Source of the DNA: Candidatus Zambryskiibacteriota bacterium
GTDB taxonomy: Bacteria; Patescibacteriota; Minisyncoccia; Phycocordibacterales; DATDWN01
Length of the DNA: 50,674 nt
Assembly (NCBI GenBank): GCA_023267045.1
Contig: JAHFOB010000005.1
Coordinates: 1 to 50,674, forward strand
Reading direction: 5' to 3'
Part shown: positions 1 to 50,674 of the stretch, piece by piece
How positions within the stretch are numbered: the first letter of the stretch is position 1
Layout of the letters: each line of letters begins with the position of its first letter
Translations under genes and position numbers: made by a program
Notes under the pieces: model-generated
What the model was told of the DNA's origin: nothing
Seen by the model: only the letters and a program-made list of their open reading frames with translations
Database searches by the model: none

Positions 1-591
1 CTCAAATGGCGCTATCAACACCGGCACCATTGAAGCTCAAGGGAATGTAATAGTTGGAGCAAGTGCGCAGGGTGGGAATGGCACTATTTCATTTTTAGTG
101 GCAGGAGACCAAACAATCACCAGTAGTGGTGGCAGCACAGCTAAATTAAATATTAACAAGGCATCTGGCACAGTGAATGTCACAGGTGATTTGGGTATTA
201 CCGGTTTTACGTTAGCAAGTAGTGGGACAGGCGCCTTCACCTCTACCTCCGGCACACTGACAGTGAATGGCAATACTACATGGACCCATACAGCAGGCGG
301 AACCTTCAATCACAATAATGGCACGATTGTTTCCAGCAGCTTTAACGGATCTCTTACCTGGGATGTTGCAACCAACGAAACTTTAAATAACCTAACTATC
401 ACCACCAGTAGTGGTGGCGGCACGACTATTTCTTCCGGCGACACTCTGATCGTTCTAGGAACACTTACCCACTCAAATGGCGCTATCAACACCGGCACCA
501 TTGAAGCTCAAGGGAATGTAATAGTTGGAGCAAGTGCGCAGGGTGGGAATGGCACTATTTCATTTTTAGTGGCAGGAGACCAAACAATCAC
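1..591 (+). repeat. Exact intragenic direct repeat: 1..120 = 472..591 (471-bp period, 157 codons)
   Basis: ctcaaatggcgctatcaac...ggagaccaaacaatcac is identical at both places; the first copy is cut by the window edge. Confidence 0.95.
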
Positions 592-3500
592 ATCTACGAG
601 TGGTACTCTTCCTAATCTAAATATTAATAAACCATCAGGAACAGTAAGTGTTACGGGTGATTTAAGTATAAATGGTTTTACTTTGTCGAGTGGAACATTT
701 ACCTCAACTTCAGGAACTCTAAGTGTTGGGGGTAACTGGACACATACTGCCGGAGGAACATTTAATCATAATAATGGAACAGTTGTTGTATCAGATGGTG
801 GTTCTTCAAATTATCCCACGTATGATTTTGCTAGTTCTGAAACATTTTATAATTTTACCACTAACAGAAATTCTTACGGTGAGACATATATTGCCTCTGG
901 AGATACTCTGATTGTTTTAGGGACTTTCACTCTAAACTACGGATCTGTCTATACGGGGACCATTGAAGTCAGAGGAAATGTAGTAGTTGGTTCGACTGCA
1001 CGTTCTGGCGGCACAGCCGCAATTAACTTCACCGGCTCTAATGCTCAAACTCTCACCTTAACTTCCGGTGGAGTGATGCCCACAGGTCTCATCACCATAA
1101 ACAAAACAAATTCCACAGACACCGTCACACTCGCTTCGAACGTCACTCTTGGTGGAGCGCTGACAGTTACTAAAGGAGTTTTTGATCAGGGCGCAACGTA
1201 CAACTTAACAACCGGCGGAGCAGTTACTGTTTCTGCAAACGGAACATGGAGTAACACTGGAACGGGCGATGTAACACTTGCAGGAAATGTTTCAAACTCT
1301 GGAATAATTATTTTGGATGCAAACGGAAATGGTTGTGGCGGAAATGACGATATTGTTTTGACTTCAACAGCGTCAGCGCAGAGAACGTGGTCAGGTGCCG
1401 GAACATTTATTTTGGAAGACCTTGCCGTTTCGTGGATGGCGGGAACAGAAACAACATACAGTTCGACAAACAGTGGTAACAACAGCAACTGGACTTTTTC
1501 TGCTGGATGTTTGCTCACAGTTTCTGGCACTGTTTATTCTGATGAAGGTTCAACAGCGCTGACCACAACTCCAACAGTTCGTGTAAAAGTAAACGGCAGT
1601 GGAACATATTCTGGCACAGCAAATGTTTCTGGAGTTTACACTGTTCCGGGTGTCACTGTCGCTTCGGCCGGAGATGTTGTGACGACCTATCTCGACGGTG
1701 CCACAGAAAAATCCGTGACAGTCACTCGCGCAGTAGACGCGACGTCAAATATTTCCGGATTAAATTTATATAAAAATTATGTAATCGTTCGTCACGAAGA
1801 TTCTGGACCGACGACAAACACAAATCTCGATCAATATGATTCTGGAAATGACAGTGATATCCAGTTTACTGTGACCTCCGGAGCGTTAACAGTTGCAAGT
1901 GGCAACACACTGTATATTTGGACAGGAAAAACATTTACACCGGGAGGAGACGCTACAACTCCAGGATTAAAAATTTTAGGAACATACAACAACTCGTCAA
2001 GTAATCCGAGCCTTACAATAACAGGCAACCTAGCAATAAATTCTGGCGGAACATTTACAAAAGGAACTGCCACAACGACATTTTACGGTAAGACAACTCA
2101 AAGTTGGACAGACGGAAATGTGACTGCACAGGATTTGGGTCAAGTTCAAGTATCAGGTGGTTTCTCATACTCTCACTCTATAACTCTTGATCATACCAAA
2201 GCAGGAAGTTCAGACTCAACAAACTTTCCTGTATTGATCGATACAACAAATGCTTCAACAGCAGTCAAGAATAGCTTGAAATCAACAGGCAATGGCGGGA
2301 ATGTTCAAAGTGCCAATGGCTATGATATTTATTTTTATTCTGATTCAGCTCTAACCACTAGACTACCAGCCGAACGGGTTACCTATGACGCTACTACAGG
2401 TATCGGCGAATGGTGGGTTAATGTTCCCACAGTTTCTCATACTTCCGACACAGTAATTTATATTGCTTACGGAGATTCAGGTATAAGTTCTGACCCGAAC
2501 TCTGATGGGACGTATGGAACTACGTCTACGTGGGATAGTAATTTTAAATCAGTTTATCATTTACCAAATGGTTCTAGTTTAAGCGTTGCCGACTCCACAG
2601 GTAATGACAACGGCACAAATAATGGAGTAGCGGCAACAACTGGACAAATTGATGGTGGTGGATTGTGGGCGGAGAATGATAGTTTTTCTGGTTCGGTGAC
2701 AAGTAATTCTACAAATACAACTTTGGAAGCATGGGTATATAGAACTGGGGATGGCGGGGCTAGCGTAGGAAGAATATTGCAGGATAATTTTGGCGTAGCA
2801 CTTATTCTTAACAATGGCTCCGATTATATGTTTCGGCGCGCTTGGAGTGGTAGTAATGCTCAATGGGCTGTCGCCAGACCATCAATCAATGTTTGGCACC
2901 ATGTAGTCGTTACTTATAATAGTTCGTCTGCAACCAATGACCCAATAATATATATAGATGGCACTGCACAGAGCTTGACTGTGGATACCAACTCATCTGG
3001 TTCTGTAAATAGTTTTAGTGCAGGATATACTTTTGGGAACAATCTTTCAGGCGGAGGACGTGTTTGGTCAGGGAGTTTGGACGAGTTTAGAATTTCAGAT
3101 AGTATTCGAAGTGCCGACTGGATTCTTACAGAATACAACAATCAACTCATCCCAGATAAAAATGCTGATGCTGGTGGGTTTTATACGATGGGGAGTGAGA
3201 CGAGTGTAAATCCAACCACTCTCAATCTCGGCTCATCCGTCAAAGCCACTTCAGTTCAAATTGATTCATCACAAACTTTGTCGGCAAATGGTTCAAATAC
3301 ATTGTCGCTCACAGGAAACGGTTCGGCGGTTTTTGTAAAAAACGGAACATTCACGCCGTCGACCGGAACAGTGTCTTTTGATTCTTCTGCAACAACTGGT
3401 ACAACAGTTCCAGCGATTACGTATTATAATTTAACTTTGAACAAAGGAAATAATTATTCTTACTCTCGTTCTATCACTATTAACCACACAAAAGTTCCAA

Positions 3501-6439
3501 ACACAGACCAGACAAACTTTCCTGTGTTAGTTGATTTGACTGACAGTAATCTCCAAGCAAATGCTCTTTCAAATGGTAACGATATTTTGTTTACCTCATC
3601 TGATGGCACGACGAAAATCCCTTACGAAAGAGAAATATACACCACTTCAACAGGAAGATTGACCGCATGGGTCAAAGTACCGACAGTTGCCACAGCTTCA
3701 GATACTGTTATTTATATGTACTACGGTAATGCTGGTGCAAGTGACCAGCAAGATGCAGTGAATACTTGGGATTCTAACTACGTTCTGGTCATGCACGGAA
3801 GTCGAGACAGTTCTACTGTAGATGTTACGGATTCAACAGGAGTTAATAACGGCACAAATACTTCAACTACTGCAGGAGCTGGGCAAATTGGCGGAGCAAT
3901 CGTTTTATCTGGTAGCTCACAATATGTAACCGTGCCTGATTCAGCTAGTCTTCGTGTGACTGGGGCTTTAACTTTACAAGCATGGGTGAAACCTACAGAT
4001 AGAGCAAACTACAACGGGATTATATCGAAGACAGACGGCACAAACCCGACTTTCCCGAACACATGGGATATGTTTTTGTTCGCAGGTGGCGGGGCGTCTA
4101 CAGTACTTCGTGGTAATGGCAGTGGTGGTTCTGGCACAGATTACACCAGTAATGGTCAAGTAACTGGCCCGGCAACTGGTTTGTGGAGTGCTATTACAGC
4201 AACCGTGAGCGGTTCTGCTGGTGGCGGTGTCTCCGCAGACTTTATTATTTACGCAAATGGTTCGAGTATTAGTAATACCAGCCACTCCTATTCTCATACA
4301 GCAGGCACAGGTGGCACTGGAGCAGTAGGTATTGGAACACGTAACGACCACGTTACCATGTTCAAAGGTTCGATGGACGAAGTAAGAATTTCAAATATTG
4401 CTCGTGGTGCTGACTGGATTGCTACAGAATACAACAATCAATCAGCAACAAGCACATTTTACACAATAGGCAGTGAAACTGGGGCAAATAATACTTTCAC
4501 CGCTTCTTCTGGAACTATGACTGTTGGTGGAGCGCTTAATGTTACAAACGGAACTTTTGATTTGAATACAAACGATCCGACAACAGCTGTAACAGGAGCA
4601 GTAACAATCGGCGGAACTTTGCTTGCCTCAAACTCGGCAAACTTTTCTTTCGGTGGAAACTTCACAAACAACGGAACGTTTACACACAACTCTGGCACAG
4701 TTACTTTTTCTCCACCAACTCCGGCAACTGTAACTGTCAGCGGTTCGTCAGTCAGCAATTTCTATAATTTCAGCGCAACGACGCAGGGCAGTGGTTTGAA
4801 GTTTAAAGCTTCGCAAAATACAGGTTTTGCCGGAGCAGTAACTATGACAGGCGCCGATGGAAATCCGATTTACATATCATCCGACACGGCAGGAAATCAG
4901 TGGACACTAAATTTGTCCGGTACAGCAACACTAAGTTATGTCACTGTTCGTGACTCCGGTTGTGCTGGCGGAACTGGAAATGTCACACTGACCGCCACAA
5001 GTTTGAACGAAGGAAATAACGGAACGTGTTGGTTGTTTATTTCGTTCGGCAATTCTGGTAACGGTGCCTCTCTCGGCGGTGGTTCCGGTGGTGGCACTCC
5101 AGTTTCCGGCGGTGGTTCCGGTGGCGGAGGAGTGACAGAAAGTACAGACATAACATTTGATGCAACAGCGAATTCGTTCGGTTCTGGATCAACACGATCT
5201 ATAAATTTTACGACTGGTAGTGGATCAGACAGAATTCTCGTGGTTGGAATTGTTAGTAGAGATGGAACAGATTCTAATCGTCCGATAACATCGGTAACTT
5301 ACAATAATGTGGCATTAACACAAGTTCGTTCGGATAACAATGATTCTTATGATTTGACATCTGATCTTTGGTATCTTGTTAATCCGCCATCAGGCACATA
5401 TTCGCTTGTTGTAAACTGGACCGGCAGTGTCGGGTCATCTCTTATCTCGGCGGTTTCTTACACTGGAGTTGACCAATCCTCACCAATTGGTGCAAGCGCT
5501 GGTACGACAGGGAATTCGGGGACGACACTTGTAGACATTACAACCAATACGGCAAGATCAATGCTTGTTGATACAATCTATCATATTGCTTCAACACTCT
5601 CTCCTGCTAATAGTCAAACGGTACGTGCTAAGCTCAATGGGGGAGATTGTGTAGGAATGAGTGACAAATTGGCTATTGAATCCGGAGCAACAACTATGTC
5701 ATGGAACACTGGCAGTACTGGGGCGGACTATTGGGAGTCATCTGTGGTGGCACTGAATCCAGTCAATACCGACTCGGGCAGTTCTGGCAGTAGTCATCCA
5801 TACGGTATTACCTTTGATGCCGCAACAAATTCAGGGTTTGGTTCCGGAGCTTCACGCTCTATGAACTTCACGGTAGGGACTAACCAAAATCGTATTCTCA
5901 TAGTTGGCGCCGTTAGTAGAAATGGAACAAATTCTAATCGTCCGGTAACATCGGTGACTTATAATAATGTAGCATTGACCAAAATTCGAGCAGACAATAA
6001 TGATTCTACGAGTCTGACTTCAGAATTATGGTATCTGGTCAATCCAGCATCCGGAACTAATTCTATAGTCGTGAACTGGACTGGAAGTGTTGGCTCGTCC
6101 GTGATTATGGCGGTATCTTACAATAATGTAGATCAAACTTCACCGATCGACGCTCAAAATGGTGGCATAACTTCTTCTCTAAGCATTACAACTGTCAATG
6201 GTAATGATCTACTTGTTGATTCACTGTATGATTGGATCACCGGTATTGCCGCTGGTAGTGATCAGGTCACAAGAAATGTGATTAACGGTGGTGATAGTGT
6301 TGGTCAGAGCGATAAAGAGGCAATAAACCCTGGCACGGCGACGATGTATTGGGATGGTGCTCAGAATAGAATTTATTCAGTCATCGCTCTAAAGCAAACA
6401 GCAGCAAGTCAGGGCGGAGGGGGCGGAGCAACTCCATAA
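2..6439 (+). CDS. Giant secreted/surface protein, 5'-partial: Gly/Thr/Ser/Asn-rich beta-repeats, two DUF2341 + LamG/concanavalin-like modules, two C-terminal repeats
   Basis: The frame of ORF 98..6439 is open back to base 2, so the true start is upstream of the window. It has two 'NFPVL..D...DI.F...E...W.V.VP...DTVIY.YG' blocks, each followed by a LamG-like 'G.LDE.RIS...R.ADWI.TEYNNQ', and ends GGGGGATP. Confidence 0.85.
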   Translation, partial: SNGAINTGTIEAQGNVIVGASAQGGNGTISFLVAGDQTITSSGGSTAKLNINKASGTVNVTGDLGITGFTLASSGTGAFTSTSGTLTVNGNTTWTHTAGGTFNHNNGTIVSSSFNGSLTWDVATNETLNNLTITTSSGGGTTISSGDTLIVLGTLTHSNGAINTGTIEAQGNVIVGASAQGGNGTISFLVAGDQTITSTSGTLPNLNINKPSGTVSVTGDLSINGFTLSSGTFTSTSGTLSVGGNWTHTAGGTFNHNNGTVVVSDGGSSNYPTYDFASSETFYNFTTNRNSYGETYIASGDTLIVLGTFTLNYGSVYTGTIEVRGNVVVGSTARSGGTAAINFTGSNAQTLTLTSGGVMPTGLITINKTNSTDTVTLASNVTLGGALTVTKGVFDQGATYNLTTGGAVTVSANGTWSNTGTGDVTLAGNVSNSGIIILDANGNGCGGNDDIVLTSTASAQRTWSGAGTFILEDLAVSWMAGTETTYSSTNSGNNSNWTFSAGCLLTVSGTVYSDEGSTALTTTPTVRVKVNGSGTYSGTANVSGVYTVPGVTVASAGDVVTTYLDGATEKSVTVTRAVDATSNISGLNLYKNYVIVRHEDSGPTTNTNLDQYDSGNDSDIQFTVTSGALTVASGNTLYIWTGKTFTPGGDATTPGLKILGTYNNSSSNPSLTITGNLAINSGGTFTKGTATTTFYGKTTQSWTDGNVTAQDLGQVQVSGGFSYSHSITLDHTKAGSSDSTNFPVLIDTTNASTAVKNSLKSTGNGGNVQSANGYDIYFYSDSALTTRLPAERVTYDATTGIGEWWVNVPTVSHTSDTVIYIAYGDSGISSDPNSDGTYGTTSTWDSNFKSVYHLPNGSSLSVADSTGNDNGTNNGVAATTGQIDGGGLWAENDSFSGSVTSNSTNTTLEAWVYRTGDGGASVGRILQDNFGVALILNNGSDYMFRRAWSGSNAQWAVARPSINVWHHVVVTYNSSSATNDPIIYIDGTAQSLTVDTNSSGSVNSFSAGYTFGNNLSGGGRVWSGSLDEFRISDSIRSADWILTEYNNQLIPDKNADAGGFYTMGSETSVNPTTLNLGSSVKATSVQIDSSQTLSANGSNTLSLTGNGSAVFVKNGTFTPSTGTVSFDSSATTGTTVPAITYYNLTLNKGNNYSYSRSITINHTKVPNTDQTNFPVLVDLTDSNLQANALSNGNDILFTSSDGTTKIPYEREIYTTSTGRLTAWVKVPTVATASDTVIYMYYGNAGASDQQDAVNTWDSNYVLVMHGSRDSSTVDVTDSTGVNNGTNTSTTAGAGQIGGAIVLSGSSQYVTVPDSASLRVTGALTLQAWVKPTDRANYNGIISKTDGTNPTFPNTWDMFLFAGGGASTVLRGNGSGGSGTDYTSNGQVTGPATGLWSAITATVSGSAGGGVSADFIIYANGSSISNTSHSYSHTAGTGGTGAVGIGTRNDHVTMFKGSMDEVRISNIARGADWIATEYNNQSATSTFYTIGSETGANNTFTASSGTMTVGGALNVTNGTFDLNTNDPTTAVTGAVTIGGTLLASNSANFSFGGNFTNNGTFTHNSGTVTFSPPTPATVTVSGSSVSNFYNFSATTQGSGLKFKASQNTGFAGAVTMTGADGNPIYISSDTAGNQWTLNLSGTATLSYVTVRDSGCAGGTGNVTLTATSLNEGNNGTCWLFISFGNSGNGASLGGGSGGGTPVSGGGSGGGGVTESTDITFDATANSFGSGSTRSINFTTGSGSDRILVVGIVSRDGTDSNRPITSVTYNNVALTQVRSDNNDSYDLTSDLWYLVNPPSGTYSLVVNWTGSVGSSLISAVSYTGVDQSSPIGASAGTTGNSGTTLVDITTNTARSMLVDTIYHIASTLSPANSQTVRAKLNGGDCVGMSDKLAIESGATTMSWNTGSTGADYWESSVVALNPVNTDSGSSGSSHPYGITFDAATNSGFGSGASRSMNFTVGTNQNRILIVGAVSRNGTNSNRPVTSVTYNNVALTKIRADNNDSTSLTSELWYLVNPASGTNSIVVNWTGSVGSSVIMAVSYNNVDQTSPIDAQNGGITSSLSITTVNGNDLLVDSLYDWITGIAAGSDQVTRNVINGGDSVGQSDKEAINPGTATMYWDGAQNRIYSVIALKQTAASQGGGGGATP

Positions 6440-6466
6440 TAGTGCTGACTTGTGACAAAACCCACT

Positions 6467-6554
6467 ATGTCAAAGAGACACTTTGACATGATGTTTTCAT
6501 TGGGAAAGTTGATAATAATAGCTCATGTCAAAGTGTCTCTTTGACATGAGCTAT
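6467..6554. repeat. REP-like palindrome doublet downstream of the RAYT gene (copies at 6467-6489 and 6518-6554, opposite orientation)
   Basis: ATGTCAAAG-AGACA-CTTTGACAT and its reverse complement. The second copy extends to 16-bp arms and encodes the transposase C-terminus HVKETL-stop. Confidence 0.9.
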
Positions 6555-7163
6555 GGATGACAAGGCTAGGGTTTCTTTTTCAAAATCTTTATCATTCCCA
6601 AACATTGGTTTTATCAGATCGAGGTTTGTTAGTAGAAATTTTCTATTAGACACAAAGTCATTGTAACTACTCCATTTATATTTTTCTGGGCTCCCCACTA
6701 ATTTATCTTTAACAGAGTTCATATGTATGTACGCTGAAGTCCACATTAGTTGAGAATCTGTTTCTATGTTCACAGCTTTGAAACAATCTTGAAAGATATG
6801 GCCAACCCGTTTGTATTTGTTGTTTATATACTTAGAATAACTAGCACAAACTTTAGAAATTAATTTTGAAATTGATATGTCGCCACGTTGTTCTATGAGC
6901 AGATGAAAATGATTTGGCATTAAACAAAAAGAATGAATCTTAAAAAGTTTCTTACCTTCGGTTTCTATTCTTATTCTAGAATAGGGGAGATTGATCATTT
7001 TTTCATTTTTGATTTCTTCCTGTTCGAACCCCATTGCTAGAGCTATTCTAAAAAGAAAAGCTTTGTAGTCTTGTTCCTCGAGAAATACTTTTTGTTTATT
7101 ATTTCCTCTATTGTATATATGAGCGACAGTTCCTTTTGCAAAATTTTTATAGTCTCTGTTCAT
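6528..7163 (-). mobile_element. REP-associated tyrosine (HUH/Y1) transposase, RAYT/IS200-like
   Basis: Motifs HIYNRGNNKQKVF, FCLMPNHFHLLI (HUH), GHIFQDCFK, YIHMNSV, YKWSSY; flanked by four palindromes. Confidence 0.9.
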
Positions 7164-7176
7164 ACTTCTATACTAC

Positions 7177-7263
7177 ATGTCAAAGAGACACTTTGACAAC
7201 CTTGACTAACTTTCAAAATGTTGGCTGTAAACATATGTCAAAGTGTCTCTTTGACATATGTTT
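7177..7263. repeat. REP-like palindrome doublet upstream of the RAYT gene (copies at 7177-7198 and 7229-7263)
   Basis: Same TGTCAAAG-AGACA-CTTTGACA core in both orientations; the second copy has extended arms aaacatatg...catatgttt. Confidence 0.9.
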
Positions 7264-7421
7264 TTTAATCTGTATTTTATAAGGTGAAGGTCATCAACTT
7301 TATGAGATCGTGATACAATTTATTGGATGAGTAAAATTTCAAGTTTTGAAAATAAAATATCGAGGCGAAACCTTGGTGTTGTAGGTTTGCAAATTGTTAG
7401 TTTGTGTTGTATTGTGTAGAA

Positions 7422-7908
7422 GTTATGCTGGATAGTTGCTGGGAGAGACTCTCGAGTCTTTTCTGGAGGAAAGTCCGAACATCAGGCTCGAGGTAACTTG
7501 AGCAAGGGTAGCGGGTAACGCCCGTCGACAGTAATGTTAGAGGTGCGAGCAGTGACGCTTGAGGCGAAAGCTAAAAGTGCCCAGTAAGAATAGAATTCGC
7601 AAGAGATCAATTTTTACGGGGTAAATTCAATAGAAATATTGGAGTGAAACGGCAAAATCCTTACTTTGATGCAAGGCCGTGCTTATGCATCTCACAGAGG
7701 TGAGATGCAGTTATCAAGTTTGAAAGTTTAAAGTTAAAAGTAGATGCGCTAAAAATAAAATTGCGCATTCACTTGATAACTTGATAACTTTTTACTTTTA
7801 ACTGCACTGAACTTCCGTGAGGTGCATAGGAGTGCCGCTTGACCCCGAGAGTAATTTCGGGGCTAGATAAATAACTATCTACAACAGAATTCGGCTTATA
7901 GGCATAAT
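7422..7908 (+). ncRNA. rnpB: RNase P RNA, enlarged by an internal AT-rich insertion
   Basis: Conserved GAGGAAAGTCCG, GTGAAACGG, GCAAG and ACAGAATTCGGCTTAT; P1 pairing gttatgc/gcataat; P2 gatagtt/aactatc. Confidence 0.92.
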
Positions 7909-7913
7909 AAAAT

Positions 7914-7949
7914 GAAAATCGTCACCGTAAAAGGTGGCGATTTTCTTTT
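7914..7949 (+). terminator. Intrinsic terminator after rnpB
   Basis: gaaaatcgtcacc-gtaaaa-ggtggcgattttc followed by tttt. Confidence 0.75.
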
Positions 7950-8015
7950 GTGTTGATAGTAACTTCAGATTTCTATATAATGTAAAAACAAATTAACTAA
8001 ACAACTAATAAAAAT

Positions 8016-10406
8016 ATGGAAGAAACACAGATTGGTTTAGGAAGCAAAGTGAAGATGTTTTTTGATAAGTTTTTGTTTTGGATTTTGATTGGTTTGAGTT
8101 TTCTCGTGCCAATATTTTTCTTGCCATTTTCTTTTGTCTCAATTCAGTTCGGCACAAGTTTACTTTTTGCCACTGGAGCGATTATTTCTATTCTTGTTTA
8201 TATTATCTCTGGGCTTTTTTCAGGTTCTGTTGATTTACCAAAACCAGGCAAATATGTTTTGGGGTTTACTCTCCTTGTGCCTGTGGTTTACACTCTAGCT
8301 GGAGTTGCAAACGGATTTTCTAGAATGTCTTTTTTCGGTTACACATTTGATCCAAGTACAGTCGGTTTTGTTTTCCTCTCCTTTGCATATATGTTTTTGA
8401 TTTCAGTTTTGTTCAAAAACAAAAACAGGATTTTATTTTCGTACATGGCTTTTATTCTATCGTCAATAATTTTCGCTGTTTTTCTATTGAGTAGACTGAT
8501 TTTAGGAGCAAAGTTTCTGTCTCTCGGTACTTTTACTGATCTTACAACTACAACCATAGGTAGTTGGAATAATGTCAGTATATTTTTCGGAATAGGACTT
8601 ATTCTGTCACTTCTGACATATCAAATGCTAAATGTTAGTAGATTGATGAAGATTATTCTTACTATAACATCTCTAGTTTCTCTATTTTTCTTAGCTCTTG
8701 TAAATTTCAGTGTTGTTTGGACTACACTCTCTATAACAGCTTTTCTTTTCATACTATATAGTTTATTTAACTCGGGAGGAGCTTCTTTTTCTAGTTTAAC
8801 TTTCAAACAAAAACTTTATCGTATCCCACTTTATCCTTCTATTGTTTTTGTCGTTTCCATCACTTTTATTGTGTTCGGTAGTTCATTCGGAAACTATTTA
8901 TCAAACACTTTAAAAATTTCTAACGTAGAAGTTAGACCGTCGCTTTCTGTGACGATGAATATTGCTCGCAATACAATAAAGTCACAACCGCTTTTTGGTT
9001 CTGGCCCAAACACTTTTGTTAACGAGTGGCTTTTGTACAGACCAGACGAAATTACAACTTCAGCTTTCTGGAATACAGATTTTACAAACGGTATCGGTCT
9101 TATACCGACTTTTGCTGTAACCACTGGTCTTCTAGGGGTTTTGTCTTGGCTTGTTTTTCTAGGGTTCTACGCTTATCTTGGTGTTAAATCGATTTTCACT
9201 AGAATTGAAGATTCTTTCGTCAAATATCTTTTGACCTCGTCATTTTTTGTCTCTCTCTATTTGTGGGTGATGACATTTGTTTATGTTCCTAGCACTGTTA
9301 TATTGATTTTAACTTTCTTTTTTACTGGTCTGTTTTTTGCTTCAGTTTATTCATCTGGAATGATTTCCGTTGTGTCAAAATCTTTTTCTGGAAATCCAAA
9401 ATCAGGATTTGTTTCTTCTCTAATTATGATAGTTTTGCTCGTTTCTGGCGCATGGCTTGCTTACGGTATTTTCCAGAACTCAAAATCTCTATGGTATTTC
9501 CAAAAAAGCTCGTATGCTCTAAATACCGATAAAAATATAACTACATCGGAAAATTATATGGTTCAAGCTCTAAATACCGTGCCAAACGACGTTTATTTCC
9601 GAGCACTTTCACAGATCGAAATTTTGAAACTTAATGCTATTTTGTCACAGGACATAAAACAGATAAAACCAGAAGAAATACAAAAACAGTTTCAAGCAAC
9701 TTTATCTGACGCAATAAAAGCCGGCCTTTCTGCAAAAGAGGCGGACTCTTCAAATTATCTTAACTGGATTTCGTTAGGTGATGTTTATGGGTCTGTTTCT
9801 TTACCACAACTAAAAGTTGATGGTGCTTACGAGAGTGCTCAACTGGCATACTCTGAAGCTCTTCATAGAAATCCAAAAAATCCGGCAATTCTTATGCTTT
9901 TTGCTAGACTCGCCGTCACTCGAGAGGATTTGAAATCAGCCCAGTCTTATGCTGAACAGGCGATTCAAGCTAAAAACAATTATCTCGACGCCTACTTCCT
10001 CTTATCACAAATAGAAGTGGCTGACAAAAATATAAATGGAGCTATCAGTTCTGTCACTTCTGCATCTGTTATTGACCCGACAAACCCAGCCATTTTCTTT
10101 CAGTTAGGACTTTTGAAATACAATATCTCTGATTTCAAAGGCGCGATAGAGGCGCTAGAGAAAGCAACAAACATGACACCAGACTATGCTAACGCAAAAT
10201 ATTTCCTCGGGCTCTCATATGAGGCAACCGGTCAGCATCAAAAAGCTATAAAACAATTTCAAGATTTGAAAGTGACAAATCCAGATAGCACTGAAGTAGA
10301 TGCTATTTTGAATAATCTACTTGCCGGCAAATCTATTTTTGCCAATAGTAGCAATTCAAAACCAGAAAAAGCTGATAAGTTACCAGTCAAAGAAAAAGTT
10401 CAATAA
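8016..10406 (+). CDS. Polytopic membrane protein, O-antigen-ligase/Wzy-like with C-terminal TPRs
   Basis: Many hydrophobic helices, a PLFGSGPNTF motif and C-terminal TPR-like repeats; adjacent to murJ. Confidence 0.7.
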   Translation: MEETQIGLGSKVKMFFDKFLFWILIGLSFLVPIFFLPFSFVSIQFGTSLLFATGAIISILVYIISGLFSGSVDLPKPGKYVLGFTLLVPVVYTLAGVANGFSRMSFFGYTFDPSTVGFVFLSFAYMFLISVLFKNKNRILFSYMAFILSSIIFAVFLLSRLILGAKFLSLGTFTDLTTTTIGSWNNVSIFFGIGLILSLLTYQMLNVSRLMKIILTITSLVSLFFLALVNFSVVWTTLSITAFLFILYSLFNSGGASFSSLTFKQKLYRIPLYPSIVFVVSITFIVFGSSFGNYLSNTLKISNVEVRPSLSVTMNIARNTIKSQPLFGSGPNTFVNEWLLYRPDEITTSAFWNTDFTNGIGLIPTFAVTTGLLGVLSWLVFLGFYAYLGVKSIFTRIEDSFVKYLLTSSFFVSLYLWVMTFVYVPSTVILILTFFFTGLFFASVYSSGMISVVSKSFSGNPKSGFVSSLIMIVLLVSGAWLAYGIFQNSKSLWYFQKSSYALNTDKNITTSENYMVQALNTVPNDVYFRALSQIEILKLNAILSQDIKQIKPEEIQKQFQATLSDAIKAGLSAKEADSSNYLNWISLGDVYGSVSLPQLKVDGAYESAQLAYSEALHRNPKNPAILMLFARLAVTREDLKSAQSYAEQAIQAKNNYLDAYFLLSQIEVADKNINGAISSVTSASVIDPTNPAIFFQLGLLKYNISDFKGAIEALEKATNMTPDYANAKYFLGLSYEATGQHQKAIKQFQDLKVTNPDSTEVDAILNNLLAGKSIFANSSNSKPEKADKLPVKEKVQ

Positions 10407-10415
10407 TACAAAATA

Positions 10416-12092
10416 ATGGTAAAACGTTTTCTTAATCTGATAAACAGAGAAGTAAACGGCCTTCATCAGGCCGCTTATCTTTTGGGATTTTTTGCTATTT
10501 GCTCGCAAGTTTTGGCTTTATTTCGAGATAGGATTTTAGCTTCACAGTTTGGCGCAGGAAACACACTAGACTTATATTATTCAGCGTTTAGGATTCCAGA
10601 TATTTTGTTTGCCACAGTTGCTTCTATCGTTTCTGTTTCTGTTCTCATACCTTTTTTGATTGAGCGATTTGAGAAAAGTGATGAAGATGCCAAAGAGTTT
10701 ATTGATATGATTTTTTCTTTCTTTTTCTGTTTTATGTTGGTGGTTGGAGTTTTGGCTTATATTACAGCACCATATTTCATGAAACTACTTTTCCCAGTTT
10801 TTGCTAAATCCACATCATTTCCAGATCTTATTCATCTGACCAGAATTCTTTTATTGTCACCAATTTTTCTTGGCTTCTCAAATCTCTTAGCTAGCATCAC
10901 TCAAATAAACAGACGTTTTTTGGTCTACGCCGTTTCTCCCGTTGTTTACAACGTTGGCATTATAATAGGGATCACCTTACTATATCCAGTTTTTGGCCTT
11001 TCTGGTCTCGGTATGGGTGTTGTTTTGGGGGCGTTCCTTCATTTTGCTATCCAGATTCCGTTCATCGTTTCTGTTGGAATGTTTCCAAAACTTCGCTTTC
11101 CAATAAAATTTAGTTTTATAAAAAAAGTCATTTACACATCCCTTCCTCGCACTATCACCGTTTCTTCAAACGAAATTGCTGAATTATTTCTCATTTCTTT
11201 CGCTTCTTTTTTCGCTCCTGGTTCTGTTGCCGTCTTCAACTTTTCTTTTAACCTGCAAGCCGTACCTTTTAGTATTATCGGTGTTAGCTACTCTCTGGCC
11301 GCTTTTCCAACTTTGACAAAACTTTTCGGAAATAATAAGGACGAGTTTATCGAGCAAATGATAAATTCCGCTCGACATGTTATTTTCTGGTCAGTGCCAG
11401 TGACAGTTTTGTTTATCGTTTTACGTGCTCAGATTGTCAGAACTATTTTAGGAACAGGGAGGTTTAATTGGGATGATACACGACTAACGGCTGCTGCACT
11501 GGCTTTATTTACTATCTCTCTTGTTGCTCAAAACTTAGTTTCTCTCTTTGTCCGTTCATACTATTCTCAAGGCAAAACCAAAACTCCGCTTTTTATGAAC
11601 ATATTTTCCGCTTTAATTATTATTTTTGGCAGTTATTATTTGGCTCAACTTTTCCAAGCAAATTTATTTTTCAGAAACTTTATGGAGTCGATCTTGAAGG
11701 TTTCTGGTATAAACGGCACAGTTGTTCTAATGCTTCCTCTGGGTTTCTCTATTGGGGTTATTATAAATCTTATTATTCACTGGGTCGGTTTCAATAAACA
11801 TTTCCCGACATTTTCCTCTCGAGTGTTGCGAACTTTGTTTCAGGTAACTGGGGCATCTGTTATTATGGGTTATGTTACGTATATTTGTCTAAATATTTTT
11901 TCCACGGTCTTTAACCTCAATACTTTATCTGGAGTATTTCTGCAAGGATTTGTCTCGGGGGTTGTAGGTATTATTTTTGCTATGGTCATATTATTTTTAC
12001 TAAAAAGCAAAGAGTTGCAGGAAGTTTGGGCTACGCTTCACAAGAAGATTTGGAAATCAGACATCGTTGGGCCAGACCCAGAACTGCAATAA
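10416..12092 (+). CDS. murJ: Lipid II flippase MurJ/MviN
   Basis: SQVLALFRDRILASQFGAG...LDLYYSAFRIPD, VVYNVGII and RSYYSQGKTKTP in a multi-TM protein. Confidence 0.9.
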   Translation: MVKRFLNLINREVNGLHQAAYLLGFFAICSQVLALFRDRILASQFGAGNTLDLYYSAFRIPDILFATVASIVSVSVLIPFLIERFEKSDEDAKEFIDMIFSFFFCFMLVVGVLAYITAPYFMKLLFPVFAKSTSFPDLIHLTRILLLSPIFLGFSNLLASITQINRRFLVYAVSPVVYNVGIIIGITLLYPVFGLSGLGMGVVLGAFLHFAIQIPFIVSVGMFPKLRFPIKFSFIKKVIYTSLPRTITVSSNEIAELFLISFASFFAPGSVAVFNFSFNLQAVPFSIIGVSYSLAAFPTLTKLFGNNKDEFIEQMINSARHVIFWSVPVTVLFIVLRAQIVRTILGTGRFNWDDTRLTAAALALFTISLVAQNLVSLFVRSYYSQGKTKTPLFMNIFSALIIIFGSYYLAQLFQANLFFRNFMESILKVSGINGTVVLMLPLGFSIGVIINLIIHWVGFNKHFPTFSSRVLRTLFQVTGASVIMGYVTYICLNIFSTVFNLNTLSGVFLQGFVSGVVGIIFAMVILFLLKSKELQEVWATLHKKIWKSDIVGPDPELQ

Positions 12093-12129
12093 TTTTTGAA
12101 ATAGTCACTTTTGTGCTTTAATGTAGCCC

Positions 12130-14472
12130 ATGGATAATATTAGAAATTTCAGCATCATTGCTCATATTGATCACGGTAAATCTACCTTGGCTGACAGAAT
12201 GCTTGAGATCACAGGCACAATAGAAGCCCGTAAAATGCAGGATCAAGTACTGGACTCAATGGAACTTGAGCGTGAGAGGGGTATTACCATAAAAATGCAA
12301 CCAGTTAGGATGGTTTACCATCCTCGCAGACTAGATTCAGACTTAACGCAGACTGACTCAGACACCGGGCAAAATGACTTTCTATATAAAGATTTAACTT
12401 ATAAAATACGAGGTGCTTGTTTTGCTGTCAGAAAATCATTAGGGTTAGGTCACAAAGAAATAGTGTATCAAAAAGCTTTGGAAATTGAGTTTAAAAATAT
12501 TGGCTTGAATTTTGAGAGTCAAAAAATTTTGAATGTTCTTTATCAAGATCAAAAAGTAGGAATATATACTCCCGATTTTATTATTGAAGATAAAATTATA
12601 ATTGAACTTAAATCTTTGCCTGAAATTGGCAAACCACAAGAAGAACAGTTGTGGAGCTATATTAAAGGATCTAAATATAAACTTGCACTTCTAATCAATT
12701 TTGGGAGTAAGGATGTAGAATTTAAGAGAATTGTTTATGATAGTCTGCGTCAGTCTGCGTCTAGTCTGCGACAGTCAGCGCAGATTCAGGATGAATACAT
12801 CCTGAATCTGATTGACACTCCTGGGCATATAGACTTTTCCTATGAAGTTTCTCGCGCACTCAAAGCCGTTGAGGGTTCTATTTTGCTCGTTGACTCAACA
12901 CAAGGTGTGCAAGCACAAACTCTAACAACTCTCGGAATGGCTCGCGAGTCAGGGCTGACGATTATTCCCGTGCTTTCGAAAATAGATTCGAGCTTGGCAC
13001 GTGTCTCTGAAGTTAAGCAGGAAGTCATCAAACTTTTAGGATGCAAAGAAGAAGATATCATGGAAACTTCTGGCAGAACTGGAAAAGGTGTTGAGGCACT
13101 TTTAAATGCAATTATTGAAAAAGTACCTCCGCCGACCAGCATAGACTTAACACAGACTCACGCAGAATTAAATTCAGCGAAGTCTGCGTCTAGTCTGCCT
13201 CTGTCTGCGAGTGCCTTCAGGGCACTAGTTTTTGATTTCAAATACTCAACTCATCGTGGAGTTATCGTTTTCGTGCGGGTAATGTCCGGAGAAGTAAAAA
13301 GAAACACACCTTTGGTTTTTAAAATTGCTAAAGAAACTTTCACCTCCATCGAAGTTGGAATTTTTTCACCGGGCGAAGTGGCGGTGGATAAACTTTCTGC
13401 AGGAGAAATTGGCTATATTGTAACGGGCATAAAACAACCCGGAATCGCTTCTGTTGGAGACACGGTAGCAACTATAGAAGACAAGCTCTCGCCACTTGCT
13501 GGGTATATGTCTCCCAGACCTGTTGTCTGGGCGTCGATTTATCCTGAAAGTCAGGATGATTTCACTGTTTTAAAGCAGGCACTTGGCAAACTAAAACTTT
13601 CTGACTCTTCATACACATTTGAGGAAGAATCTTCGGGCTCTTTGGGGAGGGGATTTCGCTGTGGTTTTCTCGGTATGCTCCACTTGGAAATTATTTCAGA
13701 GCGTTTACACAGAGAATTTAACTTGGAGTTGGTGGTGACCATGCCGACGATTACATATGAAGTGACCCCGAAGGAAAGTCGAGCACAACTTCCTACGGGG
13801 CAGGCTTATAAAAATAAATCATATATGGTGTATTCTCCTGCAAATTTTCCTGACGAAGGAACTTATTCTGAAATTCGTGAGCCGTGGGCAAATGTGGTTA
13901 TTATTACACCTGTAAAATATCTCTCAAATCTCATGCCACTTTTGTATGATCACGAAGCAGAAATAGGGGATTCAGAAAACTTTGGAGAAGACAGAACTAG
14001 ACTGACCATGAAAATGCCTCTTCGAGAGCTGATGCGAAACTTTTTTGATAAATTAAAAAGTGTCACCAGTGGTTTCGGTTCCATTTCATATGAAATAGAA
14101 GGAATGAGAAAAGCTGACGTTGTTCGGCTAGATATTTTAGTCGCCGACGAAATATTGCCAGCTTTTTCTCGAGTTGTTTCTCGTCGTGTGGTTGAGCAAG
14201 AAGCAGAGCAAGCTGTGGAAAAGCTTCACGCTATTTTGCCTCGCCAAATGTTTGTGATGAAAATCCAAGGCAAAGCTCTTGGCAGAATAATCTCAAGTCG
14301 AACAGTTTCAGCTTTTAGTAAAGATGTGACGCAACACATGTATGGTGGAGATATTACTCGCAAAATGAAGTTGCGCGAAAAGCAAAAGAAAGGAAAAAAG
14401 AAAATGAAAGAGAGAGGAATGGGGAAGGTTAATATTCCACAGGACGTCTTTCTAAAGATGATGAGAAGTTAA
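12130..14472 (+). CDS. lepA: Elongation factor 4 (LepA) with three in-frame insertions, including a GxxExxY nuclease domain
   Basis: IRNFSIIAHIDHGKSTLADR, ERERGITIK, LIDTPGHIDF, GFRCGFLGMLH, YGGDITRKMKL; 780 aa versus about 600 aa typical. Confidence 0.97.
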   Translation: MDNIRNFSIIAHIDHGKSTLADRMLEITGTIEARKMQDQVLDSMELERERGITIKMQPVRMVYHPRRLDSDLTQTDSDTGQNDFLYKDLTYKIRGACFAVRKSLGLGHKEIVYQKALEIEFKNIGLNFESQKILNVLYQDQKVGIYTPDFIIEDKIIIELKSLPEIGKPQEEQLWSYIKGSKYKLALLINFGSKDVEFKRIVYDSLRQSASSLRQSAQIQDEYILNLIDTPGHIDFSYEVSRALKAVEGSILLVDSTQGVQAQTLTTLGMARESGLTIIPVLSKIDSSLARVSEVKQEVIKLLGCKEEDIMETSGRTGKGVEALLNAIIEKVPPPTSIDLTQTHAELNSAKSASSLPLSASAFRALVFDFKYSTHRGVIVFVRVMSGEVKRNTPLVFKIAKETFTSIEVGIFSPGEVAVDKLSAGEIGYIVTGIKQPGIASVGDTVATIEDKLSPLAGYMSPRPVVWASIYPESQDDFTVLKQALGKLKLSDSSYTFEEESSGSLGRGFRCGFLGMLHLEIISERLHREFNLELVVTMPTITYEVTPKESRAQLPTGQAYKNKSYMVYSPANFPDEGTYSEIREPWANVVIITPVKYLSNLMPLLYDHEAEIGDSENFGEDRTRLTMKMPLRELMRNFFDKLKSVTSGFGSISYEIEGMRKADVVRLDILVADEILPAFSRVVSRRVVEQEAEQAVEKLHAILPRQMFVMKIQGKALGRIISSRTVSAFSKDVTQHMYGGDITRKMKLREKQKKGKKKMKERGMGKVNIPQDVFLKMMRS
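12325..12780 (+). mobile_element. In-frame cassette inside lepA: GxxExxY (PDDEXK_3-like) nuclease bounded by 39-bp inverted arrays of CGCAGACT units
   Basis: Motifs GHKEIVY and PDFIIEDKIIIELK. Left arm 12325-12363 has 4 x CAGAC; right arm 12742-12780 has 4 x AGTCWGCG. Length 456 bp = 152 codons. Confidence 0.85.
13140..13209. repeat. Nuclease-less palindromic copy of the same element, in frame in lepA
   Basis: catagact-taa-cacagact-ca-cgcagaatt / aaattcagcg-a-agtctgcg-tct-agtctgcc-tct-gtctgcg; encodes IDLTQTHAELNSAKSASSLPLSA. Confidence 0.8.
13764..13805. repeat. Short hairpin insertion in lepA (ACCCC...ACGGGGCARG family)
   Basis: ccccgaaggaa/ttcctacgggg stem followed by cagg; extra peptide TPKESRAQLPTGQA. 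Confidence 0.7.
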
Positions 14473-14753
14473 AACTTCCAAATTTAGCGATCTCCTCGTT
14501 TCGAAATTGAAAATTCTCGTCACCTTACGACGAGTAAGGCTCCTCGCATTTCCAATTCCTCAACATCGGATCTCATCTAAATTATGAAAGTTTTAAAAAT
14601 CTCGTCGAGCATACTTTTTCGCAAGACCTCGCAGACCTGAAGCTTGGTTCCGTCAAGGCACCCCGTTCTTGACGGATTCAGGTCGAGAACAAAGTGAGCG
14701 TAGCGCTGGCGGAGCGAGCGGTCTGGAGAAAAAGTGTGCGAGTAAGAGATTTT
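14471..14753. other. Two abutting long imperfect stem-loops between convergent lepA and ruvC (MITE-like or structured RNA)
   Basis: 14471-14594: aaaactt..aatttag/ctaaatt..aagtttt with apical ccttac/gtaagg. 14596-14753: aaaatctc/gagatttt, gcatacttttt/aaaaagtgtgc, gacctgaa/ttcaggtc, tccgtcaag/cttgacgga. Confidence 0.6.
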
Positions 14754-14754
14754 G

Positions 14755-15228
14755 TTAACGATTTATAGCAAAATGGGTCAGTCCAATAGCAATTGCATCA
14801 AACTCATCGTCACTATTAGTCTTTGAAGTGACCACGATTAGTTTTTTTACCATATCTATCATTTGTCTTTTCTCACTTCTGCCATATCCAGTTATGGCGA
14901 TTTTCACGTTGTTTGGTGTGTATTCAAAAACTTCTAGTCCCATTGAGCTTCCGGTATATAGAATTACTCCGCGAGCTTCTGCCACGAGCATTGCAGTTTT
15001 TTGATTTCCGCTAAAGAAAAGTTTCTCTGTTGCTAGTTGTTCTGGTTTATATTTTTTTATTACCTCTTTAATTCTATTTCCAATAAGTCGGAGACGCTCA
15101 TAGTGGGGAAGTTTACTAGACGTTTTAAAACATTCAGAAAAAATAAGCACTTCTTTTTTACCTTTTTCTTTTTCCAATATTGCTAATCCAAGTCGTTCGT
15201 ATCCCGGATCAATAGAAATAAGTTTCAT
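14755..15228 (-). CDS. ruvC: Holliday junction resolvase RuvC
   Basis: ISIDPGYERLG, EKLFF, AEARGV, YTPNNVKIAITGYG, DDEFDAIAI. Confidence 0.95.
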   Translation of the reverse strand: MKLISIDPGYERLGLAILEKEKGKKEVLIFSECFKTSSKLPHYERLRLIGNRIKEVIKKYKPEQLATEKLFFSGNQKTAMLVAEARGVILYTGSSMGLEVFEYTPNNVKIAITGYGRSEKRQMIDMVKKLIVVTSKTNSDDEFDAIAIGLTHFAINR

Positions 15229-15338
15229 GAATTTTATAATTTTTGAATTTTTAATTTTATAAATAAATCTAAATTTCTAATTTTTAAAAATTAATTCATT
15301 AAAACATTATTTAAAAATTACAAAATTAAAAATTGTTT
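15229..15338. repeat. AT-rich palindromic array of ~7-8-mer AATTTT/AAAATT units
   Basis: aattttat-aatttttg-aattttt... mirrored by ...aaaaatt-acaaaatt-aaaaatt. Confidence 0.55.
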
Positions 15339-15339
15339 A

Positions 15340-15867
15340 TTATTCTGCATTTGTATGAACATCCTGCACTTCATCTGATTCCTCTAATTCTTCTATTAGA
15401 TTACCAAGTTTTTCCCCATCTTCATCCGAAAGGGGAATTGTTGAAGTTGGTGTCCATTCTCCACCAGGACTGTGACTAAATGCCCAGCTCGCTGCTCCAA
15501 CACCCGCCATAGCAAAACCATGTTTTGCTAAAATAGTTTTTATTTCTTGATTCGCACGATTTTTACTGTCCGTTAGTGCTTCAATAACCATCGCACATCC
15601 GCCCGGCCCATATGCCTCGTAAATAATCATCTCCATATCACCAGACTCACTAGATTTTTTAATCGCTCTCTCAATATTATCGTTCGGTACATTCATTGAC
15701 TTGGCTTTTTCTATCGCCGATTTAAGTCCCAGGGAACTTACATTCCCCCCAGACTTTTTCGCTTCAACCGTGATCAGCTTTATCATTTTGCCAAAAATCT
15801 TTGATTTTTGTGAATCAGTTTTTTCTTTCTTGTGTTTTATTTTTGACCATTTATTATGTCCACTCAT
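15340..15867 (-). CDS. yebC: YebC/PmpR family protein, short form
   Basis: MSGHNKWSKIKHKK, YEAYGPGG, DEVQDVHTN; lies between ruvB and ruvC. Confidence 0.93.
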   Translation of the reverse strand: MSGHNKWSKIKHKKEKTDSQKSKIFGKMIKLITVEAKKSGGNVSSLGLKSAIEKAKSMNVPNDNIERAIKKSSESGDMEMIIYEAYGPGGCAMVIEALTDSKNRANQEIKTILAKHGFAMAGVGAASWAFSHSPGGEWTPTSTIPLSDEDGEKLGNLIEELEESDEVQDVHTNAE

Positions 15868-15875
15868 TGGAATGT

Positions 15876-15958
15876 GTGATGTATAAGGTATAACGTATTA
15901 TGTATAAATAAGAATTCAAGTCCATACATTATACTTTATACACTATACGTTATACACC
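15876..15958. repeat. Palindromic 7-mer array (GTATAAN units / TATACNN units)
   Basis: gtataag-gtataac-gtattat-gtataaa ... catacat-tatactt-tatacac-tatacgt-tatacac. Confidence 0.7.
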
Positions 15959-15968
15959 TAAAACTTTG

Positions 15969-16982
15969 TTACAACAAAGTCTTAGGTGTTAATCCCAAAT
16001 GCTCATAGCCTGAAGCAGTTACCGTTCTTCCGCGCGGAGTACGATCAAGAAATCCAAGTTGTAATAAATATGGTTCGTTGAACTCCTCAATTGTTGCTTG
16101 TTCCTCTGATATTGCTGCGGCCAAGGTATTTAATCCAACAGGTCCACCACCAAATTTATTTATTATCGTATGCAAAATATCTCTATCTGCAGGTGTTAGT
16201 CCTTGTTCGTCAATACCGAGAAGTTTTAAAGCTTCTGCCACAGAGTTTTTGGTCATCTCTGTTTTGTGAACCTGGGCATAGTCACGACAACGTTTCAAAA
16301 AGTAGTTTGCTGTACGCGGAGTAAAGCGAGATCTTTTTGAAATCTCCTGACCTGCACTTTTTTCTAGATCGATTCCTAAAATTTTAGCAGATCGAGTAAT
16401 TATTTTTTGTATTTCGTCGTTGGTATAAAACTCCAGTTTGAAAATTCCTCCAGAAAAGCGTGAGCGGAGAGGGGATGAAATCATGGCGATTCGTGTCGTT
16501 GCGCCGATCAGTGTAAATGGTGGAAGTTCGAGTTGTATTGTTCGAGCACTCGGTCCTTTTCCGATAATAATATCGAGTGAGCCAGATTCCATGGCGGGAT
16601 ATAAAACTTCCTCAATAGTTTTATTAAGGCGATGAATTTCATCAATAAAAAGTATGTCTCCTGGTGAGAGATTTGTCAGTATTGACGCTAAATCACCAAT
16701 TTTCTCTATTGCAGGACCAGAAGTCACCTTCATTTGGGCTTTTATTTCTTTGGCAATGAGATGAGCAAGGGTCGTTTTTCCAAGTCCAGGCGGACCGTAG
16801 AAAAGTATGTGCTCTGGTGGGTGATTTCGCTCTTTTGCCGCGGTAAGTAGGATCTGCAAGTTCTTTTTTACCATGTTTTGACCTATATAATCCTCCCATT
16901 TTGAAGGTCGCAAAGTGGTGTCCAAGAATAATTCTTCTTTTTCCGATACCCCATTGTCTTTGTTAGCCTGTTTTTTCTTCAT
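15969..16982 (-). CDS. ruvB: Holliday junction branch-migration helicase RuvB
   Basis: LRP..W..YIGQ, GPPGLGKTT, ILFIDEIHRL, GATTR, GGPVGL, RTPRGR. Confidence 0.97.
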   Translation of the reverse strand: MKKKQANKDNGVSEKEELFLDTTLRPSKWEDYIGQNMVKKNLQILLTAAKERNHPPEHILFYGPPGLGKTTLAHLIAKEIKAQMKVTSGPAIEKIGDLASILTNLSPGDILFIDEIHRLNKTIEEVLYPAMESGSLDIIIGKGPSARTIQLELPPFTLIGATTRIAMISSPLRSRFSGGIFKLEFYTNDEIQKIITRSAKILGIDLEKSAGQEISKRSRFTPRTANYFLKRCRDYAQVHKTEMTKNSVAEALKLLGIDEQGLTPADRDILHTIINKFGGGPVGLNTLAAAISEEQATIEEFNEPYLLQLGFLDRTPRGRTVTASGYEHLGLTPKTLL

Positions 16983-17011
16983 ACTATTTACATTATATCA
17001 AATCATTGCTT

Positions 17012-17112
17012 GACCCCAGTAGTAGAGCCGCGGTACTAGAGCAAAGCTCAGTACACGGTAAACAGCTCACTACGGGGTCTAACAGGTAGTGAGCTCTGCT
17101 CTACTACCTGTT
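17012..17112. repeat. Cluster of three related hairpins with a TAGAGC-N-GCTCA core: one nested in another, one inverted
   Basis: Outer gaccccagtagtagagc...gctcactacggggtc; inner ggtactagagcaaagctcagtac; third copy on the minus strand aacaggtagtagagcagagctcactacctgtt. Confidence 0.8.
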
Positions 17113-17139
17113 GACATGAAAAGTTTTTTATGCTAGACT
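17111..17139 (+). promoter_or_regulatory. Sigma70-type promoter with no downstream ORF
   Basis: TTGACA-17 nt-TAGACT, preceded by a TG extended -10 (tgc-tagact). Confidence 0.7.
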
Positions 17140-17145
17140 CCTTTT

Positions 17146-17390
17146 CTACATTACTCGATGGTTATTTGACTGCATTTGGCCGCTCCAAAATATAAATCTC
17201 TAAGCAACTAAGCATTTATGTTTAAGAGTCTTTCTACGAGGACATTCTGGATATTACCTTGTGTAATATTCTGGAGTTATCCTTTGTGAAATACTTAGCT
17301 TTTTGTATCTTTACTTTAAGTGTTGCTTAGAGATTTATGCTTTGGAACTTTTTTGAAATTTCGACTGACCTCTGCATTAAGTATAAGTAG
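17146..17390 (+). ncRNA. Candidate rod-like ncRNA (~245 nt), possibly 6S-like
   Basis: Follows a near-consensus promoter. Closing pairing ctacattact/agtataagtag, perfect 17-bp helix 17192-17208/17322-17338, apical gatattac/gtaatatt; no ORF. Confidence 0.5.
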
Positions 17391-17451
17391 CAAACTATCC
17401 TTGGCAAGTCTGTTTAACATTAGAGCTTGCAAGAAATCCCGTGTCCAGTTT

Positions 17452-19128
17452 CTATTGTCTCTCAACATCCACAACTCTGCGTAATTCTTCCAAAGTTGTT
17501 ATACCCTGAAGCACTTTTATTACCCCATCTTGATTTAAGTTTAGCAAATTTTGCTTACTTGCCACTTTTTCTATCTCTCTTTCGCTCGGGTTTTCAATAA
17601 CTATCTTTTCAATATCTGAATCCATTACAATAGCTTCGTGTATTCCAGTCCGACCTTTATAGCCGATGTTGTGGCACTTATCACAACCGACGGCTTGGAA
17701 AATATGTGAGCGATCTAGTCCTTCTAGATAGCTTTTATCTTTTATTGTATCCAAAATATCTAGGATAGTTTTTTTATCATCACCTGCAAGATCGATTTGT
17801 TTTTTGCATGCTGGACATAGTTTTCGGACGAGACGTTGAGCCATAACCATATTTATTGCTGACGACAAAACTTTTGGATTTGCTCCAAGGTCTATCAGTC
17901 GTGGAAATGTTCCAGCAGCGTTGTTAGTGTGAAGTGTAGAAAAAACTAAGTGTCCAGTTAGTGACGAGTTAATAGCTATTTCTGCTGTTTCTCTGTCTCG
18001 TATTTCACCGACCATGATTACGTCCGGGTCTTGACGCAGAGCACTTCGCAGACCTTCAGCAAACGTATAGTCTTTCTTTTCGTCAGTTTGAGTCTGGACA
18101 ATACCCGGTAAATGGTATTCTATTGGATCTTCGATAGTAATTATTTTTATTTCTGGTGTGTGAATTCTTTTTATAAAGGCATACAAGGTTGTGGTTTTTC
18201 CGGAACCAGTCGGTCCAGTGTTGAGCATCATACCGTTCGGTTTTTTTAGTTGTATATCAATCATCTCCATCAACCTTTTATTTATACCCAAATCTTCTAG
18301 TGGTGTTCCTATTGATTTTGGATTGAGGACTCGGAGAACGATCGACTCGCTATATGCTCCGGGGAGAAGGGAAGTTCGGATTTCTATTTCACTATCTTTT
18401 ATTTTTATACTAAAACGTCCATCTTGTGCACCACCAATATTGAGTTTTAAATTAGAAACAAGTTTCAAACGAGACAAAAGTAGTTTGTATGTATCTAAAT
18501 CAAATTCCAAAATGTCTGTCAGTATTCCATCTAGTCTGTATCGAAGTCGAACATAGCTTTCTTCTGGTTCAAGGTGAACATCGGAAGCGTCAGTTGCAAT
18601 TGCTCCAGCTAGAATTATTTCCATAATTCGAGAAATACGATAACTTTTTTTCATACTCAAAACTTCTTGTATCAGTTTCTGAACATCAGGTATAGTCTGA
18701 ACTTGTGACAAAAACTCTGTGATCTGATCGTTGGAAATATCCAAAGCCCCAGATTTTGTTTCAAAAGAATACGATAAGTCCTTGTATCTAATCCAAACTT
18801 TTTCAAGACTTGCGTGGGAAACCATGAAGAGTTCAACACTGTAGCCCTTTGCTTTTAATTTATTTAACGCCTCAACTGTTTTCGGATTTTCTGGAGACAA
18901 TGCACCAACACTCAAAACTTTATCAACTTCATTGAAAACAGCTACTTGCGCTTCGCGAGCTTCTGTTTCTGTAATAACACGAATAGAATCAATGTTTATT
19001 GGAACGGCAGTTAGATCTAGATAGGGGACACCATATTTAGATGATAGAGTTTGAGTCAGTTCTTCTTCCTCTTGTTTTCGTAAATCGTCTATCCGTTTAT
19101 TTTGTTTATCTTCGTCAAATACAACCAT
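17452..19128 (-). CDS. GspE/PilB-family type II secretion/type IV pilus assembly ATPase
   Basis: ASDVHLEP, QDGRF, TGPTGSGKTTTLY, TIEDPIEY, LRQDPDVIMVGEIRD, TGHLVFSTLHTN, tetracysteine Zn motif. Confidence 0.93.
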   Translation of the reverse strand: MVVFDEDKQNKRIDDLRKQEEEELTQTLSSKYGVPYLDLTAVPINIDSIRVITETEAREAQVAVFNEVDKVLSVGALSPENPKTVEALNKLKAKGYSVELFMVSHASLEKVWIRYKDLSYSFETKSGALDISNDQITEFLSQVQTIPDVQKLIQEVLSMKKSYRISRIMEIILAGAIATDASDVHLEPEESYVRLRYRLDGILTDILEFDLDTYKLLLSRLKLVSNLKLNIGGAQDGRFSIKIKDSEIEIRTSLLPGAYSESIVLRVLNPKSIGTPLEDLGINKRLMEMIDIQLKKPNGMMLNTGPTGSGKTTTLYAFIKRIHTPEIKIITIEDPIEYHLPGIVQTQTDEKKDYTFAEGLRSALRQDPDVIMVGEIRDRETAEIAINSSLTGHLVFSTLHTNNAAGTFPRLIDLGANPKVLSSAINMVMAQRLVRKLCPACKKQIDLAGDDKKTILDILDTIKDKSYLEGLDRSHIFQAVGCDKCHNIGYKGRTGIHEAIVMDSDIEKIVIENPSEREIEKVASKQNLLNLNQDGVIKVLQGITTLEELRRVVDVERQ

Positions 19129-19189
19129 GCATAAATAATAACATAATTTTCAGTTGAAAATCCTTAATTCTGGCTACTTTTTGAGTATA

Positions 19190-19218
19190 TTGACAAAAAG
19201 ACTAAAGTAGTGTAAGAT
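19190..19218 (+). promoter_or_regulatory. Sigma70-type promoter
   Basis: TTGACA-17 nt-TAAGAT; Shine-Dalgarno-like GAGGGGG before ATG 19240. Confidence 0.65.
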
Positions 19219-19239
19219 GGTAGGCAGAGGGGGTGTCCC

Positions 19240-20028
19240 ATGAGGCACATTGTAAAGGTTCTGGTTCGGGTTTTCGGACCCAAGTGGGTCATCTGGGCGA
19301 TGACTTTTTTGCTCGGAATGGCTCTCGGCTGTGGTGGCAAGAAAACCGTCAACACGCCGTCTCCGTTCCCGGGAGCGCAGACTTCTCACGTGGCTAAACC
19401 ACCTGTTGCAGAAACTGCCGATCAGAGAATCATTCGGGAGATGAGTGAAAACCAGGCGTTTTTGAAACGCTACGACGAAGCTTCGCCCGATGAGAAGAAA
19501 GTTCTCCTCCAGTGGAAGAGGATCCACGATGAGAACGAGGCAAAGGCCGAGGTCAAGTCGCACAAACTTATAGATGACGCCGAGATGAGAAAGGCTCGGA
19601 AGGTCGTCGAGAAGGACGACAAAATCTTGGCCAAGAGAGCCAAGGTTCACGAACAGGCTATGGCTCTGGCGGCAATCTCTGTGTGTGAGGAGTCGTCTGT
19701 TTGGGTCAATCCCAACGCAGAAGACTTCAAGTACAACAGGGATCGGATTTCATTCACGGTCCATAACGAAAGCGGTGGACCGATTGAAATCAGGACTGGT
19801 CTGCGTGGGATTGGGGTTGCAGTGAAGAATCTCTGCGCTCGCGGTTCCATGGCTTTGTATTTTTCCGGTCAGTATACTCTGCAGGGTCAGAGTGAGAATT
19901 TCACTCTGACTGCGGTGAGTAGTACTACTGGCAAGGTTCTCTCGTCGACGTACGGATTTATCCAGAGCTACTCACAGTCTGGGTATCAGTACGTTCGGCG
20001 GGATAGCCAGGATTGGTACATCAGATGA
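19240..20028 (+). CDS. Hypothetical lipoprotein, higher GC than its neighbours
   Basis: Hydrophobic segment ending in lipobox-like ALGC; has its own promoter, RBS and terminator. Confidence 0.65.
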   Translation: MRHIVKVLVRVFGPKWVIWAMTFLLGMALGCGGKKTVNTPSPFPGAQTSHVAKPPVAETADQRIIREMSENQAFLKRYDEASPDEKKVLLQWKRIHDENEAKAEVKSHKLIDDAEMRKARKVVEKDDKILAKRAKVHEQAMALAAISVCEESSVWVNPNAEDFKYNRDRISFTVHNESGGPIEIRTGLRGIGVAVKNLCARGSMALYFSGQYTLQGQSENFTLTAVSSTTGKVLSSTYGFIQSYSQSGYQYVRRDSQDWYIR

Positions 20029-20040
20029 AGTTCTTTGTTC

Positions 20041-20101
20041 CGCGGTAGCACACTATATAGCAGTGCTACCGCGAGGAGTCGCGAAATTCGCGGCTTTTTT
20101 T
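20041..20101 (+). terminator. Tandem hairpins / intrinsic terminator
   Basis: cgcggtagcac/gtgctaccgcg, then agtcgcgaa-attcgcggct and a T run. Confidence 0.7.
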
Positions 20102-20131
20102 GTAGACAAAATATGGTAGTATTTTTTCAAT

Positions 20132-20608
20132 ATGAGATCTGTAAAATATATAGTCGATAACTTAGATCAGTTTCAAAAAGTCGTCAGAGAAATTGCCTCA
20201 AGTACTATAGAAAGTAAGAGAGGGGCAACTGTTATTGGTCTATATGGAAATCTTGGGGCAGGTAAGACAACTTTTGTCCAAACCTTCGCAAAACATTTTG
20301 GTGTTGAAGAAACAGTTATTAGTCCAACTTTTGTTATTGAAAAAATATACCCCATTAGAACTAACGGTCGCAAGCGACCTACTTCTAACGGGGCAAGTGA
20401 ATTTACACATCTTATTCACATAGACGCCTATCGTTTAGAAAAATCAGAGGAGCTTTTGCATCTTGGCTGGAAAGAAATTATTTCTGATCCAAAAAATATT
20501 ATTCTCATCGAGTGGCCAGAGAGAGTCTCTGACATTATGCCAGAGCATATACAGATCAGATTAAAGGTTTTAGATGATGAAAATTCACGTGAAATAGAAG
20601 TGATATAA
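20132..20608 (+). CDS. tsaE: t6A biosynthesis ATPase TsaE with an in-frame hairpin insertion (20350-20397)
   Basis: GNLGAGKTTF, SPTF, HIDAYRL, IEWPE; extra peptide PIRTNGRKRPTSNGAS. Confidence 0.93.
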   Translation: MRSVKYIVDNLDQFQKVVREIASSTIESKRGATVIGLYGNLGAGKTTFVQTFAKHFGVEETVISPTFVIEKIYPIRTNGRKRPTSNGASEFTHLIHIDAYRLEKSEELLHLGWKEIISDPKNIILIEWPERVSDIMPEHIQIRLKVLDDENSREIEVI

Positions 20609-20615
20609 TTACCAC

Positions 20616-23009
20616 ATGGCTAAATCTAAAGGTAAAAAAACACTGGCACTGCTTGATGTCCATGCCATATTGCACAGGGCATATCACGCTCTGCCAGAAT
20701 TTGAATCAAGTAAAGGCGAACCGACTGGAGCGCTGTACGGTTTGTGTACTATGCTCATAAAACTAGTAAAAGATGTAAAGCCAGACTATATCGTGGCTTG
20801 TTATGATCTGCCCGAGCCAACGATGCGACATGAAGTCTACGCCGACTACAAAGCTGGTCGTAAAAAAATAGATGATGCCCTCATCGCTCAACTTGAACGA
20901 TCAAAAGATGTTTTCAAAGCCTTAAATATTCCGATGTATTCATCTCCAGGTTTTGAAGCGGACGATATGCTCGGCACTATTGTGGAGACGCTGAAAAATA
21001 ATAAAGAGATAGATATCGTAATTGCATCAGGCGATATGGACACCATGCAACTTATTGAAGGTGATAAAGTCCGAGTCTATACTCTCAAAAAAGGAATAAA
21101 AGATACGATTATATATAATGAAAAAGCAGTTTTGGAGAGATTTCATTTTGGTCCGAAACTTTTGCCAGACTATAAAGGGTTGAGAGGGGATCCGTCGGAC
21201 AATATTGTTGGAATCGCAGGAATAGGAGAAAAAACAGCCGAGGAGTTGATTGTTAATTTCGGTTCTATTGAAGATATCTACAAAAAGCTAAAAAAAACAA
21301 CCGGGAATGACCAATTTGAAAAAGCCGGTATAAAGAAAAGAATTGTTGAGTTACTGAAAGCCGGAGAAGAAGAAGCGCTATTTTCAAAAATGTTGGCAAC
21401 AATTCGCAGAGATGTGCCGATTTACTTTAAAATCCCAGAAAAAATCTGGCGGGAAGATATCGACATGAAAAAAGTCCAAGATATTTTCGCCGAGTTTGAG
21501 TTTCGTAGTCTTGGGATAAAAATCGCAGAAGTTTTGTCTCTGGATTTGCCAGAAAGTGTGGGTAAAGAAGAAAGTCCAGAAGATATCGCAGAAGTAGGTC
21601 TAATGCTTTGGGTTGTGGACTCAAATAAAACCAATCCAGATTTGGATGATATTTTGTCATACACTCATAAAAATAGTTTAAAAGAAGCCAGAGAGGTTTT
21701 AGAGAAAATGATAAAAGATCAAAATCTTTCTTTTGTTATGGATGAGATAGAAAGACCACTTATTCCCATAACTGCTAAAATGAAAGAGATCGGAATAAAA
21801 ATAGACGTGGAGCGACTAAAAGTTTTATCAAAAAAATATCATGCGGAACTGGATTTGCTTGAAAAGAAAATTTGGAAAATTGTAGGTGTGGAATTCAATA
21901 TCAGTTCTCCAAAACAACTTGGTGAAATGCTTTTTGTTAAAATGGGACTGAAAACAAAAAATCAGAAAAAGAATGCAAGCGGTGGATTTTCTACCAAAGA
22001 ATCAGAGTTGGAAAAGTTACGCGAAGAGCATCCTATCGCTGGTTTTATACTCGAATATCGCGAGCTATCGAAACTTCTTGGTACATATATTGATACGATT
22101 CCGACTTTAGTTGACGGAAATAACCGTATTCATCCGCAGTTTTTACAAGCGGGCAGTGCTACTGGTAGAATGGCCAGCCAGAATCCAGGTGTTCAAAATA
22201 TTCCCGTCAAAACAGATCTTGGTCGTGAAATTCGCAAGTCGTTTATAGCCGAAAAAGGTTATAAAATCGTCTCGTTCGATTATTCTCAAATGGAGCTTCG
22301 CATCGCCGCCTTTCTCTCTGGCGATAAAAAACTCATAGAAATTTTCAAAAAAGGCCAGGATGTTCACACTGCTGTAGCCTGTGAAGTTTTTGGCGTAAAG
22401 CCTGAAGAAGTGACAAAACAAATGCGTGCCAAAGCAAAAGTTATAAACTTTGGTGTGATGTATGGCATGGGTGTAACGGCGCTTCAGAAAAATATTGGCA
22501 CGAACAGAGAAGAGGCCCAAGAGTTTCTGGACGGATATTTCAACAGATTTGCTGGTTTGGCAGAGTATTTAGAAAAAGTAAAACATGAGACAGCTCAAAA
22601 AGGTTACACAGAGACGTATTTCGGTAGACGCAGATATTTCCCTGATATTCACTCCAAACTTCCTTTTATGAAGGCAAGTGCTGAACGTATGGCTATAAAC
22701 GCTCCGATACAGGGGACAGAAGCTGATATTATAAAAATAGCTATGGTAAAAATAGATAAATTTTTGGCGGGTAGACAACCGCTCCAAGCGAGCAGTGGTC
22801 GTATGACCAATTTGAAAAGTGATGTTCGACTGTTGCTACAAGTTCATGATGAGCTCGTCTATGAAATAAAAGAAAATATAATTTCTTCAGTTTCACCCGA
22901 GATTAAAAAAATGATGGAAGGGGTAATAGATCCAAAGAAAACTCACGGAATAATTTGTGCTACGGATATATCAGTTGGTGACAACTGGGGTGAGCTGCGA
23001 AAGCTGTAA
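20616..23009 (+). CDS. polA: DNA polymerase I (reduced central exonuclease region) with a small in-frame insertion
   Basis: EADD, GDPSDNIVGIAGIGEKTA, TGRMAS, DYSQMELRI, KVINFGVMYGMG, NAPIQG, QVHDEL. Confidence 0.95.
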   Translation: MAKSKGKKTLALLDVHAILHRAYHALPEFESSKGEPTGALYGLCTMLIKLVKDVKPDYIVACYDLPEPTMRHEVYADYKAGRKKIDDALIAQLERSKDVFKALNIPMYSSPGFEADDMLGTIVETLKNNKEIDIVIASGDMDTMQLIEGDKVRVYTLKKGIKDTIIYNEKAVLERFHFGPKLLPDYKGLRGDPSDNIVGIAGIGEKTAEELIVNFGSIEDIYKKLKKTTGNDQFEKAGIKKRIVELLKAGEEEALFSKMLATIRRDVPIYFKIPEKIWREDIDMKKVQDIFAEFEFRSLGIKIAEVLSLDLPESVGKEESPEDIAEVGLMLWVVDSNKTNPDLDDILSYTHKNSLKEAREVLEKMIKDQNLSFVMDEIERPLIPITAKMKEIGIKIDVERLKVLSKKYHAELDLLEKKIWKIVGVEFNISSPKQLGEMLFVKMGLKTKNQKKNASGGFSTKESELEKLREEHPIAGFILEYRELSKLLGTYIDTIPTLVDGNNRIHPQFLQAGSATGRMASQNPGVQNIPVKTDLGREIRKSFIAEKGYKIVSFDYSQMELRIAAFLSGDKKLIEIFKKGQDVHTAVACEVFGVKPEEVTKQMRAKAKVINFGVMYGMGVTALQKNIGTNREEAQEFLDGYFNRFAGLAEYLEKVKHETAQKGYTETYFGRRRYFPDIHSKLPFMKASAERMAINAPIQGTEADIIKIAMVKIDKFLAGRQPLQASSGRMTNLKSDVRLLLQVHDELVYEIKENIISSVSPEIKKMMEGVIDPKKTHGIICATDISVGDNWGELRKL

Positions 23010-23021
23010 GGAGAGCTGCAA

Positions 23022-23202
23022 AATTCCTAATTGACCTAAGTGCTCTAATTTCTAAACAAATCCCAATGTCCAAACCCCAATTTCCAATGAAATGACCTAA
23101 TGGCCTAATTCCCAATTGGACATTTGAGCATTTGGACTTTCATTGGTCATTGTGTCATTGGGGCTTGGTCATTCTTTAGGTTAATTAGTATAATTAGGAA
23201 TT
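23022..23202. repeat. Palindromic array of short CCAAT/ATTGG-type units between polA and holA
   Basis: Ends aattcctaatt...aattaggaatt; internal cccaatg/tccaaac/cccaatt/tccaatg mirrored by cattgg/cattgt/cattgg/cttgg. Confidence 0.65.
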
Positions 23203-23213
23203 AAATAATTTTC

Positions 23214-23927
23214 ATGCTTTACCTAATCCACGGAACAGATACACACAAAGCTCGCAAGAAACTTCACGAGCTTTTAGATATTGCCCAGAAGAAACGTCCG
23301 GGGGCTGAAATATTCAAAATAACTAGTGAGAACTGGAGCGATGCCCAGTTTGATGAATTATTAGTTGCGAGAGGGCTTTTTGAACAAAAATACACCGTTG
23401 TTTTGGACAACATTTTTGAAAAAAAAGATTACAAAGACTATGTTCTGGAAAGACTTGATGGAATGCAAGAGTCCGAACAGATTTTTTTAATGCTCGAATC
23501 ATCAGTTGATAGTCCCAGCTTGAAAAAAATTGAAAAAAACGCTAAACAAGTTCAGGAGTTTGTAAAAGCAGAAAATAAAAAGTTTTTACCTAGTATTTTC
23601 ACCGTTGCCGACGGACTTTTGCAAAAAGACAAAAAAAGTCTCTGGATTTCATACATTGATTTTATTAACAAAGGCACCGCTCCAGAGGAAATTCACGGAA
23701 TATTTTTCTGGCAGGTAAAAAATATGATTTTAACTTCACGAGCGACAAGTAGCAACGATACAGGACTTTCGCCTTTTGTTTACAAAAATGCATTAACTGG
23801 AGCAAGAAAATATAAAACAGAAGAGCTAACAAAAATGTCAGGAGAGCTTATGGATATGACTCACAGGGTGCGACAAGGTGAAGGGGAGATGGAGGTGATG
23901 TTGGAGAAGTGGGTGCTGGGATTGTAA
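23214..23927 (+). CDS. holA: DNA polymerase III delta subunit-like protein
   Basis: MLYLIHGTD start, GLF motif and C-terminal helical LEKWVL; short CPR-type form. Confidence 0.65.
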   Translation: MLYLIHGTDTHKARKKLHELLDIAQKKRPGAEIFKITSENWSDAQFDELLVARGLFEQKYTVVLDNIFEKKDYKDYVLERLDGMQESEQIFLMLESSVDSPSLKKIEKNAKQVQEFVKAENKKFLPSIFTVADGLLQKDKKSLWISYIDFINKGTAPEEIHGIFFWQVKNMILTSRATSSNDTGLSPFVYKNALTGARKYKTEELTKMSGELMDMTHRVRQGEGEMEVMLEKWVLGL

Positions 23928-24016
23928 TTGCGCGTGTCCCAAAAGTAATTTTTTGATAAAAATTCTTTTGGGACAGTCTCGCTTTTGGGTCTGCTCAGCA
24001 GACGACGCGCTCCGAC

Positions 24017-24130
24017 TCGCAGTAGTGCACTTCGGATAATTTGATTTTCGTCAAAATCAAATTTCCTTCGGCCCACGACTCGACTGTTTTTGTTGCTACA
24101 AAAACATGTCTCCGCCGCGCACTAGTGCGA
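24017..24130 (-). other. Structured element, copy A, downstream of tRNA-Lys
   Basis: Closed by tcgcagtagtgc/gcactagtgcga; two internal hairpins homologous to copy B. Confidence 0.6.
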
Positions 24131-24164
24131 AAAATCTCCCAACTGAGGGAGATTTTTTGCCTAG

Positions 24165-24237
24165 TGCGCCCGGTTGGGATCGAACCAACGACCTTGTCCT
24201 TAAAAGGGACCTGCTCTACCGACTGAGCTACGGGCGC
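24165..24237 (-). tRNA. tRNA-Lys(UUU)
   Basis: Cloverleaf gcgcccg...cgggcgc-a, anticodon loop CTTTTAA, T-loop GGTTCGATCC; CCA not encoded. Confidence 0.93.
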
Positions 24238-24284
24238 GTATGCTTTGAGTAATCAAACTGCTTTGATTACTCAAAGACTTACGC

Positions 24285-24373
24285 GAGCCGGAAACATGTT
24301 TTTTCAGTAGAAAAAACAGTTGAGGCAGGGTCGTGGAAGTTTTCTTGTGACGACAAGAAAACTATCCCTGACC
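24285..24373 (+). other. Structured element, copy B, upstream of tRNA-Lys and inverted relative to copy A
   Basis: tgttttttc-agta-gaaaaaaca and agttttcttgt-gacg-acaagaaaact hairpins with conserved linkers. Confidence 0.6.
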
Positions 24374-24442
24374 ATATGCACTTTATTATCCCCGACCATG
24401 ATTACACCCTTGAAATATAACAGAAAAACAGAGAAAGTCCAA

Positions 24443-24826
24443 TTACAACCCCAAGTCAAAAGCTAGAAATCCTGGACCAGTAAAAAGTAATGAGAGAAGA
24501 ATTACCACAATCATTCCGTACAAAATAAAATCTTCTTTGGAAACCCCACCAGATTTTTTCTTTGTCCAGAAATCAAACTTTGTTACGACTATTGCTATTA
24601 TTGCTGAAACTTGAGTATAGAGACCTAACACAAGCAATGCTCCAAAAACAACATACAAAATAGAAACCCACTTGTAAGGTTTTTTATATCTCTCATAACC
24701 GAGATAAATAATCGCCATTCCGACAGTCAGTCTTAATATAAACGGAGCAAGTAGTCCATATGTTAGTAAACCAGGAAATGTAGCTAGCGGATGAAAAAAT
24801 GAAGTAAACATATATAAAGTATACAA
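24443..24826 (-). CDS. DoxX-like membrane protein
   Basis: ILRLTVG, LLVLGLYTQ and LLFTGPGFLAFD motifs. Confidence 0.7.
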   Translation of the reverse strand: MYTLYMFTSFFHPLATFPGLLTYGLLAPFILRLTVGMAIIYLGYERYKKPYKWVSILYVVFGALLVLGLYTQVSAIIAIVVTKFDFWTKKKSGGVSKEDFILYGMIVVILLSLLFTGPGFLAFDLGL

Positions 24827-24875
24827 TTTTTAATTTTTAATTTCAAATTTTTAAACTGGGTGCTATAGTTCAAGA

Positions 24876-25352
24876 ATGAAGAAAAAAGAAGTCGCGGTTT
24901 TACTTCACAATATTCGAAGCACTCATAATGTTGGCTCTATTTTCCGAACAGCTGACGCTTTGGGTGTGTCAAAAATCTATTTGTCTGGGTATACTCCGAC
25001 TCCTGTAGATAAGTTTGGAAAATCGAGAAAAGATATCGCAAAAGTAGCTCTTGGCGCAGAAAAAACTATTTCTTGGGAATATGTTTTGGATCCGCTTAAA
25101 ATAATAAAAAAGCTGAAAAAAGAAAAATATAAAATAGTTTCTCTAGAACAGTCTGACAGGTCAGTGGATTACAAAAAAACCAAAATAAAACCGCCAATAC
25201 TTTTTATTGTTGGCAACGAAGTTGAGGGAATTTCAAAAGAAATATTACAGCAGAGTGATGTTGTGATTGAAATTCCGATGAGAGGAAAGAAGGAATCTCT
25301 CAATGTTTCCGTCGCTTTTGGCGTGGCACTTTTTAGAATTTTAGGAGTTTAG
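24876..25352 (+). CDS. TrmH/SpoU family RNA methyltransferase
   Basis: NIRSTHNVGSIFRTAD, VGNEVEGI, IPMRGKKESLNVSVA. Confidence 0.92.
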   Translation: MKKKEVAVLLHNIRSTHNVGSIFRTADALGVSKIYLSGYTPTPVDKFGKSRKDIAKVALGAEKTISWEYVLDPLKIIKKLKKEKYKIVSLEQSDRSVDYKKTKIKPPILFIVGNEVEGISKEILQQSDVVIEIPMRGKKESLNVSVAFGVALFRILGV

Positions 25353-26236
25353 TAACTCAAACTTGCTACAATTTTACCGAGGTTGTCATACAAAACAATA
25401 TTTTCACGTCTATCTTTCCAAATATGATCAGCGTGTCTTAAGTAGACTCTCCATTCTGGCACATAGAAATCTTTATCATTTTTATGCGTATCGATACATG
25501 AGGCATAATTTATTTTTTTATAAATGAAAGTATTACATTCGTAGGACAAATTTGCGGGGAGGGGATCCGTCTGTATTCTACAGTTTGGGAAAGAATCAAT
25601 ATAGTCAAAACAGGCGTCATTATTTGGGCCATTTGGGATTGATGACAAATTTTCGTTTCTAGGAGAAGGGCATGAGCCACCAATATATGGAACAAATGTT
25701 TGGAATTGTCCCAAATAACCGGAGCATTTGTTTGATCTGAAACTCAAACCAATCGGCGACACTCCTGTGACCACGTACATAGTATCTCCTTTATTCAAAT
25801 AAATATTTTCTTCGCTATTTACCTGCCCACTAAAATAAAGATAATTACCTTTTGGTATTTTCACTAAATTTCCGCTACTCGTGCTTTTTAATGTCCAGCC
25901 GGTAATAGGAATAGATGTTGTGGCCGAGTAGTCCACTCGTAAAGCAACGTATTCTTGGTCTGGGGTGGTTGATCTGTTTATGTAGGCAATGCTAACAAGG
26001 CCGTAATATTGTGATCTAGTTTTTTTATCATTTTCCTCCTGGATTTGTTTTTGAAGAGTGTCTATTTGATATTGAGTTGTGTTTATTTGTTGCTGAATAT
26101 TTGTCTGTTTTTGTTCTGGGGTGGCGTTGCCGGATGACAACAGTCCATTGTTTCCGGAGCCTTTTGATCCACCAAAAAGAGCAATAGATATAATGCCAAG
26201 AAGGACAAGTAGGCCTATTCCATGGTCTTTATTCAT
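25349..26236 (-). CDS. Hypothetical exported Cys-rich protein (lamin-tail-like motif)
   Basis: N-terminal TM, EYV.L...ITGWTLKS, and C-terminal IW......IVLYD..GKIV. Confidence 0.6.
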   Translation of the reverse strand: MNKDHGIGLLVLLGIISIALFGGSKGSGNNGLLSSGNATPEQKQTNIQQQINTTQYQIDTLQKQIQEENDKKTRSQYYGLVSIAYINRSTTPDQEYVALRVDYSATTSIPITGWTLKSTSSGNLVKIPKGNYLYFSGQVNSEENIYLNKGDTMYVVTGVSPIGLSFRSNKCSGYLGQFQTFVPYIGGSCPSPRNENLSSIPNGPNNDACFDYIDSFPNCRIQTDPLPANLSYECNTFIYKKINYASCIDTHKNDKDFYVPEWRVYLRHADHIWKDRRENIVLYDNLGKIVASLSY

Positions 26237-26256
26237 AGATCTATTTTACTACAAAT

Positions 26257-27156
26257 TTATTTTTGGTGCTTACTACAAAAATGCGCGCTTCTACCGCCTA
26301 TAACTTTTCGGAGTATTGTTCCGCCACAGCCTTTTTTTAGGCATTTCTGTTTTGTTCGTCTGTATACTTTGTGTGCATTTTGGAAATTACCTTTTTGTCC
26401 ATAAATATTCCGATAATCTGACATTGAATCTCCCCCCATTTCTATTCCGGACTCAAGTATTTTTTTCATGTTAATCCACATAGTTTTTAGATCTGAGTCA
26501 CTTATTTTTTCAGTTTTTCTTTCAGGATGGATGCTGGATGCCCAAAGTATTTCATCTGAATAAATATTTCCTATTCCCGCTAAAACAGTTTGGTCCATTA
26601 GGACAGTTTTTATTTTCTTACCCTTTTTTGTATTGATTTGTTTTTTGAAAGTATCAAAACTCAAATCTTGCAAGGGTTCTGGACCGAGTGGCTCTAAATC
26701 TACCAAGTCACTTCTTTTTGCTGTTTCAAAAAGTATTACCTTCGCGAATTTACGCATATCTGAAAAGGCCAAGTGTTTTCCGTTTGATAGGGAAAAAGTA
26801 AGATGGATAAACTGATTAAACGGGTCAGATAAAAGTTCCTCGTCACTTTTCCACTTTCCATTTTTAAAGTAATACTTTCCGTACAAGAGGTGGCCAGTCA
26901 TTTTCATATGAATAAGAATAGTTTTTCCTCCTGTGAGATGAATCAGGATATTTTTTCCTCTTCGCTCTGCGCTAAGAAATTTTTCTCCAGAAATTTCTTT
27001 TTTAAAATGATCAAAATACTTTTTGTTTTTAATGCTAATTTTACTTTTACTTGTTGTGCGCAAAAAATAGTCAGACCAAACATTTTTTATAGTTAGTTTT
27101 TGTAAGACTTCGTTCAGTCCTCTTACGGTTGTTGTAACCTCGGGAAGTTCAGGCAT
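26257..27156 (-). CDS. mutM: Formamidopyrimidine-DNA glycosylase
   Basis: MPELPEV start (ATG at 27156), RRGK, HMKMTG, DMRKFA, GIGNIYSDE, C-terminal Zn finger. Confidence 0.95.
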   Translation of the reverse strand: MPELPEVTTTVRGLNEVLQKLTIKNVWSDYFLRTTSKSKISIKNKKYFDHFKKEISGEKFLSAERRGKNILIHLTGGKTILIHMKMTGHLLYGKYYFKNGKWKSDEELLSDPFNQFIHLTFSLSNGKHLAFSDMRKFAKVILFETAKRSDLVDLEPLGPEPLQDLSFDTFKKQINTKKGKKIKTVLMDQTVLAGIGNIYSDEILWASSIHPERKTEKISDSDLKTMWINMKKILESGIEMGGDSMSDYRNIYGQKGNFQNAHKVYRRTKQKCLKKGCGGTILRKVIGGRSAHFCSKHQK

Positions 27157-27167
27157 AAAAGTCAAAT

Positions 27168-27276
27168 AATTTTACAATTTTTAATTTTACAATTTTTAAT
27201 CAATTTGCAATGAATAAATTTTCAAATTGAACCATTGAAAATTCAATGAAAATTGAGAATTGTAAATTGAAAATTT
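27168..27276. repeat. Dispersed ~105-bp AT-rich palindromic element, homologous to 44645-44751
   Basis: Shared block cattgaaaattcaatgaaaattga[g/t]aattgtaaatt and a matching left arm. Confidence 0.75.
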
Positions 27277-27280
27277 GAAA

Positions 27281-27865
27281 CTACGATAGTAACTTTAGTG
27301 CTTTCTTTATTTTCTCACCAGTGTCTTTGGTATCAGAAACTTTTTTCAAAGCTTCACGAACTTCGCGTTCACCATAACCGAGAGATTTCAAAGCTTCTAG
27401 GGCGTCAACATCCCCAGAAACAGAAGCACTCATATCGACAGATAGTCCAACAAGTTTGTCTTTTAATTCAATAACAATTTTTTCAGCATTTTTCTTGCCG
27501 ATGCCCGAGACTTTTGTCAGATGACTCGTGTCTCCAGTTGAAATAGCGTGCCGGAGATTTCCGAGTGTTGCGATTGAAAGTATTGCCAAAGCGGATTTTG
27601 GCCCTATGCCGGAGACAGAAATAAGAAGTTCAAAGAAGTCCAGTTCTTCTTTTGTACCAAAACCATACAGGTCCAAAGCATTTTCACGGACAGCCAAATA
27701 TGTCCAAAACTCTGTCGTAGTCGACGCCTTATATGATTTATCGCCTGCGCTTCGCTTCGGCAAGGAAGTCGTGTTTGTATAAACTTTGTAGCCGACTCCA
27801 GATACATCTAAAATGACAGATTTGATGTCTTGATGTACCAACGTGCCCTTGAGGTGACCAATCAT
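27281..27865 (-). CDS. ruvA: Holliday junction DNA-binding protein RuvA with a small insertion (~27722-27771)
   Basis: MIGHLKG, GVGYKV, LYGF, LISVSGIGPKSA, GIGKKNAEKIVIELKDK, ALKSLGY. Confidence 0.95.
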   Translation of the reverse strand: MIGHLKGTLVHQDIKSVILDVSGVGYKVYTNTTSLPKRSAGDKSYKASTTTEFWTYLAVRENALDLYGFGTKEELDFFELLISVSGIGPKSALAILSIATLGNLRHAISTGDTSHLTKVSGIGKKNAEKIVIELKDKLVGLSVDMSASVSGDVDALEALKSLGYGEREVREALKKVSDTKDTGEKIKKALKLLS

Positions 27866-27895
27866 AGGCACAGTGTACCTTAATTTTTAGAAATG

Positions 27896-27933
27896 AAAAA
27901 GCGCCAATGTAATAATTACAATTTGGCGTTTTT
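27896..27933. terminator. Hairpin with T runs on both strands (probable terminator)
   Basis: aaaaagcgccaa...ttggcgttttt. Confidence 0.6.
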
Positions 27934-27937
27934 CTAT

Positions 27938-28186
27938 CATGCTATGCATGACGAAATTTATTGTTTTGCTCACTATAGTAGTAAAACAATAAATATAACG
28001 AACAGGTCTTACTTTGAGTCGTACTTGCGGAGGAAGTCCAACAGATCTCCGAGAGGAACTTTCACTTCGAGCAGTCTCTCGAGCTCGGATTTCTGCGGGG
28101 TTACAGGGACGATTGCACCGTGACTTCGAAATAACATCTGGCCTCCTATTTGAAAGACTCAAAGAACTACCCTGCATCATAGCATG
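27938..28186 (-). ncRNA. Candidate multi-branched structured ncRNA divergent from rpsT
   Basis: Perfect 9-bp closing helix and several nested helices; minus-strand TAGCAA-17-TATACT promoter just upstream and a terminator downstream. Confidence 0.55.
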
Positions 28187-28250
28187 TCTGTAGTATAAAG
28201 TCAAGAAGAAAAAATTGCTAAAAAATGATTTATCTGTTACTATCTTCTTC

Positions 28251-28511
28251 ATGCCGATTACAGCATCAGCCAAAAAGGCTCTCCGATCGTCTGCCAAAAA
28301 GCAGGACTTTAATTCTGTAAAAAAAGATCTCATAAACAAAGTCGTCAAAAAAGTTAAAAAGCTAGTATCTGAAAAGAAAATAAAAGAGGCTATGGCAATG
28401 ATGTCAGAAGTTCAAAAAACTTTTGATAAAGCTGTTAAGACTGGATTATTGAAACTGAACACCGCTTCTCGAAAGAAATCTCGAATTTTCGCCATGATAA
28501 AGAGGGGGTAG
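28251..28511 (+). CDS. rpsT: 30S ribosomal protein S20
   Basis: MPITASAKKALRSS, DKAVKTGLLKLNTASRKKSR. Confidence 0.95.
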   Translation: MPITASAKKALRSSAKKQDFNSVKKDLINKVVKKVKKLVSEKKIKEAMAMMSEVQKTFDKAVKTGLLKLNTASRKKSRIFAMIKRG

Positions 28512-28522
28512 GAAGAGCAAAC

Positions 28523-28559
28523 AAAAACCACCCAGTTACTGACAACTGGGTGGTTTTTT
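28523..28559 (+). terminator. Intrinsic terminator after rpsT
   Basis: aaaaaccacccagtt-actgac-aactgggtggtttttt. Confidence 0.85.
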
Positions 28560-28575
28560 GGTATAATAAAGTGTT

Positions 28576-28983
28576 ATGGCAAAGCTAAAAGATGACAAAT
28601 TAATAAGCGTTGACATCTGGAGACACCTCGTTAACTTTTGGGCTATTGTTCTTTATGTTTTAATACTGGCTGATTTTTTTACACGAAATGGCTTGGTTGA
28701 TTTTCTCGGGCCGATCTCTTCCATATACATCGCAGTTCTAGCCGTGTACTCCACACAAAAAGAATTTGAACGATGGCATGATTATAATATCGGCAGACAC
28801 CCAGGAGAGGTTTACGTTTTTGTCTGGACAGTTTTGATCATCATACTCCTTGCTCTAGAAGTTATATATCGTCATGTCTACAAACTTCCAGGTGAAGTTT
28901 TCATGACATATATTGTTGTTATTGGTATTTTAGCGATTACAAAAAGATCAAAATCCTCCTATCTTTCAAAAAAGAGAAAATAA
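28576..28983 (+). CDS. Hypothetical 4-TM membrane protein
   Basis: Four hydrophobic segments; TATAAT just upstream of ATG. Confidence 0.7.
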   Translation: MAKLKDDKLISVDIWRHLVNFWAIVLYVLILADFFTRNGLVDFLGPISSIYIAVLAVYSTQKEFERWHDYNIGRHPGEVYVFVWTVLIIILLALEVIYRHVYKLPGEVFMTYIVVIGILAITKRSKSSYLSKKRK

Positions 28984-29042
28984 TATATTTTTTATCTAAC
29001 AATATAGATTTAGCAATGATTTTGTGTTAGTTTTGTTATATT

Positions 29043-29114
29043 GCTCTCGTAGTTTAATGGATAAAATGTTGGCCTGCGAAGCTGGCGATTCCAGTTCGAT
29101 TCTGGACGAGAGCA
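29043..29114 (+). tRNA. tRNA-Arg(GCG)
   Basis: gctctcg/cgagagc acceptor stem, anticodon loop CTGCGAA, T-arm ccaGTTCGATTctgg. Confidence 0.88.
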
Positions 29115-29118
29115 CAAG

Positions 29119-29574
29119 TTAGAAACCAAAGTAGAAAAGAATTTTTTCAAATAAAGGTTCAGTGTGTTCTTCTTCTGGTAAATGTCCAGATAGTTTTGCG
29201 TGGACTTGCTCTACTGTGACATCTTCAATAAAAATAACAATGAAAGGTGAAAAAACTTTTTTTGATTTAAGCAATATTTTCGGATGAATCTCGCGAGTTT
29301 CAATCCAAAACGATTCTATATTTCCATAGACATAGCGTGTTCTACCGACAGTTATCCCAAGATCATCTATAACTATTTCTATAATTATTGGTTTTTTTGA
29401 TGCAAAAAGAGAAAGGGTAAACGAAGAAACCATAATTAAAATAGCAAATATTACATTATTTAGAATTATTGAAATGAGCGCAATAGAAATAGTGACAATA
29501 GCAACTATCCAATACCAATCAGCGGTTTTTTCTCTATGCAAATATTCGACGGTATGCCAGGAAAGTTTTTCCAT
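29119..29574 (-). CDS. Hypothetical 2-TM membrane protein
   Basis: W...EY.H.EK..DWYW followed by two TM helices. Confidence 0.7.
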   Translation of the reverse strand: MEKLSWHTVEYLHREKTADWYWIVAIVTISIALISIILNNVIFAILIMVSSFTLSLFASKKPIIIEIVIDDLGITVGRTRYVYGNIESFWIETREIHPKILLKSKKVFSPFIVIFIEDVTVEQVHAKLSGHLPEEEHTEPLFEKILFYFGF

Positions 29575-30017
29575 TATTGTGTTAATAGGGGATCAGGGAC
29601 TTTTGATTTGAGTGGAGTTATAGTTGACCAAATAGATAGAGCGCAGGCGATAAGAGCAATATTTTTTATTATGTATTGCCCTTCTAGAGTTGGAACCATA
29701 AAATGTGTCCAAACTTCTGACATCACAAAAATAGGAAGTATTGTTGTGACCATATGAAAAGCAAAAAGACTTAAAGCCCACCTCTCCCATCCTGGGAGTA
29801 TAAATAATAGTCCGATGAGCATCTCAAAAAGTCCGAAGAGAACTATAAAAATTCCGAAAGATATAAAAGGCATCATGTGCGCCATGGTTTTATCAAAAAG
29901 AGTGTGGACCATCGTGCTCGCTGGACTTTGTCCTATAACTTTTAGAAATCCAAACCAAAAGTAAATAATAAACAAAGCGATTCTTGATATAAGAATAGAA
30001 AGGTGTTTTATTTTCAT
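29574..30017 (-). CDS. DoxX-like membrane protein
   Basis: RIALFIIYFWFGFLK, PTLEGQYIIKN. Confidence 0.75.
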   Translation of the reverse strand: MKIKHLSILISRIALFIIYFWFGFLKVIGQSPASTMVHTLFDKTMAHMMPFISFGIFIVLFGLFEMLIGLLFILPGWERWALSLFAFHMVTTILPIFVMSEVWTHFMVPTLEGQYIIKNIALIACALSIWSTITPLKSKVPDPLLTQ

Positions 30018-30123
30018 GGGTTAATTATACCATTTTTACAACAAGCAAAAAACCCTTTTTGAAAAATTGCGGGAGTGGTTAGATGCGTTTAGAACTGTGG
30101 AGTGGAAGAGTATACAGCAAGAA

Positions 30124-30672
30124 TTACGCCTTATGCCATTCTTTAGCTAACAAGCTATAAACCTCTAAATCTACAAAATGGTCATAAAGCCATTCACCTT
30201 CACGAGCAATACCTTCAAAGATAAAACCAAGTTTTTTGGGAATAGCGGAACTTTTTGTGTTTCCAGTCGCACAAGTGATTTCAATGCGATTTAGTCCCAT
30301 TTCTGTAAATGCATAATCTATCACCGCTTTCAAAGTGTCAGTTACAATACCTTTACCTTGTAACTCTTCTCCAACCCAGTAAGCAATAGAGGTTTTCTTA
30401 TTTGCTGTATCCCAAGGATATAATCCAATTCCTCCAATGTGTTGATTGTTATAGAAAATGCCAAAATCAAGACCTTCTTTGTTGGCAAATCTTTTATTAC
30501 TGTCTATTATGTATTTCTCTGTATCCGCTACACTTTTATCATCATCAAGCCACCCAAGCCATTGTCGTAGATAGGTATCGTTCTTTCTAGTTAACTCAAA
30601 GAAAATTCCCGCATCAGATGGTTCTAGTGTTCGTAGTTCAAGATTTTCTCTAACTGGCAGAGTAAGTTTCAT
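30124..30672 (-). CDS. GNAT acetyltransferase, RimJ/RimL family
   Basis: YLRQWLGW, IAYW..E..QGKGI, LNRIEI.CATGN.KS..IP.KLGF..EG..R. Confidence 0.9.
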   Translation of the reverse strand: MKLTLPVRENLELRTLEPSDAGIFFELTRKNDTYLRQWLGWLDDDKSVADTEKYIIDSNKRFANKEGLDFGIFYNNQHIGGIGLYPWDTANKKTSIAYWVGEELQGKGIVTDTLKAVIDYAFTEMGLNRIEITCATGNTKSSAIPKKLGFIFEGIAREGEWLYDHFVDLEVYSLLAKEWHKA

Positions 30673-30704
30673 AAAATTAGTATATCAAATAAGTTCGTAT
30701 CTTT

Positions 30705-31145
30705 TTATTCCTCAACCTCAATATATTCCAATTTAGCTTGGATAATATCTTTGAAATGAGCTTGTTTCAAAGGATATTCCTTACCATTTGGACAGTAGTA
30801 CTTTTGTTGTTCTTCTTTAGCAGTAAAAACAATGAAGGGCACATACTTTAATGGCTTTTTATCTTTTATATACATTCCAAAAATAATTCTTAATCCTTCG
30901 CTAGGAGACATTCTTGGATTTGTAACAGCACATCTGTCTTTATAAAAAAACACTTTTACATTGTCAGGTAACTCTACTTTATAAAGAAACGCTTGTGCCA
31001 AAGGAACTTGATATTCACTATTTATTCTCTCGTTTATTTTTCCTCTGAAAATCTTATAGTGATTTTCAAGGTCTTTCTCTAAGCTGTGTAATTTCTTCAG
31101 TCTTTTTATGTCTCTTTTGACATAAGGGCCCAGAGAGTATTCCAT
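30705..31145 (-). CDS. Putative toxin (RelE/ParE-like fold suspected)
   Basis: Directly downstream of the Panacea gene; basic, with KRDIKRLKK and S.SEGLRIIF patterns. Confidence 0.5.
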   Translation of the reverse strand: MEYSLGPYVKRDIKRLKKLHSLEKDLENHYKIFRGKINERINSEYQVPLAQAFLYKVELPDNVKVFFYKDRCAVTNPRMSPSEGLRIIFGMYIKDKKPLKYVPFIVFTAKEEQQKYYCPNGKEYPLKQAHFKDIIQAKLEYIEVEE

Positions 31146-31157
31146 ATCAGTAAAAAG

Positions 31158-31730
31158 CTAGTAGGCCAGTTTTAGTAAATTTTCTTCAGCTTTTTTACTG
31201 AATGAAATAAGTTTTGGGACGGCCTCGTCTTCCTCCTCTTCATCTGAACCATCATCTCTATAAGACACAAAACTAAAGTCTAAAATTTCATTTTGTTTTT
31301 CAGCAGATAGGTATACAGGGTCTCTATGTGCCAAAGTGCAGATTTCTTTTACCGTTAGTTTGTAGTATTTATCACAGGTTGTGTTCACTGCATCAATCTG
31401 TTGGTTGTCTAGATGTTTGAGGTCGTAGTTTTTCAATGCAACATAAGTTCCATTCTCTCCTTTTGTTATGTATCCATCGTCAACAAGCTCTTCTAGAGCT
31501 TGTTTTGCAAGGTTGTATGTAGGAGTTGGGCCTCTTTGGTTTTTTATATAAGGAACTGATGTAAGAGGGATTTGATATTTCTGGAAGTAGTCAGTATCAC
31601 AGAAAAATGTCAGCTTCCATAGTTTTGTCTCAAAAAGCTGGTTATTATAGTTTTCACAGATATACCAGATGAGTTCCTTAAATTTCTCCTTTTTTTGTTG
31701 GGTTTTAGAGCTCATTTTACTATCATACAT
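31158..31730 (-). CDS. Panacea (DUF4065/SocA-like) antitoxin
   Basis: KFKELIWYI, TKLWKLTFFCD, Y.K...GP, LAH.DP; acidic tail. Confidence 0.8.
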   Translation of the reverse strand: MYDSKMSSKTQQKKEKFKELIWYICENYNNQLFETKLWKLTFFCDTDYFQKYQIPLTSVPYIKNQRGPTPTYNLAKQALEELVDDGYITKGENGTYVALKNYDLKHLDNQQIDAVNTTCDKYYKLTVKEICTLAHRDPVYLSAEKQNEILDFSFVSYRDDGSDEEEEDEAVPKLISFSKKAEENLLKLAY

Positions 31731-31845
31731 ATTATACTTTGTGGTTCCGATGAAGTAAACGAATAGCCCTTGATAATACGGATTTTAGACCTTTCTGCAA
31801 CCTAGTAGCTTGATATTCTTAGCTTTGTAAACTAATGTAAAGAAT

Positions 31846-33225
31846 ATGGAAAGAGCTTTGAAAGGCAACTATTTTGCCGAAGACTTAACACAGAAGAAGC
31901 TGATAGATGACGGCTCCCTGTATGTTTACCAGAGCATACTAGCTGGTCGTTATTCGTTCACAGACCCTATGGGCACTTTTACTGCCTATATTTTGTCCGT
32001 TCCTCTTGAATGGAACAATCTTGATATTGTGAAGTTTATTATCGCAGTAATAAACAAGTATGACTTAAAAATAAGTTATATAAATGTCATATCTAATGCA
32101 ATATCAGATGATTATGTTATAGATATGCCCAAAGAGCTGAAGAAAGCAAAAGAAAGTGGTTCAGAACTGCATACAAATAAGTTTGAGTTCAAGGGAAATA
32201 AAATTGTTACAACCTATCAAGGTGCTTATGCTTGGGCACAAAACTATATTGAAGATAAAAATCCTTTTGACCCTCAACTTCAACGAGTTATAAAAGGTCT
32301 TTTTACAAATACAGCTACAATTGATGACATTTTATTTACCATTGAACATTCAAAGTATTGGGAAGGAAATATCTTAACTCCAAAAAATAAAAATGTAGAT
32401 AAGTATCTATACGCACAGGAGCTATTTAAGAAGTTGCTTGAATTTATATCTATACATATTGACCTTAAGTCAGAAGGTTTAGATAAGATGAAAAAAGATG
32501 TAGAACAGTATATGGAATGGTTTATTCAAGACACCCTTAAAAAAGAGAGTTACAGAAAATCTCTTGGAAATACAAATGTAAAAACCAATCCAAATGTTTT
32601 TACATTTGAAAAGCACAAAGAGATTTTTTTGGAAAAGATGAAGCAAGAGTTTTCAAAGTTTGGAAATGAGTTTGTTATTGAGGATACATTTGACGAACCT
32701 TTTGAGTCAGAACGAATTAGTGAAGAAGAGTTGAGAGCTAGATACAAAAAGAAAGAATTTTTATTCTTTCATACCATATTTGCATTAAACAGACTGAATT
32801 TAATCAAGATATTATCTCTTGGTTCAAATTGGGATTATCACGAAGATTACCCTGTATCTTATGAAGCAAGGATTAGACTCCTTCCGTCTTTACTGACTCA
32901 ATTTGGTTCAAAAAGTGAACAATATGCTATAAGATTTGATACAAACAAATCTCGTTTGTATTTTAAGGATAAAGAAATAAAAATAAAAAAATTTAGCGAC
33001 CAATATCACATATTGAGAATAATGTTTGAAAACCCAAAAGACCTAGCTGATGAATGGTTTTTCTCGCTTGTTGCAGAGAAATACGACTCGTCTGGGCATT
33101 TTTCAGATAAGAAGTTCTACAATGCAATCTACCAGATAAATCTAAAGCTTGGTCGTCTTGGAATAGATGATTTGTTCATTACTACTCGTCAGTCAGTAAA
33201 GATAAACGAGAAGTATATGTCTTAA
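31846..33225 (+). CDS. Hypothetical protein with a probable C-terminal winged-helix DNA-binding domain
   Basis: C-terminal FD..KSRLYF..KEI.I...QYHILRIMF...KKFYNAIYQINLK...VKIN resembles an OmpR-type wHTH. Confidence 0.55.
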   Translation: MERALKGNYFAEDLTQKKLIDDGSLYVYQSILAGRYSFTDPMGTFTAYILSVPLEWNNLDIVKFIIAVINKYDLKISYINVISNAISDDYVIDMPKELKKAKESGSELHTNKFEFKGNKIVTTYQGAYAWAQNYIEDKNPFDPQLQRVIKGLFTNTATIDDILFTIEHSKYWEGNILTPKNKNVDKYLYAQELFKKLLEFISIHIDLKSEGLDKMKKDVEQYMEWFIQDTLKKESYRKSLGNTNVKTNPNVFTFEKHKEIFLEKMKQEFSKFGNEFVIEDTFDEPFESERISEEELRARYKKKEFLFFHTIFALNRLNLIKILSLGSNWDYHEDYPVSYEARIRLLPSLLTQFGSKSEQYAIRFDTNKSRLYFKDKEIKIKKFSDQYHILRIMFENPKDLADEWFFSLVAEKYDSSGHFSDKKFYNAIYQINLKLGRLGIDDLFITTRQSVKINEKYMS

Positions 33226-33247
33226 GATTGTCTTAAGTCGTCTTAAG
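33219..33247. promoter_or_regulatory. Three helically phased GTCTTAAG direct repeats (operator/iteron-like)
   Basis: Copies at 33219, 33230 and 33240, just upstream of the small ORF-rep unit. Confidence 0.6.
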
Positions 33248-33288
33248 TAGACATTGCTATACCCTGAAGTGAACCTTCGGGTTATTTT

Positions 33289-33477
33289 ATGTCTGAAGAA
33301 GATAAGAAAAAAGAAATATCCAAAACAGACTGGTCGTTAAAAGACTTACCAGAAGTGGAGCGTAAAAATGTGTTGAATTTTTTCGCTTTGCTTTTGAGGG
33401 TTGATAAAAGAGTAAATCATAAATTGTATGTTGGACACAGTAATCCTAAAGATACCCAGAGGAGCATATCAACTTAA
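33289..33477 (+). CDS. Small hypothetical protein overlapping the rep start
   Basis: ATG after the repeat/hairpin region; amphipathic helix NVLNFFALLLRVDKR. Confidence 0.5.
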   Translation: MSEEDKKKEISKTDWSLKDLPEVERKNVLNFFALLLRVDKRVNHKLYVGHSNPKDTQRSIST

Positions 33478-34555
33478 ATCGCATATGTTTACACCCAATG
33501 CGGATATTCTTAAAGGTGCTGGAAACTATCTTGTTAAATGTGTGAGTAACCCAACAGCAAAAGATAAGAGAGAAGGTATTTATAGACCAAGACTTACCCT
33601 CATAAAAAGAATGACAAAAAAGAGAGACGAAATACCGCTCAAAGTTGAGTTTTCAGTTCCAAAGATGCTCTATGGAAATAATGTTGAAGAAGTGGAAGAA
33701 AAAGACTTTGATGCTGTTGTAGAGGCACTACATAGGTCTATGAAAGAAATGGGAGCTCTAGTTTCTGTTGAAGAAATAAAGAAAGCTACAGTATCAGCTT
33801 TTCATCCTTCAAAAAACATTGAGCTTAAGGACGGTTATACTTCGGGTTTTGTTATAACTGAACTAAATAAGGTAAATGCGAGTAAGAAGATGGACTTAAA
33901 CAAAGACAGTTTCAGGAACAACGGGCATTCGCTTCAGTTTTACACAAACTCACATTCACTAGTTGTGTATGATAAAGTTCAAGACTTACGGAAACCAGAC
34001 AAGAGAGCGATAGATAAAGACCAGAACAGCATTCAAGGTTCGTTGTTTGATGTTCTGATTGATAAGAAAAACAAAAGAGAAATCCTGCGAGTTGAAGTTC
34101 GTTTGGCTAAAAAGGTCAAAATGAACTCGGTTATTAAAAGTCTCGGCTTCAAAGAAAGTCCAACTTTTCAAGAAGTATTCAAGAAGGACTTATGTAAAAA
34201 GATAGTTTTGAATTACTGGCAAGAACTCGTTAATTCCAAAGACCTTTTCTTGTTTGATATGGAAAGCAATCCGAAAAAAACATTAGAAAAGGTCTTCAAA
34301 GATAATCCAAAGATAAAACCAAAACAGGCACTATATCTTGTCGGGTTGTGGGCTTTAAGTAAGGAAGGAATAAGGGCTACAAGAGCCATTATAGAGAGAA
34401 GAGCAGACAAAAGAACTTGGTATCGTATAGCAGAAGATTTGCCACTACTCAATGATATTTCGGGAAAGGTATATCACGGCTGGGTTAAGCGAATAAATGA
34501 TGTATTGGCAGATTTTGCTCCATTCAAGTTGTCTACATCTGTAGTTGCAGTGTAA
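33428..34555 (+). CDS. Phage/plasmid replication initiator (gpII/X, Phage_CRI-like)
   Basis: MLDTVIL start, LKVEFSVPKMLYGNN, LVVYDK, ILRVEVRL. Confidence 0.7.
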   Translation: MLDTVILKIPRGAYQLKSHMFTPNADILKGAGNYLVKCVSNPTAKDKREGIYRPRLTLIKRMTKKRDEIPLKVEFSVPKMLYGNNVEEVEEKDFDAVVEALHRSMKEMGALVSVEEIKKATVSAFHPSKNIELKDGYTSGFVITELNKVNASKKMDLNKDSFRNNGHSLQFYTNSHSLVVYDKVQDLRKPDKRAIDKDQNSIQGSLFDVLIDKKNKREILRVEVRLAKKVKMNSVIKSLGFKESPTFQEVFKKDLCKKIVLNYWQELVNSKDLFLFDMESNPKKTLEKVFKDNPKIKPKQALYLVGLWALSKEGIRATRAIIERRADKRTWYRIAEDLPLLNDISGKVYHGWVKRINDVLADFAPFKLSTSVVAV

Positions 34556-34580
34556 AGCATTGTCAAGTATGATTATAAGT

Positions 34581-35285
34581 ATGAAAAACGAAAGACCATA
34601 CACAACTTTGTTCCTTCTTGTTTCTGTAGATGGAAAAATCTCTACAGGAGATACAGATATAATGGATACTGATACAGATTACAAACTTATTAATGGTATT
34701 AAAGAAGGTAACAAACAATACTACGACCTTGAACAACAGACTGACCTACACTCTCTTAACTCTGGAAGAGTGTTTGAGAAAATTGGAATGAATGAAAAGA
34801 CAGATGAGCCAGAAAAGACGCCTGTAAGTTTTATTGTAGTAGACAATAAACCTCATCTAAATAAAAATGGAACTACTTATTTAGCCAAAAAGAGTAAAAC
34901 TCTATACATCATTACAACCAATTCAAATCATCCCGCTTTTGAACTTAAAAAAGATTTTCCAAACATTGAGATACTAAAATACGACAACGAAATTGATTTA
35001 GCTGATGCTCTCAAAAAACTAAAGAAGGATTATGGGGTTGACCGCATTACAATTCAGACAGGAGGCACAATAAATACTTCTTGGGTTCGTGAGGGTTTGA
35101 TTGATAGAGTGTTGCTTGTAGTTGCACCTGCTTTAATTGGAGGTAAGGATACTTCTACACTGATGGACGGTGAGTCGCTACATACACACGAGGAATTATT
35201 CAATATAAAGTCTCTAGAATTAGTCCAAGCAAAACCGCTTGAAAACTCCTATCTACTTCTAGAATATAAAGTAAATAATAACTAA
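34581..35285 (+). CDS. RibD C-terminal / dihydrofolate-reductase-like protein
   Basis: RPYTTLFLLVSVDGKI, QTGGTIN, GLIDRV..VVAP.LIGG. Confidence 0.85.
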   Translation: MKNERPYTTLFLLVSVDGKISTGDTDIMDTDTDYKLINGIKEGNKQYYDLEQQTDLHSLNSGRVFEKIGMNEKTDEPEKTPVSFIVVDNKPHLNKNGTTYLAKKSKTLYIITTNSNHPAFELKKDFPNIEILKYDNEIDLADALKKLKKDYGVDRITIQTGGTINTSWVREGLIDRVLLVVAPALIGGKDTSTLMDGESLHTHEELFNIKSLELVQAKPLENSYLLLEYKVNNN

Positions 35286-35286
35286 T

Positions 35287-35463
35287 ATGACAAATAAAGA
35301 TTTTTACATAGCACAAGAGTTGGCAGATAAGTTAAGAGTCAATGTGATGACGATTTATCGTTATATAAAAGCGAAGAAGTTAAAGGCACATAAAATTGGA
35401 AAAGAGTTTCGCATAGATAAGTCAGAGTTTGAAAGGTTTCTTAATAGCGTAAAAACAAAATAA
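35287..35463 (+). CDS. Excisionase-like HTH protein (58 aa; below the ORF-track cutoff)
   Basis: Translated by hand: MTNKDFYIAQELADKLRVNVMTIYRYIKAKKLKAHKIGKEFRIDKSEFERFLNSVKTK. Confidence 0.85.
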   Translation: MTNKDFYIAQELADKLRVNVMTIYRYIKAKKLKAHKIGKEFRIDKSEFERFLNSVKTK

Positions 35464-35467
35464 ATGT

Positions 35468-35680
35468 ATGAGACCAATTAAATATAAATACGGGATAGTA
35501 ATAAATGAAGTAGACCAAAAATCTGAAGAGAAAAGTTTTTCTGCGGTTGCATTAATAGAAGAAATTGGTGGTGGAAAAGTTGAACACAACCTTCCAATGC
35601 TTTTCGGAAAAGATAGAGTAGAGGCACACGATAAGATGGAAACACTAATTAGGCAGTGGATTCAGGTAAACGAAAAATAA
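35468..35680 (+). CDS. Small hypothetical protein
   Basis: ATG-initiated ORF tightly packed in the operon. Confidence 0.55.
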   Translation: MRPIKYKYGIVINEVDQKSEEKSFSAVALIEEIGGGKVEHNLPMLFGKDRVEAHDKMETLIRQWIQVNEK

Positions 35681-35702
35681 AATTAATAATTAGAAAAATA
35701 AT

Positions 35703-36476
35703 ATGCTTAAAAATATAATTATCGCTTGTTTAGTTGCAGTAATAGGGGTTTTAGTCGTATTGCCTTATGTAAAGGGAAATTCAAGTATATCTTCTCTTCA
35801 AGTTGCAAACTCTGGCACGAATGAAGATGTTGAGTTTTTCAGATATATAAATGTATATAAAAGTCTTTTACCAGAAGATAAATTTAAAATTGTTAGCGAA
35901 AGAATAAACAAGGTTTCAGGAGAGGCAGACAAAGAAGACTCAAAGATACAAAATACTTTGATACTTGCTATATCTGATGAGATTAAGCAAGACCCAACAA
36001 CAAAAGATATTCTTTCTCAATTGAAAAAAGATGTAGCTACTCTAGTTAAAAACTCAAAGATTGATAAAGATACTCTGTTTAGTAAAAATACAGAATGTGC
36101 AAAATTGACCAGTAACATTAAAGATGAACTATCTAAAAAATATAAAAATACAACTTATGTAACAGAAAAAGAAGAGTTAAATTTTATTTTCTATAGTCCT
36201 TCATTAAATACTTGTCTCTACACAACTGATTACAGTTATGACTATAGTAATTATACTTTTGGGAAAAGTGAGTCTTATACAAAGAAATCAGATAAAATCT
36301 ATGATGTATCCTCAAACAAACAGTTAGGAGATTATCCTAGTTGGTATTGGGAGTATCCTTCTTTGAGTAAGGAAGAGTCTGATAAAGCAGTTACAGAAGG
36401 ACAAAAAAATTATGCCAAATTTATCTTTGAAAACTCTGGGTATAACGCAAAATTGTTGAAGGATATTTATTATTAA
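35703..36476 (+). CDS. Hypothetical membrane-anchored/exported protein
   Basis: N-terminal hydrophobic helix; 257-aa ORF. Confidence 0.7.
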   Translation: MLKNIIIACLVAVIGVLVVLPYVKGNSSISSLQVANSGTNEDVEFFRYINVYKSLLPEDKFKIVSERINKVSGEADKEDSKIQNTLILAISDEIKQDPTTKDILSQLKKDVATLVKNSKIDKDTLFSKNTECAKLTSNIKDELSKKYKNTTYVTEKEELNFIFYSPSLNTCLYTTDYSYDYSNYTFGKSESYTKKSDKIYDVSSNKQLGDYPSWYWEYPSLSKEESDKAVTEGQKNYAKFIFENSGYNAKLLKDIYY

Positions 36477-36479
36477 AAT

Positions 36480-38033
36480 ATGAAAGCAATCATACTAGCT
36501 AGAGAGTCTGATAAAAACCAAGACTCTAATGATGCCCAACTTTCCCGCATACTTTTGTATGTCAAAGCAAATGGTCTTGAAGAATGGAAGGTTTTTAAGC
36601 TCAAGGAGTCTTCTACAAAAGGATACAGAAAAAAGTTTCAAGAGATTATTGAAATCATAAAGACTTCCAAAGAGGTTATTGCTGTAGTAGTTGATACGGT
36701 AGATAGACTTCAAAGAAGTTTTCGTGAGTCAGTTGTCTTTGACGAACTTCGTAAAGAAGGAAAAGTAGAACTACATTTCTATCGGGAAAATCTTGTTATA
36801 AATAAGAAATCAAACAGTGCAGACCTTTTGCGATGGGATATGGGAGTAATGTTTGCAAAGAGTTATGTTTTGCAGTTGAGCGATAATGTTAAACGAAAAC
36901 AGGACAAGATGAGAGAAGATAATGAAATAACAGGAGCTCCTCCAATTGGTTACAAAAGCATTTACAATGACAATCCTTTAAGAATAAGACGAATTGATGT
37001 CGTTCCAGATGAAAAAGACCATTTCATCGTAAAAATCTATGAAGAGTATGCTAAAGGAGATGTTTCTGTTCAGACGCTTTCGGACAGAATGTATAAACTT
37101 GGTTTCAGAAGCAAAATAGATGGAAAAGTAAATCACGCTATGATTTTCAAAATCTTGAATGACCCTTTCTATTACGGATATGCATATTCAAGAACACACG
37201 ACTTGCTCTACCCTCACAAATATCAAACTATTATTTCAAAAGAACTATTTGAGAAGTGCCAAGATGTAATGCAAAGACATAATAAAGTTCCTACAAAGTA
37301 TGCTTCAAAACCTTTCGTTTTTAGAGGTCTGATTATCTGTGGCAAATGTGGAGGTGTTGTAGGAGGTCAAATACAGAAAGGTAAATATGCTTATTACAGC
37401 TGTTCAGGTTTCAAAGACTGTAAAAGAGTGTATGTGCCAGAGCAAGAGCTTCTAGGGCAAGTATATGAGGTTCTGGACAGCATTAAGCTCTCTGACGAGC
37501 GTATAGCAGAGATAACAGAAGGTTTGAAGCAGATAGGAGAAAGTGAAAATAAGTTCCATAAGGTCAATGTAAGTGGCTTAAAGGCAGAGTATGACCGATA
37601 TGAGGCAAGAGTAAAGAAAATGTATGAGGATAGACTTGATGGTCGTATTACAGATGAAATGTATGACAACTTATTAAGAGAATACAAATCTAAACAAGCT
37701 GAAATACTAGAACAGATGAAAGACCACTCTGATGCTGATGAACAGTTCTATATCAGCGCAAATGCAGTGTTAAATCTGGCTAAACGAGCAAAGGAAATCT
37801 TTATGAGTTCTGAAGTAGACGAAAAAAGGCAACTTTTGGGATTTCTACTTTCTAACTGCGTATTAAATGAAAAAACGCTAGGTTTTACCTTGCGTTCTCC
37901 ATTCAATCTGATGGCTACTTTATCAGATGATATTACGATGCGGGCATTCACGGTACGCCATTCGAACCGTGAAACGAGTTGCGAACGAATTGTGGAAGTG
38001 GGCGAAAGAGGAAGTGGCACGCCGGAACGATGA
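36480..38033 (+). CDS. Large serine recombinase (resolvase + recombinase + Zn-ribbon + coiled coil); last ~29 aa derive from the neighbouring element
   Basis: ILARESD (catalytic Ser), DRLQRS, APPIGY, ILNDPFYYG, IISKELF, CGKCG...YYSC. Confidence 0.92.
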   Translation: MKAIILARESDKNQDSNDAQLSRILLYVKANGLEEWKVFKLKESSTKGYRKKFQEIIEIIKTSKEVIAVVVDTVDRLQRSFRESVVFDELRKEGKVELHFYRENLVINKKSNSADLLRWDMGVMFAKSYVLQLSDNVKRKQDKMREDNEITGAPPIGYKSIYNDNPLRIRRIDVVPDEKDHFIVKIYEEYAKGDVSVQTLSDRMYKLGFRSKIDGKVNHAMIFKILNDPFYYGYAYSRTHDLLYPHKYQTIISKELFEKCQDVMQRHNKVPTKYASKPFVFRGLIICGKCGGVVGGQIQKGKYAYYSCSGFKDCKRVYVPEQELLGQVYEVLDSIKLSDERIAEITEGLKQIGESENKFHKVNVSGLKAEYDRYEARVKKMYEDRLDGRITDEMYDNLLREYKSKQAEILEQMKDHSDADEQFYISANAVLNLAKRAKEIFMSSEVDEKRQLLGFLLSNCVLNEKTLGFTLRSPFNLMATLSDDITMRAFTVRHSNRETSCERIVEVGERGSGTPER

Positions 38034-39128
38034 CGAGAACGGTGTGGAAGATCCGAATTTCACGCCAGCTGAGAAACGACGAACGCGACAATGTCGATCA
38101 TTGCGACACGCCGCCTAATGCATTGTCGCGAGGTGCGATGTCACGGCGTCAGCTGCCCAGCAAGCCTACGTTCCGGGGAGCGTCCAGGAGATATCGATCG
38201 AATCCCTACGGTCGTCGAAACTTTAGATCGTCCTCAAAAAGAGACAGTTGCTTGCCATCCGCCCTCATGGTCGCCATGGTTCGGTCGGCTGTCTGGACGA
38301 ACAACAGTGCTAATGCCAGACGATCAATTGGAGGTTTTGAGACGGCGTGGCTAGTGACGTATCGACATAAGTCATTGTAGGGCTTATAGTTACAGTCAGT
38401 CGTTCCCATGAGTCCACCTCATGTGCACGAGCCTGGCCTATTGGCCAGGTGCCTCCGGGGTGCGAACCCGGAGGCCTTTTATATATCACAGAATTGTCGC
38501 TTCTGGGAAGAGCTTGCAACCTTGGGCAATTTTGTGCTTGACGGATTTTTGGTAAAACAGGACAATTGCAGGGTTCTAGGTTAGTCGTATTCAAGAGTCC
38601 ACCTCTTGAGTGTGACGAATTGGGCTCCTGGAGGTGCGAACTTCAGGAGCCCTTCCCTTTTGGGCACTATCATCCCGCATTCTTGACGTCTTCCCACACC
38701 GAATCCCGATCAACCGATCCGCTCTCATTTTTCAGTTCTTCTCGCTCCTTCGCAATCCGAATGACGATGCGCAGGTAGTCGTGAAGCCAACGATGGGCTT
38801 CATCGTTTGCCTCGCCAACCAGTTCCGGAAAGAAGTCTGGCAAGCCGGCGCGTCGTCGACGTGGTGCGTCCGTTGTCCACTCATCGGGCGATGAATCCAG
38901 GTGCCGTGCTACCGACCAATTGTTGTCTCGTTCAGATCTCACCGGGTCACAGTACCAAGCGCGGATCACCAGTCAAGGAGCCTGGCCCCTTCTCGCAATT
39001 CGAATCCCTCGGAGGGTCAGCGCCCATCACTTCGTTTCCTGCCCTGCCGCGAACCCGAAGACTCGGGCTCAGTTGAGCCACTTTCTCTGGTTATCCACAG
39101 CCACGACGGTAGATGTTTCCACTTGCGG
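37939..39128. mobile_element. GC-rich ~1.2-kb non-autonomous element or remnant between the recombinase and tRNA-Ser
   Basis: Abrupt GC rise at 37939 (one sampled 60-mer is 34/60 G+C); bounded by TGCGG at 37939 and 39124; no intact recombinase. Confidence 0.6.
38670..38969 (-). CDS. Possible small helical protein of the GC-rich element
   Basis: Protein-like segment DFFPELVGEANDEAHRWLHDYLRIVIRIAKERE; start uncertain. Confidence 0.35.
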   Translation of the reverse strand: MIRAWYCDPVRSERDNNWSVARHLDSSPDEWTTDAPRRRRAGLPDFFPELVGEANDEAHRWLHDYLRIVIRIAKEREELKNESGSVDRDSVWEDVKNAG

Positions 39129-39210
39129 AAGTGGTGAGATTCGAACTCACGGTACCTTGCGGCACTCTCGTTTTCAAGACGAGCGCGTTAGACCTCTCCG
39201 CCACACTTCC
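39126..39210 (-). tRNA. tRNA-Ser(UGA)
   Basis: ggaagtg/cacttcc-g acceptor stem, anticodon loop CTTGAAA, long variable arm gtgcc-gcaa-ggtac. Confidence 0.93.
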
Positions 39211-39227
39211 CTCTGAACTTTAGCATT

Positions 39228-39632
39228 CTATATCTTTTTTCCCTTTATTTCAAATTGATTTTTTATATCTTTGTGTAAATGATGTTCTTCATAATGACAG
39301 TTAGGACAAATAAGTTCTAGGTTATTTAAATCATTATTTAGTCGGTTTCTATCCTTATGGTGTACTTGCAGTATTTCAAGTTTATTGTAGCCGCATCGCT
39401 CACAGATTACACCCCTTTCTTTCATTAGTCTAACCTTCAAAGCTTGTTGAGATTTTACTTTATCTCTTGGACTACCAATTTTATATTTGATACCAGCTCT
39501 ATTTATATTTGCACAAGTTCTACTACAAGTCTTTTTATTTAGTCCTGACAAAATAAGTTTTCCACAAACAACACAGGGTATTTCTTTTTTCTGAGAAGTG
39601 CCATAACAATTTATGCTACAAAAATTTGACTT
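39228..39632 (-). pseudogene. HNH endonuclease with Cys motifs, apparently 5'-truncated
   Basis: CERCG..LQVHHKDRNRLNN..NL.LICPNCH. The frame continues upstream of the TTG (FCSINC...CVVCGK) and reaches a stop with no ATG. Confidence 0.6.
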
Positions 39633-39669
39633 AATGCAATAATGAGGTTTTTACTGTAAACTGGTCTTT

Positions 39670-40059
39670 ATGAAATATTTGGGAATTGATTATGGGACAA
39701 AAAAGGTTGGAATTGCTATATCGGACGATAAACAACAGTTTTCTTTTCCTCTTGTAGTTTTAGACAACACAAAGGAACTTATTTCGGAAATAGAAGAAAT
39801 TTGTAAAGAAAATAATATAGTAAAAATAATAGTTGGGGAGTCAAAAAACTTTGCCCAAAAAGAAAATGAGGTGATGAAAGAGATTTTGCCGTTTGTAGAA
39901 AAATTAAAAAAATTGGGTCTAAAAGTTGTCATGCACCCAGAATTCATGACATCCCAAGAAGCCGAGAGATTACAAGGAAAAAACTTGATGCACGATGCAT
40001 CCGCCGCCGCTCTGATATTAAAAAGCTATTTAGATACAGAAAAAAATCATGGAAAATAA
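39670..40059 (+). CDS. ruvX: YqgF/RuvX-family nuclease
   Basis: YLGIDYGTKKVGIAISD, EFMTS.EA, DASAAALIL.SYL. Confidence 0.9.
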   Translation: MKYLGIDYGTKKVGIAISDDKQQFSFPLVVLDNTKELISEIEEICKENNIVKIIVGESKNFAQKENEVMKEILPFVEKLKKLGLKVVMHPEFMTSQEAERLQGKNLMHDASAAALILKSYLDTEKNHGK

Positions 40060-40402
40060 ACCGACTATATCAATAGACGACTTTAAAAAACTAGAAATAA
40101 AAATAGGGGAGATTAAAAGTGCTGAAAAAATAGAAAATGCAGACAAGCTTTTGAAACTGTCGGTAGATTTTGGTGAAGAATCACCGCGTCAGATTGTCTC
40201 TGGTATTTCTACTTTTTTCCCCGATCCACAAACCCTTATTGGTAAAAAATGTGCTTTTGCCACAAATCTTGAACCAAGAACAATACGTGGATTTCTAAGT
40301 CAGGGGATGATACTTGCTGTGAGTGGAGAAAGTGACCAAAATTCATTCTTCTCTCTTCTTGAAACCAATAGTGATATCCTCCCAGGCAGTACAGTCAGAT
40401 AG
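40049..40402 (+). CDS. Stand-alone tRNA-binding OB-fold (MetG C-terminal/Trbp111-like)
   Basis: ISIDDF.KLEIKIG, ADKLLKL.VDFGE, NLEPR, SQGMILA. Confidence 0.88.
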   Translation: MENKPTISIDDFKKLEIKIGEIKSAEKIENADKLLKLSVDFGEESPRQIVSGISTFFPDPQTLIGKKCAFATNLEPRTIRGFLSQGMILAVSGESDQNSFFSLLETNSDILPGSTVR

Positions 40403-40446
40403 CCTTTTCCCTAGCTAGTATCTTCATTTTTGTTATAATTAACGGG

Positions 40447-41430
40447 ATGAAGTTCAATAAAATCTTCAACGCTTTTCCTCCACCCAAATTTCTTGACATT
40501 CCTTTTGCTGGCCTGTCGATTTCTGACTCTGCAGTTAGAGTTGTCCAGTTTAGCAAAAAAAGAGGCAAGCTAAGTATTCAAAAACACGGAGAAAAAACTC
40601 TATCTCCAGGAGTCGTTACATCTGGGCAAATAAATAACAAAGACGAACTCGTAAAAGTTATCCAAGATTTAAAAAAAGAACTCAACCTAGATTACGTCAG
40701 AGTTTCTTTACCAGAAGAAAAAGCATATCTTTTTACAGCCAAAATTCCTGTAGTAGGGAAAAAAGAAGTTCGAAGTGCAATTGAGTCAAAAATAGAAGAA
40801 AATGTACCGGTTCCACCAGGAGAACTGACTTTTGACTACAGACTTTTTTATCATAAAGAAAAAGAACACTTGGATGTGGTTGTTTCAAACTTGCCGATAA
40901 GTGTTGTCCAAACTTATGTTGATATAATACAAAATTCAAACTTGTCACTCCTTTCTTTGGAAATAGAATCTCAAGCAATAATTCGTTCTGTTGTTCATAG
41001 CAACAGTCTCGGTACAGTTTTAATTATTAATTTTGGTCCAGAAAAAGTTGGTTTATACGTTGCTAGTTTCGGAGTAGTTCGTTTTACTTCAACTGTTCAA
41101 ATAAAAGGCAATTTTACCAAAGATAATATGGAAAACAATCAAGGTCTTTTACTGCAGGAATTGAAAAAACTAAACATTTATTGGCATACACTAAAAGAAA
41201 ACATAGATAAACCAGACATGCAAATAACTCAAATAATTGTTTGTGGGGAAAACTTTGATGAATCTATTGTCACATATCTGTCATCACACAATTCCACTCC
41301 TGTTGTAATGGGCAATGTCTGGGTGAATGCTTTTGATGTCAATAAAGAAGTCCCAGATATTTCATTTAACGACTCTCTACGTTTTGCTGGGGCGGTTGGG
41401 CTGGCTCTTCCAAATGATATTTTAATTTAA
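40447..41430 (+). CDS. pilM: Type IV pilus assembly protein PilM-like
   Basis: GLSISDSAVR, SLPEEK, LEIESQA, FAGAVGLAL; first gene of an MNO-like operon. Confidence 0.75.
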   Translation: MKFNKIFNAFPPPKFLDIPFAGLSISDSAVRVVQFSKKRGKLSIQKHGEKTLSPGVVTSGQINNKDELVKVIQDLKKELNLDYVRVSLPEEKAYLFTAKIPVVGKKEVRSAIESKIEENVPVPPGELTFDYRLFYHKEKEHLDVVVSNLPISVVQTYVDIIQNSNLSLLSLEIESQAIIRSVVHSNSLGTVLIINFGPEKVGLYVASFGVVRFTSTVQIKGNFTKDNMENNQGLLLQELKKLNIYWHTLKENIDKPDMQITQIIVCGENFDESIVTYLSSHNSTPVVMGNVWVNAFDVNKEVPDISFNDSLRFAGAVGLALPNDILI

Positions 41431-41434
41431 AATC

Positions 41435-41974
41435 ATGTTCAATCTTCTCCCAGAAAATTTGAAAGATAAAATAAAATCAGAATACAGGGCTCGCAGATTT
41501 ATTATTATTCTTTTTTTCATAATATCACTGCAGGCTACTTTTTTGGTCTTTCTATTTCCGTCTTGGTTCATATCTTTTTCTCGTGAGAAAACTTCGATCT
41601 CGAGGTCTGATCAGGCTAATGCCTATTTTGCCATTCTGGATTCTACTAACGTTGTTTCTCTAGTCAAAAGCATAAACACCAGACTAAGAATCATCGACAA
41701 TGAATTATCATACGTTAAAGCTACACCGTATATAAATGTTGTTATTTCAGAAAAACCAAGCTCCTTAAAAATAAATAAACTTTCTTTTATTGCTACATCA
41801 GCAACATCAAGCACGCTTTTTATTGGAGGCAACTCTGTTTCTCGAGAATCACTAGTTTTATTTGTTAAAAGTTTGCAGGATTCAAAAATGTTTAATACGG
41901 TCGATTTGCCGATATCAAATCTGGCAAAAGATAAAAATATTGATTTTACAGTTAATTTAAGTTTTCAAATATAA
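41435..41974 (+). CDS. PilN-like protein
   Basis: MFNLLP start, single TM, G.S.SRESL..FV..L. Confidence 0.7.
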   Translation: MFNLLPENLKDKIKSEYRARRFIIILFFIISLQATFLVFLFPSWFISFSREKTSISRSDQANAYFAILDSTNVVSLVKSINTRLRIIDNELSYVKATPYINVVISEKPSSLKINKLSFIATSATSSTLFIGGNSVSRESLVLFVKSLQDSKMFNTVDLPISNLAKDKNIDFTVNLSFQI

Positions 41975-41978
41975 AGAC

Positions 41979-42542
41979 ATGAGAGGATTAAGATCTTTCA
42001 AAATAATACTGATCGTCATGGCAATATGTTCCTTCTCTATTTTTGTAGCAGACTATTTTCTTTTTCGTGACATTAAAATAAAAAATGAACACATTTCTAG
42101 TCTTGAAAACGATTTATCTTTGCAGGACAAAAGACAAGAATATTTGGTTTCAACCCAAAAACTAGTAAAGAGTGTTGAACAAGATATTGCCAACATAAAC
42201 AATTCGATTATTCCAAAACAAAATGATGTTAAGTTTATTGAAGGTATAGAAACTATGGCAAAAGATAATAATCTTAAAATCGAAATCAATTCTTTGTTTA
42301 CACAAAATGATGAAGTAGCTTCCACCACAGCAACAATTCTTTCTATGAAAGTAAAAACTACTGGTGGTTGGTCAGGTACCTATAAATTTCTTGCTGAAAT
42401 AGAATCTCTTCCTTTCAAAATAAAAATTGGAAATATGACTATGTATAGTAGTAATATAGGTGGTGATGGTGCTGTTGTCGCCAAAAAAACAGCTTCTGTT
42501 TGGGAAGGATCTTTTGATATTAAAGTTTTGGAATACAAATAA
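41979..42542 (+). CDS. PilO-like protein
   Basis: TM + coiled coil + G.W...KFL..IE.LP; follows pilMN. Confidence 0.65.
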   Translation: MRGLRSFKIILIVMAICSFSIFVADYFLFRDIKIKNEHISSLENDLSLQDKRQEYLVSTQKLVKSVEQDIANINNSIIPKQNDVKFIEGIETMAKDNNLKIEINSLFTQNDEVASTTATILSMKVKTTGGWSGTYKFLAEIESLPFKIKIGNMTMYSSNIGGDGAVVAKKTASVWEGSFDIKVLEYK

Positions 42543-42543
42543 T

Positions 42544-42879
42544 ATGTCAAAAATATTTCAAAAAATAAAATATTTTTACCACAAAATAAGACACAAAAAA
42601 GAGTCTTATGAAAAATCGGGGACAAAACCTTCTCGAGATTGGAAAATGATAATTATACTAGCTCAAACGGCAGTATTTATTTTGGCTGGGGTTGCTTACT
42701 ATTATTACATTCAGATTGAGCAAGGTAAATTATATTTGGTTAAAAAAGGTTTGGGTAAAAATAATATTCAAATAAACTCTATTTTGTTCAAAAAAACAGT
42801 TGATGATTTTAATTCTCGTATGAGCACGTTTTCAGATATAACATCTGGTAAGGGCATACCAAAAGATCCATCGATTTAA
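42544..42879 (+). CDS. Hypothetical single-TM protein (pil operon)
   Basis: ATG at 42544 immediately after the pilO-like stop; P.RDW motif plus TM. Confidence 0.6.
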   Translation: MSKIFQKIKYFYHKIRHKKESYEKSGTKPSRDWKMIIILAQTAVFILAGVAYYYYIQIEQGKLYLVKKGLGKNNIQINSILFKKTVDDFNSRMSTFSDITSGKGIPKDPSI

Positions 42880-42918
42880 TTTCACAGCTTGTCACTATTG
42901 TGGTAATGTGTTGTCAAT

Positions 42919-42990
42919 GCTCTCGTAGTTCAATGGACAGAACCACGGACTTCTAAGCCGTTGATGCAAGTTCGATTCTTGCCGAGAGCA
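42919..42990 (+). tRNA. tRNA-Arg(UCU)
   Basis: gctctcg/cgagagc acceptor stem, anticodon loop CTTCTAA. Confidence 0.9.
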
Positions 42991-43036
42991 CAAAATTCTT
43001 GATTATTAAGTAAATTTACGATAATGTTTACCCGTT

Positions 43037-43109
43037 GCGCGATTAGCTCAGTTGGTAGAGCAATTCATTTACACTGAATAGGTCGCAGGTTCGAGCCCTG
43101 CATCGCGCA
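43037..43109 (+). tRNA. tRNA-Val(UAC)
   Basis: Anticodon arm attca-TTTACAC-tgaat; T-arm gcaggTTCGAGCcctgc. Confidence 0.93.
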
Positions 43110-43140
43110 CACTTTTAAAAGTTCTATAAAATAATATATA

Positions 43141-43845
43141 ATGGACCGAATGAAAATACCGAATTGCGTGGGGATCATTATGGATGGAAATCGTCGCTGG
43201 GCAAAAAATAAAGGGATAGTGGCTCTTAAAGGGCACTCCGCAGGTGGAGAAACTCTAAAGAAAACCGTGACATGGGCTAGAGACCTAGGTGTAAAACACA
43301 TTATTTTCTTTACATTTTCAACAGAAAACTGGAAAAGATCAGAAGAAGAGGTCTCGTATCTCTTAAACCTAATCAGAGAATTTTTGGAGAAAGAATTCGA
43401 ATATTTTAATAAAGAAGGTGGAGTTTTACACTTTGCGGGGGATTTGTCGCGCTTTTCACCAGATTTACAGAAAGTGCTTATGGATGCAAAAGAAAAAACG
43501 TCAAAAAATACTGGAGTCCATGTTTATTTTGCTTTGAACTACGGTGGACGAGCCGAAATACTTTCTGCTGTTAAAAAAATTGTAGAAGAGAATACCCAAA
43601 AAAATATACAGCCAGAAGATGTGACAGAAGAATATTTTGCTAAACATTTACAAACTGAAAACATGCCTGACCCAGATATTATTATCCGTACCTCTGGCGA
43701 GCAGAGACTGTCTGGTTTTTTGCCGTGGCAAGGAGTGTACTCAGAACTTTTTTTTACAAAAACTCTCTGGCCAGATTTTTCAAAAGAAGAGTTCGAGAAG
43801 ATTTTAGAAGAATACTCCAGCCGTGATCGAAGGATTGGTAAGTAA
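43141..43845 (+). CDS. uppS: Undecaprenyl diphosphate synthase
   Basis: IIMDGNRRWA, FSTENWKR, NYGGRAEI, IRTSGEQRLSGFL.WQ. Confidence 0.96.
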   Translation: MDRMKIPNCVGIIMDGNRRWAKNKGIVALKGHSAGGETLKKTVTWARDLGVKHIIFFTFSTENWKRSEEEVSYLLNLIREFLEKEFEYFNKEGGVLHFAGDLSRFSPDLQKVLMDAKEKTSKNTGVHVYFALNYGGRAEILSAVKKIVEENTQKNIQPEDVTEEYFAKHLQTENMPDPDIIIRTSGEQRLSGFLPWQGVYSELFFTKTLWPDFSKEEFEKILEEYSSRDRRIGK

Positions 43846-43904
43846 ATAAAATTTTATAATTTATAATTTTTAAAAATTAAAAATTCAAAAATTAAAAATT
43901 ATTT

Positions 43905-44660
43905 ATGCAACCCGAAATACTATACGAAGACAAAGATGTATTGGCTATAAACAAGCCGTCTGGACTTGTTGTTCACCTCAGTAGTAGAGCAAAAGCTCAC
44001 TACGGGGCAAGCAGTGACGAAGAGCACACTTTGGTTGATTGGATTATGTCAAAATATCCAGAAATAAAAGAAGTCGGCGAGCCAGGAAAAACCCCAACAG
44101 GACAAATAATTTATCGTCCCGGCATTGTTCACAGACTAGACAGAGAAACTTCCGGAGTGATGTTGGTGGCAAAAAATCAAAAATCTTTTGAAAATTTGAA
44201 AGAGCAATTTCAGAAGCACGAAATAGAAAAAACCTATCATGCTTTTGTTAATGGAGAAATTAAAAATGAAGAGGGTGTGATAGATAGACCGATCGGTCGC
44301 AGTAGTAAAGATTTTCGTATGTGGTCAGCTCAACGTGGTGCTAGGGGAGAGATGCGAGAAGCTGTGACAAACTATAAGGTTATCTCTCGAAAGAAAATAA
44401 ATGCCCAAGGGTATTCCTTTATTGAAGTTCGTCCTAAAACTGGTAGAACACATCAGATACGTGTTCATTTCAAAGCCATTCATCATCCACTTGTTGCTGA
44501 CTCACTCTACGCTCCATCTACAGAAAATAGTCTTGGTTTCAAACGTCTAGCTTTGCATTCCTACATTGTTACTTTCAAAGATACAAAAGACAAAAGTCAT
44601 ACTGTTACAGCGCCATATCCGGAGGATTTTGAGAAAGCGATTAAAATTTTCAATTTTTAA
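43905..44660 (+). CDS. RluA/RluD-family pseudouridine synthase with an in-frame hairpin insertion (43976-44011)
   Basis: NKPSGLVVH, IVHRLDRETSG, TGRTHQIRVH; extra peptide LSSRAKAHYGAS. Confidence 0.92.
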   Translation: MQPEILYEDKDVLAINKPSGLVVHLSSRAKAHYGASSDEEHTLVDWIMSKYPEIKEVGEPGKTPTGQIIYRPGIVHRLDRETSGVMLVAKNQKSFENLKEQFQKHEIEKTYHAFVNGEIKNEEGVIDRPIGRSSKDFRMWSAQRGARGEMREAVTNYKVISRKKINAQGYSFIEVRPKTGRTHQIRVHFKAIHHPLVADSLYAPSTENSLGFKRLALHSYIVTFKDTKDKSHTVTAPYPEDFEKAIKIFNF

Positions 44661-44751
44661 TTTTGCAATTTTCAATCAATTTACAATGACCAAATTTCAC
44701 ACTGAAACATTGAAAATTCAATGAAAATTGATAATTGTAAATTAAAAATTA
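44645..44751. repeat. Dispersed AT-rich palindromic element, homologue of 27168-27276; supplies the stop codon of the RluA-family gene
   Basis: aatttttcaatttttaattttgcaattttcaatcaatttacaatg ... cattgaaaattcaatgaaaattgataattgtaaattaaaaatt. Confidence 0.75.
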
Positions 44752-44807
44752 TTTAGTCAGATTGTAATTTGCAAAGTTAGATTTAATATGTTAGCTTACT
44801 AATCACT

Positions 44808-45218
44808 ATGAAAGTAATAACTAAAGATGTGCAGTCTCCAGTCAAAGTGTCGGACAGAAAATCTTTTGATATTCGCTCGGGCGACACTGTTCGTGTTTGG
44901 CAGAAAATTCAAGAAAAAGATAAGACACGACTTCAGGCCTTTGAAGGCTTGGTTATTGCTGTAAAACATGGCAAGGAAGCAGGAGCGACATTTACTGTAC
45001 GACGTGTGGCATCAGGAGTCGGTGTTGAGAAAATTTTCCCACTTTATTCTCCAAACATTGATTCAATGGAAGTTTTGAAACGATCAAAAGTTAGACGAGC
45101 AAAGCTTTACCACGTTCGTGAAAAAGCAGCTAAAGAAATACGACGTCAGATGAGAAATATCACTGATTTACCAGATAACACTCCGGAAGTTGAGGCAGAA
45201 GCAGAAATTAAAGAATAA
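44808..45218 (+). CDS. rplS: 50S ribosomal protein L19
   Basis: [39 protein letters not shown]. Confidence 0.97.
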
Positions 45219-45253
45219 ATCAAAAAATACCCTCTCGGGTATTTTTTGAATTT

Positions 45254-45338
45254 TGGTGCCCAGGAGAGGACTCGAACCTCCACACCTTACGGCACACCCA
45301 CCTCAAGGGTGCTTGTCTACCAATTTCAACACCTGGGC
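45254..45338 (-). tRNA. tRNA-Leu(GAG), CCA encoded
   Basis: Anticodon arm caccc-TTGAGGT-gggtg; long variable arm. Confidence 0.93.
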
Positions 45339-45449
45339 CTGATACTATCGCAGTATATTCGATTTTTAACTTTATTTCAATAAAAGCTAGATTTTTAGTG
45401 ATTTTTCTGTTATAACTTAGAAATCCTCGGTTAATTTACGAGGCAAAAT

Positions 45450-45521
45450 GGTGGCTATGGTGTAGTGGTAACACAGAAGCTTGTGGAGCTTTTATCTCCG
45501 GTTCAAATCCGGATAGCCACC
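45450..45521 (+). tRNA. tRNA-His(GUG) with encoded G-1
   Basis: g-gtggcta/tagccac-c acceptor stem, anticodon loop TTGTGGA. Confidence 0.92.
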
Positions 45522-45686
45522 CAAAAATAATGAATAAAATTCTATATAGTATTTTATGATTATATTTTTGGAGTGTGCTGGGAGGAGTAATCTCCGAGCA
45601 GTGTACCCACGAAATTTTAATAAGCAAAGCGATGATAAAATTTCAGTGTCCCGAGGTAATCCGAGGGGTAAGAAAAATTAAAACAT

Positions 45687-46235
45687 ATGCCTATAAAAAT
45701 AACCTATTTTGTTCACGGGACAACAACAGATAATGAGAAAGAGATTTCATCTGGCTGGAAAGATGTTGAGCTATCTCAACTCGGCATTGAACAATCTATT
45801 GCTTTGAAAGATAAAACAAAAGACTATCACTTTGATGTTGTCTTTTGTTCTGACTTACAAAGAGCTGTGAAGTCAGCAGAATTAGCTTGGGAAGGAATGT
45901 ATCCTATTATTCCTGATAAAAGATTGAGAGAGTGTAATTATGGAAAGCTAAACGGAAGCCCTTCTGCAATTGTTGAACCAATGCAAGAGGAGGAATGTAT
46001 TACGAAACCTTTTCCTGAAGGCGAAAGCTATGAAGATGTAAAGTCCAGAATAGCTGACTTCCTTGAGTTTCTAAAAAGAAACTATGACAGAAAGAGTGTC
46101 GCTATAGTTGGGCACAAAGCACCTCAGCTTTCTTTAGATGTTTTACTGAAAGATAAGACTTGGAAACAAGCTCTGGCAGAAGATTGGAGAAAGACCAGAG
46201 CTTGGAAAGCAGGTTGGGAATATAATATTGAATAA
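45687..46235 (+). CDS. Histidine phosphatase family protein
   Basis: VHGTT.DN (RHG-like), CSDLQRA, LRECNYG, PEGESY, VGH. Confidence 0.85.
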   Translation: MPIKITYFVHGTTTDNEKEISSGWKDVELSQLGIEQSIALKDKTKDYHFDVVFCSDLQRAVKSAELAWEGMYPIIPDKRLRECNYGKLNGSPSAIVEPMQEEECITKPFPEGESYEDVKSRIADFLEFLKRNYDRKSVAIVGHKAPQLSLDVLLKDKTWKQALAEDWRKTRAWKAGWEYNIE

Positions 46236-46237
46236 TT

Positions 46238-46759
46238 ATGAAAAAGATTTTGATTACGGGAATACCGGGTTCGGGAAAATCTACAATAAGCAATGTGTTA
46301 AAAACAAAAAAGTATTATGTCATTGATGGTCTAAGAAAAATAGGACTTGCCTACTGGGCAGATAGGAGGACAGGGAAGAAAACAGTCTATGAATCAAGTG
46401 TCAACTTAGATTGGTTTCGTGAACATGTTTGGACTTGGGATGAATCAGTATTAAATAAATTACTGAAGGAAAACGACAGGGAGTTAGTTTTTGTTTGTGG
46501 TGTTGTTCCGTTGGAACCTAAAATATTCGAATATTTTGATAAGGTATTCTTGTTACGTATAACTACCGTACTTATTCGTCAACGTATTGAACAAAGAACT
46601 GAAAATGAGTTTTCGAAAAACCCCCATTTCGTTGATTGGGTTTTAAGTTGGTATGATGATTTTGAATCTCGTCTACTTAAATACGGGGCGATTCCAATTG
46701 ACGCTACTAAACCAGTTGCCGAGGTTGTTGATGAAATTTTATCTCAAAAGGTCCATTAG
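46238..46759 (+). CDS. P-loop nucleotide kinase (AAA family)
   Basis: ITGIPGSGKST Walker A; C-terminal IDATKP. Confidence 0.8.
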   Translation: MKKILITGIPGSGKSTISNVLKTKKYYVIDGLRKIGLAYWADRRTGKKTVYESSVNLDWFREHVWTWDESVLNKLLKENDRELVFVCGVVPLEPKIFEYFDKVFLLRITTVLIRQRIEQRTENEFSKNPHFVDWVLSWYDDFESRLLKYGAIPIDATKPVAEVVDEILSQKVH

Positions 46760-46968
46760 TCCTACTCAAAGATTCAAATATTATAAAAGTTTCCCTGGAT
46801 TATTTTCTATTGATTTAATTAAAATCTTCTCATGTATCGATCTCAATTCTTGGAGTGTGATATCTCTTCCATCTAAGCGGACTAAAAAGTCTCAAACAGG
46901 CTAAAACAAGGGCGAATTACAGCAACTAGATTTCACTCTATCTTTCTAGATATGGAAAGCGTACAATT

Positions 46969-47625
46969 ATGAGCATGTCTTTCATATTTGCATCACGTCG
47001 ATTTTCCACTGAAACAAAACGTGATGCAATTGTGACTCTTTTGGATAATACTGTTCCAGATCGGGATTTCTATCTTCTTGTTATTGGAGCAGTTGCGCTT
47101 GCAATAAGTGCTATATTTACCGATAGTATTGCTGTACTCATTGCCAGTATGATTGTCGCTCCGCTCGCGTATCCTATTTTAGGTTTGGGTCTTGGTATTA
47201 TTATCTCTGACCCACGCCTTGTTTTGCGTTGTGCCTTTATGCTAGGTATTTCTCTTGGAATTGCGATTTTATTTTCATGTATTGCCACATTTTTCTTTGG
47301 CCATGTTCGAGTTGATCCAGTTTTTATTTCTTTTGAATCAAATCTATATTTTGCAACTATCATCGCATTTATATCCGGCTTTATTGCTGCGTATGGACTA
47401 GTTCGCAGTAAAGTAGGTGGTGCAATGACCGGTATCGGCATTGCCGTATCGCTTATGCCACCACTCGTCATGACAGGCATTTCTTTTGCCGATGGAATAT
47501 TTGCATCAGTTTCTCCATGGCACACCTTTCTTGTTTTCCTACTTAACGTTCTTGGAATACTTGTGGGTAGTATGATCACATTTGGGCTCATGAGCTTTCG
47601 TCGTGTATATAAGCAAAAATTATAA
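46969..47625 (+). CDS. DUF389-like membrane protein
   Basis: DSIAVLIASMIVAPL, GIGIAVSLMPPL. Confidence 0.8.
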   Translation: MSMSFIFASRRFSTETKRDAIVTLLDNTVPDRDFYLLVIGAVALAISAIFTDSIAVLIASMIVAPLAYPILGLGLGIIISDPRLVLRCAFMLGISLGIAILFSCIATFFFGHVRVDPVFISFESNLYFATIIAFISGFIAAYGLVRSKVGGAMTGIGIAVSLMPPLVMTGISFADGIFASVSPWHTFLVFLLNVLGILVGSMITFGLMSFRRVYKQKL

Positions 47626-47634
47626 TCAAAAATT

Positions 47635-47943
47635 ATGGCGAAAAAATCATTTCTTACTGAGTTTCTTCAGTTTCTCAAAGAATACAGAGTGGTCTCTCTT
47701 ACCGTTGCTTTTATTATGGGGGAAGCAAGTACCAGCCTCGTTTCTTCGCTTGTTAAAGATGTGCTTTTGCCAATCGCTGCTCCGCTTATGTCGGCTGAGA
47801 CATGGAAAGAGGCCGTTTTTCATATAGGCCCTATAACCATTTCATACGGATCGTTTCTAGCTGACATTATAAATTTTCTGATTCTCGCAATAATTATTTT
47901 TGTTGTTGCTAAGAAAATTATTAAATTGGGAGGTAAAAAATAA
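47635..47943 (+). CDS. mscL: Large-conductance mechanosensitive channel (short form)
   Basis: EF..FLKEY.VV.L.VAFIMG...LVSSLVKDVL.P, I.YGSFL..IINFLI. Confidence 0.85.
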   Translation: MAKKSFLTEFLQFLKEYRVVSLTVAFIMGEASTSLVSSLVKDVLLPIAAPLMSAETWKEAVFHIGPITISYGSFLADIINFLILAIIIFVVAKKIIKLGGKK

Positions 47944-47944
47944 T

Positions 47945-49663
47945 ATGAAAAAATTGTATGTATATGGAGGTATTTCCTTAATTATATTGATGATACTTTT
48001 TTCTGTCAGATATGTTTTTGCACAAACAGTGCCGATGGACATGACGTCAACTGATGCGCCAACTTCAGAAACAGAGGAGACAGTTCCAGCTATGCCGACC
48101 GGACCTTCTGTGTCTAATATATCTGTCACAGATATTACTGATACAAGCGCGCGAGTTGATATCAATTCGGATGAGCTTGTACAGGGATATGTTGAATATG
48201 GCACAAGTGAACAGTATGGTATGTCTACACCACTCACTTCCGAATTCAGCACTTCACCGTCATTTATACTCCAAAATCTTTCTCCCGAAACTCTATATCA
48301 TTATCGAGTTATTGTAATGGACAGTAGTGGTAATGCAGCAATAACGGCAGATGAGACATTTACAACTCTTGCAACCCCCACATCTGAACCATCTTCTCCA
48401 ATTCTTGTAATCTCAAATACCGAAACGGCGGAGATGAGCACCTCAACGGCACGCATCATATGGCAGACAAACAAAAATGCGGATGGGCAAGTACAATACG
48501 GTATTAGTACTTCATACGGCGCCCTTTCACCCTTGGGAGTTATTGGAACTTCTCACGATATTTCTCTTTCGTCTCTTGCCCCAAACACAAAATATTACTA
48601 TCGCGCTATTTCCAAAACATCAGAAGGAGAAATAGCATATGGCACTCCACAAGAATTTACCACGCTTGCTGTGCAAGCAGTCGTGACCTATCCAACCATT
48701 TCCAATGTTACGATAAGTACAACGACTTCATCCGCTATGATATCATGGACGACGTCGAAGCCTACAACATCAAACATCCAATATGGCACGACCACATCAT
48801 ATGGTGCATCGATTGGTAAAGATTTAACACTGACCACTTCTCATAGTCGAACACTGGCAAATCTTCTTTCGGGAACAACATATCATTTCCGTATTATTGC
48901 CACGGATAGCGATGGAAATGCCGCATATGGAAAGGATAGAAATTTTACCACATCTGCATCGTCTCAGACCACTACGGTTACCGCTCCGACAACTCCAAAT
49001 AATTCTGATATTCTTGCAAACATCGCTAGGTCAGAATCAGAAGCAGTCACTTCTTATACTGGTGGCGGATTACCAGTCATCTCTGCCCGACCACTTCCGC
49101 TTAATGTCGTACCGCTTGATGGACAAGTACTGTTTGAATGGAAAAAGGATGCTGGTGCACATAACGGTATCATCCACACTCTCATTGTCAGAAAAGAAGG
49201 TACTGATCCTGTGAGATCGCGCATTGATGGTGATATTGTGTACGACGGTCCTGACACTATTTTTACCGATACAAATGTAGAAAATGGTAAAGAGTATCAC
49301 TATGGATTGTATTCATACGGATCATTCGGGCGTTTCAGCGCATCATCACATTTTAAAGTTGTTCCACGGGCAGACAGAGAAGAAGTGGATGTTCAGGCGA
49401 CAACAATCGCAGAAGAAACAACTCCCACTCCAGCACTTTCACTTACGCGTGATTTGTATCGAGGTCTACAGGGTGACGATATCAAAATGCTGCAAACATT
49501 TCTTTCTACAAATGGTTATTATCCAGAGGGATTGGTCACTGGTTATTTTGGATCACTCACTAAAGCAGCAGTAGTACGCTTTCAACTCCTGAATACTATT
49601 TCTCCTGTAGCAGGATATGTGGGTCCTATAACGAAAGAGGTGATGGGACAGATATATAGATAA
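47945..49663 (+). CDS. Secreted protein with fibronectin type III repeats and a C-terminal peptidoglycan-binding domain
   Basis: Signal peptide; three 'V.YG....YG...L.P.T.Y.YR' repeats; L..G..G.D...LQ.FL...GYFG.LT.AAV..FQ. Confidence 0.85.
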   Translation: MKKLYVYGGISLIILMILFSVRYVFAQTVPMDMTSTDAPTSETEETVPAMPTGPSVSNISVTDITDTSARVDINSDELVQGYVEYGTSEQYGMSTPLTSEFSTSPSFILQNLSPETLYHYRVIVMDSSGNAAITADETFTTLATPTSEPSSPILVISNTETAEMSTSTARIIWQTNKNADGQVQYGISTSYGALSPLGVIGTSHDISLSSLAPNTKYYYRAISKTSEGEIAYGTPQEFTTLAVQAVVTYPTISNVTISTTTSSAMISWTTSKPTTSNIQYGTTTSYGASIGKDLTLTTSHSRTLANLLSGTTYHFRIIATDSDGNAAYGKDRNFTTSASSQTTTVTAPTTPNNSDILANIARSESEAVTSYTGGGLPVISARPLPLNVVPLDGQVLFEWKKDAGAHNGIIHTLIVRKEGTDPVRSRIDGDIVYDGPDTIFTDTNVENGKEYHYGLYSYGSFGRFSASSHFKVVPRADREEVDVQATTIAEETTPTPALSLTRDLYRGLQGDDIKMLQTFLSTNGYYPEGLVTGYFGSLTKAAVVRFQLLNTISPVAGYVGPITKEVMGQIYR

Positions 49664-49774
49664 ACGAATATATTACAGGATAAATTGAGTGATATTTAAT
49701 TCATTTTCTCTCGGAGAATTTCCATGTAGCATTGATCAAGCAAGGGTGTTAAAATACTGTATCGGTCACGACCC

Positions 49775-50662
49775 ATGAATAATATTTTGATAACTGAAAA
49801 GTCAGCTGACTATGAACTACTAGACAGTGGTAATGGTGAAAAGTTAGAAAGATATGGAAACGTAGTTTTGTCACGTCCAGATCCGCAGGTTTTGTGGCAA
49901 AAATCTCTTGGAAAAGAAGAGTGGGAAAAAGCAGATAGCGTTTTTACTCGAGACGGCACTTCAGGCAAATGGAATATAACAAAAGAACCATGGCAGATTA
50001 GTTTTGAAGATTTAAAGTTTAATCTCAAACTTCTTCCTTCAAAACATCTTGGCATTTTTCCCGAGCAGTCATCGCAGTGGAAGTGGCTCTATGATAAAAT
50101 TTCCCCAAGGGTCACCCTTGGGGGGAAAATTTCTGTTTTAAATCTGTTTGCATACACTGGTGGAGCGACACTTGCTTGTGCAAAAGCCGGTGCAGAGGTC
50201 TGTCATGTTGACGCTTCAAAGTTTGTAGTTGACGCAGCTCACAAAAATTTAGATTTATCTAGTTTAGGAGACAAAAAAGTTAGATTTATCGTTGATGATG
50301 TCCGAAAATTTGTAGAGCGAGAAGTAAAACGTGGAAACAAATATGATGTTATTTTGCTTGACCCACCAGTCTACGGAAAGGGAAGTAACGACGAAGTGTG
50401 GAAGATCGAAGAAGATCTCGCACCACTTCTTTCTCGAATAAAAAGTATACTTTCTCCAGATCCAGTAGCTATTGTGCTCAGCGGATATGCCTCTCTCTAT
50501 TCACACACAACATACGCTCAAATGCTTGCAGATATAACAAAAGATTTGAAAGGAACGATTTCTTCTGGCGAGCTTGCAATACGAGAGTCGTCCGGGGACA
50601 GACTTTTGCCCTGCGGTATTTACGCACGTTTTGAAGGTCAATCATTGAAAATTGTAAATTAA
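49775..50662 (+). CDS. Class I SAM-dependent methyltransferase (RlmI/RlmK-like)
   Basis: YELLDSG.GEKLER, HLGIFPEQ, VLNLFAYTGG, DVRKF, LDPP. Confidence 0.85.
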   Translation: MNNILITEKSADYELLDSGNGEKLERYGNVVLSRPDPQVLWQKSLGKEEWEKADSVFTRDGTSGKWNITKEPWQISFEDLKFNLKLLPSKHLGIFPEQSSQWKWLYDKISPRVTLGGKISVLNLFAYTGGATLACAKAGAEVCHVDASKFVVDAAHKNLDLSSLGDKKVRFIVDDVRKFVEREVKRGNKYDVILLDPPVYGKGSNDEVWKIEEDLAPLLSRIKSILSPDPVAIVLSGYASLYSHTTYAQMLADITKDLKGTISSGELAIRESSGDRLLPCGIYARFEGQSLKIVN

Positions 50663-50674
50663 AAATTAAAAATT

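Follow-up and report, generated by a model that had tools for sequence, protein, structure and literature searches.

Gene-less hairpin element read in frame within lepA of a Candidatus Zambryskiibacteriota bacterium, a probable member of an insertion family with GxxExxY nuclease cassettes

The window (the whole stretch of DNA that was analysed) is 50,674 nucleotides long and corresponds to contig JAHFOB010000005.1 of a Candidatus Zambryskiibacteriota genome (GCA_023267045.1, hereafter G000). The lepA reading frame in this window hosts two inserts, a nuclease cassette and, downstream of it, a gene-less hairpin element. Their features are given below in the order of their positions in the window.

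12130..14472, + strand: lepA (EF4) reading frame of 780 aa, host of the nuclease cassette and of the gene-less element (ORF; Pfam; PDB EF4 matches).
12307..12324, no strand: left junction palindrome of the cassette, AGGATGGT-tt-ACCATCCT (host R-M-V codons and their inverted copy).
12323..12364, no strand: left arm of the nuclease cassette, four units (arm profile and unit-array searches).
12388..12732, + strand: GxxExxY / PDDEXK_3 nuclease domain, in frame in the G domain of LepA (Pfam PF13366, 5e-32; TIGR04256, 2.7e-35).
12741..12781, no strand: right arm of the nuclease cassette, four units (arm profile and unit-array searches).
12781..12810, no strand: right junction palindrome of the cassette, CAGATTCAGGATG-aata-CATCCTGAATCTG (inverted repeat of 13 nt, 100%; control P 0.0006).
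13129..13169, no strand: left arm of the gene-less element, three clear units, ATAGACT, CACAGACT and CGCAGAA (nhmmer E 1.4e-6; leave-out profile 13130-13168).
13166..13176, no strand: apical mini-palindrome and loop, GAATTAAATTC (sequence, fold).
13172..13211, no strand: right arm of the gene-less element, four units, CAGCG, AGTCTGCG, AGTCTGCC and GTCTGCG (nhmmer E 3.6e-9; leave-out profile).
13210..13226, no strand: junction mini-palindrome adjoining the gene-less element, AGTGCC-ttcag-GGCACT (6-bp stem).

The lepA product carries the Pfam domains GTP_EFTU, EFG_III, EFG_C and LepA_C and is matched by PDB EF4 structures (E 1e-148). The nuclease domain of the cassette lacks a start codon at the point where the domain begins. 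The second half of the palindrome at 12781-12810 corresponds to the host Y-I-L-N-L codons. PF13366 is found at only two places in this genome, 12388-12732 and C12:3064-3387. A table row of PMC3424549 gives no assigned function for the PDDEXK_3 family.

The gene-less element comprises about 85 bases. It consists of two inverted 40-nt arms made of 10-11-nt CGCAGACT-type units and separated by 11 nt only; the GxxExxY nuclease cargo is absent. A first-pass annotation had described a palindrome of about 70 bp at 13140..13209; the units that it named are present, and the arm profile widens the span to 13129-13211. The outermost unit of the left arm overlaps the host PPP/T codons, four units being the norm in the arm family. 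The predicted RNA fold of 13130-13220 reaches -30.3 kcal/mol, a stability equalled by none of 200 dinucleotide shuffles (z -3.5). The second half of the mini-palindrome at 13210-13226 corresponds to the host R-A-L codons. Its 6-bp stem is equalled by 5.7% of control windows (control P 0.057), so that this palindrome is weak evidence by itself; the left junction has none. By reading, no direct repeat flanks the two arms, whose ends are fuzzy.

The arms belong to the same family as those of the upstream cassette, as had been proposed. The repeat search matches right arm 13181-13209 with cassette right arm 12752-12780 (86% over 29 nt) and left arm 13143-13166 with cassette left arm 12339-12362 (88% over 24 nt). 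With a leave-out profile (family arms minus the arms of both lepA elements), the two arms are still retrieved from the whole 750-kb genome, at 13173-13210 (E 2.8e-7) and 13130-13168 (E 4.7e-4). The window has 8 occurrences of the unit AGTCTGCG (0.86 expected), 6 of which fall within lepA. The gene-less element lies about 350 bp from the right arm of the cassette, close to the 360 bp first given.

In the lepA frame, the gene-less element encodes SIDLTQTHAELNSAKSASSLPLSAS. This is the only one of its three frames without stops; by reading, the other two meet TAG or TAA. About 19 aa are added at the linker between the G domain and domain II, in agreement with the in-frame addition of about 20 aa claimed initially. 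From VPPP to LVFDF there are 39 aa in this genome; of 28 other lepA genes, 21 have 19-21 aa at this place and the remaining 7 have 24-31 aa. In a pairwise alignment to Thermus EF4 (5imq_B), about 20 residues at query 337-361 are unmatched. To judge from the open frame, the insert peptide would be read through as part of LepA. It is predicted to be disordered (pLDDT below 50 at LepA 341-359, flanking blocks 72 and 80) in a whole-LepA structure prediction from 29 sequences, whose mean pLDDT is 63.7 and which was used for the linker alone. The predicted cassette part (68-218) is uninformative because it is covered by this sequence alone.

The scan for further copies suggested by the first-pass annotation reveals 8 loci in G000, none of them intergenic, with 14 significant arms in total (profile search); unit arrays are absent from five shuffled genomes. 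Four of the loci lie in 23S rRNA. Of the others, lepA has two (the GxxExxY-nuclease cassette and the gene-less copy), gatB has one gene-less copy and uvrC has one single arm. The copy at C7:36252-36360 takes the place of helix 45 of 23S rRNA, the classical intervening-sequence site. The fourth 23S element is not assigned to a helix, the MAFFT alignment to E. coli 23S being unreliable there. All four protein-embedded copies of the genome (lepA twice, gatB, uvrC) lie in open host frames, and the copies inside genes of relatives likewise preserve the frame, as anticipated. For the CGCAGAC-type arm family, G000 has four gene-less hairpins and one single arm against one nuclease-bearing copy. The other GxxExxY gene of G000 is flanked by arms of another unit, ACGAAT, which has gene-less copies of its own.

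The arm pattern is also found in 3 of 40 congeners. PF13366 is present in 4 of 4 genus genomes with the arm pattern and in 7 of 37 others; this association is not an independent test because the genomes are kin. CGCAGAC-unit arms are hosted by both 16S and 23S rRNA. In relatives, the protein genes that contain such arms in an open frame are gatB (two arms), a class I aaRS gene and a UvrD-like helicase gene. A further cassette, whose arms are missed by the profile, is found in recG of a relative. In the presence/absence comparison proposed at first, orthologues lack the insert. The lepA linker insert is specific to this genome (1 of 29 lepA genes), and none of the 28 others carries a full cassette at the linker site. 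The gatB loop is empty in 25 of 30 genomes of the genus; it carries an empty hairpin in G000 and a full nuclease cassette in congener G047. The lepA G-domain turn, like the gatB loop, is occupied in more than one species. The in-frame nucleases of lepA (G000, G019), gatB (G047) and recG (G014) cluster together (support 89/87), apart from seven free-standing nuclease genes (support 99/97). The existence of one in-frame lineage in lepA, gatB and recG is counted in favour of the mobility of the cassette. An arm-less footprint in lepA of congener G018 and the single arm in uvrC of G000 are decay products in place.

The hairpin is unchanged in contigs from two runs of one study. The sequencing runs found to contain the stretch include no RNA run. 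No hairpin-free contig of high identity is found among the contigs of three DNA runs of one study, and no polymorphism is seen; in the X3 contig (about 88% identity), 13137-13203 is replaced by 73 other letters. In a wider collection (596 Gb), a pattern of 15 specified bases matches at least 120 loci, and 14 of 120 matches listed have arrays of at least three units. Most of these matches are thus chance ones; 15 specified bases are too few for 596 Gb, and the matches say little about the distribution of the family.

The junction palindromes are inverted duplications of flanking host sequence. In G000, a perfect palindrome of at least 8 bp adjoins the arm at 8 of 15 junctions, and the corresponding share of 20,000 control windows is 0.9%; the palindromes of the sister copies measure 8-13 bp. 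At the lepA G-domain site, a palindrome is found in 5 of 7 alleles with an insertion and in 0 of 22 alleles without. Pairs that are wobble pairs on one strand only were counted in the arms: the coding copies have 11 on the antisense strand and 5 on the sense strand, the rRNA copies 5 and 14, respectively, these counts being small and dependent on our alignment of the repeated units. They are counted in favour of a constraint that acts on coding copies at the level of DNA rather than RNA.

The interval 13129-13226 is interpreted as a gene-less member of a selfish hairpin-armed insertion family that entered lepA as DNA (probability about 0.7). In its complete form, an element of this family would open with a junction mini-palindrome, followed by a first arm of four 10-11-nt CGCAGAC-type units. 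The cargo, typically a GxxExxY PD-(D/E)XK nuclease, would come next, and the arm in inverted orientation and another junction mini-palindrome would close the element. The putative nuclease activity would recognise the repeated units, or the cruciform that they form, and make the break that admits the element. Joining through folded-back (hairpin) DNA ends could then leave an inverted copy of the host flank at each junction. In lepA, the entry point would be the surface linker joining the G domain and domain II. The element may survive there because one of its three frames has no stops; this frame would give a short Ser/Thr/Ala/Leu-rich peptide, tolerated as a floppy loop. The related copies in 23S rRNA extend its helices, among them helix 45, at which inserts of this kind are called intervening sequences. 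Since decay in place is seen elsewhere (single arm of uvrC, lepA footprint of G018), the nuclease gene may have been lost in place by deletion between the arms; this is at least as likely as, and probably slightly likelier than, the arrival of an already gene-less element with the help of the cassette.

The two lepA inserts had been proposed to be an autonomous/non-autonomous (MITE-like) pair whose arms are the mobile cis-elements. This proposal is supported in part: the full and empty forms are real, and the movement of empty copies in trans is hypothetical. A role of the arms as cognate cis-elements fits the two nuclease lineages, each of which lies between arms of its own unit; the nuclease as mobiliser is putative. 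True MITE behaviour, i.e. a gene-less hairpin copied into the linker after mobilization in trans by the nuclease 350 bp upstream, is possible but considered unlikely. It would account for the excess of gene-less hairpins and single arm over the nuclease-bearing copy, for the lack of any full cassette at the linker in the 28 other lepA genes and for the arm unit that tracks the nuclease lineage. However, the arms of the gene-less lepA element are only 50-78% identical to other arms in the alignment, and its loop and those of other copies look unrelated by reading. The decay products in uvrC and in lepA of G018, and the single gatB site that has both a full and an empty form, also point away from copying in trans. 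G000 has no near-identical copy of the gene-less lepA element and no copy burst, hence no sign of its recent movement.

The other readings have far lower probabilities. A host-beneficial functional RNA element of the lepA message (RNase III site, interdomain pause site or attenuator) could explain the stable fold (z -3.5); the genome encodes RNase III, and the mini-hairpin together with the host T-run (13210-13235) fits a terminator consensus. It is nevertheless very improbable: the element is in only 1 of 29 lepA genes, rRNA and unrelated genes share its arms, the mismatches of coding copies have no sense-strand wobble bias (5 against 11), and no Rfam family exceeds its threshold in 12000-13500 (best 25.6 bits, cut-off 45). 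Production of LepA without the insert, through removal after transcription or translation (intron, intervening sequence or intein), recalls the sister copies at the intervening-sequence site of 23S rRNA, helix 45, and the excision of intervening sequences by RNase III in other bacteria (PMC4990558). According to PMC11270868, however, rRNA fragments are not rejoined by RNase III. Besides, removal would make frame-keeping and stop avoidance needless, yet all protein-embedded copies have both; by reading, the peptide of about 20 aa lacks the terminal His-Asn and the Cys/Ser/Thr nucleophile pair of inteins, and 12000-13500 has no Rfam intron match. Little credence is thus given to such a removal. 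A chance low-complexity palindrome in a linker whose length already varies from 19 to 31 aa among orthologues has a negligible probability, given the leave-out profile E values (2.8e-7 and 4.7e-4), the 0 of 200 shuffles that fold equally well and the 0 unit arrays in five shuffled genomes.

The interpretation of 13129-13226 as a gene-less family member leads to a broader and more tentative proposal, held at somewhat less than even odds. Hairpin-armed GxxExxY cassettes might be a distinct, undescribed class of mobile elements that explains both rRNA intervening sequences and in-frame palindromic inserts in essential genes. Their nuclease would read the units or the cruciform and produce hairpin-ended breaks; because the break ends fold into hairpins, insertions would be flanked by inverted host duplications, and this junction signature could persist as a footprint after element loss. 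The in-frame nuclease lineage would have lost its start codon and be expressed solely as a domain of the host protein. In the literature searched, neither armed GxxExxY cassettes nor their in-frame copies are described. The main text of PMC11270868, which deals with rRNA insertions in CPR bacteria, has 0 occurrences of 'inverted repeat', 'palindrom' and 'pddexk'.

The origin and spread of rRNA intervening sequences (IVSs) were listed as unclear in 2016 (PMC4990558). Since the same arms flank a nuclease gene in lepA, form gene-less hairpins in lepA and gatB and replace helix 45, IVSs would be tied to a nuclease-bearing selfish element. The family also offers substrates for biochemistry, namely the unit arrays, the junction palindromes and the gatB and lepA sites in their empty form. 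In annotation, an odd short loop in a conserved protein of an ultra-small bacterium may represent the translated remains of such an element, recognisable by arm units and junction palindromes.

23S rRNA IVSs sit in helix 9, 25 or 45, and a sister copy of the lepA element replaces the last of these. As here, IVSs such as that of Coxiella burnetii helix 45 have a long stem formed by terminal inverted repeats, occur as ORF-bearing and ORF-less forms and have a sporadic distribution that suggests horizontal spread (PMC4990558). In the same 2016 Coxiella paper, 'remnant of transposition' and 'mobile element whose ORF serves mobility' are hypotheses on their mobility (PMC4990558). Unlike IVSs, the gene-less lepA copy is located in a protein-coding gene and read in frame, as are three further copies. 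The ORF of the present family specifies a GxxExxY PD-(D/E)XK nuclease instead of the S23p / 23S_rRNA_IVP protein; its arms are arrays of 10-11-nt units, and its junctions have inverted duplications of host sequence. Rickettsia palindromic elements (RPEs) are palindromes found in frame in unrelated essential genes and translated, as is presumed here (PMC10969869). RPEs measure about 150 bp, and the passages of PMC10969869 used here mention no nuclease gene for them; the present family also occurs in 16S and 23S rRNA and has arms of tandem units.

MITEs are likewise short palindromes whose terminal inverted repeats are common to a longer coding element of the same genome. The present cargo (PDDEXK_3 / TIGR04256) differs in belonging to no known transposase family. 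The flanks have inverted duplications, whereas a direct target-site duplication is not evident (fuzzy arm ends). The copies are few (8 loci), diverged and, within G000, restricted to conserved genes. Homing endonuclease genes of introns and inteins differ by RNA or protein splicing, of which the present sequences give no indication, so that the insert would stay in the product. The two systems share a nuclease gene within an insert in conserved genes, the filling of the same site in different species (gatB loop, lepA G-domain turn) and a single nuclease lineage across several host genes.

Two foreign stretches are hosted by lepA.

lepA and its inserts (positions in the window).
12130-14472, + strand: lepA, 780 aa.
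~12307-12810: nuclease cassette in lepA; GxxExxY / PDDEXK_3 domain between two 40-nt inverted arms.
12307-12324 and 12781-12810: junction palindromes of the cassette, made of host codons and their inverted copy (right end: 13 bp, YILNL codons).
13129-13211: gene-less element in lepA; arms of the cassette kind, opposed across an 11-nt apex.

The cassette domain matches PF13366 (5e-32) and TIGR04256 (2.7e-35) and lies, frame kept, in the beta2-beta3 turn of the LepA G domain. Tandem 10-11-nt units sharing the core CGCAGAC make up the arms. In a repeat search, the two arms of the gene-less element match those of the cassette at 86% identity across 29 nt and 88% across 24 nt; its RNA fold reaches -30.3 kcal/mol, a stability found in 0/200 shuffles; and both arms are recovered from the 750-kb genome (E 2.8e-7 and 4.7e-4) by a profile built without the lepA arms. 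The palindrome reported by the first-pass annotation is real and is kin to the cassette; it belongs to an interesting family.

The annotation had also claimed that about 20 aa are added at the linker between the G domain and domain II, and comparison with orthologues bears this out. The VPPP-LVFDF spacing is 39 aa here vs 19-31 aa in 28 other lepA genes of the genus and order (19-21 aa, 21/28; 24 aa, 3/28; 27 aa, 2/28; 29 aa and 31 aa, one each; the cut lepA of locus L028 was excluded). Alignment with Thermus EF4 (5imq_B) leaves a gap of ~20 residues at query positions 337-361, between the last G-domain helix and the first domain II strand. In an AlphaFold model (29-sequence alignment), pLDDT drops below 50 over residues 341-359, from 72 and 80 in the blocks on either side, so the extra peptide looks like a floppy surface loop in the model. 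The frame is kept: the one in use is the only stop-free frame of the element, the other two meeting TAG or TAA. At 13210-13235, a junction mini-hairpin followed by a host T-run (LVFDF codons) fits the intrinsic-terminator consensus, inside lepA. In a ~88%-alike contig from the third run of one study, 73 different letters replace the 67 of 13137-13203; a different filler is therefore present there in a related population. Other GC-rich hairpin inserts are found at the lepA linker of the congeners G014 (L021) and G018 (L019), both carriers of the arm family; one of them contains CCGCCGAAGC-gg-GCTTCGGCGG, a perfect palindrome of 10 bp. The linker MFE is -35.0 and -28.9 in these two and -40.6 in G000 (the genome of the window), whereas all remaining 26 fall short of -20.

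The genome scan for palindromic arrays proposed in the first pass gave 11 CGCAGAC-unit arrays in G000 vs 0 in five shuffled genomes. Significant arms (nhmmer) number 14 and are spread over eight loci, none of which (0/8) lies between genes: the lepA cassette, the gene-less lepA copy, a gatB hairpin, a single arm in uvrC and four copies in 23S rRNA.

Loci outside the window (contig:positions in G000).
C22:16842-16939: gene-less hairpin in gatB; reads RTGADLTQTIAEKEDYFSLRSSALSLRESATS.
L002 (C22), 16817-16845: junction of the gatB hairpin; 13 bp, TKVEV codons.
C1:44820-44862: single arm in uvrC; CGCAGAC-arm profile match.
C7:39688-40263: fourth 23S copy; ~500 nt of cargo between arms.

Alignment with E. 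coli 23S places the short rRNA copies, three in number, after positions ~270, ~652 and ~1157; helix 45, the classical intervening-sequence site, is replaced by the last of these. The Coxiella intervening sequence is placed in helix 45 in PMC4990558. The cargo of the fourth copy includes an Rfam group I intron match (52 bits, threshold 50). The 23S rRNA gene (L001 = C7:32000-45000, 2451-10804) is ~8.4 kb long and has two such matches, one being that enclosed by the fourth armed element; further inserts relative to E. coli are located after 129-174, 540-552, 1581, 1708 and 1767. Two 5S rRNA matches follow ~480 nt apart (L001 11048-11153, 74.1 bits; 11526-11635, weaker, 42.9 bits).

A two-unit pattern is found in 4/41 genomes of the genus (G000, G014, G018, G047; reversed control, 0/41) and a stricter three-unit pattern in 3/401 genomes drawn from the phylum (control, 0/401). 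In G018, a class I aminoacyl-tRNA synthetase and a UvrD-like helicase have arms within their open frames; G047 carries arms in 16S rRNA and, twice, within the gatB open frame. A single G014 arm, not placed further, falls in an open frame of 107 aa where a contig ends. In the G018 synthetase (L158, contig C7 of that genome), a His_Phos_1 histidine-phosphatase domain is inserted at aa 475-559, closely following the single in-frame arm.

Full and empty forms occupy one site. The gatB loop NISVS-FGTKVE is empty in 25/30 genomes of the genus, contains the gene-less hairpin in G000 and a complete nuclease cassette in G047, and is longer by 6 aa in G016 and G019 and by 4 aa in G018. The C-terminal half of gatB is 64% identical to that of G000 in G047 vs 71% in G006. 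G006 is thus nearer to G000 in gatB than G047 is, and it is argued from this that a single insertion inherited by both G000 and G047 would require many precise losses. At the lepA G-domain turn, 7/29 genes have an insert, and a second lepA fragment of G019 has a nuclease cassette at this turn. One of the seven inserts is a gene-less hairpin whose arms are of CGCAGA type; it belongs to G037, a member of a different family in the order. The 25-30-aa inserts of G016, G007 and G027 (L011, L012, L025) at this turn, the site of the cassette, are AT-rich repeat peptides (FPISNSQFPIN..., NSKSEVPNKSQIQNS...) with junction palindromes and a different internal sequence, which suggests further arm families.

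PF13366 gives 15 matches in 11/41 genomes of the genus; tblastn recovered 14/15 loci, and two fragments <85 aa were dropped from the tree (n = 12). A single nuclease lineage is distributed across three host genes: the in-frame nucleases (lepA of G000 and G019, gatB of G047, recG of G014) form one group (support 89/87), parted by a 99/97 branch from seven genes that stand alone (127-137 aa); another free-standing gene, on a long branch, adjoins the group. Identity to the G000 copy is 52-67% among the four. On inspection of the sequences, every one retains the GxxExxY and D...ExK motifs and lacks an ATG where the domain begins; the domains appear to be produced solely within their host proteins. 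PF13366 is present in 4/4 genomes with the arm pattern vs 7/37 others, a hint only, because the former are kin.

The arm unit tracks the nuclease lineage, as the second GxxExxY gene of G000 illustrates.

ACGAAT-arm loci of G000.
C12:3040-3420 (L003 2996-3430): second GxxExxY gene, with nusG and rplK on either side.
C3:788-903, C7:19825-19891 and C31:2378-2452: gene-less ACGAAT hairpins; unit arrays.

This gene is flanked by inverted arms of another unit, ACGAAT, of which 13 arrays are found in G000 vs 0 in five shuffles; the gene-less hairpins are mostly intergenic and adjoin gene starts. That each of the two nuclease lineages has an arm unit and gene-less copies of its own is the best support for the earlier proposal that the arms are cis-elements of the nuclease.

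Junction palindromes are tied to insertion. A perfect 8-13-bp palindrome adjoins 8/15 arm ends in G000 vs 0.9% of 20,000 control windows. Those of the rRNA copies are mutually similar mini-hairpins (GTCAATGC-nnn-GCATTGAC); those of the coding copies consist of host codons and the inverted copy of these codons, as also in lepA of G019 (15 bp) and recG of G014 (9 bp). Among alleles of the lepA G-domain turn, 5/7 with an insert and 0/22 without one have such a palindrome, of 14 bp at most. In the G018 allele (L019), a 13-bp perfect host-codon palindrome without arms, CCGTCAGGATGGT-ac-ACCATCCTGACGG, may be the footprint of a lost element. The right junction of the gene-less lepA element has a 6-bp stem, within chance (5.7%), and the left none.

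In the arm alignment, rRNA copies have 14 sense-RNA wobble mismatches vs 5 that pair only in the antisense strand; coding copies have 5 vs 11. These small numbers suggest that the rRNA copies preserve pairing as RNA and that the lepA and gatB hairpins would be a DNA-level legacy. An RNase III gene is present in G000; no RNA sequencing run was found that contains the stretch. The nuclease might bind the units, spaced by about one helical turn, or their cruciform, and then make a break. The broken ends would fold back or become hairpin-capped, and their off-centre opening would leave inverted flank copies at the junctions, comparable to the palindromic nucleotides that arise at hairpin-opened ends. 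Insertions in essential genes would survive only if in frame, stop-free and on the protein surface. The cassette and the gene-less copy had been read as an autonomous/non-autonomous, MITE-like pair. This reading is right on kinship and on the arms; autonomous and non-autonomous mobility is unproven, and loss of the gene in place is rated slightly above movement in trans for the gene-less copy.

Literature searches, supplements apart, turned up neither armed GxxExxY cassettes nor in-frame copies of them. LAGLIDADG, GIY-YIG and 23S_rRNA_IVP ORFs are reported in a survey of CPR rRNA insertions (PMC11270868), whose text, supplements apart, lacks the terms 'inverted repeat', 'palindrom' and 'pddexk'; PDDEXK_3 is tabulated with unknown function in PMC3424549. 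The closest described systems are 23S rRNA intervening sequences (PMC4990558), Rickettsia palindromic elements (PMC10969869), MITEs and homing endonuclease genes.

What the first reader, a model, noticed from the sequence alone, without database searches (positions are those of the whole stretch)
13764..44011. Family of in-frame coding hairpins ending ACGGGGCARG in lepA, tsaE and the RluA-family gene
Seen: three housekeeping genes each gain about 12-16 residues encoded by a hairpin with shared ends. lepA 13764-13805 is gaccccgaaggaa..ttcctacggggcagg, tsaE 20350-20397 is ccccattagaa..ggtcgcaagcgacc..ttctaacggggcaag, and the RluA-family gene 43976-44011 is cctcagtagtagagc-aaaa-gctcactacggggcaag. 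All three are in the same orientation and frame (xGA/GQ at the 3' end: TGQA, NGAS, YGAS). The interiors differ but still pair. Known analogue: Rickettsia palindromic elements. Inference: a structure-recognised REP-like element that creates new peptide loops in core proteins.
Basis: partly seen in the sequence, partly recalled or inferred. Interest (0 to 1): 0.75.

Follow-up and report, generated by a model that had tools for sequence, protein, structure and literature searches.

The report
In-frame palindromic repeats in core genes
Three housekeeping genes of this ultra-small (CPR-type) bacterium each carry a copy of a tiny hairpin-forming repeat that is read through as an extra, probably floppy protein loop, the same kind of thing as the palindromic elements known from Rickettsia but in a family and a bacterial group where I found it in no paper.

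Summary
The three hairpins are real and are insertions. Cutting out exactly 13766-13804 (39 nt), 20350-20397 (48 nt) and 43976-44011 (36 nt) restores the reading seen in 19 relatives' LepA, TsaE and RluA-type genes. None of the 19 carries the hairpin. One detail is wrong: lepA is read in a different frame from the other two.

They belong to a genome-wide family of about 36-nt imperfect palindromes (consensus: CCCC, A, ten-base arm, three-base loop, complementary arm, GGGG, CAAG). This 750-kb genome has 36 model hits, 21 of them inside reading frames. Hosts include DnaK, GyrB, SecA, TopA, RecG, PcrA and two tRNA synthetases.

The family is patchy: 22 of 41 genomes of the genus and 32 of 151 of the order. 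Pairing is kept through compensatory changes. Copies sit in both orientations, but almost only in the three stop-free, hydrophilic frames.

Best reading: a REP/RPE-like non-autonomous mobile hairpin, filtered by selection. The mobilising enzyme is not identified. Y1 (RayT-like), GxxExxY and GIY-YIG genes all co-vary with it, and none of the Y1 or GxxExxY genes examined is regularly flanked by it (GIY-YIG adjacency was not searched).

This scan had already reported the same family on other contigs of this genome (e1-4545047, e1-4545050).

The parts
13766..13804 (+). 39-nt palindromic unit in lepA (sense orientation, 13 codons, reads PKESRAQLPTGQA). It belongs to the GAAGGAAAG subtype, shared with G000 C1:8411-8443.
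   Evidence: 33.2 bits; its removal restores GTGAC-T-TATAAAAAT, as in 19 relatives.
20350..20397 (+). 48-nt palindromic unit in tsaE (sense orientation, 16 codons). It has the family's ends, an unrelated outer stem and an inner GGTCGC/GCGACC hairpin. It is the weakest family member.
   Evidence: (27.5 bits, E 0.018).
43976..44011 (+). 36-nt near-consensus unit in the RluA-family pseudouridine synthase gene (sense orientation, 12 codons, LSSRAKAHYGAS). Its 4-nt loop shifts the frame between the two arms.
   Evidence: (51.1 bits).
17014..17081 (+). Intergenic composite copy: an outer unit with a second unit (17028-17062) in its loop. The same nested form occurs in-frame in a class I (Trp/Tyr-type) tRNA synthetase gene (C22) and in a Pif1-like helicase gene (C15).
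17086..17108 (-). Core stem-loop of a further copy in inverted orientation, directly behind the composite copy.
   Evidence: (25.2 bits, model positions 5-27).
12130..14472 (+). Host gene lepA (EF4), 780 aa against 594-678 aa open frames of full-length copies in relatives.
20132..20608 (+). Host gene tsaE (158 aa).
43905..44660 (+). Host gene, RluA-family pseudouridine synthase (251 aa).
6528..7163 (-). RayT-like Y1 (HUH) transposase gene. It is only a candidate for the mobilising enzyme and is flanked by a different palindrome, not by this family.
   Evidence: (46.7 bits to PF01797).

Best explanation
The three hairpins are copies of a non-autonomous, REP/RPE-like mobile palindromic element of about 36 nt. 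The element spreads as DNA within genomes, and probably between genomes, of this CPR order.

Insertion appears indifferent to gene, orientation and frame. Because the unit is a multiple of three bases, a copy that lands in a tolerant surface loop, in one of the three stop-free and hydrophilic frames, leaves the gene working and persists as an extra 12-16-residue loop. Copies in the other frames or in structured regions are lost.

Shown: the family exists; the three window copies are clean insertions; pairing is kept by compensatory change; distribution is patchy; the frame filter holds.

Inferred: active transposition through a single-stranded hairpin intermediate by an enzyme supplied in trans. 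A Y1/HUH RayT-like protein is my first guess (about 35%). The GxxExxY PD-(D/E)XK nuclease is second.
For: Clean insertions. Deleting exactly the unit restores V-T|Y-K-N (lepA), K-I-Y|E-F-T-H (tsaE) and V-V-H|S-D-E-E (rluA). None of the 19 relatives in each alignment has the hairpin. No target-site duplication is visible at the three sites.

Family. Model R1 finds 36 hits at E<=1 in G000. Of these, 21 lie inside crude reading frames, 4 lie on frame edges and 11 are intergenic. Hosts named by Pfam for 14 of 15 include DnaK, GyrB (2 copies), SecA, TopA, RecG, PcrA/UvrD (2 copies), ArgRS, a Trp/Tyr-type synthetase, TypA, bL25, ComEC, Pif1-like helicase, and M23 and M50 peptidases.

Mobility-like distribution. 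The family is in 22 of 41 genomes of the genus, at 0-31 copies, and in 32 of 151 genomes and 31 of 132 genera of the order. Near-consensus copies (50 bits or more) occur in other families of the order.

Structure kept. In 48 distinct copies, pair 21/75 is GC 37 and CG 10; pair 22/74 is TA 29, CG 15 and GC 3; pair 24/73 is GC 39, CG 4 and AT 4. Overall 592 Watson-Crick cells stand against 32 others. On the 12 seed copies 92.9% of cells pair, against 32-40% when the partners are slid.

Frame filter. The consensus has stops in 2 of 6 frames and a hydrophobic frame in 1. Of 35 copies in frames of 120 aa or more, 24 are sense and 11 antisense. That fits the 2:1 expected from the three usable frames (p=1.0) better than 1:1 (p=0.04).

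Ends. The base before the unit is A in 37 of 47 copies, and the base after the 4-nt tail is C or G in 38 of 47. Other flank positions look like background.

Enzyme candidates. G000 has 4 PF01797 matches. Genomes with 4 or more copies have a Y1 gene in 11 of 12 cases, against 10 of 29 for the rest. In the order the figures are 27 of 32 against 62 of 119.

Loops. TsaE residues 71-90 have block pLDDT 75 and 53 in a model of mean 87.0. RluA residues 21-40 have 71 and 55 in a model of mean 90.9.
Against: No movement was observed. The public runs are held as contigs only. They show the lepA copy in two samples (X1, X2) and the tsaE copy in X1, and no empty-site allele of the same strain.

No enzyme is tied to the family. 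Of 24 Y1-gene neighbourhoods searched with all filters off, only 2 hold a copy at E<=0.01. One of those two is a copy inside a neighbouring helicase gene. No copy flanks the 6 GxxExxY loci searched apart from the lepA copy itself. No pair of arms encloses a gene in G000 or at 8 orphan arms in the genus.

Co-occurrence does not discriminate. Y1 (rho 0.59), GIY-YIG (rho 0.49) and PF13366 (8 of 12 against 3 of 29 in the genus; 15 of 32 against 11 of 119 in the order) all track copy number. Related genomes are not independent. The genome with most copies (G036, 31 copies, 100% complete) has no PF13366 match.

The tsaE copy shares only its ends with the family, and it has no sibling in G000.

Covariation may reflect a few master-copy subfamilies rather than repeated compensation.
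Confidence: 0.78

Rival explanations
1. The hairpins are the cargo-less partners of the in-frame GxxExxY (PD-(D/E)XK, PF13366) nuclease cassettes that live in the same genomes. The nuclease cuts or homes at hairpin-bearing sites and so spreads both kinds of element.
For: lepA itself carries such a cassette (PF13366 at aa 87-201). It is bracketed by 26-nt (88% complementary) and 20-nt (90%) inverted repeats, and a cargo-less hairpin of the same arms lies at 13137-13209. PF13366 gives the largest odds ratio in the order sample: 15 of 32 genomes with hairpins against 11 of 119 without, odds ratio 8.7, p 6e-6. In the genus it is 8 of 12 against 3 of 29.
Against: The cassette's arms are a different repeat and do not match model R1. 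No cassette with this family's arms was found. G036 has 31 copies and no PF13366 match. Co-occurrence of mobile elements in the same lineages is expected anyway.
Confidence: 0.15
2. The copies persist because the hairpin does something for the host as DNA or RNA, for example pausing ribosomes, stabilising mRNA or acting as a topoisomerase or gyrase site, rather than because they are selfish.
For: Pairing is kept over long times. The SecA-tail copy and the RecG copy sit at the same place in two species, with compensated differences. Passages of PMC3733652 argue that many REPs act as RNA elements or gyrase targets.
Against: Copies occur in both orientations and in unrelated genes. Wobble pairs show no strand bias (G.T 9 against A.C 6), so an RNA role is not indicated. 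All 19 relatives do without each of the three inserts.
Confidence: 0.1
3. The palindromes arise locally, by template switching at permissive loops, and are made alike by gene conversion rather than by transposition.
For: The same loops carry unrelated palindromes in relatives. Examples are an 18-nt perfect palindrome in RluA of G005 (a near-perfect copy in G008), a 72-nt insert in G006, a GC-rich palindrome in TsaE of G014 and G018, and 27 extra bases in LepA of G004.
Against: Thirty-six hits in one genome, and near-identical copies in 31 genera with conserved unpaired bulges, tail and flank bases, are not expected from independent local events. Recurrent use of the same loops is explained as well by selection for tolerant sites.
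Confidence: 0.05

Closest known systems
Intragenic GTAG- and CGTC-tagged REPs (Di Nocera, De Gregorio & Rocco 2013, PMC3733652; passages read)
   Same: Short palindromic stem-loops in many dispersed copies. Distribution is patchy between species and units pair in opposite orientation. Some copies lie inside known genes, often replication and repair genes, where they encode extra residues. CGTC REPs also lack a dedicated transposase.
   Different: That paper finds them in Proteobacteria, Cyanobacteria, Chloroflexi and the PVC group, not in CPR. Its tag sits at one end of the repeat. Here GTAG lies inside the stem behind a CCCC/GGGG clamp, and no CGTC end exists. Here the short form is mostly intragenic (21 of 36 hits), whereas most REPs are intergenic.
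Rickettsia palindromic elements (RPE; Ogata et al. 2000, recalled, not read here; mentioned in PMC3733652)
   Same: Selfish palindromic DNA inserted in-frame into housekeeping genes and kept as part of the protein, at tolerant sites.
   Different: By my recollection RPE-1 is about 100-150 bp, and RPEs are confined to Rickettsia and relatives. This unit is 36 nt and is found across a CPR order. PMC3733652 states that R. conorii RPEs end in CGTC, which this family does not.
REPIN/RAYT and REPtron systems (recalled: Nunvar 2010, Bertels & Rainey 2011, Ton-Hoang 2012; summarised in PMC3733652)
   Same: Hairpin repeats with conserved mismatches. Y1/HUH RayT-like genes are present in the genome (3 RayT-sized frames of 211-237 aa plus one IS200-like gene of 143 aa). 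Intergenic copies form inverted doublets.
   Different: The RayT-like genes are not flanked by this family. The one in the window is flanked by another palindrome.
In-frame GxxExxY nuclease cassettes with hairpin arms in CPR genes
   Same: They occur in the same genomes and even the same gene (lepA). They are read through in-frame, and cargo-less hairpins of the arms also occur in-frame.
   Different: The arm repeat is different and carries a nuclease gene. This family has no cargo form in the 41 genomes examined.

Membership tests
REP (GTAG-tagged, RAYT-associated) | Short imperfect palindrome present in many dispersed copies | tested here: met
   36 hits in G000. In the 12 seed copies 92.9% of cells pair.
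REP (GTAG-tagged, RAYT-associated) | GTAG tetranucleotide terminating the repeat at one end (PMC3733652) | tested here: not met
   GTAG (or GTAC) is present but internal. It is paired with CTAC and lies inside a CCCC/GGGG clamp. The ends are A-CCCC and GGGG-CAAG.
REP (GTAG-tagged, RAYT-associated) | A RAYT gene flanked by the repeats (REPtron) | tested here: not met
   2 of 24 Y1-gene neighbourhoods hold a copy at E<=0.01, and neither shows a flanking pair.
REP (GTAG-tagged, RAYT-associated) | Mostly intergenic, downstream of genes, often as inverted dimers | tested here: inconclusive
   The short form is mostly intragenic (21 of 36). Intergenic copies do form inverted doublets with the 62-72-nt long form.
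Rickettsia palindromic elements | In-frame insertion into protein-coding genes that stay open | tested here: met
   Translation of the inserts was not tested.
Rickettsia palindromic elements | CGTC end (PMC3733652) and sequence relatedness to RPE families | tested here: not met
   No CGTC end in the consensus. Sequence comparison with RPEs was not run.
MITE | Terminal inverted repeats with a target-site duplication, and an autonomous IS that shares the ends | tested here: not met
   No duplication at the three empty-site comparisons. No arms enclosing a gene.
IS200/IS605-type hairpin elements moved by Y1 transposases | Insertion without duplication next to a short specific target word, through single-stranded hairpins | tested here: inconclusive
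   There is no duplication, and only one conserved flank base on each side (A in 37 of 47; C or G in 38 of 47). Strand bias and cleavage are not testable with these tools.

The most novel reading that the evidence does not exclude
The 36-nt hairpins and the in-frame GxxExxY nuclease cassettes are two halves of one undescribed system in CPR bacteria. In it, a PD-(D/E)XK nuclease recognises hairpin DNA by shape and drives copy-in of codon-compatible palindromes. Element-level selection would then have tuned the repeat (length a multiple of three, three stop-free hydrophilic frames) to live inside essential genes of genomes that have almost no intergenic room.
Probability: 0.15. Interest if true: 0.8.

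Novelty: new member of a known kind. Interest (0 to 1): 0.45.

Why it matters
The inserts show that even a 750-kb, 88%-coding genome tolerates selfish DNA by hosting it inside core proteins. One family has written extra loops into at least 18 genes here, among them DnaK, GyrB, SecA, TopA and three translation or RNA-modification factors.

For annotation and phylogenomics of CPR bacteria, these inserts are a source of spurious 'lineage-specific loops' and of alignment noise.

The family also offers a small, well-defined substrate (36 nt, conserved bulges and ends) for finding the enzyme that moves REP-like hairpins when no flanking transposase gives it away.

Tried and rejected
- **Protein-level motif.** Rejected. 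The same DNA is read in three frames and in both orientations.
- **Assembly artefact.** Rejected. Exact contigs of two samples hold the lepA copy and one sample's contig holds the tsaE copy, and copies sit at the same codon in two species in SecA and RecG.
- **REPtron.** Y1-gene neighbourhoods searched with all filters off gave 2 of 24 with a copy and no flanking pair.
- **Cargo-bearing form.** All arm matches in G000 pair within 119 nt. Of 62 exact 5'-arm matches in the genus, 8 were not model hits. Seven of these have a 3' arm 18-52 nt away and one has none.
- **GIY-YIG lead from e1-4545050.** Small GIY-YIG genes are in nearly all 41 genomes. Their correlation with copy number (rho 0.49) is no better than that of Y1 (0.59). 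I saw one adjacency (G009 C28) by comparing the coordinates by eye; no systematic adjacency search was run.
- **Population evidence for excision.** Only contigs are served, and there is no joint at the unit's ends. One low-depth contig of run X3 replaces 20350-20414 by 32 other letters, most simply a related strain without the hairpin.
- **Expression.** No RNA holder is listed.
- **My own hairpin count in the codon-shuffle script.** It was too strict to be useful (observed 1, shuffled mean 0.02), so only the tail-word count is used.
- **** timed out and was rerun.
- **Literature.** The terms 'extragenic palindromic' with 'candidate phyla radiation' gave one unrelated preprint (listing only). 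'RAYT' with 'Patescibacteria' gave 27 papers; the 10 listed are gut, rumen, soil or insect microbiome studies (listing only). The wider searches listed nothing relevant among their top 15 and 25. 'GxxExxY', 'PDDEXK_3' and 'PF13366' gave 5 papers, none on in-frame cassettes by title.
Full report
**What is there**

The window is contig C13 of a 750-kb, 31-contig genome with 38% G+C. The three sequences stand as written. Their hosts are LepA/EF4, TsaE and a PseudoU_synth_2 (RluA-family) protein by Pfam.

- The shared 3' word ACGGGGCARG occurs three times in the window against 0.01 expected.
- It occurs ten times in the genome, and nine of those close a CCCC...GGGG hairpin.
- In the coding sequences it occurs 8 times on either strand, against a mean of 0.89 and a maximum of 4 in 100 synonymous-codon shuffles. 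So the encoded peptides do not explain it.
- As single-stranded DNA the four loci fold with z-scores of -2.9 to -4.9.

The lepA copy starts at codon position 2, while the tsaE and rluA copies start at position 3. T-G-Q and N/Y-G-A-S are therefore two frames of one DNA word.

**They are insertions**

I took the orthologues from 30 related genomes and aligned 19 for each gene.

| Gene | Relatives with the hairpin | Relatives with the minimal loop |
|---|---|---|
| TsaE | 0 of 19 | 13 of 19 |
| RluA-type | 0 of 19 | 14 of 19 |
| LepA | 0 of 19 | not counted |

At the DNA level, removing exactly 13766-13804 leaves GTGAC-T-TATAAAAAT, the sequence of the relatives' empty site. Removing 20350-20397 leaves K-I-Y-E-F-T-H, and removing 43976-44011 leaves V-V-H-S-D-E-E. 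The units are 39, 48 and 36 nt, and I see no target-site duplication.

**The family**

Twelve copies align to a 35-nt consensus printed: CCCC, a bulged A, a 10-nt arm with a second bulged A, a 3-nt loop, the complementary arm, GGGG and a CAAG tail. A covariance model built from them finds 36 hits in G000 at E<=1. Of these, 21 lie inside my crude reading frames, 4 lie on frame edges and 11 are intergenic.

Pfam names 14 of 15 further hosts:

- ComEC, ArgRS, TypA/BipA and PcrA/UvrD (two copies)
- GyrB (two copies), DnaK, RecG and a Trp/Tyr-type synthetase
- an M23 peptidase, ribosomal protein bL25, TopA and SecA
- a Pif1-like helicase and an M50 peptidase

The rluA copy is a typical member (51.1 bits). 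The lepA copy (33.2 bits) shares its arm with C1:8411-8443. The tsaE copy (27.5 bits) shares only the ends.

A 62-72-nt long form with the same foot, and a nested form as at 17014-17081, also exist. Intergenic short copies usually sit head-to-head with a long copy.

**Structure is conserved, on neither strand in particular**

In 48 distinct copies from 20 or so genomes, three stem pairs switch between Watson-Crick types: GC 37 and CG 10; TA 29, CG 15 and GC 3; GC 39, CG 4 and AT 4. There are 592 Watson-Crick cells, 9 G.T, 6 A.C and 17 others. The variants form subfamilies, so the number of independent compensations is small. The lack of wobble asymmetry gives no sign of an RNA-level role.

**Frame filter**

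The 36-nt consensus has stops in one sense and one antisense frame, and a hydrophobic antisense frame (CPVVSFALLLG). The remaining three frames are hydrophilic: TPVVEQSSLRGK, PSSRAKLTTGQ and LPRSELCSTTG.

Of 35 copies in frames of 120 aa or more (20 in G000, 15 in other genomes), 24 are sense and 11 antisense. That fits the 2:1 expected from the usable frames. In my reading, ten of the eleven antisense copies use the LPRSEL-type frame. The rluA copy escapes a stop-bearing frame through a 4-nt loop.

This pattern is what random insertion followed by selection would leave.

**Distribution**

At E<=0.001, 22 of 41 genomes of the genus have copies, ranging from 0 to 31. At E<=1e-4, 32 of 151 genomes and 31 of 132 genera of the order have copies, including near-consensus copies in other families.

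The SecA-tail copy (G000, G036) and the RecG copy (G000, G035) sit at the same protein position in two species, so some insertions are old. The base before the unit is A in 37 of 47 copies, and the base after the tail is C or G in 38 of 47.

**Protein consequences**

With 20-sequence alignments the TsaE model has mean pLDDT 87.0. The insert lies in coil between strands 70-74 and 93-98, with block values 75 and 53. The RluA model has mean 90.9, with 71 and 55 over residues 21-40. In LepA the insert falls where HMMER opens gaps against solved EF4 (5imq_B), in a stretch that is variable among relatives.

**Who moves it**

G000 has four Y1_Tnp matches: one 143-aa IS200-like gene and three RayT-sized genes of 211-237 aa, one of them in the window. 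Flanking was tested and failed.

- Only 2 of 24 Y1 neighbourhoods hold a copy. The window's RayT-like gene is flanked by a different palindrome.
- No arms enclose a gene.
- No copy flanks the GxxExxY genes.

Co-occurrence is positive for everything tried, so I cannot name the enzyme.

| Candidate | Genus sample | Order sample |
|---|---|---|
| Y1 (PF01797) | 11 of 12 genomes with 4 or more copies, against 10 of 29 | 27 of 32 against 62 of 119 |
| PF13366 (GxxExxY) | 8 of 12 against 3 of 29 | 15 of 32 against 11 of 119 |
| GIY-YIG | rho 0.49 with copy number | not tested |

Related genomes are not independent, and G036 has 31 copies without PF13366.

**Comparison with what is known**

Passages of Di Nocera et al. 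2013 (PMC3733652) describe intragenic REPs and RPEs, a terminal GTAG or CGTC tag, REPtrons, and CGTC REPs that lack a transposase, in phyla other than CPR. This family works like those elements but fails the tag and REPtron criteria.

My searches found no paper on REP-like or in-frame palindromic elements in CPR (listings only). This scan had already described the same family on other contigs of this genome (e1-4545047 in PcrA; e1-4545050 on the size classes). What this window adds is three more hosts, exact insertion boundaries, the frame-filter analysis, the order-wide distribution and the negative enzyme tests.

**Verdict**

The element is a new family of a known kind, and the mechanism of movement is open.

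Noticed in passing
window 12324-12783 and 13137-13209: lepA also carries an in-frame GxxExxY/PD-(D/E)XK_3 domain (PF13366, aa 87-201). It is bracketed by 26-nt (88% complementary) and 20-nt (90%) inverted repeats. A cargo-less hairpin of the same arms adds about 25 residues further on. None of the 19 relatives' LepA has the domain. Earlier scan notes describe such cassettes in other genomes.
   Followed up: partly
L129 (G014 C21:10300-13600), frame 753-3299 on the minus strand: RecG of a congener carries an in-frame copy of the same nuclease domain between helicase motifs II and III (motif labels are my reading of the translation). It is 47% identical to the lepA copy, with similar flanking peptides. 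G000 also has a free-standing 126-aa copy upstream of what look, by my reading of the ORF translations, like nusG and rplK neighbours (no family search run).
   Followed up: partly
L029, L022, L026 (RluA); L011, L007 (TsaE); L042 (LepA): The same loops carry unrelated palindromes in relatives. RluA of G005 has an 18-nt perfect palindrome encoding LPAQAG, and G008 has a near-perfect copy encoding LPAQTG. RluA of G006 has a 72-nt hairpin insert. TsaE of G014 and G018 has a GC-rich palindrome with compensated differences. LepA of G004 has 27 extra hairpin-forming bases.
   Followed up: partly
window 6380-6527 and 7164-7460: The RayT-like gene 6528-7163 is flanked on both sides by inverted copies of another palindrome, ATGTCAAAG...CTTTGACAT. 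This looks like a REPtron of a second repeat family. Its genome-wide copy number was not counted.
   Followed up: no
L128 (G000 C7:37500-45500): The 23S rRNA gene is split. Rfam model positions 2049-2651 and 2655-2912 lie about 2 kb apart, and two group I introns are called. One hairpin core of this family lies in the 2-kb insertion (C7:41690-41712) and one in the 23S-5S spacer (C7:42869-42903). A second, weaker 5S match follows.
   Followed up: partly
G000 C15:41900-42560 and the ends of C16, C17, C27, C31: The IS200-like element (143-aa TnpA, 109 bits to PF01797) has CCCCG...CGGGG end hairpins that recur at several contig ends. It is therefore multi-copy and breaks the assembly.
   Followed up: no
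window 20349-20415: In run X3 a low-depth contig (2.1) replaces this stretch of tsaE by 32 other letters. This is most simply a related strain whose tsaE lacks the hairpin.
   Followed up: no

Follow-up and report, generated by a model that had tools for sequence, protein, structure and literature searches.

An integrative element with its attachment site inside its own large serine recombinase gene, and a GC-rich module in tandem, at a tRNA-Ser gene of Candidatus Zambryskiibacteriota

The genome of a tiny groundwater bacterium (Candidatus Zambryskiibacteriota bacterium) carries a 7.9-kb mobile element, at positions 30068–37943 of the 50,674-nt stretch of DNA analysed here (the window), integrated at the 3' end of a tRNA-Ser(TGA) gene. 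The recombination site crosses the gene of the element's own large serine recombinase (LSR) at codon R488 and, since it lies inside the integrase gene, each integration or excision would exchange the last 25 amino acids of the enzyme. We consider it probable (about 85%) that this is an integrative element with attP inside the LSR gene, the C-terminus being swapped according to recombination state, and that a second, GC-rich module stands in tandem with it.

The element, comprising a core replication-like gene, an excisionase-like HTH gene, cargo and the LSR gene, is inserted at the tRNA 3' end, with the crossover at a 4-nt core, GCGG. Inside the element this core falls at LSR codon R488, so that a free or head-to-tail form codes for an enzyme of 513 aa that ends in a conserved helical tail. 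In the integrated form the gene keeps its codons for residues 1–488 and the adjoining DNA supplies the rest, while the 25 tail codons stay behind at attL. In attB the LSR appears to read the universal tRNA T-arm sequence as its distal (zinc-ribbon-domain) motif; the attP look-alike, TTAGAAC, lies 5 bp farther out in the DNA coding for the enzyme's own tail. The second module (1.18 kb), probably non-autonomous and bounded by the same core, lies between element and tRNA, and with it placed at the crossover the present 517-aa ORF ends in module-coded residues.

Boundaries of the element and its gene content

The features which define the recombination sites are:

30045–30067, plus strand: B arm of attL, on the host side, downstream of where tRNA-Ser originally had its 3' end; the last ~20 nt match, up to the GCGG, the spacer next to tRNA-Ser in the empty site of genome G025 (locus L015)
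30068–30072, plus strand: first core copy, TGCGG, in attL (sequence match)
30070–30150, plus strand: orphan tail, the recombinase's last 25 codons and stop (P' arm of attP), continuing the reading frame of R488; 27.2 bits with a tail HMM
30089–30095, plus strand: TTAGAAC motif of the P' arm, coding for part of F-R-T, 21 nt from the T of TGCGG
36480–37943, plus strand: LSR, native codons 1–488 (Pfam Resolvase, Recombinase, Zn_ribbon_recom), the end of this part forming the P arm of attP
37939–37943, plus strand: second core copy, TGCGG, at the junction of element and GC-rich module; a contig of sample X1 ends at 37943
37944–38033, plus strand: 29 foreign codons and stop, the present end of the recombinase ORF, inside the GC-rich block
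39124–39128, plus strand: third core copy, TGCGG, at the junction of module and tRNA (sequence match)
39125–39210, minus strand: tRNA-Ser(TGA), intact (ARAGORN; Rfam tRNA, 61.4 bits), its 3' end being the B' arm of attB; T-loop TTCGAAC at 39140–39146

The three copies of TGCGG had been listed by a first-pass annotation at 30068, 37939 and 39124, and all are present. The core common to the family is the 4-nt GCGG, made up of the tRNA discriminator and the first bases of the acceptor stem; as the crossover falls at the very end of the tRNA, the tRNA remains whole. By itself the 5-mer is unremarkable (29 occurrences in the window, where 40 would be expected), in agreement with the annotation's caution that a 5-bp core is weak evidence. 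The 18-mer at the tRNA end recurs in the window only at 30067–30084, with the two mismatches (16 of 18 positions) already noted; these two matches compare with 0.02 expected, and none of 100 shuffles reached two. In G025, a genome of the same genus, the site is empty: the spacer found here leads directly into tRNA-Ser at GCGG, which gives the same left boundary.

The right end had been placed at 38033 but lies at 37943, the last base of codons M487 and R488 (37938–37943); in sequence comparison the LSR homologs part company directly after R488. The present ORF (36480–38033) codes for 517 aa, while 488 native plus 25 orphan codons give 513 aa and a direct tRNA junction gives 490 aa, all three lengths being consistent with those first proposed. 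Among the 119 homologs listed, 35 are exactly 490 aa and 66 are 487–493 aa long. The present tail is indeed unrelated, as had been observed; its source, a separate GC-rich module (37944–39123) in tandem at the crossover, had been missed.

The enzyme has a resolvase-type catalytic domain (Pfam Resolvase, E 1.2e-10), as well as the Recombinase domain (PF07508, E 1.6e-11) and zinc ribbon (PF13408, E 4.8e-9) of LSRs. Across 36 family members D75, R76, R79 and the zinc-ribbon cysteines C287, C290 and C308 are invariant, and R8, S10 and C314 nearly so; the equivalent catalytic residues of Bxb1 are given in PMC12884075. For a long-form member AlphaFold2 predicts the overall LSR fold (pLDDT 86.8), with helices at 339–386 and 392–417 that would form the coiled coil in the zinc-ribbon domain. 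The best matches of this model are serine integrase–DNA complexes in Foldseek (E 1e-17) and LSR–DNA complexes in VIA-align (9dxh_A, Z 14.7; 4kis_B, Z 14.4). Solved LSRs cover only model residues 1 to ~482, so that the swapped segment, just past the canonical LSR fold, is an appendage and may be dispensable.

The remaining genes, compared as elsewhere in this work with a set of 139 unique related loci, are:

30124–30672, minus strand: cargo, GNAT acetyltransferase (Pfam Acetyltransf_3, E 1.1e-26)
30705–31730, minus strand: cargo, a 146-aa unknown ORF and a 190-aa SocA/Panacea-domain protein (Pfam SocA_Panacea, E 4.8e-9), a possible toxin-antitoxin pair
31846–33225, plus strand: 459-aa protein of unknown function, with relatives in 12 of the 139 loci
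33428–34555, plus strand: 375-aa protein, core gene of the element, with relatives in 62 of the 139 loci
34545–35285, plus strand: cargo, RibD_C-domain protein (Pfam, E 1.8e-20), in 1 of the 139 loci
35287–35463, plus strand: HTH_17 excisionase-like protein (Pfam HTH_17, E 2.4e-13; PHROG 66, "excisionase and transcriptional regulator")

The acetyltransferase, the 146-aa ORF and the SocA/Panacea protein have no relatives in the 139 loci. Those of the 459-aa and 375-aa proteins all lie upstream on the same strand, and those of the HTH_17 protein, found in 59 loci, lie upstream of the recombinase in 58. The 459-aa protein is without a match in Pfam, PHROG and NCBIfam. The 375-aa protein has no direct Pfam match; its atlas neighbors bear the name Phage_CRI/G2P with a best structural TM of 0.91, the first neighbor aligned over enough of its length to carry the name having a TM of 0.66; a rolling-circle replication initiator is a lead for its function. 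The HTH_17 protein is a candidate directionality factor, and we infer that it carries out excision together with the truncated enzyme.

The exchanged tail in related loci

The recombinase gene ends in an antisense tRNA in 69 of the 139 loci (Asn 39, Ser 13, Gln 6, His 4, Thr 3, Asp 2, Leu 1, Glu 1), and a further 30 genes read through T-loop-like sequence without an ARAGORN call. Fourteen of the 139 loci have the conserved long tail on the recombinase itself, and in these long-form homologs the same tail peptide directly follows the crossover. Six-frame searches of the 139 loci (1.88 Mb) with the tail HMM gave 57 matches of at least 18 bits, all on the recombinase strand; with the loci oriented on the recombinase, the best opposite-strand score was 9.6 bits. 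Orphan tails occur 6.0–11.1 kb upstream, on the same strand, in 38 of the 76 loci whose flank extends to 6 kb or more. A W.D..RT tail is thus kept at the distal end of homologous elements, as the first-pass annotation had anticipated, and the frame at 30067–30150 translates as it had been given there.

The DNA past the long-form gene of locus L117 is colinear with the DNA past the orphan tails of 10 integrated elements. The recombinase runs directly into the tRNA at the same codon in G017, with a full gene, and in remnants in G027 and G001. The empty site, these direct junctions, the orphan tails and the long-form genes lend strong support to the proposed position of attP within the integrase gene. 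Tandem arrays are common in the family (L053, L113, L066, L129 and L104); since the long-form gene of L053 is found also in a tandem integrated copy, the long form is no proof of a free circle. Neither a circle junction nor an empty-site joint was seen in three runs, a weak result as these were available as contigs only.

TTAGAAC in the P' arm is 21 nt from the T of TGCGG, as against 16 nt for TTCGAAC in the tRNA T-loop. This 5-bp outward shift is found in 19 of 19 unique loci, and only when it is assumed does a perfect 4-nt core result (76 of 76 cells in the 19 loci, other shifts giving at most 43 of 76); it is at the right-hand arms alone that the geometry is established. In the published LSR model (PMC3783163) the ZD motif in attB is moved 5 bp toward the centre, a spacing that the present sites share.

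The exchange might be a neutral by-product, the attP look-alike of the T-arm merely happening to fall in the last codons and both forms of the enzyme being alike; we give this a little less than an even chance. Of 55 tails, 52 code for the Arg by AGA, a codon with a share of 32% in the same genes, and GAAC is invariant, so that part of the conservation is a constraint on the DNA site; conservation nevertheless extends past ~30 nt from the core, and Trp is present in 57 of 57 tails, partly owing to the selection rule. The canonical LSR fold finishes ahead of the crossover, and the post-crossover tails of integrated copies range freely from 2 to >40 residues, which suggests tolerance. On the other hand, hydrophobic tail positions (Ile/Val/Leu/Met, and Leu) are conserved while their codons vary synonymously (for Ile, ATA 17, ATT 15 and ATC 7), which shows a constraint on the protein too, and AlphaFold2 predicts helices in the tail (pLDDT 73–84). 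Phage Mx8 provides a precedent against neutrality, its prophage form having altered properties according to PMC6070905. That gain and loss of the tail modulates the activity or direction of the enzyme, as was first suggested, may have roughly one chance in three.

The GC-rich module at the crossover

The block between element and tRNA contains:

37944–39123, no strand assigned: GC-rich module, 1180 bp, 52–58% GC
37927–38118, plus strand: small ORF across the core, in a frame other than the recombinase's, homologous to ORFs opening both GC-rich units of genome G004
37961–37967, plus strand: TTCGAAC motif by the module's left end; its distance of 22 nt from the T of TGCGG is within one nt of P'-type spacing
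38395–38482, plus strand: hairpin unit 1 (repeat family D2), loop TCCAC and then a terminator-like hairpin and T run; fold -47.9 kcal/mol, z -5.55
38580–38664, plus strand: hairpin unit 2 (repeat family D2), with paired changes in the first stem; z -6.77
38670–38969, minus strand: 99-aa ORF, remnant of a ribbon-helix-helix gene, as judged from its C-terminal half against a G004 RHH_1 protein

The block, which does not appear in the first-pass annotation, has 55% GC overall between flanks of 34% (33–38% on either side) and sits exactly at the crossover between two TGCGG copies. Its relatives are two units in tandem in a sister species (G004:C5); both open with the same core and the same small ORF, and the homology begins exactly at GCGG. 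The small ORF also aligns with the 57 C-terminal residues of P0125 (40% identity, E 2e-12). Over its C-terminal half the 99-aa ORF shares 58% identity (E 3e-19) with the corresponding half of a 132-aa RHH_1 protein of a G004 unit, with no further homolog among 5.8 billion proteins. Hairpin unit 2 has a weak Rfam match to ctRNA_p42d, at 22.7 bits under the gathering score. Judged by these homologies, the block is a member of a small family of core-bounded GC-rich modules. It has the same cores on both sides and no recombinase of its own, as in CIMEs, and its putative mobilization in trans by the neighbor's recombinase is suggested by the motif at near-attP spacing. TTCGAAC has six matches in the window, on both strands; the module's motif is invariant in three module copies.

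Alternatively, the block could be captured foreign DNA, left by integration at a pseudo-site followed by excision with a secondary site, and no mobile module itself. No recombinase or remnant of one was found in it, right end included, nor any match in plasmids, phages or viral contigs, and L163 has another GC-rich fragment, of ~190 bp, directly past the crossover with GAAC at attB-type spacing. We nonetheless regard capture as unlikely: the related units stand twice in tandem in the sister species with the same start, and the TTCGAAC of the present block is at attP-type (22 nt) and not attB-type (16 nt) spacing.

An assembly chimera, with the recombinase in truth running straight into the tRNA, is very improbable. 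The jump in composition is extreme, the genome is a metagenome bin, and the X1 contig stops right at 37943, overlapping the next contig by 30 nt, a sign that the assembly graph branches at this point. However, a contig of another sample (X2) spans 37466–39160 without a difference, reaching 478 nt to the left of the block and 36 nt into the tRNA, and an X3 contig also crosses the left junction. Depth in the block is close to that of the flanks (6.5 against 7.58 in X1, 4.88 against 5.29 in X2), and the joints share 5–6 nt only, too few for a k-mer mis-join. The GC-rich block is real DNA.

An ordinary tyrosine-integrase tRNA island, with a displaced tRNA 3' fragment as left repeat and a chance ORF as orphan frame, would account for the 16 of 18 matching positions, but can be dismissed, as the tRNA similarity ends after 18 nt, the 12 ORFs within 30067–39124 scanned against Pfam include no tyrosine recombinase, and 57 distinct DNAs preserve the orphan peptide, without exception on the strand of the recombinase. 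An Islander-type assignment, which calls for a tyrosine integrase and for a displaced tRNA fragment of tens of nt restoring the tRNA, was rejected likewise, the identity shared being the 4-nt core and the tRNA being whole at the crossover.

Comparison with known systems

The element with attP inside its LSR gene resembles the LSR systems A118/LI, Bxb1, phiC31 and SPbeta in its resolvase domain, recombinase domain and zinc ribbon with inserted coiled coil, and in short att sites where the distal motif of attB is closer to the centre than that of attP by 5 bp (PMC3783163). It differs in its target, tRNA gene 3' ends with the T-arm as distal motif, and in a conserved ~25-aa tail past the canonical fold.

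The target of myxophage Mx8 is a tRNA gene, and its Int is a tyrosine recombinase. Its attP lies inside the int coding sequence and integration gives int a new 3' end, the prophage form (IntX, from IntP) carrying a different C-terminus as here (PMC6070905, citing Tojo 1996 and Magrini 1999). Mx8 IntP/IntX is the closest precedent, though in a tyrosine recombinase; here the chemistry is that of serine recombinases, the core is 4 nt and only ~25 residues are exchanged. The SSV-type integrases of archaeal viruses are also tyrosine recombinases, and integration parts large N- and C-terminal portions of the gene. According to the Islander paper, in which "integrase" denotes the tyrosine family, Mx8 and SSV are among the integrases extending across attP, and SSV-type genes are split by integration. 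As in both, the crossover here is inside the integrase ORF and changes its C-terminus, but in contrast to the SSV type the catalytic protein stays whole. Membership in the Mx8/SSV-type tyrosine integrases was rejected, since the enzyme is a serine recombinase and a gene spanning attP is the one feature in common.

Tandem accretion at one att site is known from composite SCC elements with Ccr serine recombinases and from CIMEs beside ICEs. As in these, a recombinase-less module with the same att cores stands in tandem with an autonomous element; the present module differs in a base composition far from that of host and neighbor, and in opening with a small ORF that spans the core.

Boundaries of the element and the state of its tRNA-Ser site

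The 750-kb genome consists of 31 contigs, of which the window is one whole contig of 50.7 kb. The features on which the analysis turns are listed below.

Features of the window
30070-30150: orphan frame corresponding to the last 25 recombinase codons
36480-38033: large serine recombinase (LSR) ORF of 517 aa with Pfam Resolvase, Recombinase and Zn_ribbon_recom domains
37944-39123: GC-rich block
39125-39210, minus strand: tRNA-Ser(tga), its 3' end towards the recombinase gene

The first-pass annotation had placed TGCGG at 30068, 37939 and 39124, had likened the left junction to the tRNA end and had read an orphan frame at that junction. A motif search of the window and a fresh translation agree with it. 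The pentamer alone is common (29 matches vs 40 expected); the 18-nt tRNA end has a single further occurrence, at 30067-30084 with two mismatches, which gives two matches in the window against 0.02 expected. The left boundary it proposed is also that of an empty site in G025, a genome of the same genus, in which a spacer matching 30045-30067 meets tRNA-Ser at GCGG; the site in a second genome, G036, is likewise empty, but its spacer differs. In G017 a recombinase gene 76% identical to ours joins tRNA-Ser directly at the same codon, while remnants of the last 100 codons of the gene hold the same position against tRNA-Ser in G027 and G001, and an orphan tail with the same type of peptide stands at the far end of the island in G027 and G033. 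These same-genus relatives are labelled as candidate-phyla bacteria of the Saccharibacteria/Paceibacteria type, and within the genus the tRNA-Ser(TGA) locus is an insertion hot spot. Neither the circle joint nor the empty-site joint is listed in three public sequencing runs, a negative that carries little weight because the runs consist of contigs only.

Islands of approximately 1 to 9 kb, without a close copy of this recombinase, occupy the tRNA-Ser(TGA) site in G007, G010, G011, G033, G006 and G031 (loci L024, L019, L023, L022, L020 and L021). On the host side of the window an HNH endonuclease gene (107 aa, 39228-39551) directly adjoins tRNA-Ser, and this flank is partly conserved in G007.

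The recombinase family, its tails and its att sites

The best 119 database homologues all diverge directly after the residue equivalent to R488, the crossover codon. Thirty-five are exactly 490 aa in length and 66 fall at 487-493 aa; most stop after two residues or run into antisense tRNA sequence, and a few carry on into a conserved tail resembling the orphan frame. From 159 loci fetched (79 from species genomes, 80 from metagenomes) the C-terminal region was present in 149, and 139 of these were unique.

Ends of the recombinase gene in 139 unique loci
Antisense tRNA, with an ARAGORN call: 69
T-loop-like sequence read through, without an ARAGORN call: 30
Long conserved tail: 14
Other tail, same DNA motif: 5
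Unclassified: 17
Fragment: 3
Cut by contig end: 1

The 69 target tRNAs comprise Asn (39), Ser (13), Gln (6), His (4), Thr (3), Asp (2), Leu (1) and Glu (1), the three tRNA-Thr assignments being probably mistaken because the junction lies 105-187 nt ahead of that tRNA. Seven loci from Chlamydiota and Verrucomicrobia bins (L061, L064, L067, L073, L077, L084 and L093) show tRNA-like read-through with no ARAGORN call, and in these a tRNA-Thr gene lies 105-187 nt past the read-through. According to record titles the hosts include Saccharibacteria, Paceibacteria, Kazan, Chlamydiota, Bacteroidota, Gammaproteobacteria and Verrucomicrobia bins.

The expectation of a conserved tail at the distal end of related elements was borne out with an HMM built on 15 long tails chosen by rule: of the 76 loci that are not long-form (tail-bearing) and whose upstream DNA extends to 6 kb or more, 38 have a same-strand match at a distance of 6.0-11.1 kb upstream from where the recombinase ends; larger elements are concealed by the limit on flank length. 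Across the 139 unique loci (1.88 Mb, six frames) the HMM gives 57 matches of at least 18 bits, all on the recombinase strand; 41 of them lie upstream, 14 coincide with the end of the gene itself and two are downstream in locus L042. The best minus-strand score in loci oriented on the recombinase is 9.6 bits, and it is 10.9 bits in L020, which was fetched unoriented; the orphan frame of the window scores 27.2 bits. In L117 the DNA past the long-form gene is colinear by tblastx with the DNA past the orphan tails of 10 integrated elements. The long form thus corresponds to the permuted junction that a circle, or copies arranged head to tail, should produce. One element occurs twice in L053, where the upstream copy is long-form and the downstream copy abuts tRNA-Gln. 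L042, a Bacteroidia contig, has a long-form recombinase followed on the same strand by two tail-like frames 1.3 and 2.3 kb downstream (coordinates 5852, 7166 and 8103), and looks like a row of short tail-bounded segments.

A longest-common-substring search for the core returned spurious cores, and motif anchoring was used instead. The anchors were the T-loop GAAC at the tRNA-side junction and the GAAC within the Arg-Thr codons on the orphan side; the geometry covers right-hand arms only. With an assumed shift of 5 bp, 76 of 76 cells (four columns in 19 unique loci) are identical, and at all other shifts in the range 0 to 10 no more than 43 are; thus only the 5-bp shift registers a shared block. 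The 4-nt core follows the tRNA that is targeted (Ser, GCGG; Asn, GCTC; Gln, GCTG; Asp, GCGC; Glu, GCAG; His, GGGT). We infer that the enzyme would read the universal T-arm in attB, and in attP a T-arm look-alike within its own tail-coding DNA.

The tail is under DNA-level constraint, since GAAC is invariant in the tail DNAs (57 distinct) and the Arg codon is AGA in 52 of 55 tails vs 32% (493/1536) in the same genes. Farther from the core Ile is encoded by ATA (17), ATT (15) and ATC (7) and four Leu codons are in use; the hydrophobic positions are kept despite this synonymous variation, a constraint at the protein level. Judged from the sequences, both are present. AlphaFold2 modelling of a long-form member on a 60-sequence alignment gave a mean pLDDT of 86.8, with predicted tail helices at 488-495 and 499-508 (pLDDT 73-84). 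Alignment with solved LSRs covers residues 1 to about 482 of the model, which places the crossover just beyond the canonical fold. On this model the clipped enzyme should be structurally complete, which fits the logical need for the integrated form to excise.

The genes common to the element and its relatives are those for a 375-aa protein (62 of 139 loci) and an HTH_17 excisionase-like protein (59 of 139), and a 62-aa ORF. The 375-aa protein has Atlas neighbours with the rolling-circle initiator family Phage_CRI, which we regard as a lead only. The GNAT, Panacea-domain and RibD_C genes are cargo. As far as scanned, the 459-, 257-, 146-, 70- and 62-aa proteins have no match in Pfam, PHROGs or NCBIfam, nor has the 459-aa protein a convincing match in the Atlas. 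The Panacea-domain (SocA-like antitoxin) gene adjoins the 146-aa ORF, itself without family (30705-31730), and the two may be a toxin-antitoxin pair carried as cargo.

The GC-rich block and probable tandem integration

Between the element and tRNA-Ser the G+C content rises to 52-58% (37944-39123) vs 33-38% around it, and TGCGG flanks this block on both sides. A binning or assembly artefact is ruled out: in runs X1, X2 and X3, all of one study, an X2 contig spans 37466-39160 with no difference, an X3 contig runs across the left joint, and depth resembles that of the flanks (6.5 vs 7.58 in X1; 4.88 vs 5.29 in X2). In X1, which may be the source sample, one contig stops precisely at 37943 and the following one begins at 37914. 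This 30-nt overlap (37914-37943) indicates a branch of the assembly graph at the crossover, which may reflect cells with a different junction.

Our reading is that the block integrated in tandem, either as a non-autonomous module or as what is left of a GC-rich relative of the element. Two related GC-rich units stand in tandem on contig C5 of G004, a genome of the same genus (78% complete, 5% contamination). Their homology with the window starts exactly at GCGG and takes in a core-spanning small ORF and the invariant ACGCCATTCGAAC, and a short stretch is common to the right ends. The first G004 unit encodes a trypsin-like peptidase and an RHH_1 protein, to the C-terminal half of which the 99-aa ORF of the window is 58% identical; no homologue of similar length was found for this ORF. 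Over the C-terminal 57 residues of P0125, a 148-aa database protein, identity to the small ORF is 40% (E 2e-12); the upstream part of P0125 aligns in register, weakly (hhalign E 0.079), with the last 55 residues of the recombinase family. A search for longer relatives, made to see whether the small ORF could be the tail of a GC-rich recombinase, found none, and P0125 gave no alignment with the right-end frame of the block. As for a recombinase remnant, a whole-family profile finds nothing above noise in the block, and a profile of the last 24 residues matches the real gene (43 bits) and nothing in the block.

The block is single-copy in its own genome, is absent from 150 other genomes of the order, and has no plasmid or phage match and no Rfam family at threshold. 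Its left-end motif occurs in two of 41 genomes of the genus (G000 and G004) and in G000 only among 401 genomes of the phylum. No other locus among the 119 shows a GC jump of 20 points at the junction, the largest being 10-14 points. Tandem arrangements themselves recur in the family: a recombinase gene is joined to the tail-type arm of another element in L030, L031, L043, L113 and L185, and in L113, L066, L129 and L104 a second, distant LSR gene separates the first element from the tRNA. The GC-rich module points to traffic of DNA from unrelated organisms.

Directly after the crossover in L163, a metagenome relative, lie approximately 190 bp of 65% GC (1848-2035), which form the start of a minus-strand gene, with GAAC at attB-type spacing; possibly this is another instance in which DNA rich in GC lies at the junction. 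Within the block of the window are two mutually related hairpin units (38395-38482 and 38580-38664), each with a first hairpin of loop TCCAC, the stem of which differs between the copies by paired changes, then a GC-rich terminator-like hairpin of loop GTGCGAA and a T run. With fold z-scores of -5.6 and -6.8 they look like small RNAs; the sole Rfam match is a sub-threshold one to ctRNA, and the unit pattern matched no viral contig. Locus L186 (G004:C5:14000-23520), from a sister species, alternates between 34% and 52-56% GC, especially at 5584-6350 and 6917-9521. One of its GC-rich segments carries the gene for an HpiC1-like protein with a PEP-CTERM motif, a surprise for a genome of the candidate phyla, and this part may be a chimera, the G004 bin being 5% contaminated.

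A proposed switch and comparison with known systems

The first-pass proposal that attP lies within the integrase gene has strong support and holds for a large cross-phylum family, widespread in candidate-phyla bacteria, Chlamydiota, Bacteroidota and others. A functional switch by exchange of the tail is a plausible hypothesis. The complete scheme, a self-rewriting switch in which the full enzyme integrates, the clipped enzyme with the HTH protein excises and GC-rich modules exploit the system, we consider unlikely as a whole, at roughly one chance in five. Under it the circle and tandem copies would be the sole sources of the full-length enzyme, which would integrate into tRNA genes via the universal T-arm; integration would remove the tail helix, and the clipped enzyme together with the HTH protein would become excision-competent. 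Small GC-rich modules lacking a recombinase would use the element's system through a sequence that resembles the tail-coding arm. If this is true, widely differing genomes accumulate recombinase-driven cassette arrays at their tRNA genes.

The insertion of large DNA into genomes relies mainly on serine integrases, whose directional control is an active structural question. The present family targets tRNA gene ends, a type of site that is universal and predictable, with a core matched to the tRNA, and displays the 5-bp attP/attB rule across dozens of independent pairs. A C-terminus altered at each reaction offers a model of state-dependent control that is simple and can be tested. Mobile elements that look active, as well as tandem accretion, are in addition documented in very small candidate-phyla genomes.

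A search of the main texts of openly accessible papers found no serine integrase described as having attP within its own gene. The main text of a large LSR survey (PMC10083194) never mentions tRNA, and a Prochlorococcus preprint records an LSR in 27 of 937 tRNA-island elements, with no att detail in the text consulted. The nearest parallel in arrangement is phage Mx8, in which, according to PMC6070905, attP lies within int and integration supplies a new 3' end; the Islander paper has the integrases of Mx8 and SSV extending across attP. For LSRs, PMC3783163 has the motif for the zinc-ribbon domain closer to the centre, by 5 bp, in attB than in attP, and this is the same offset as that found in the tRNA-targeting family described here.
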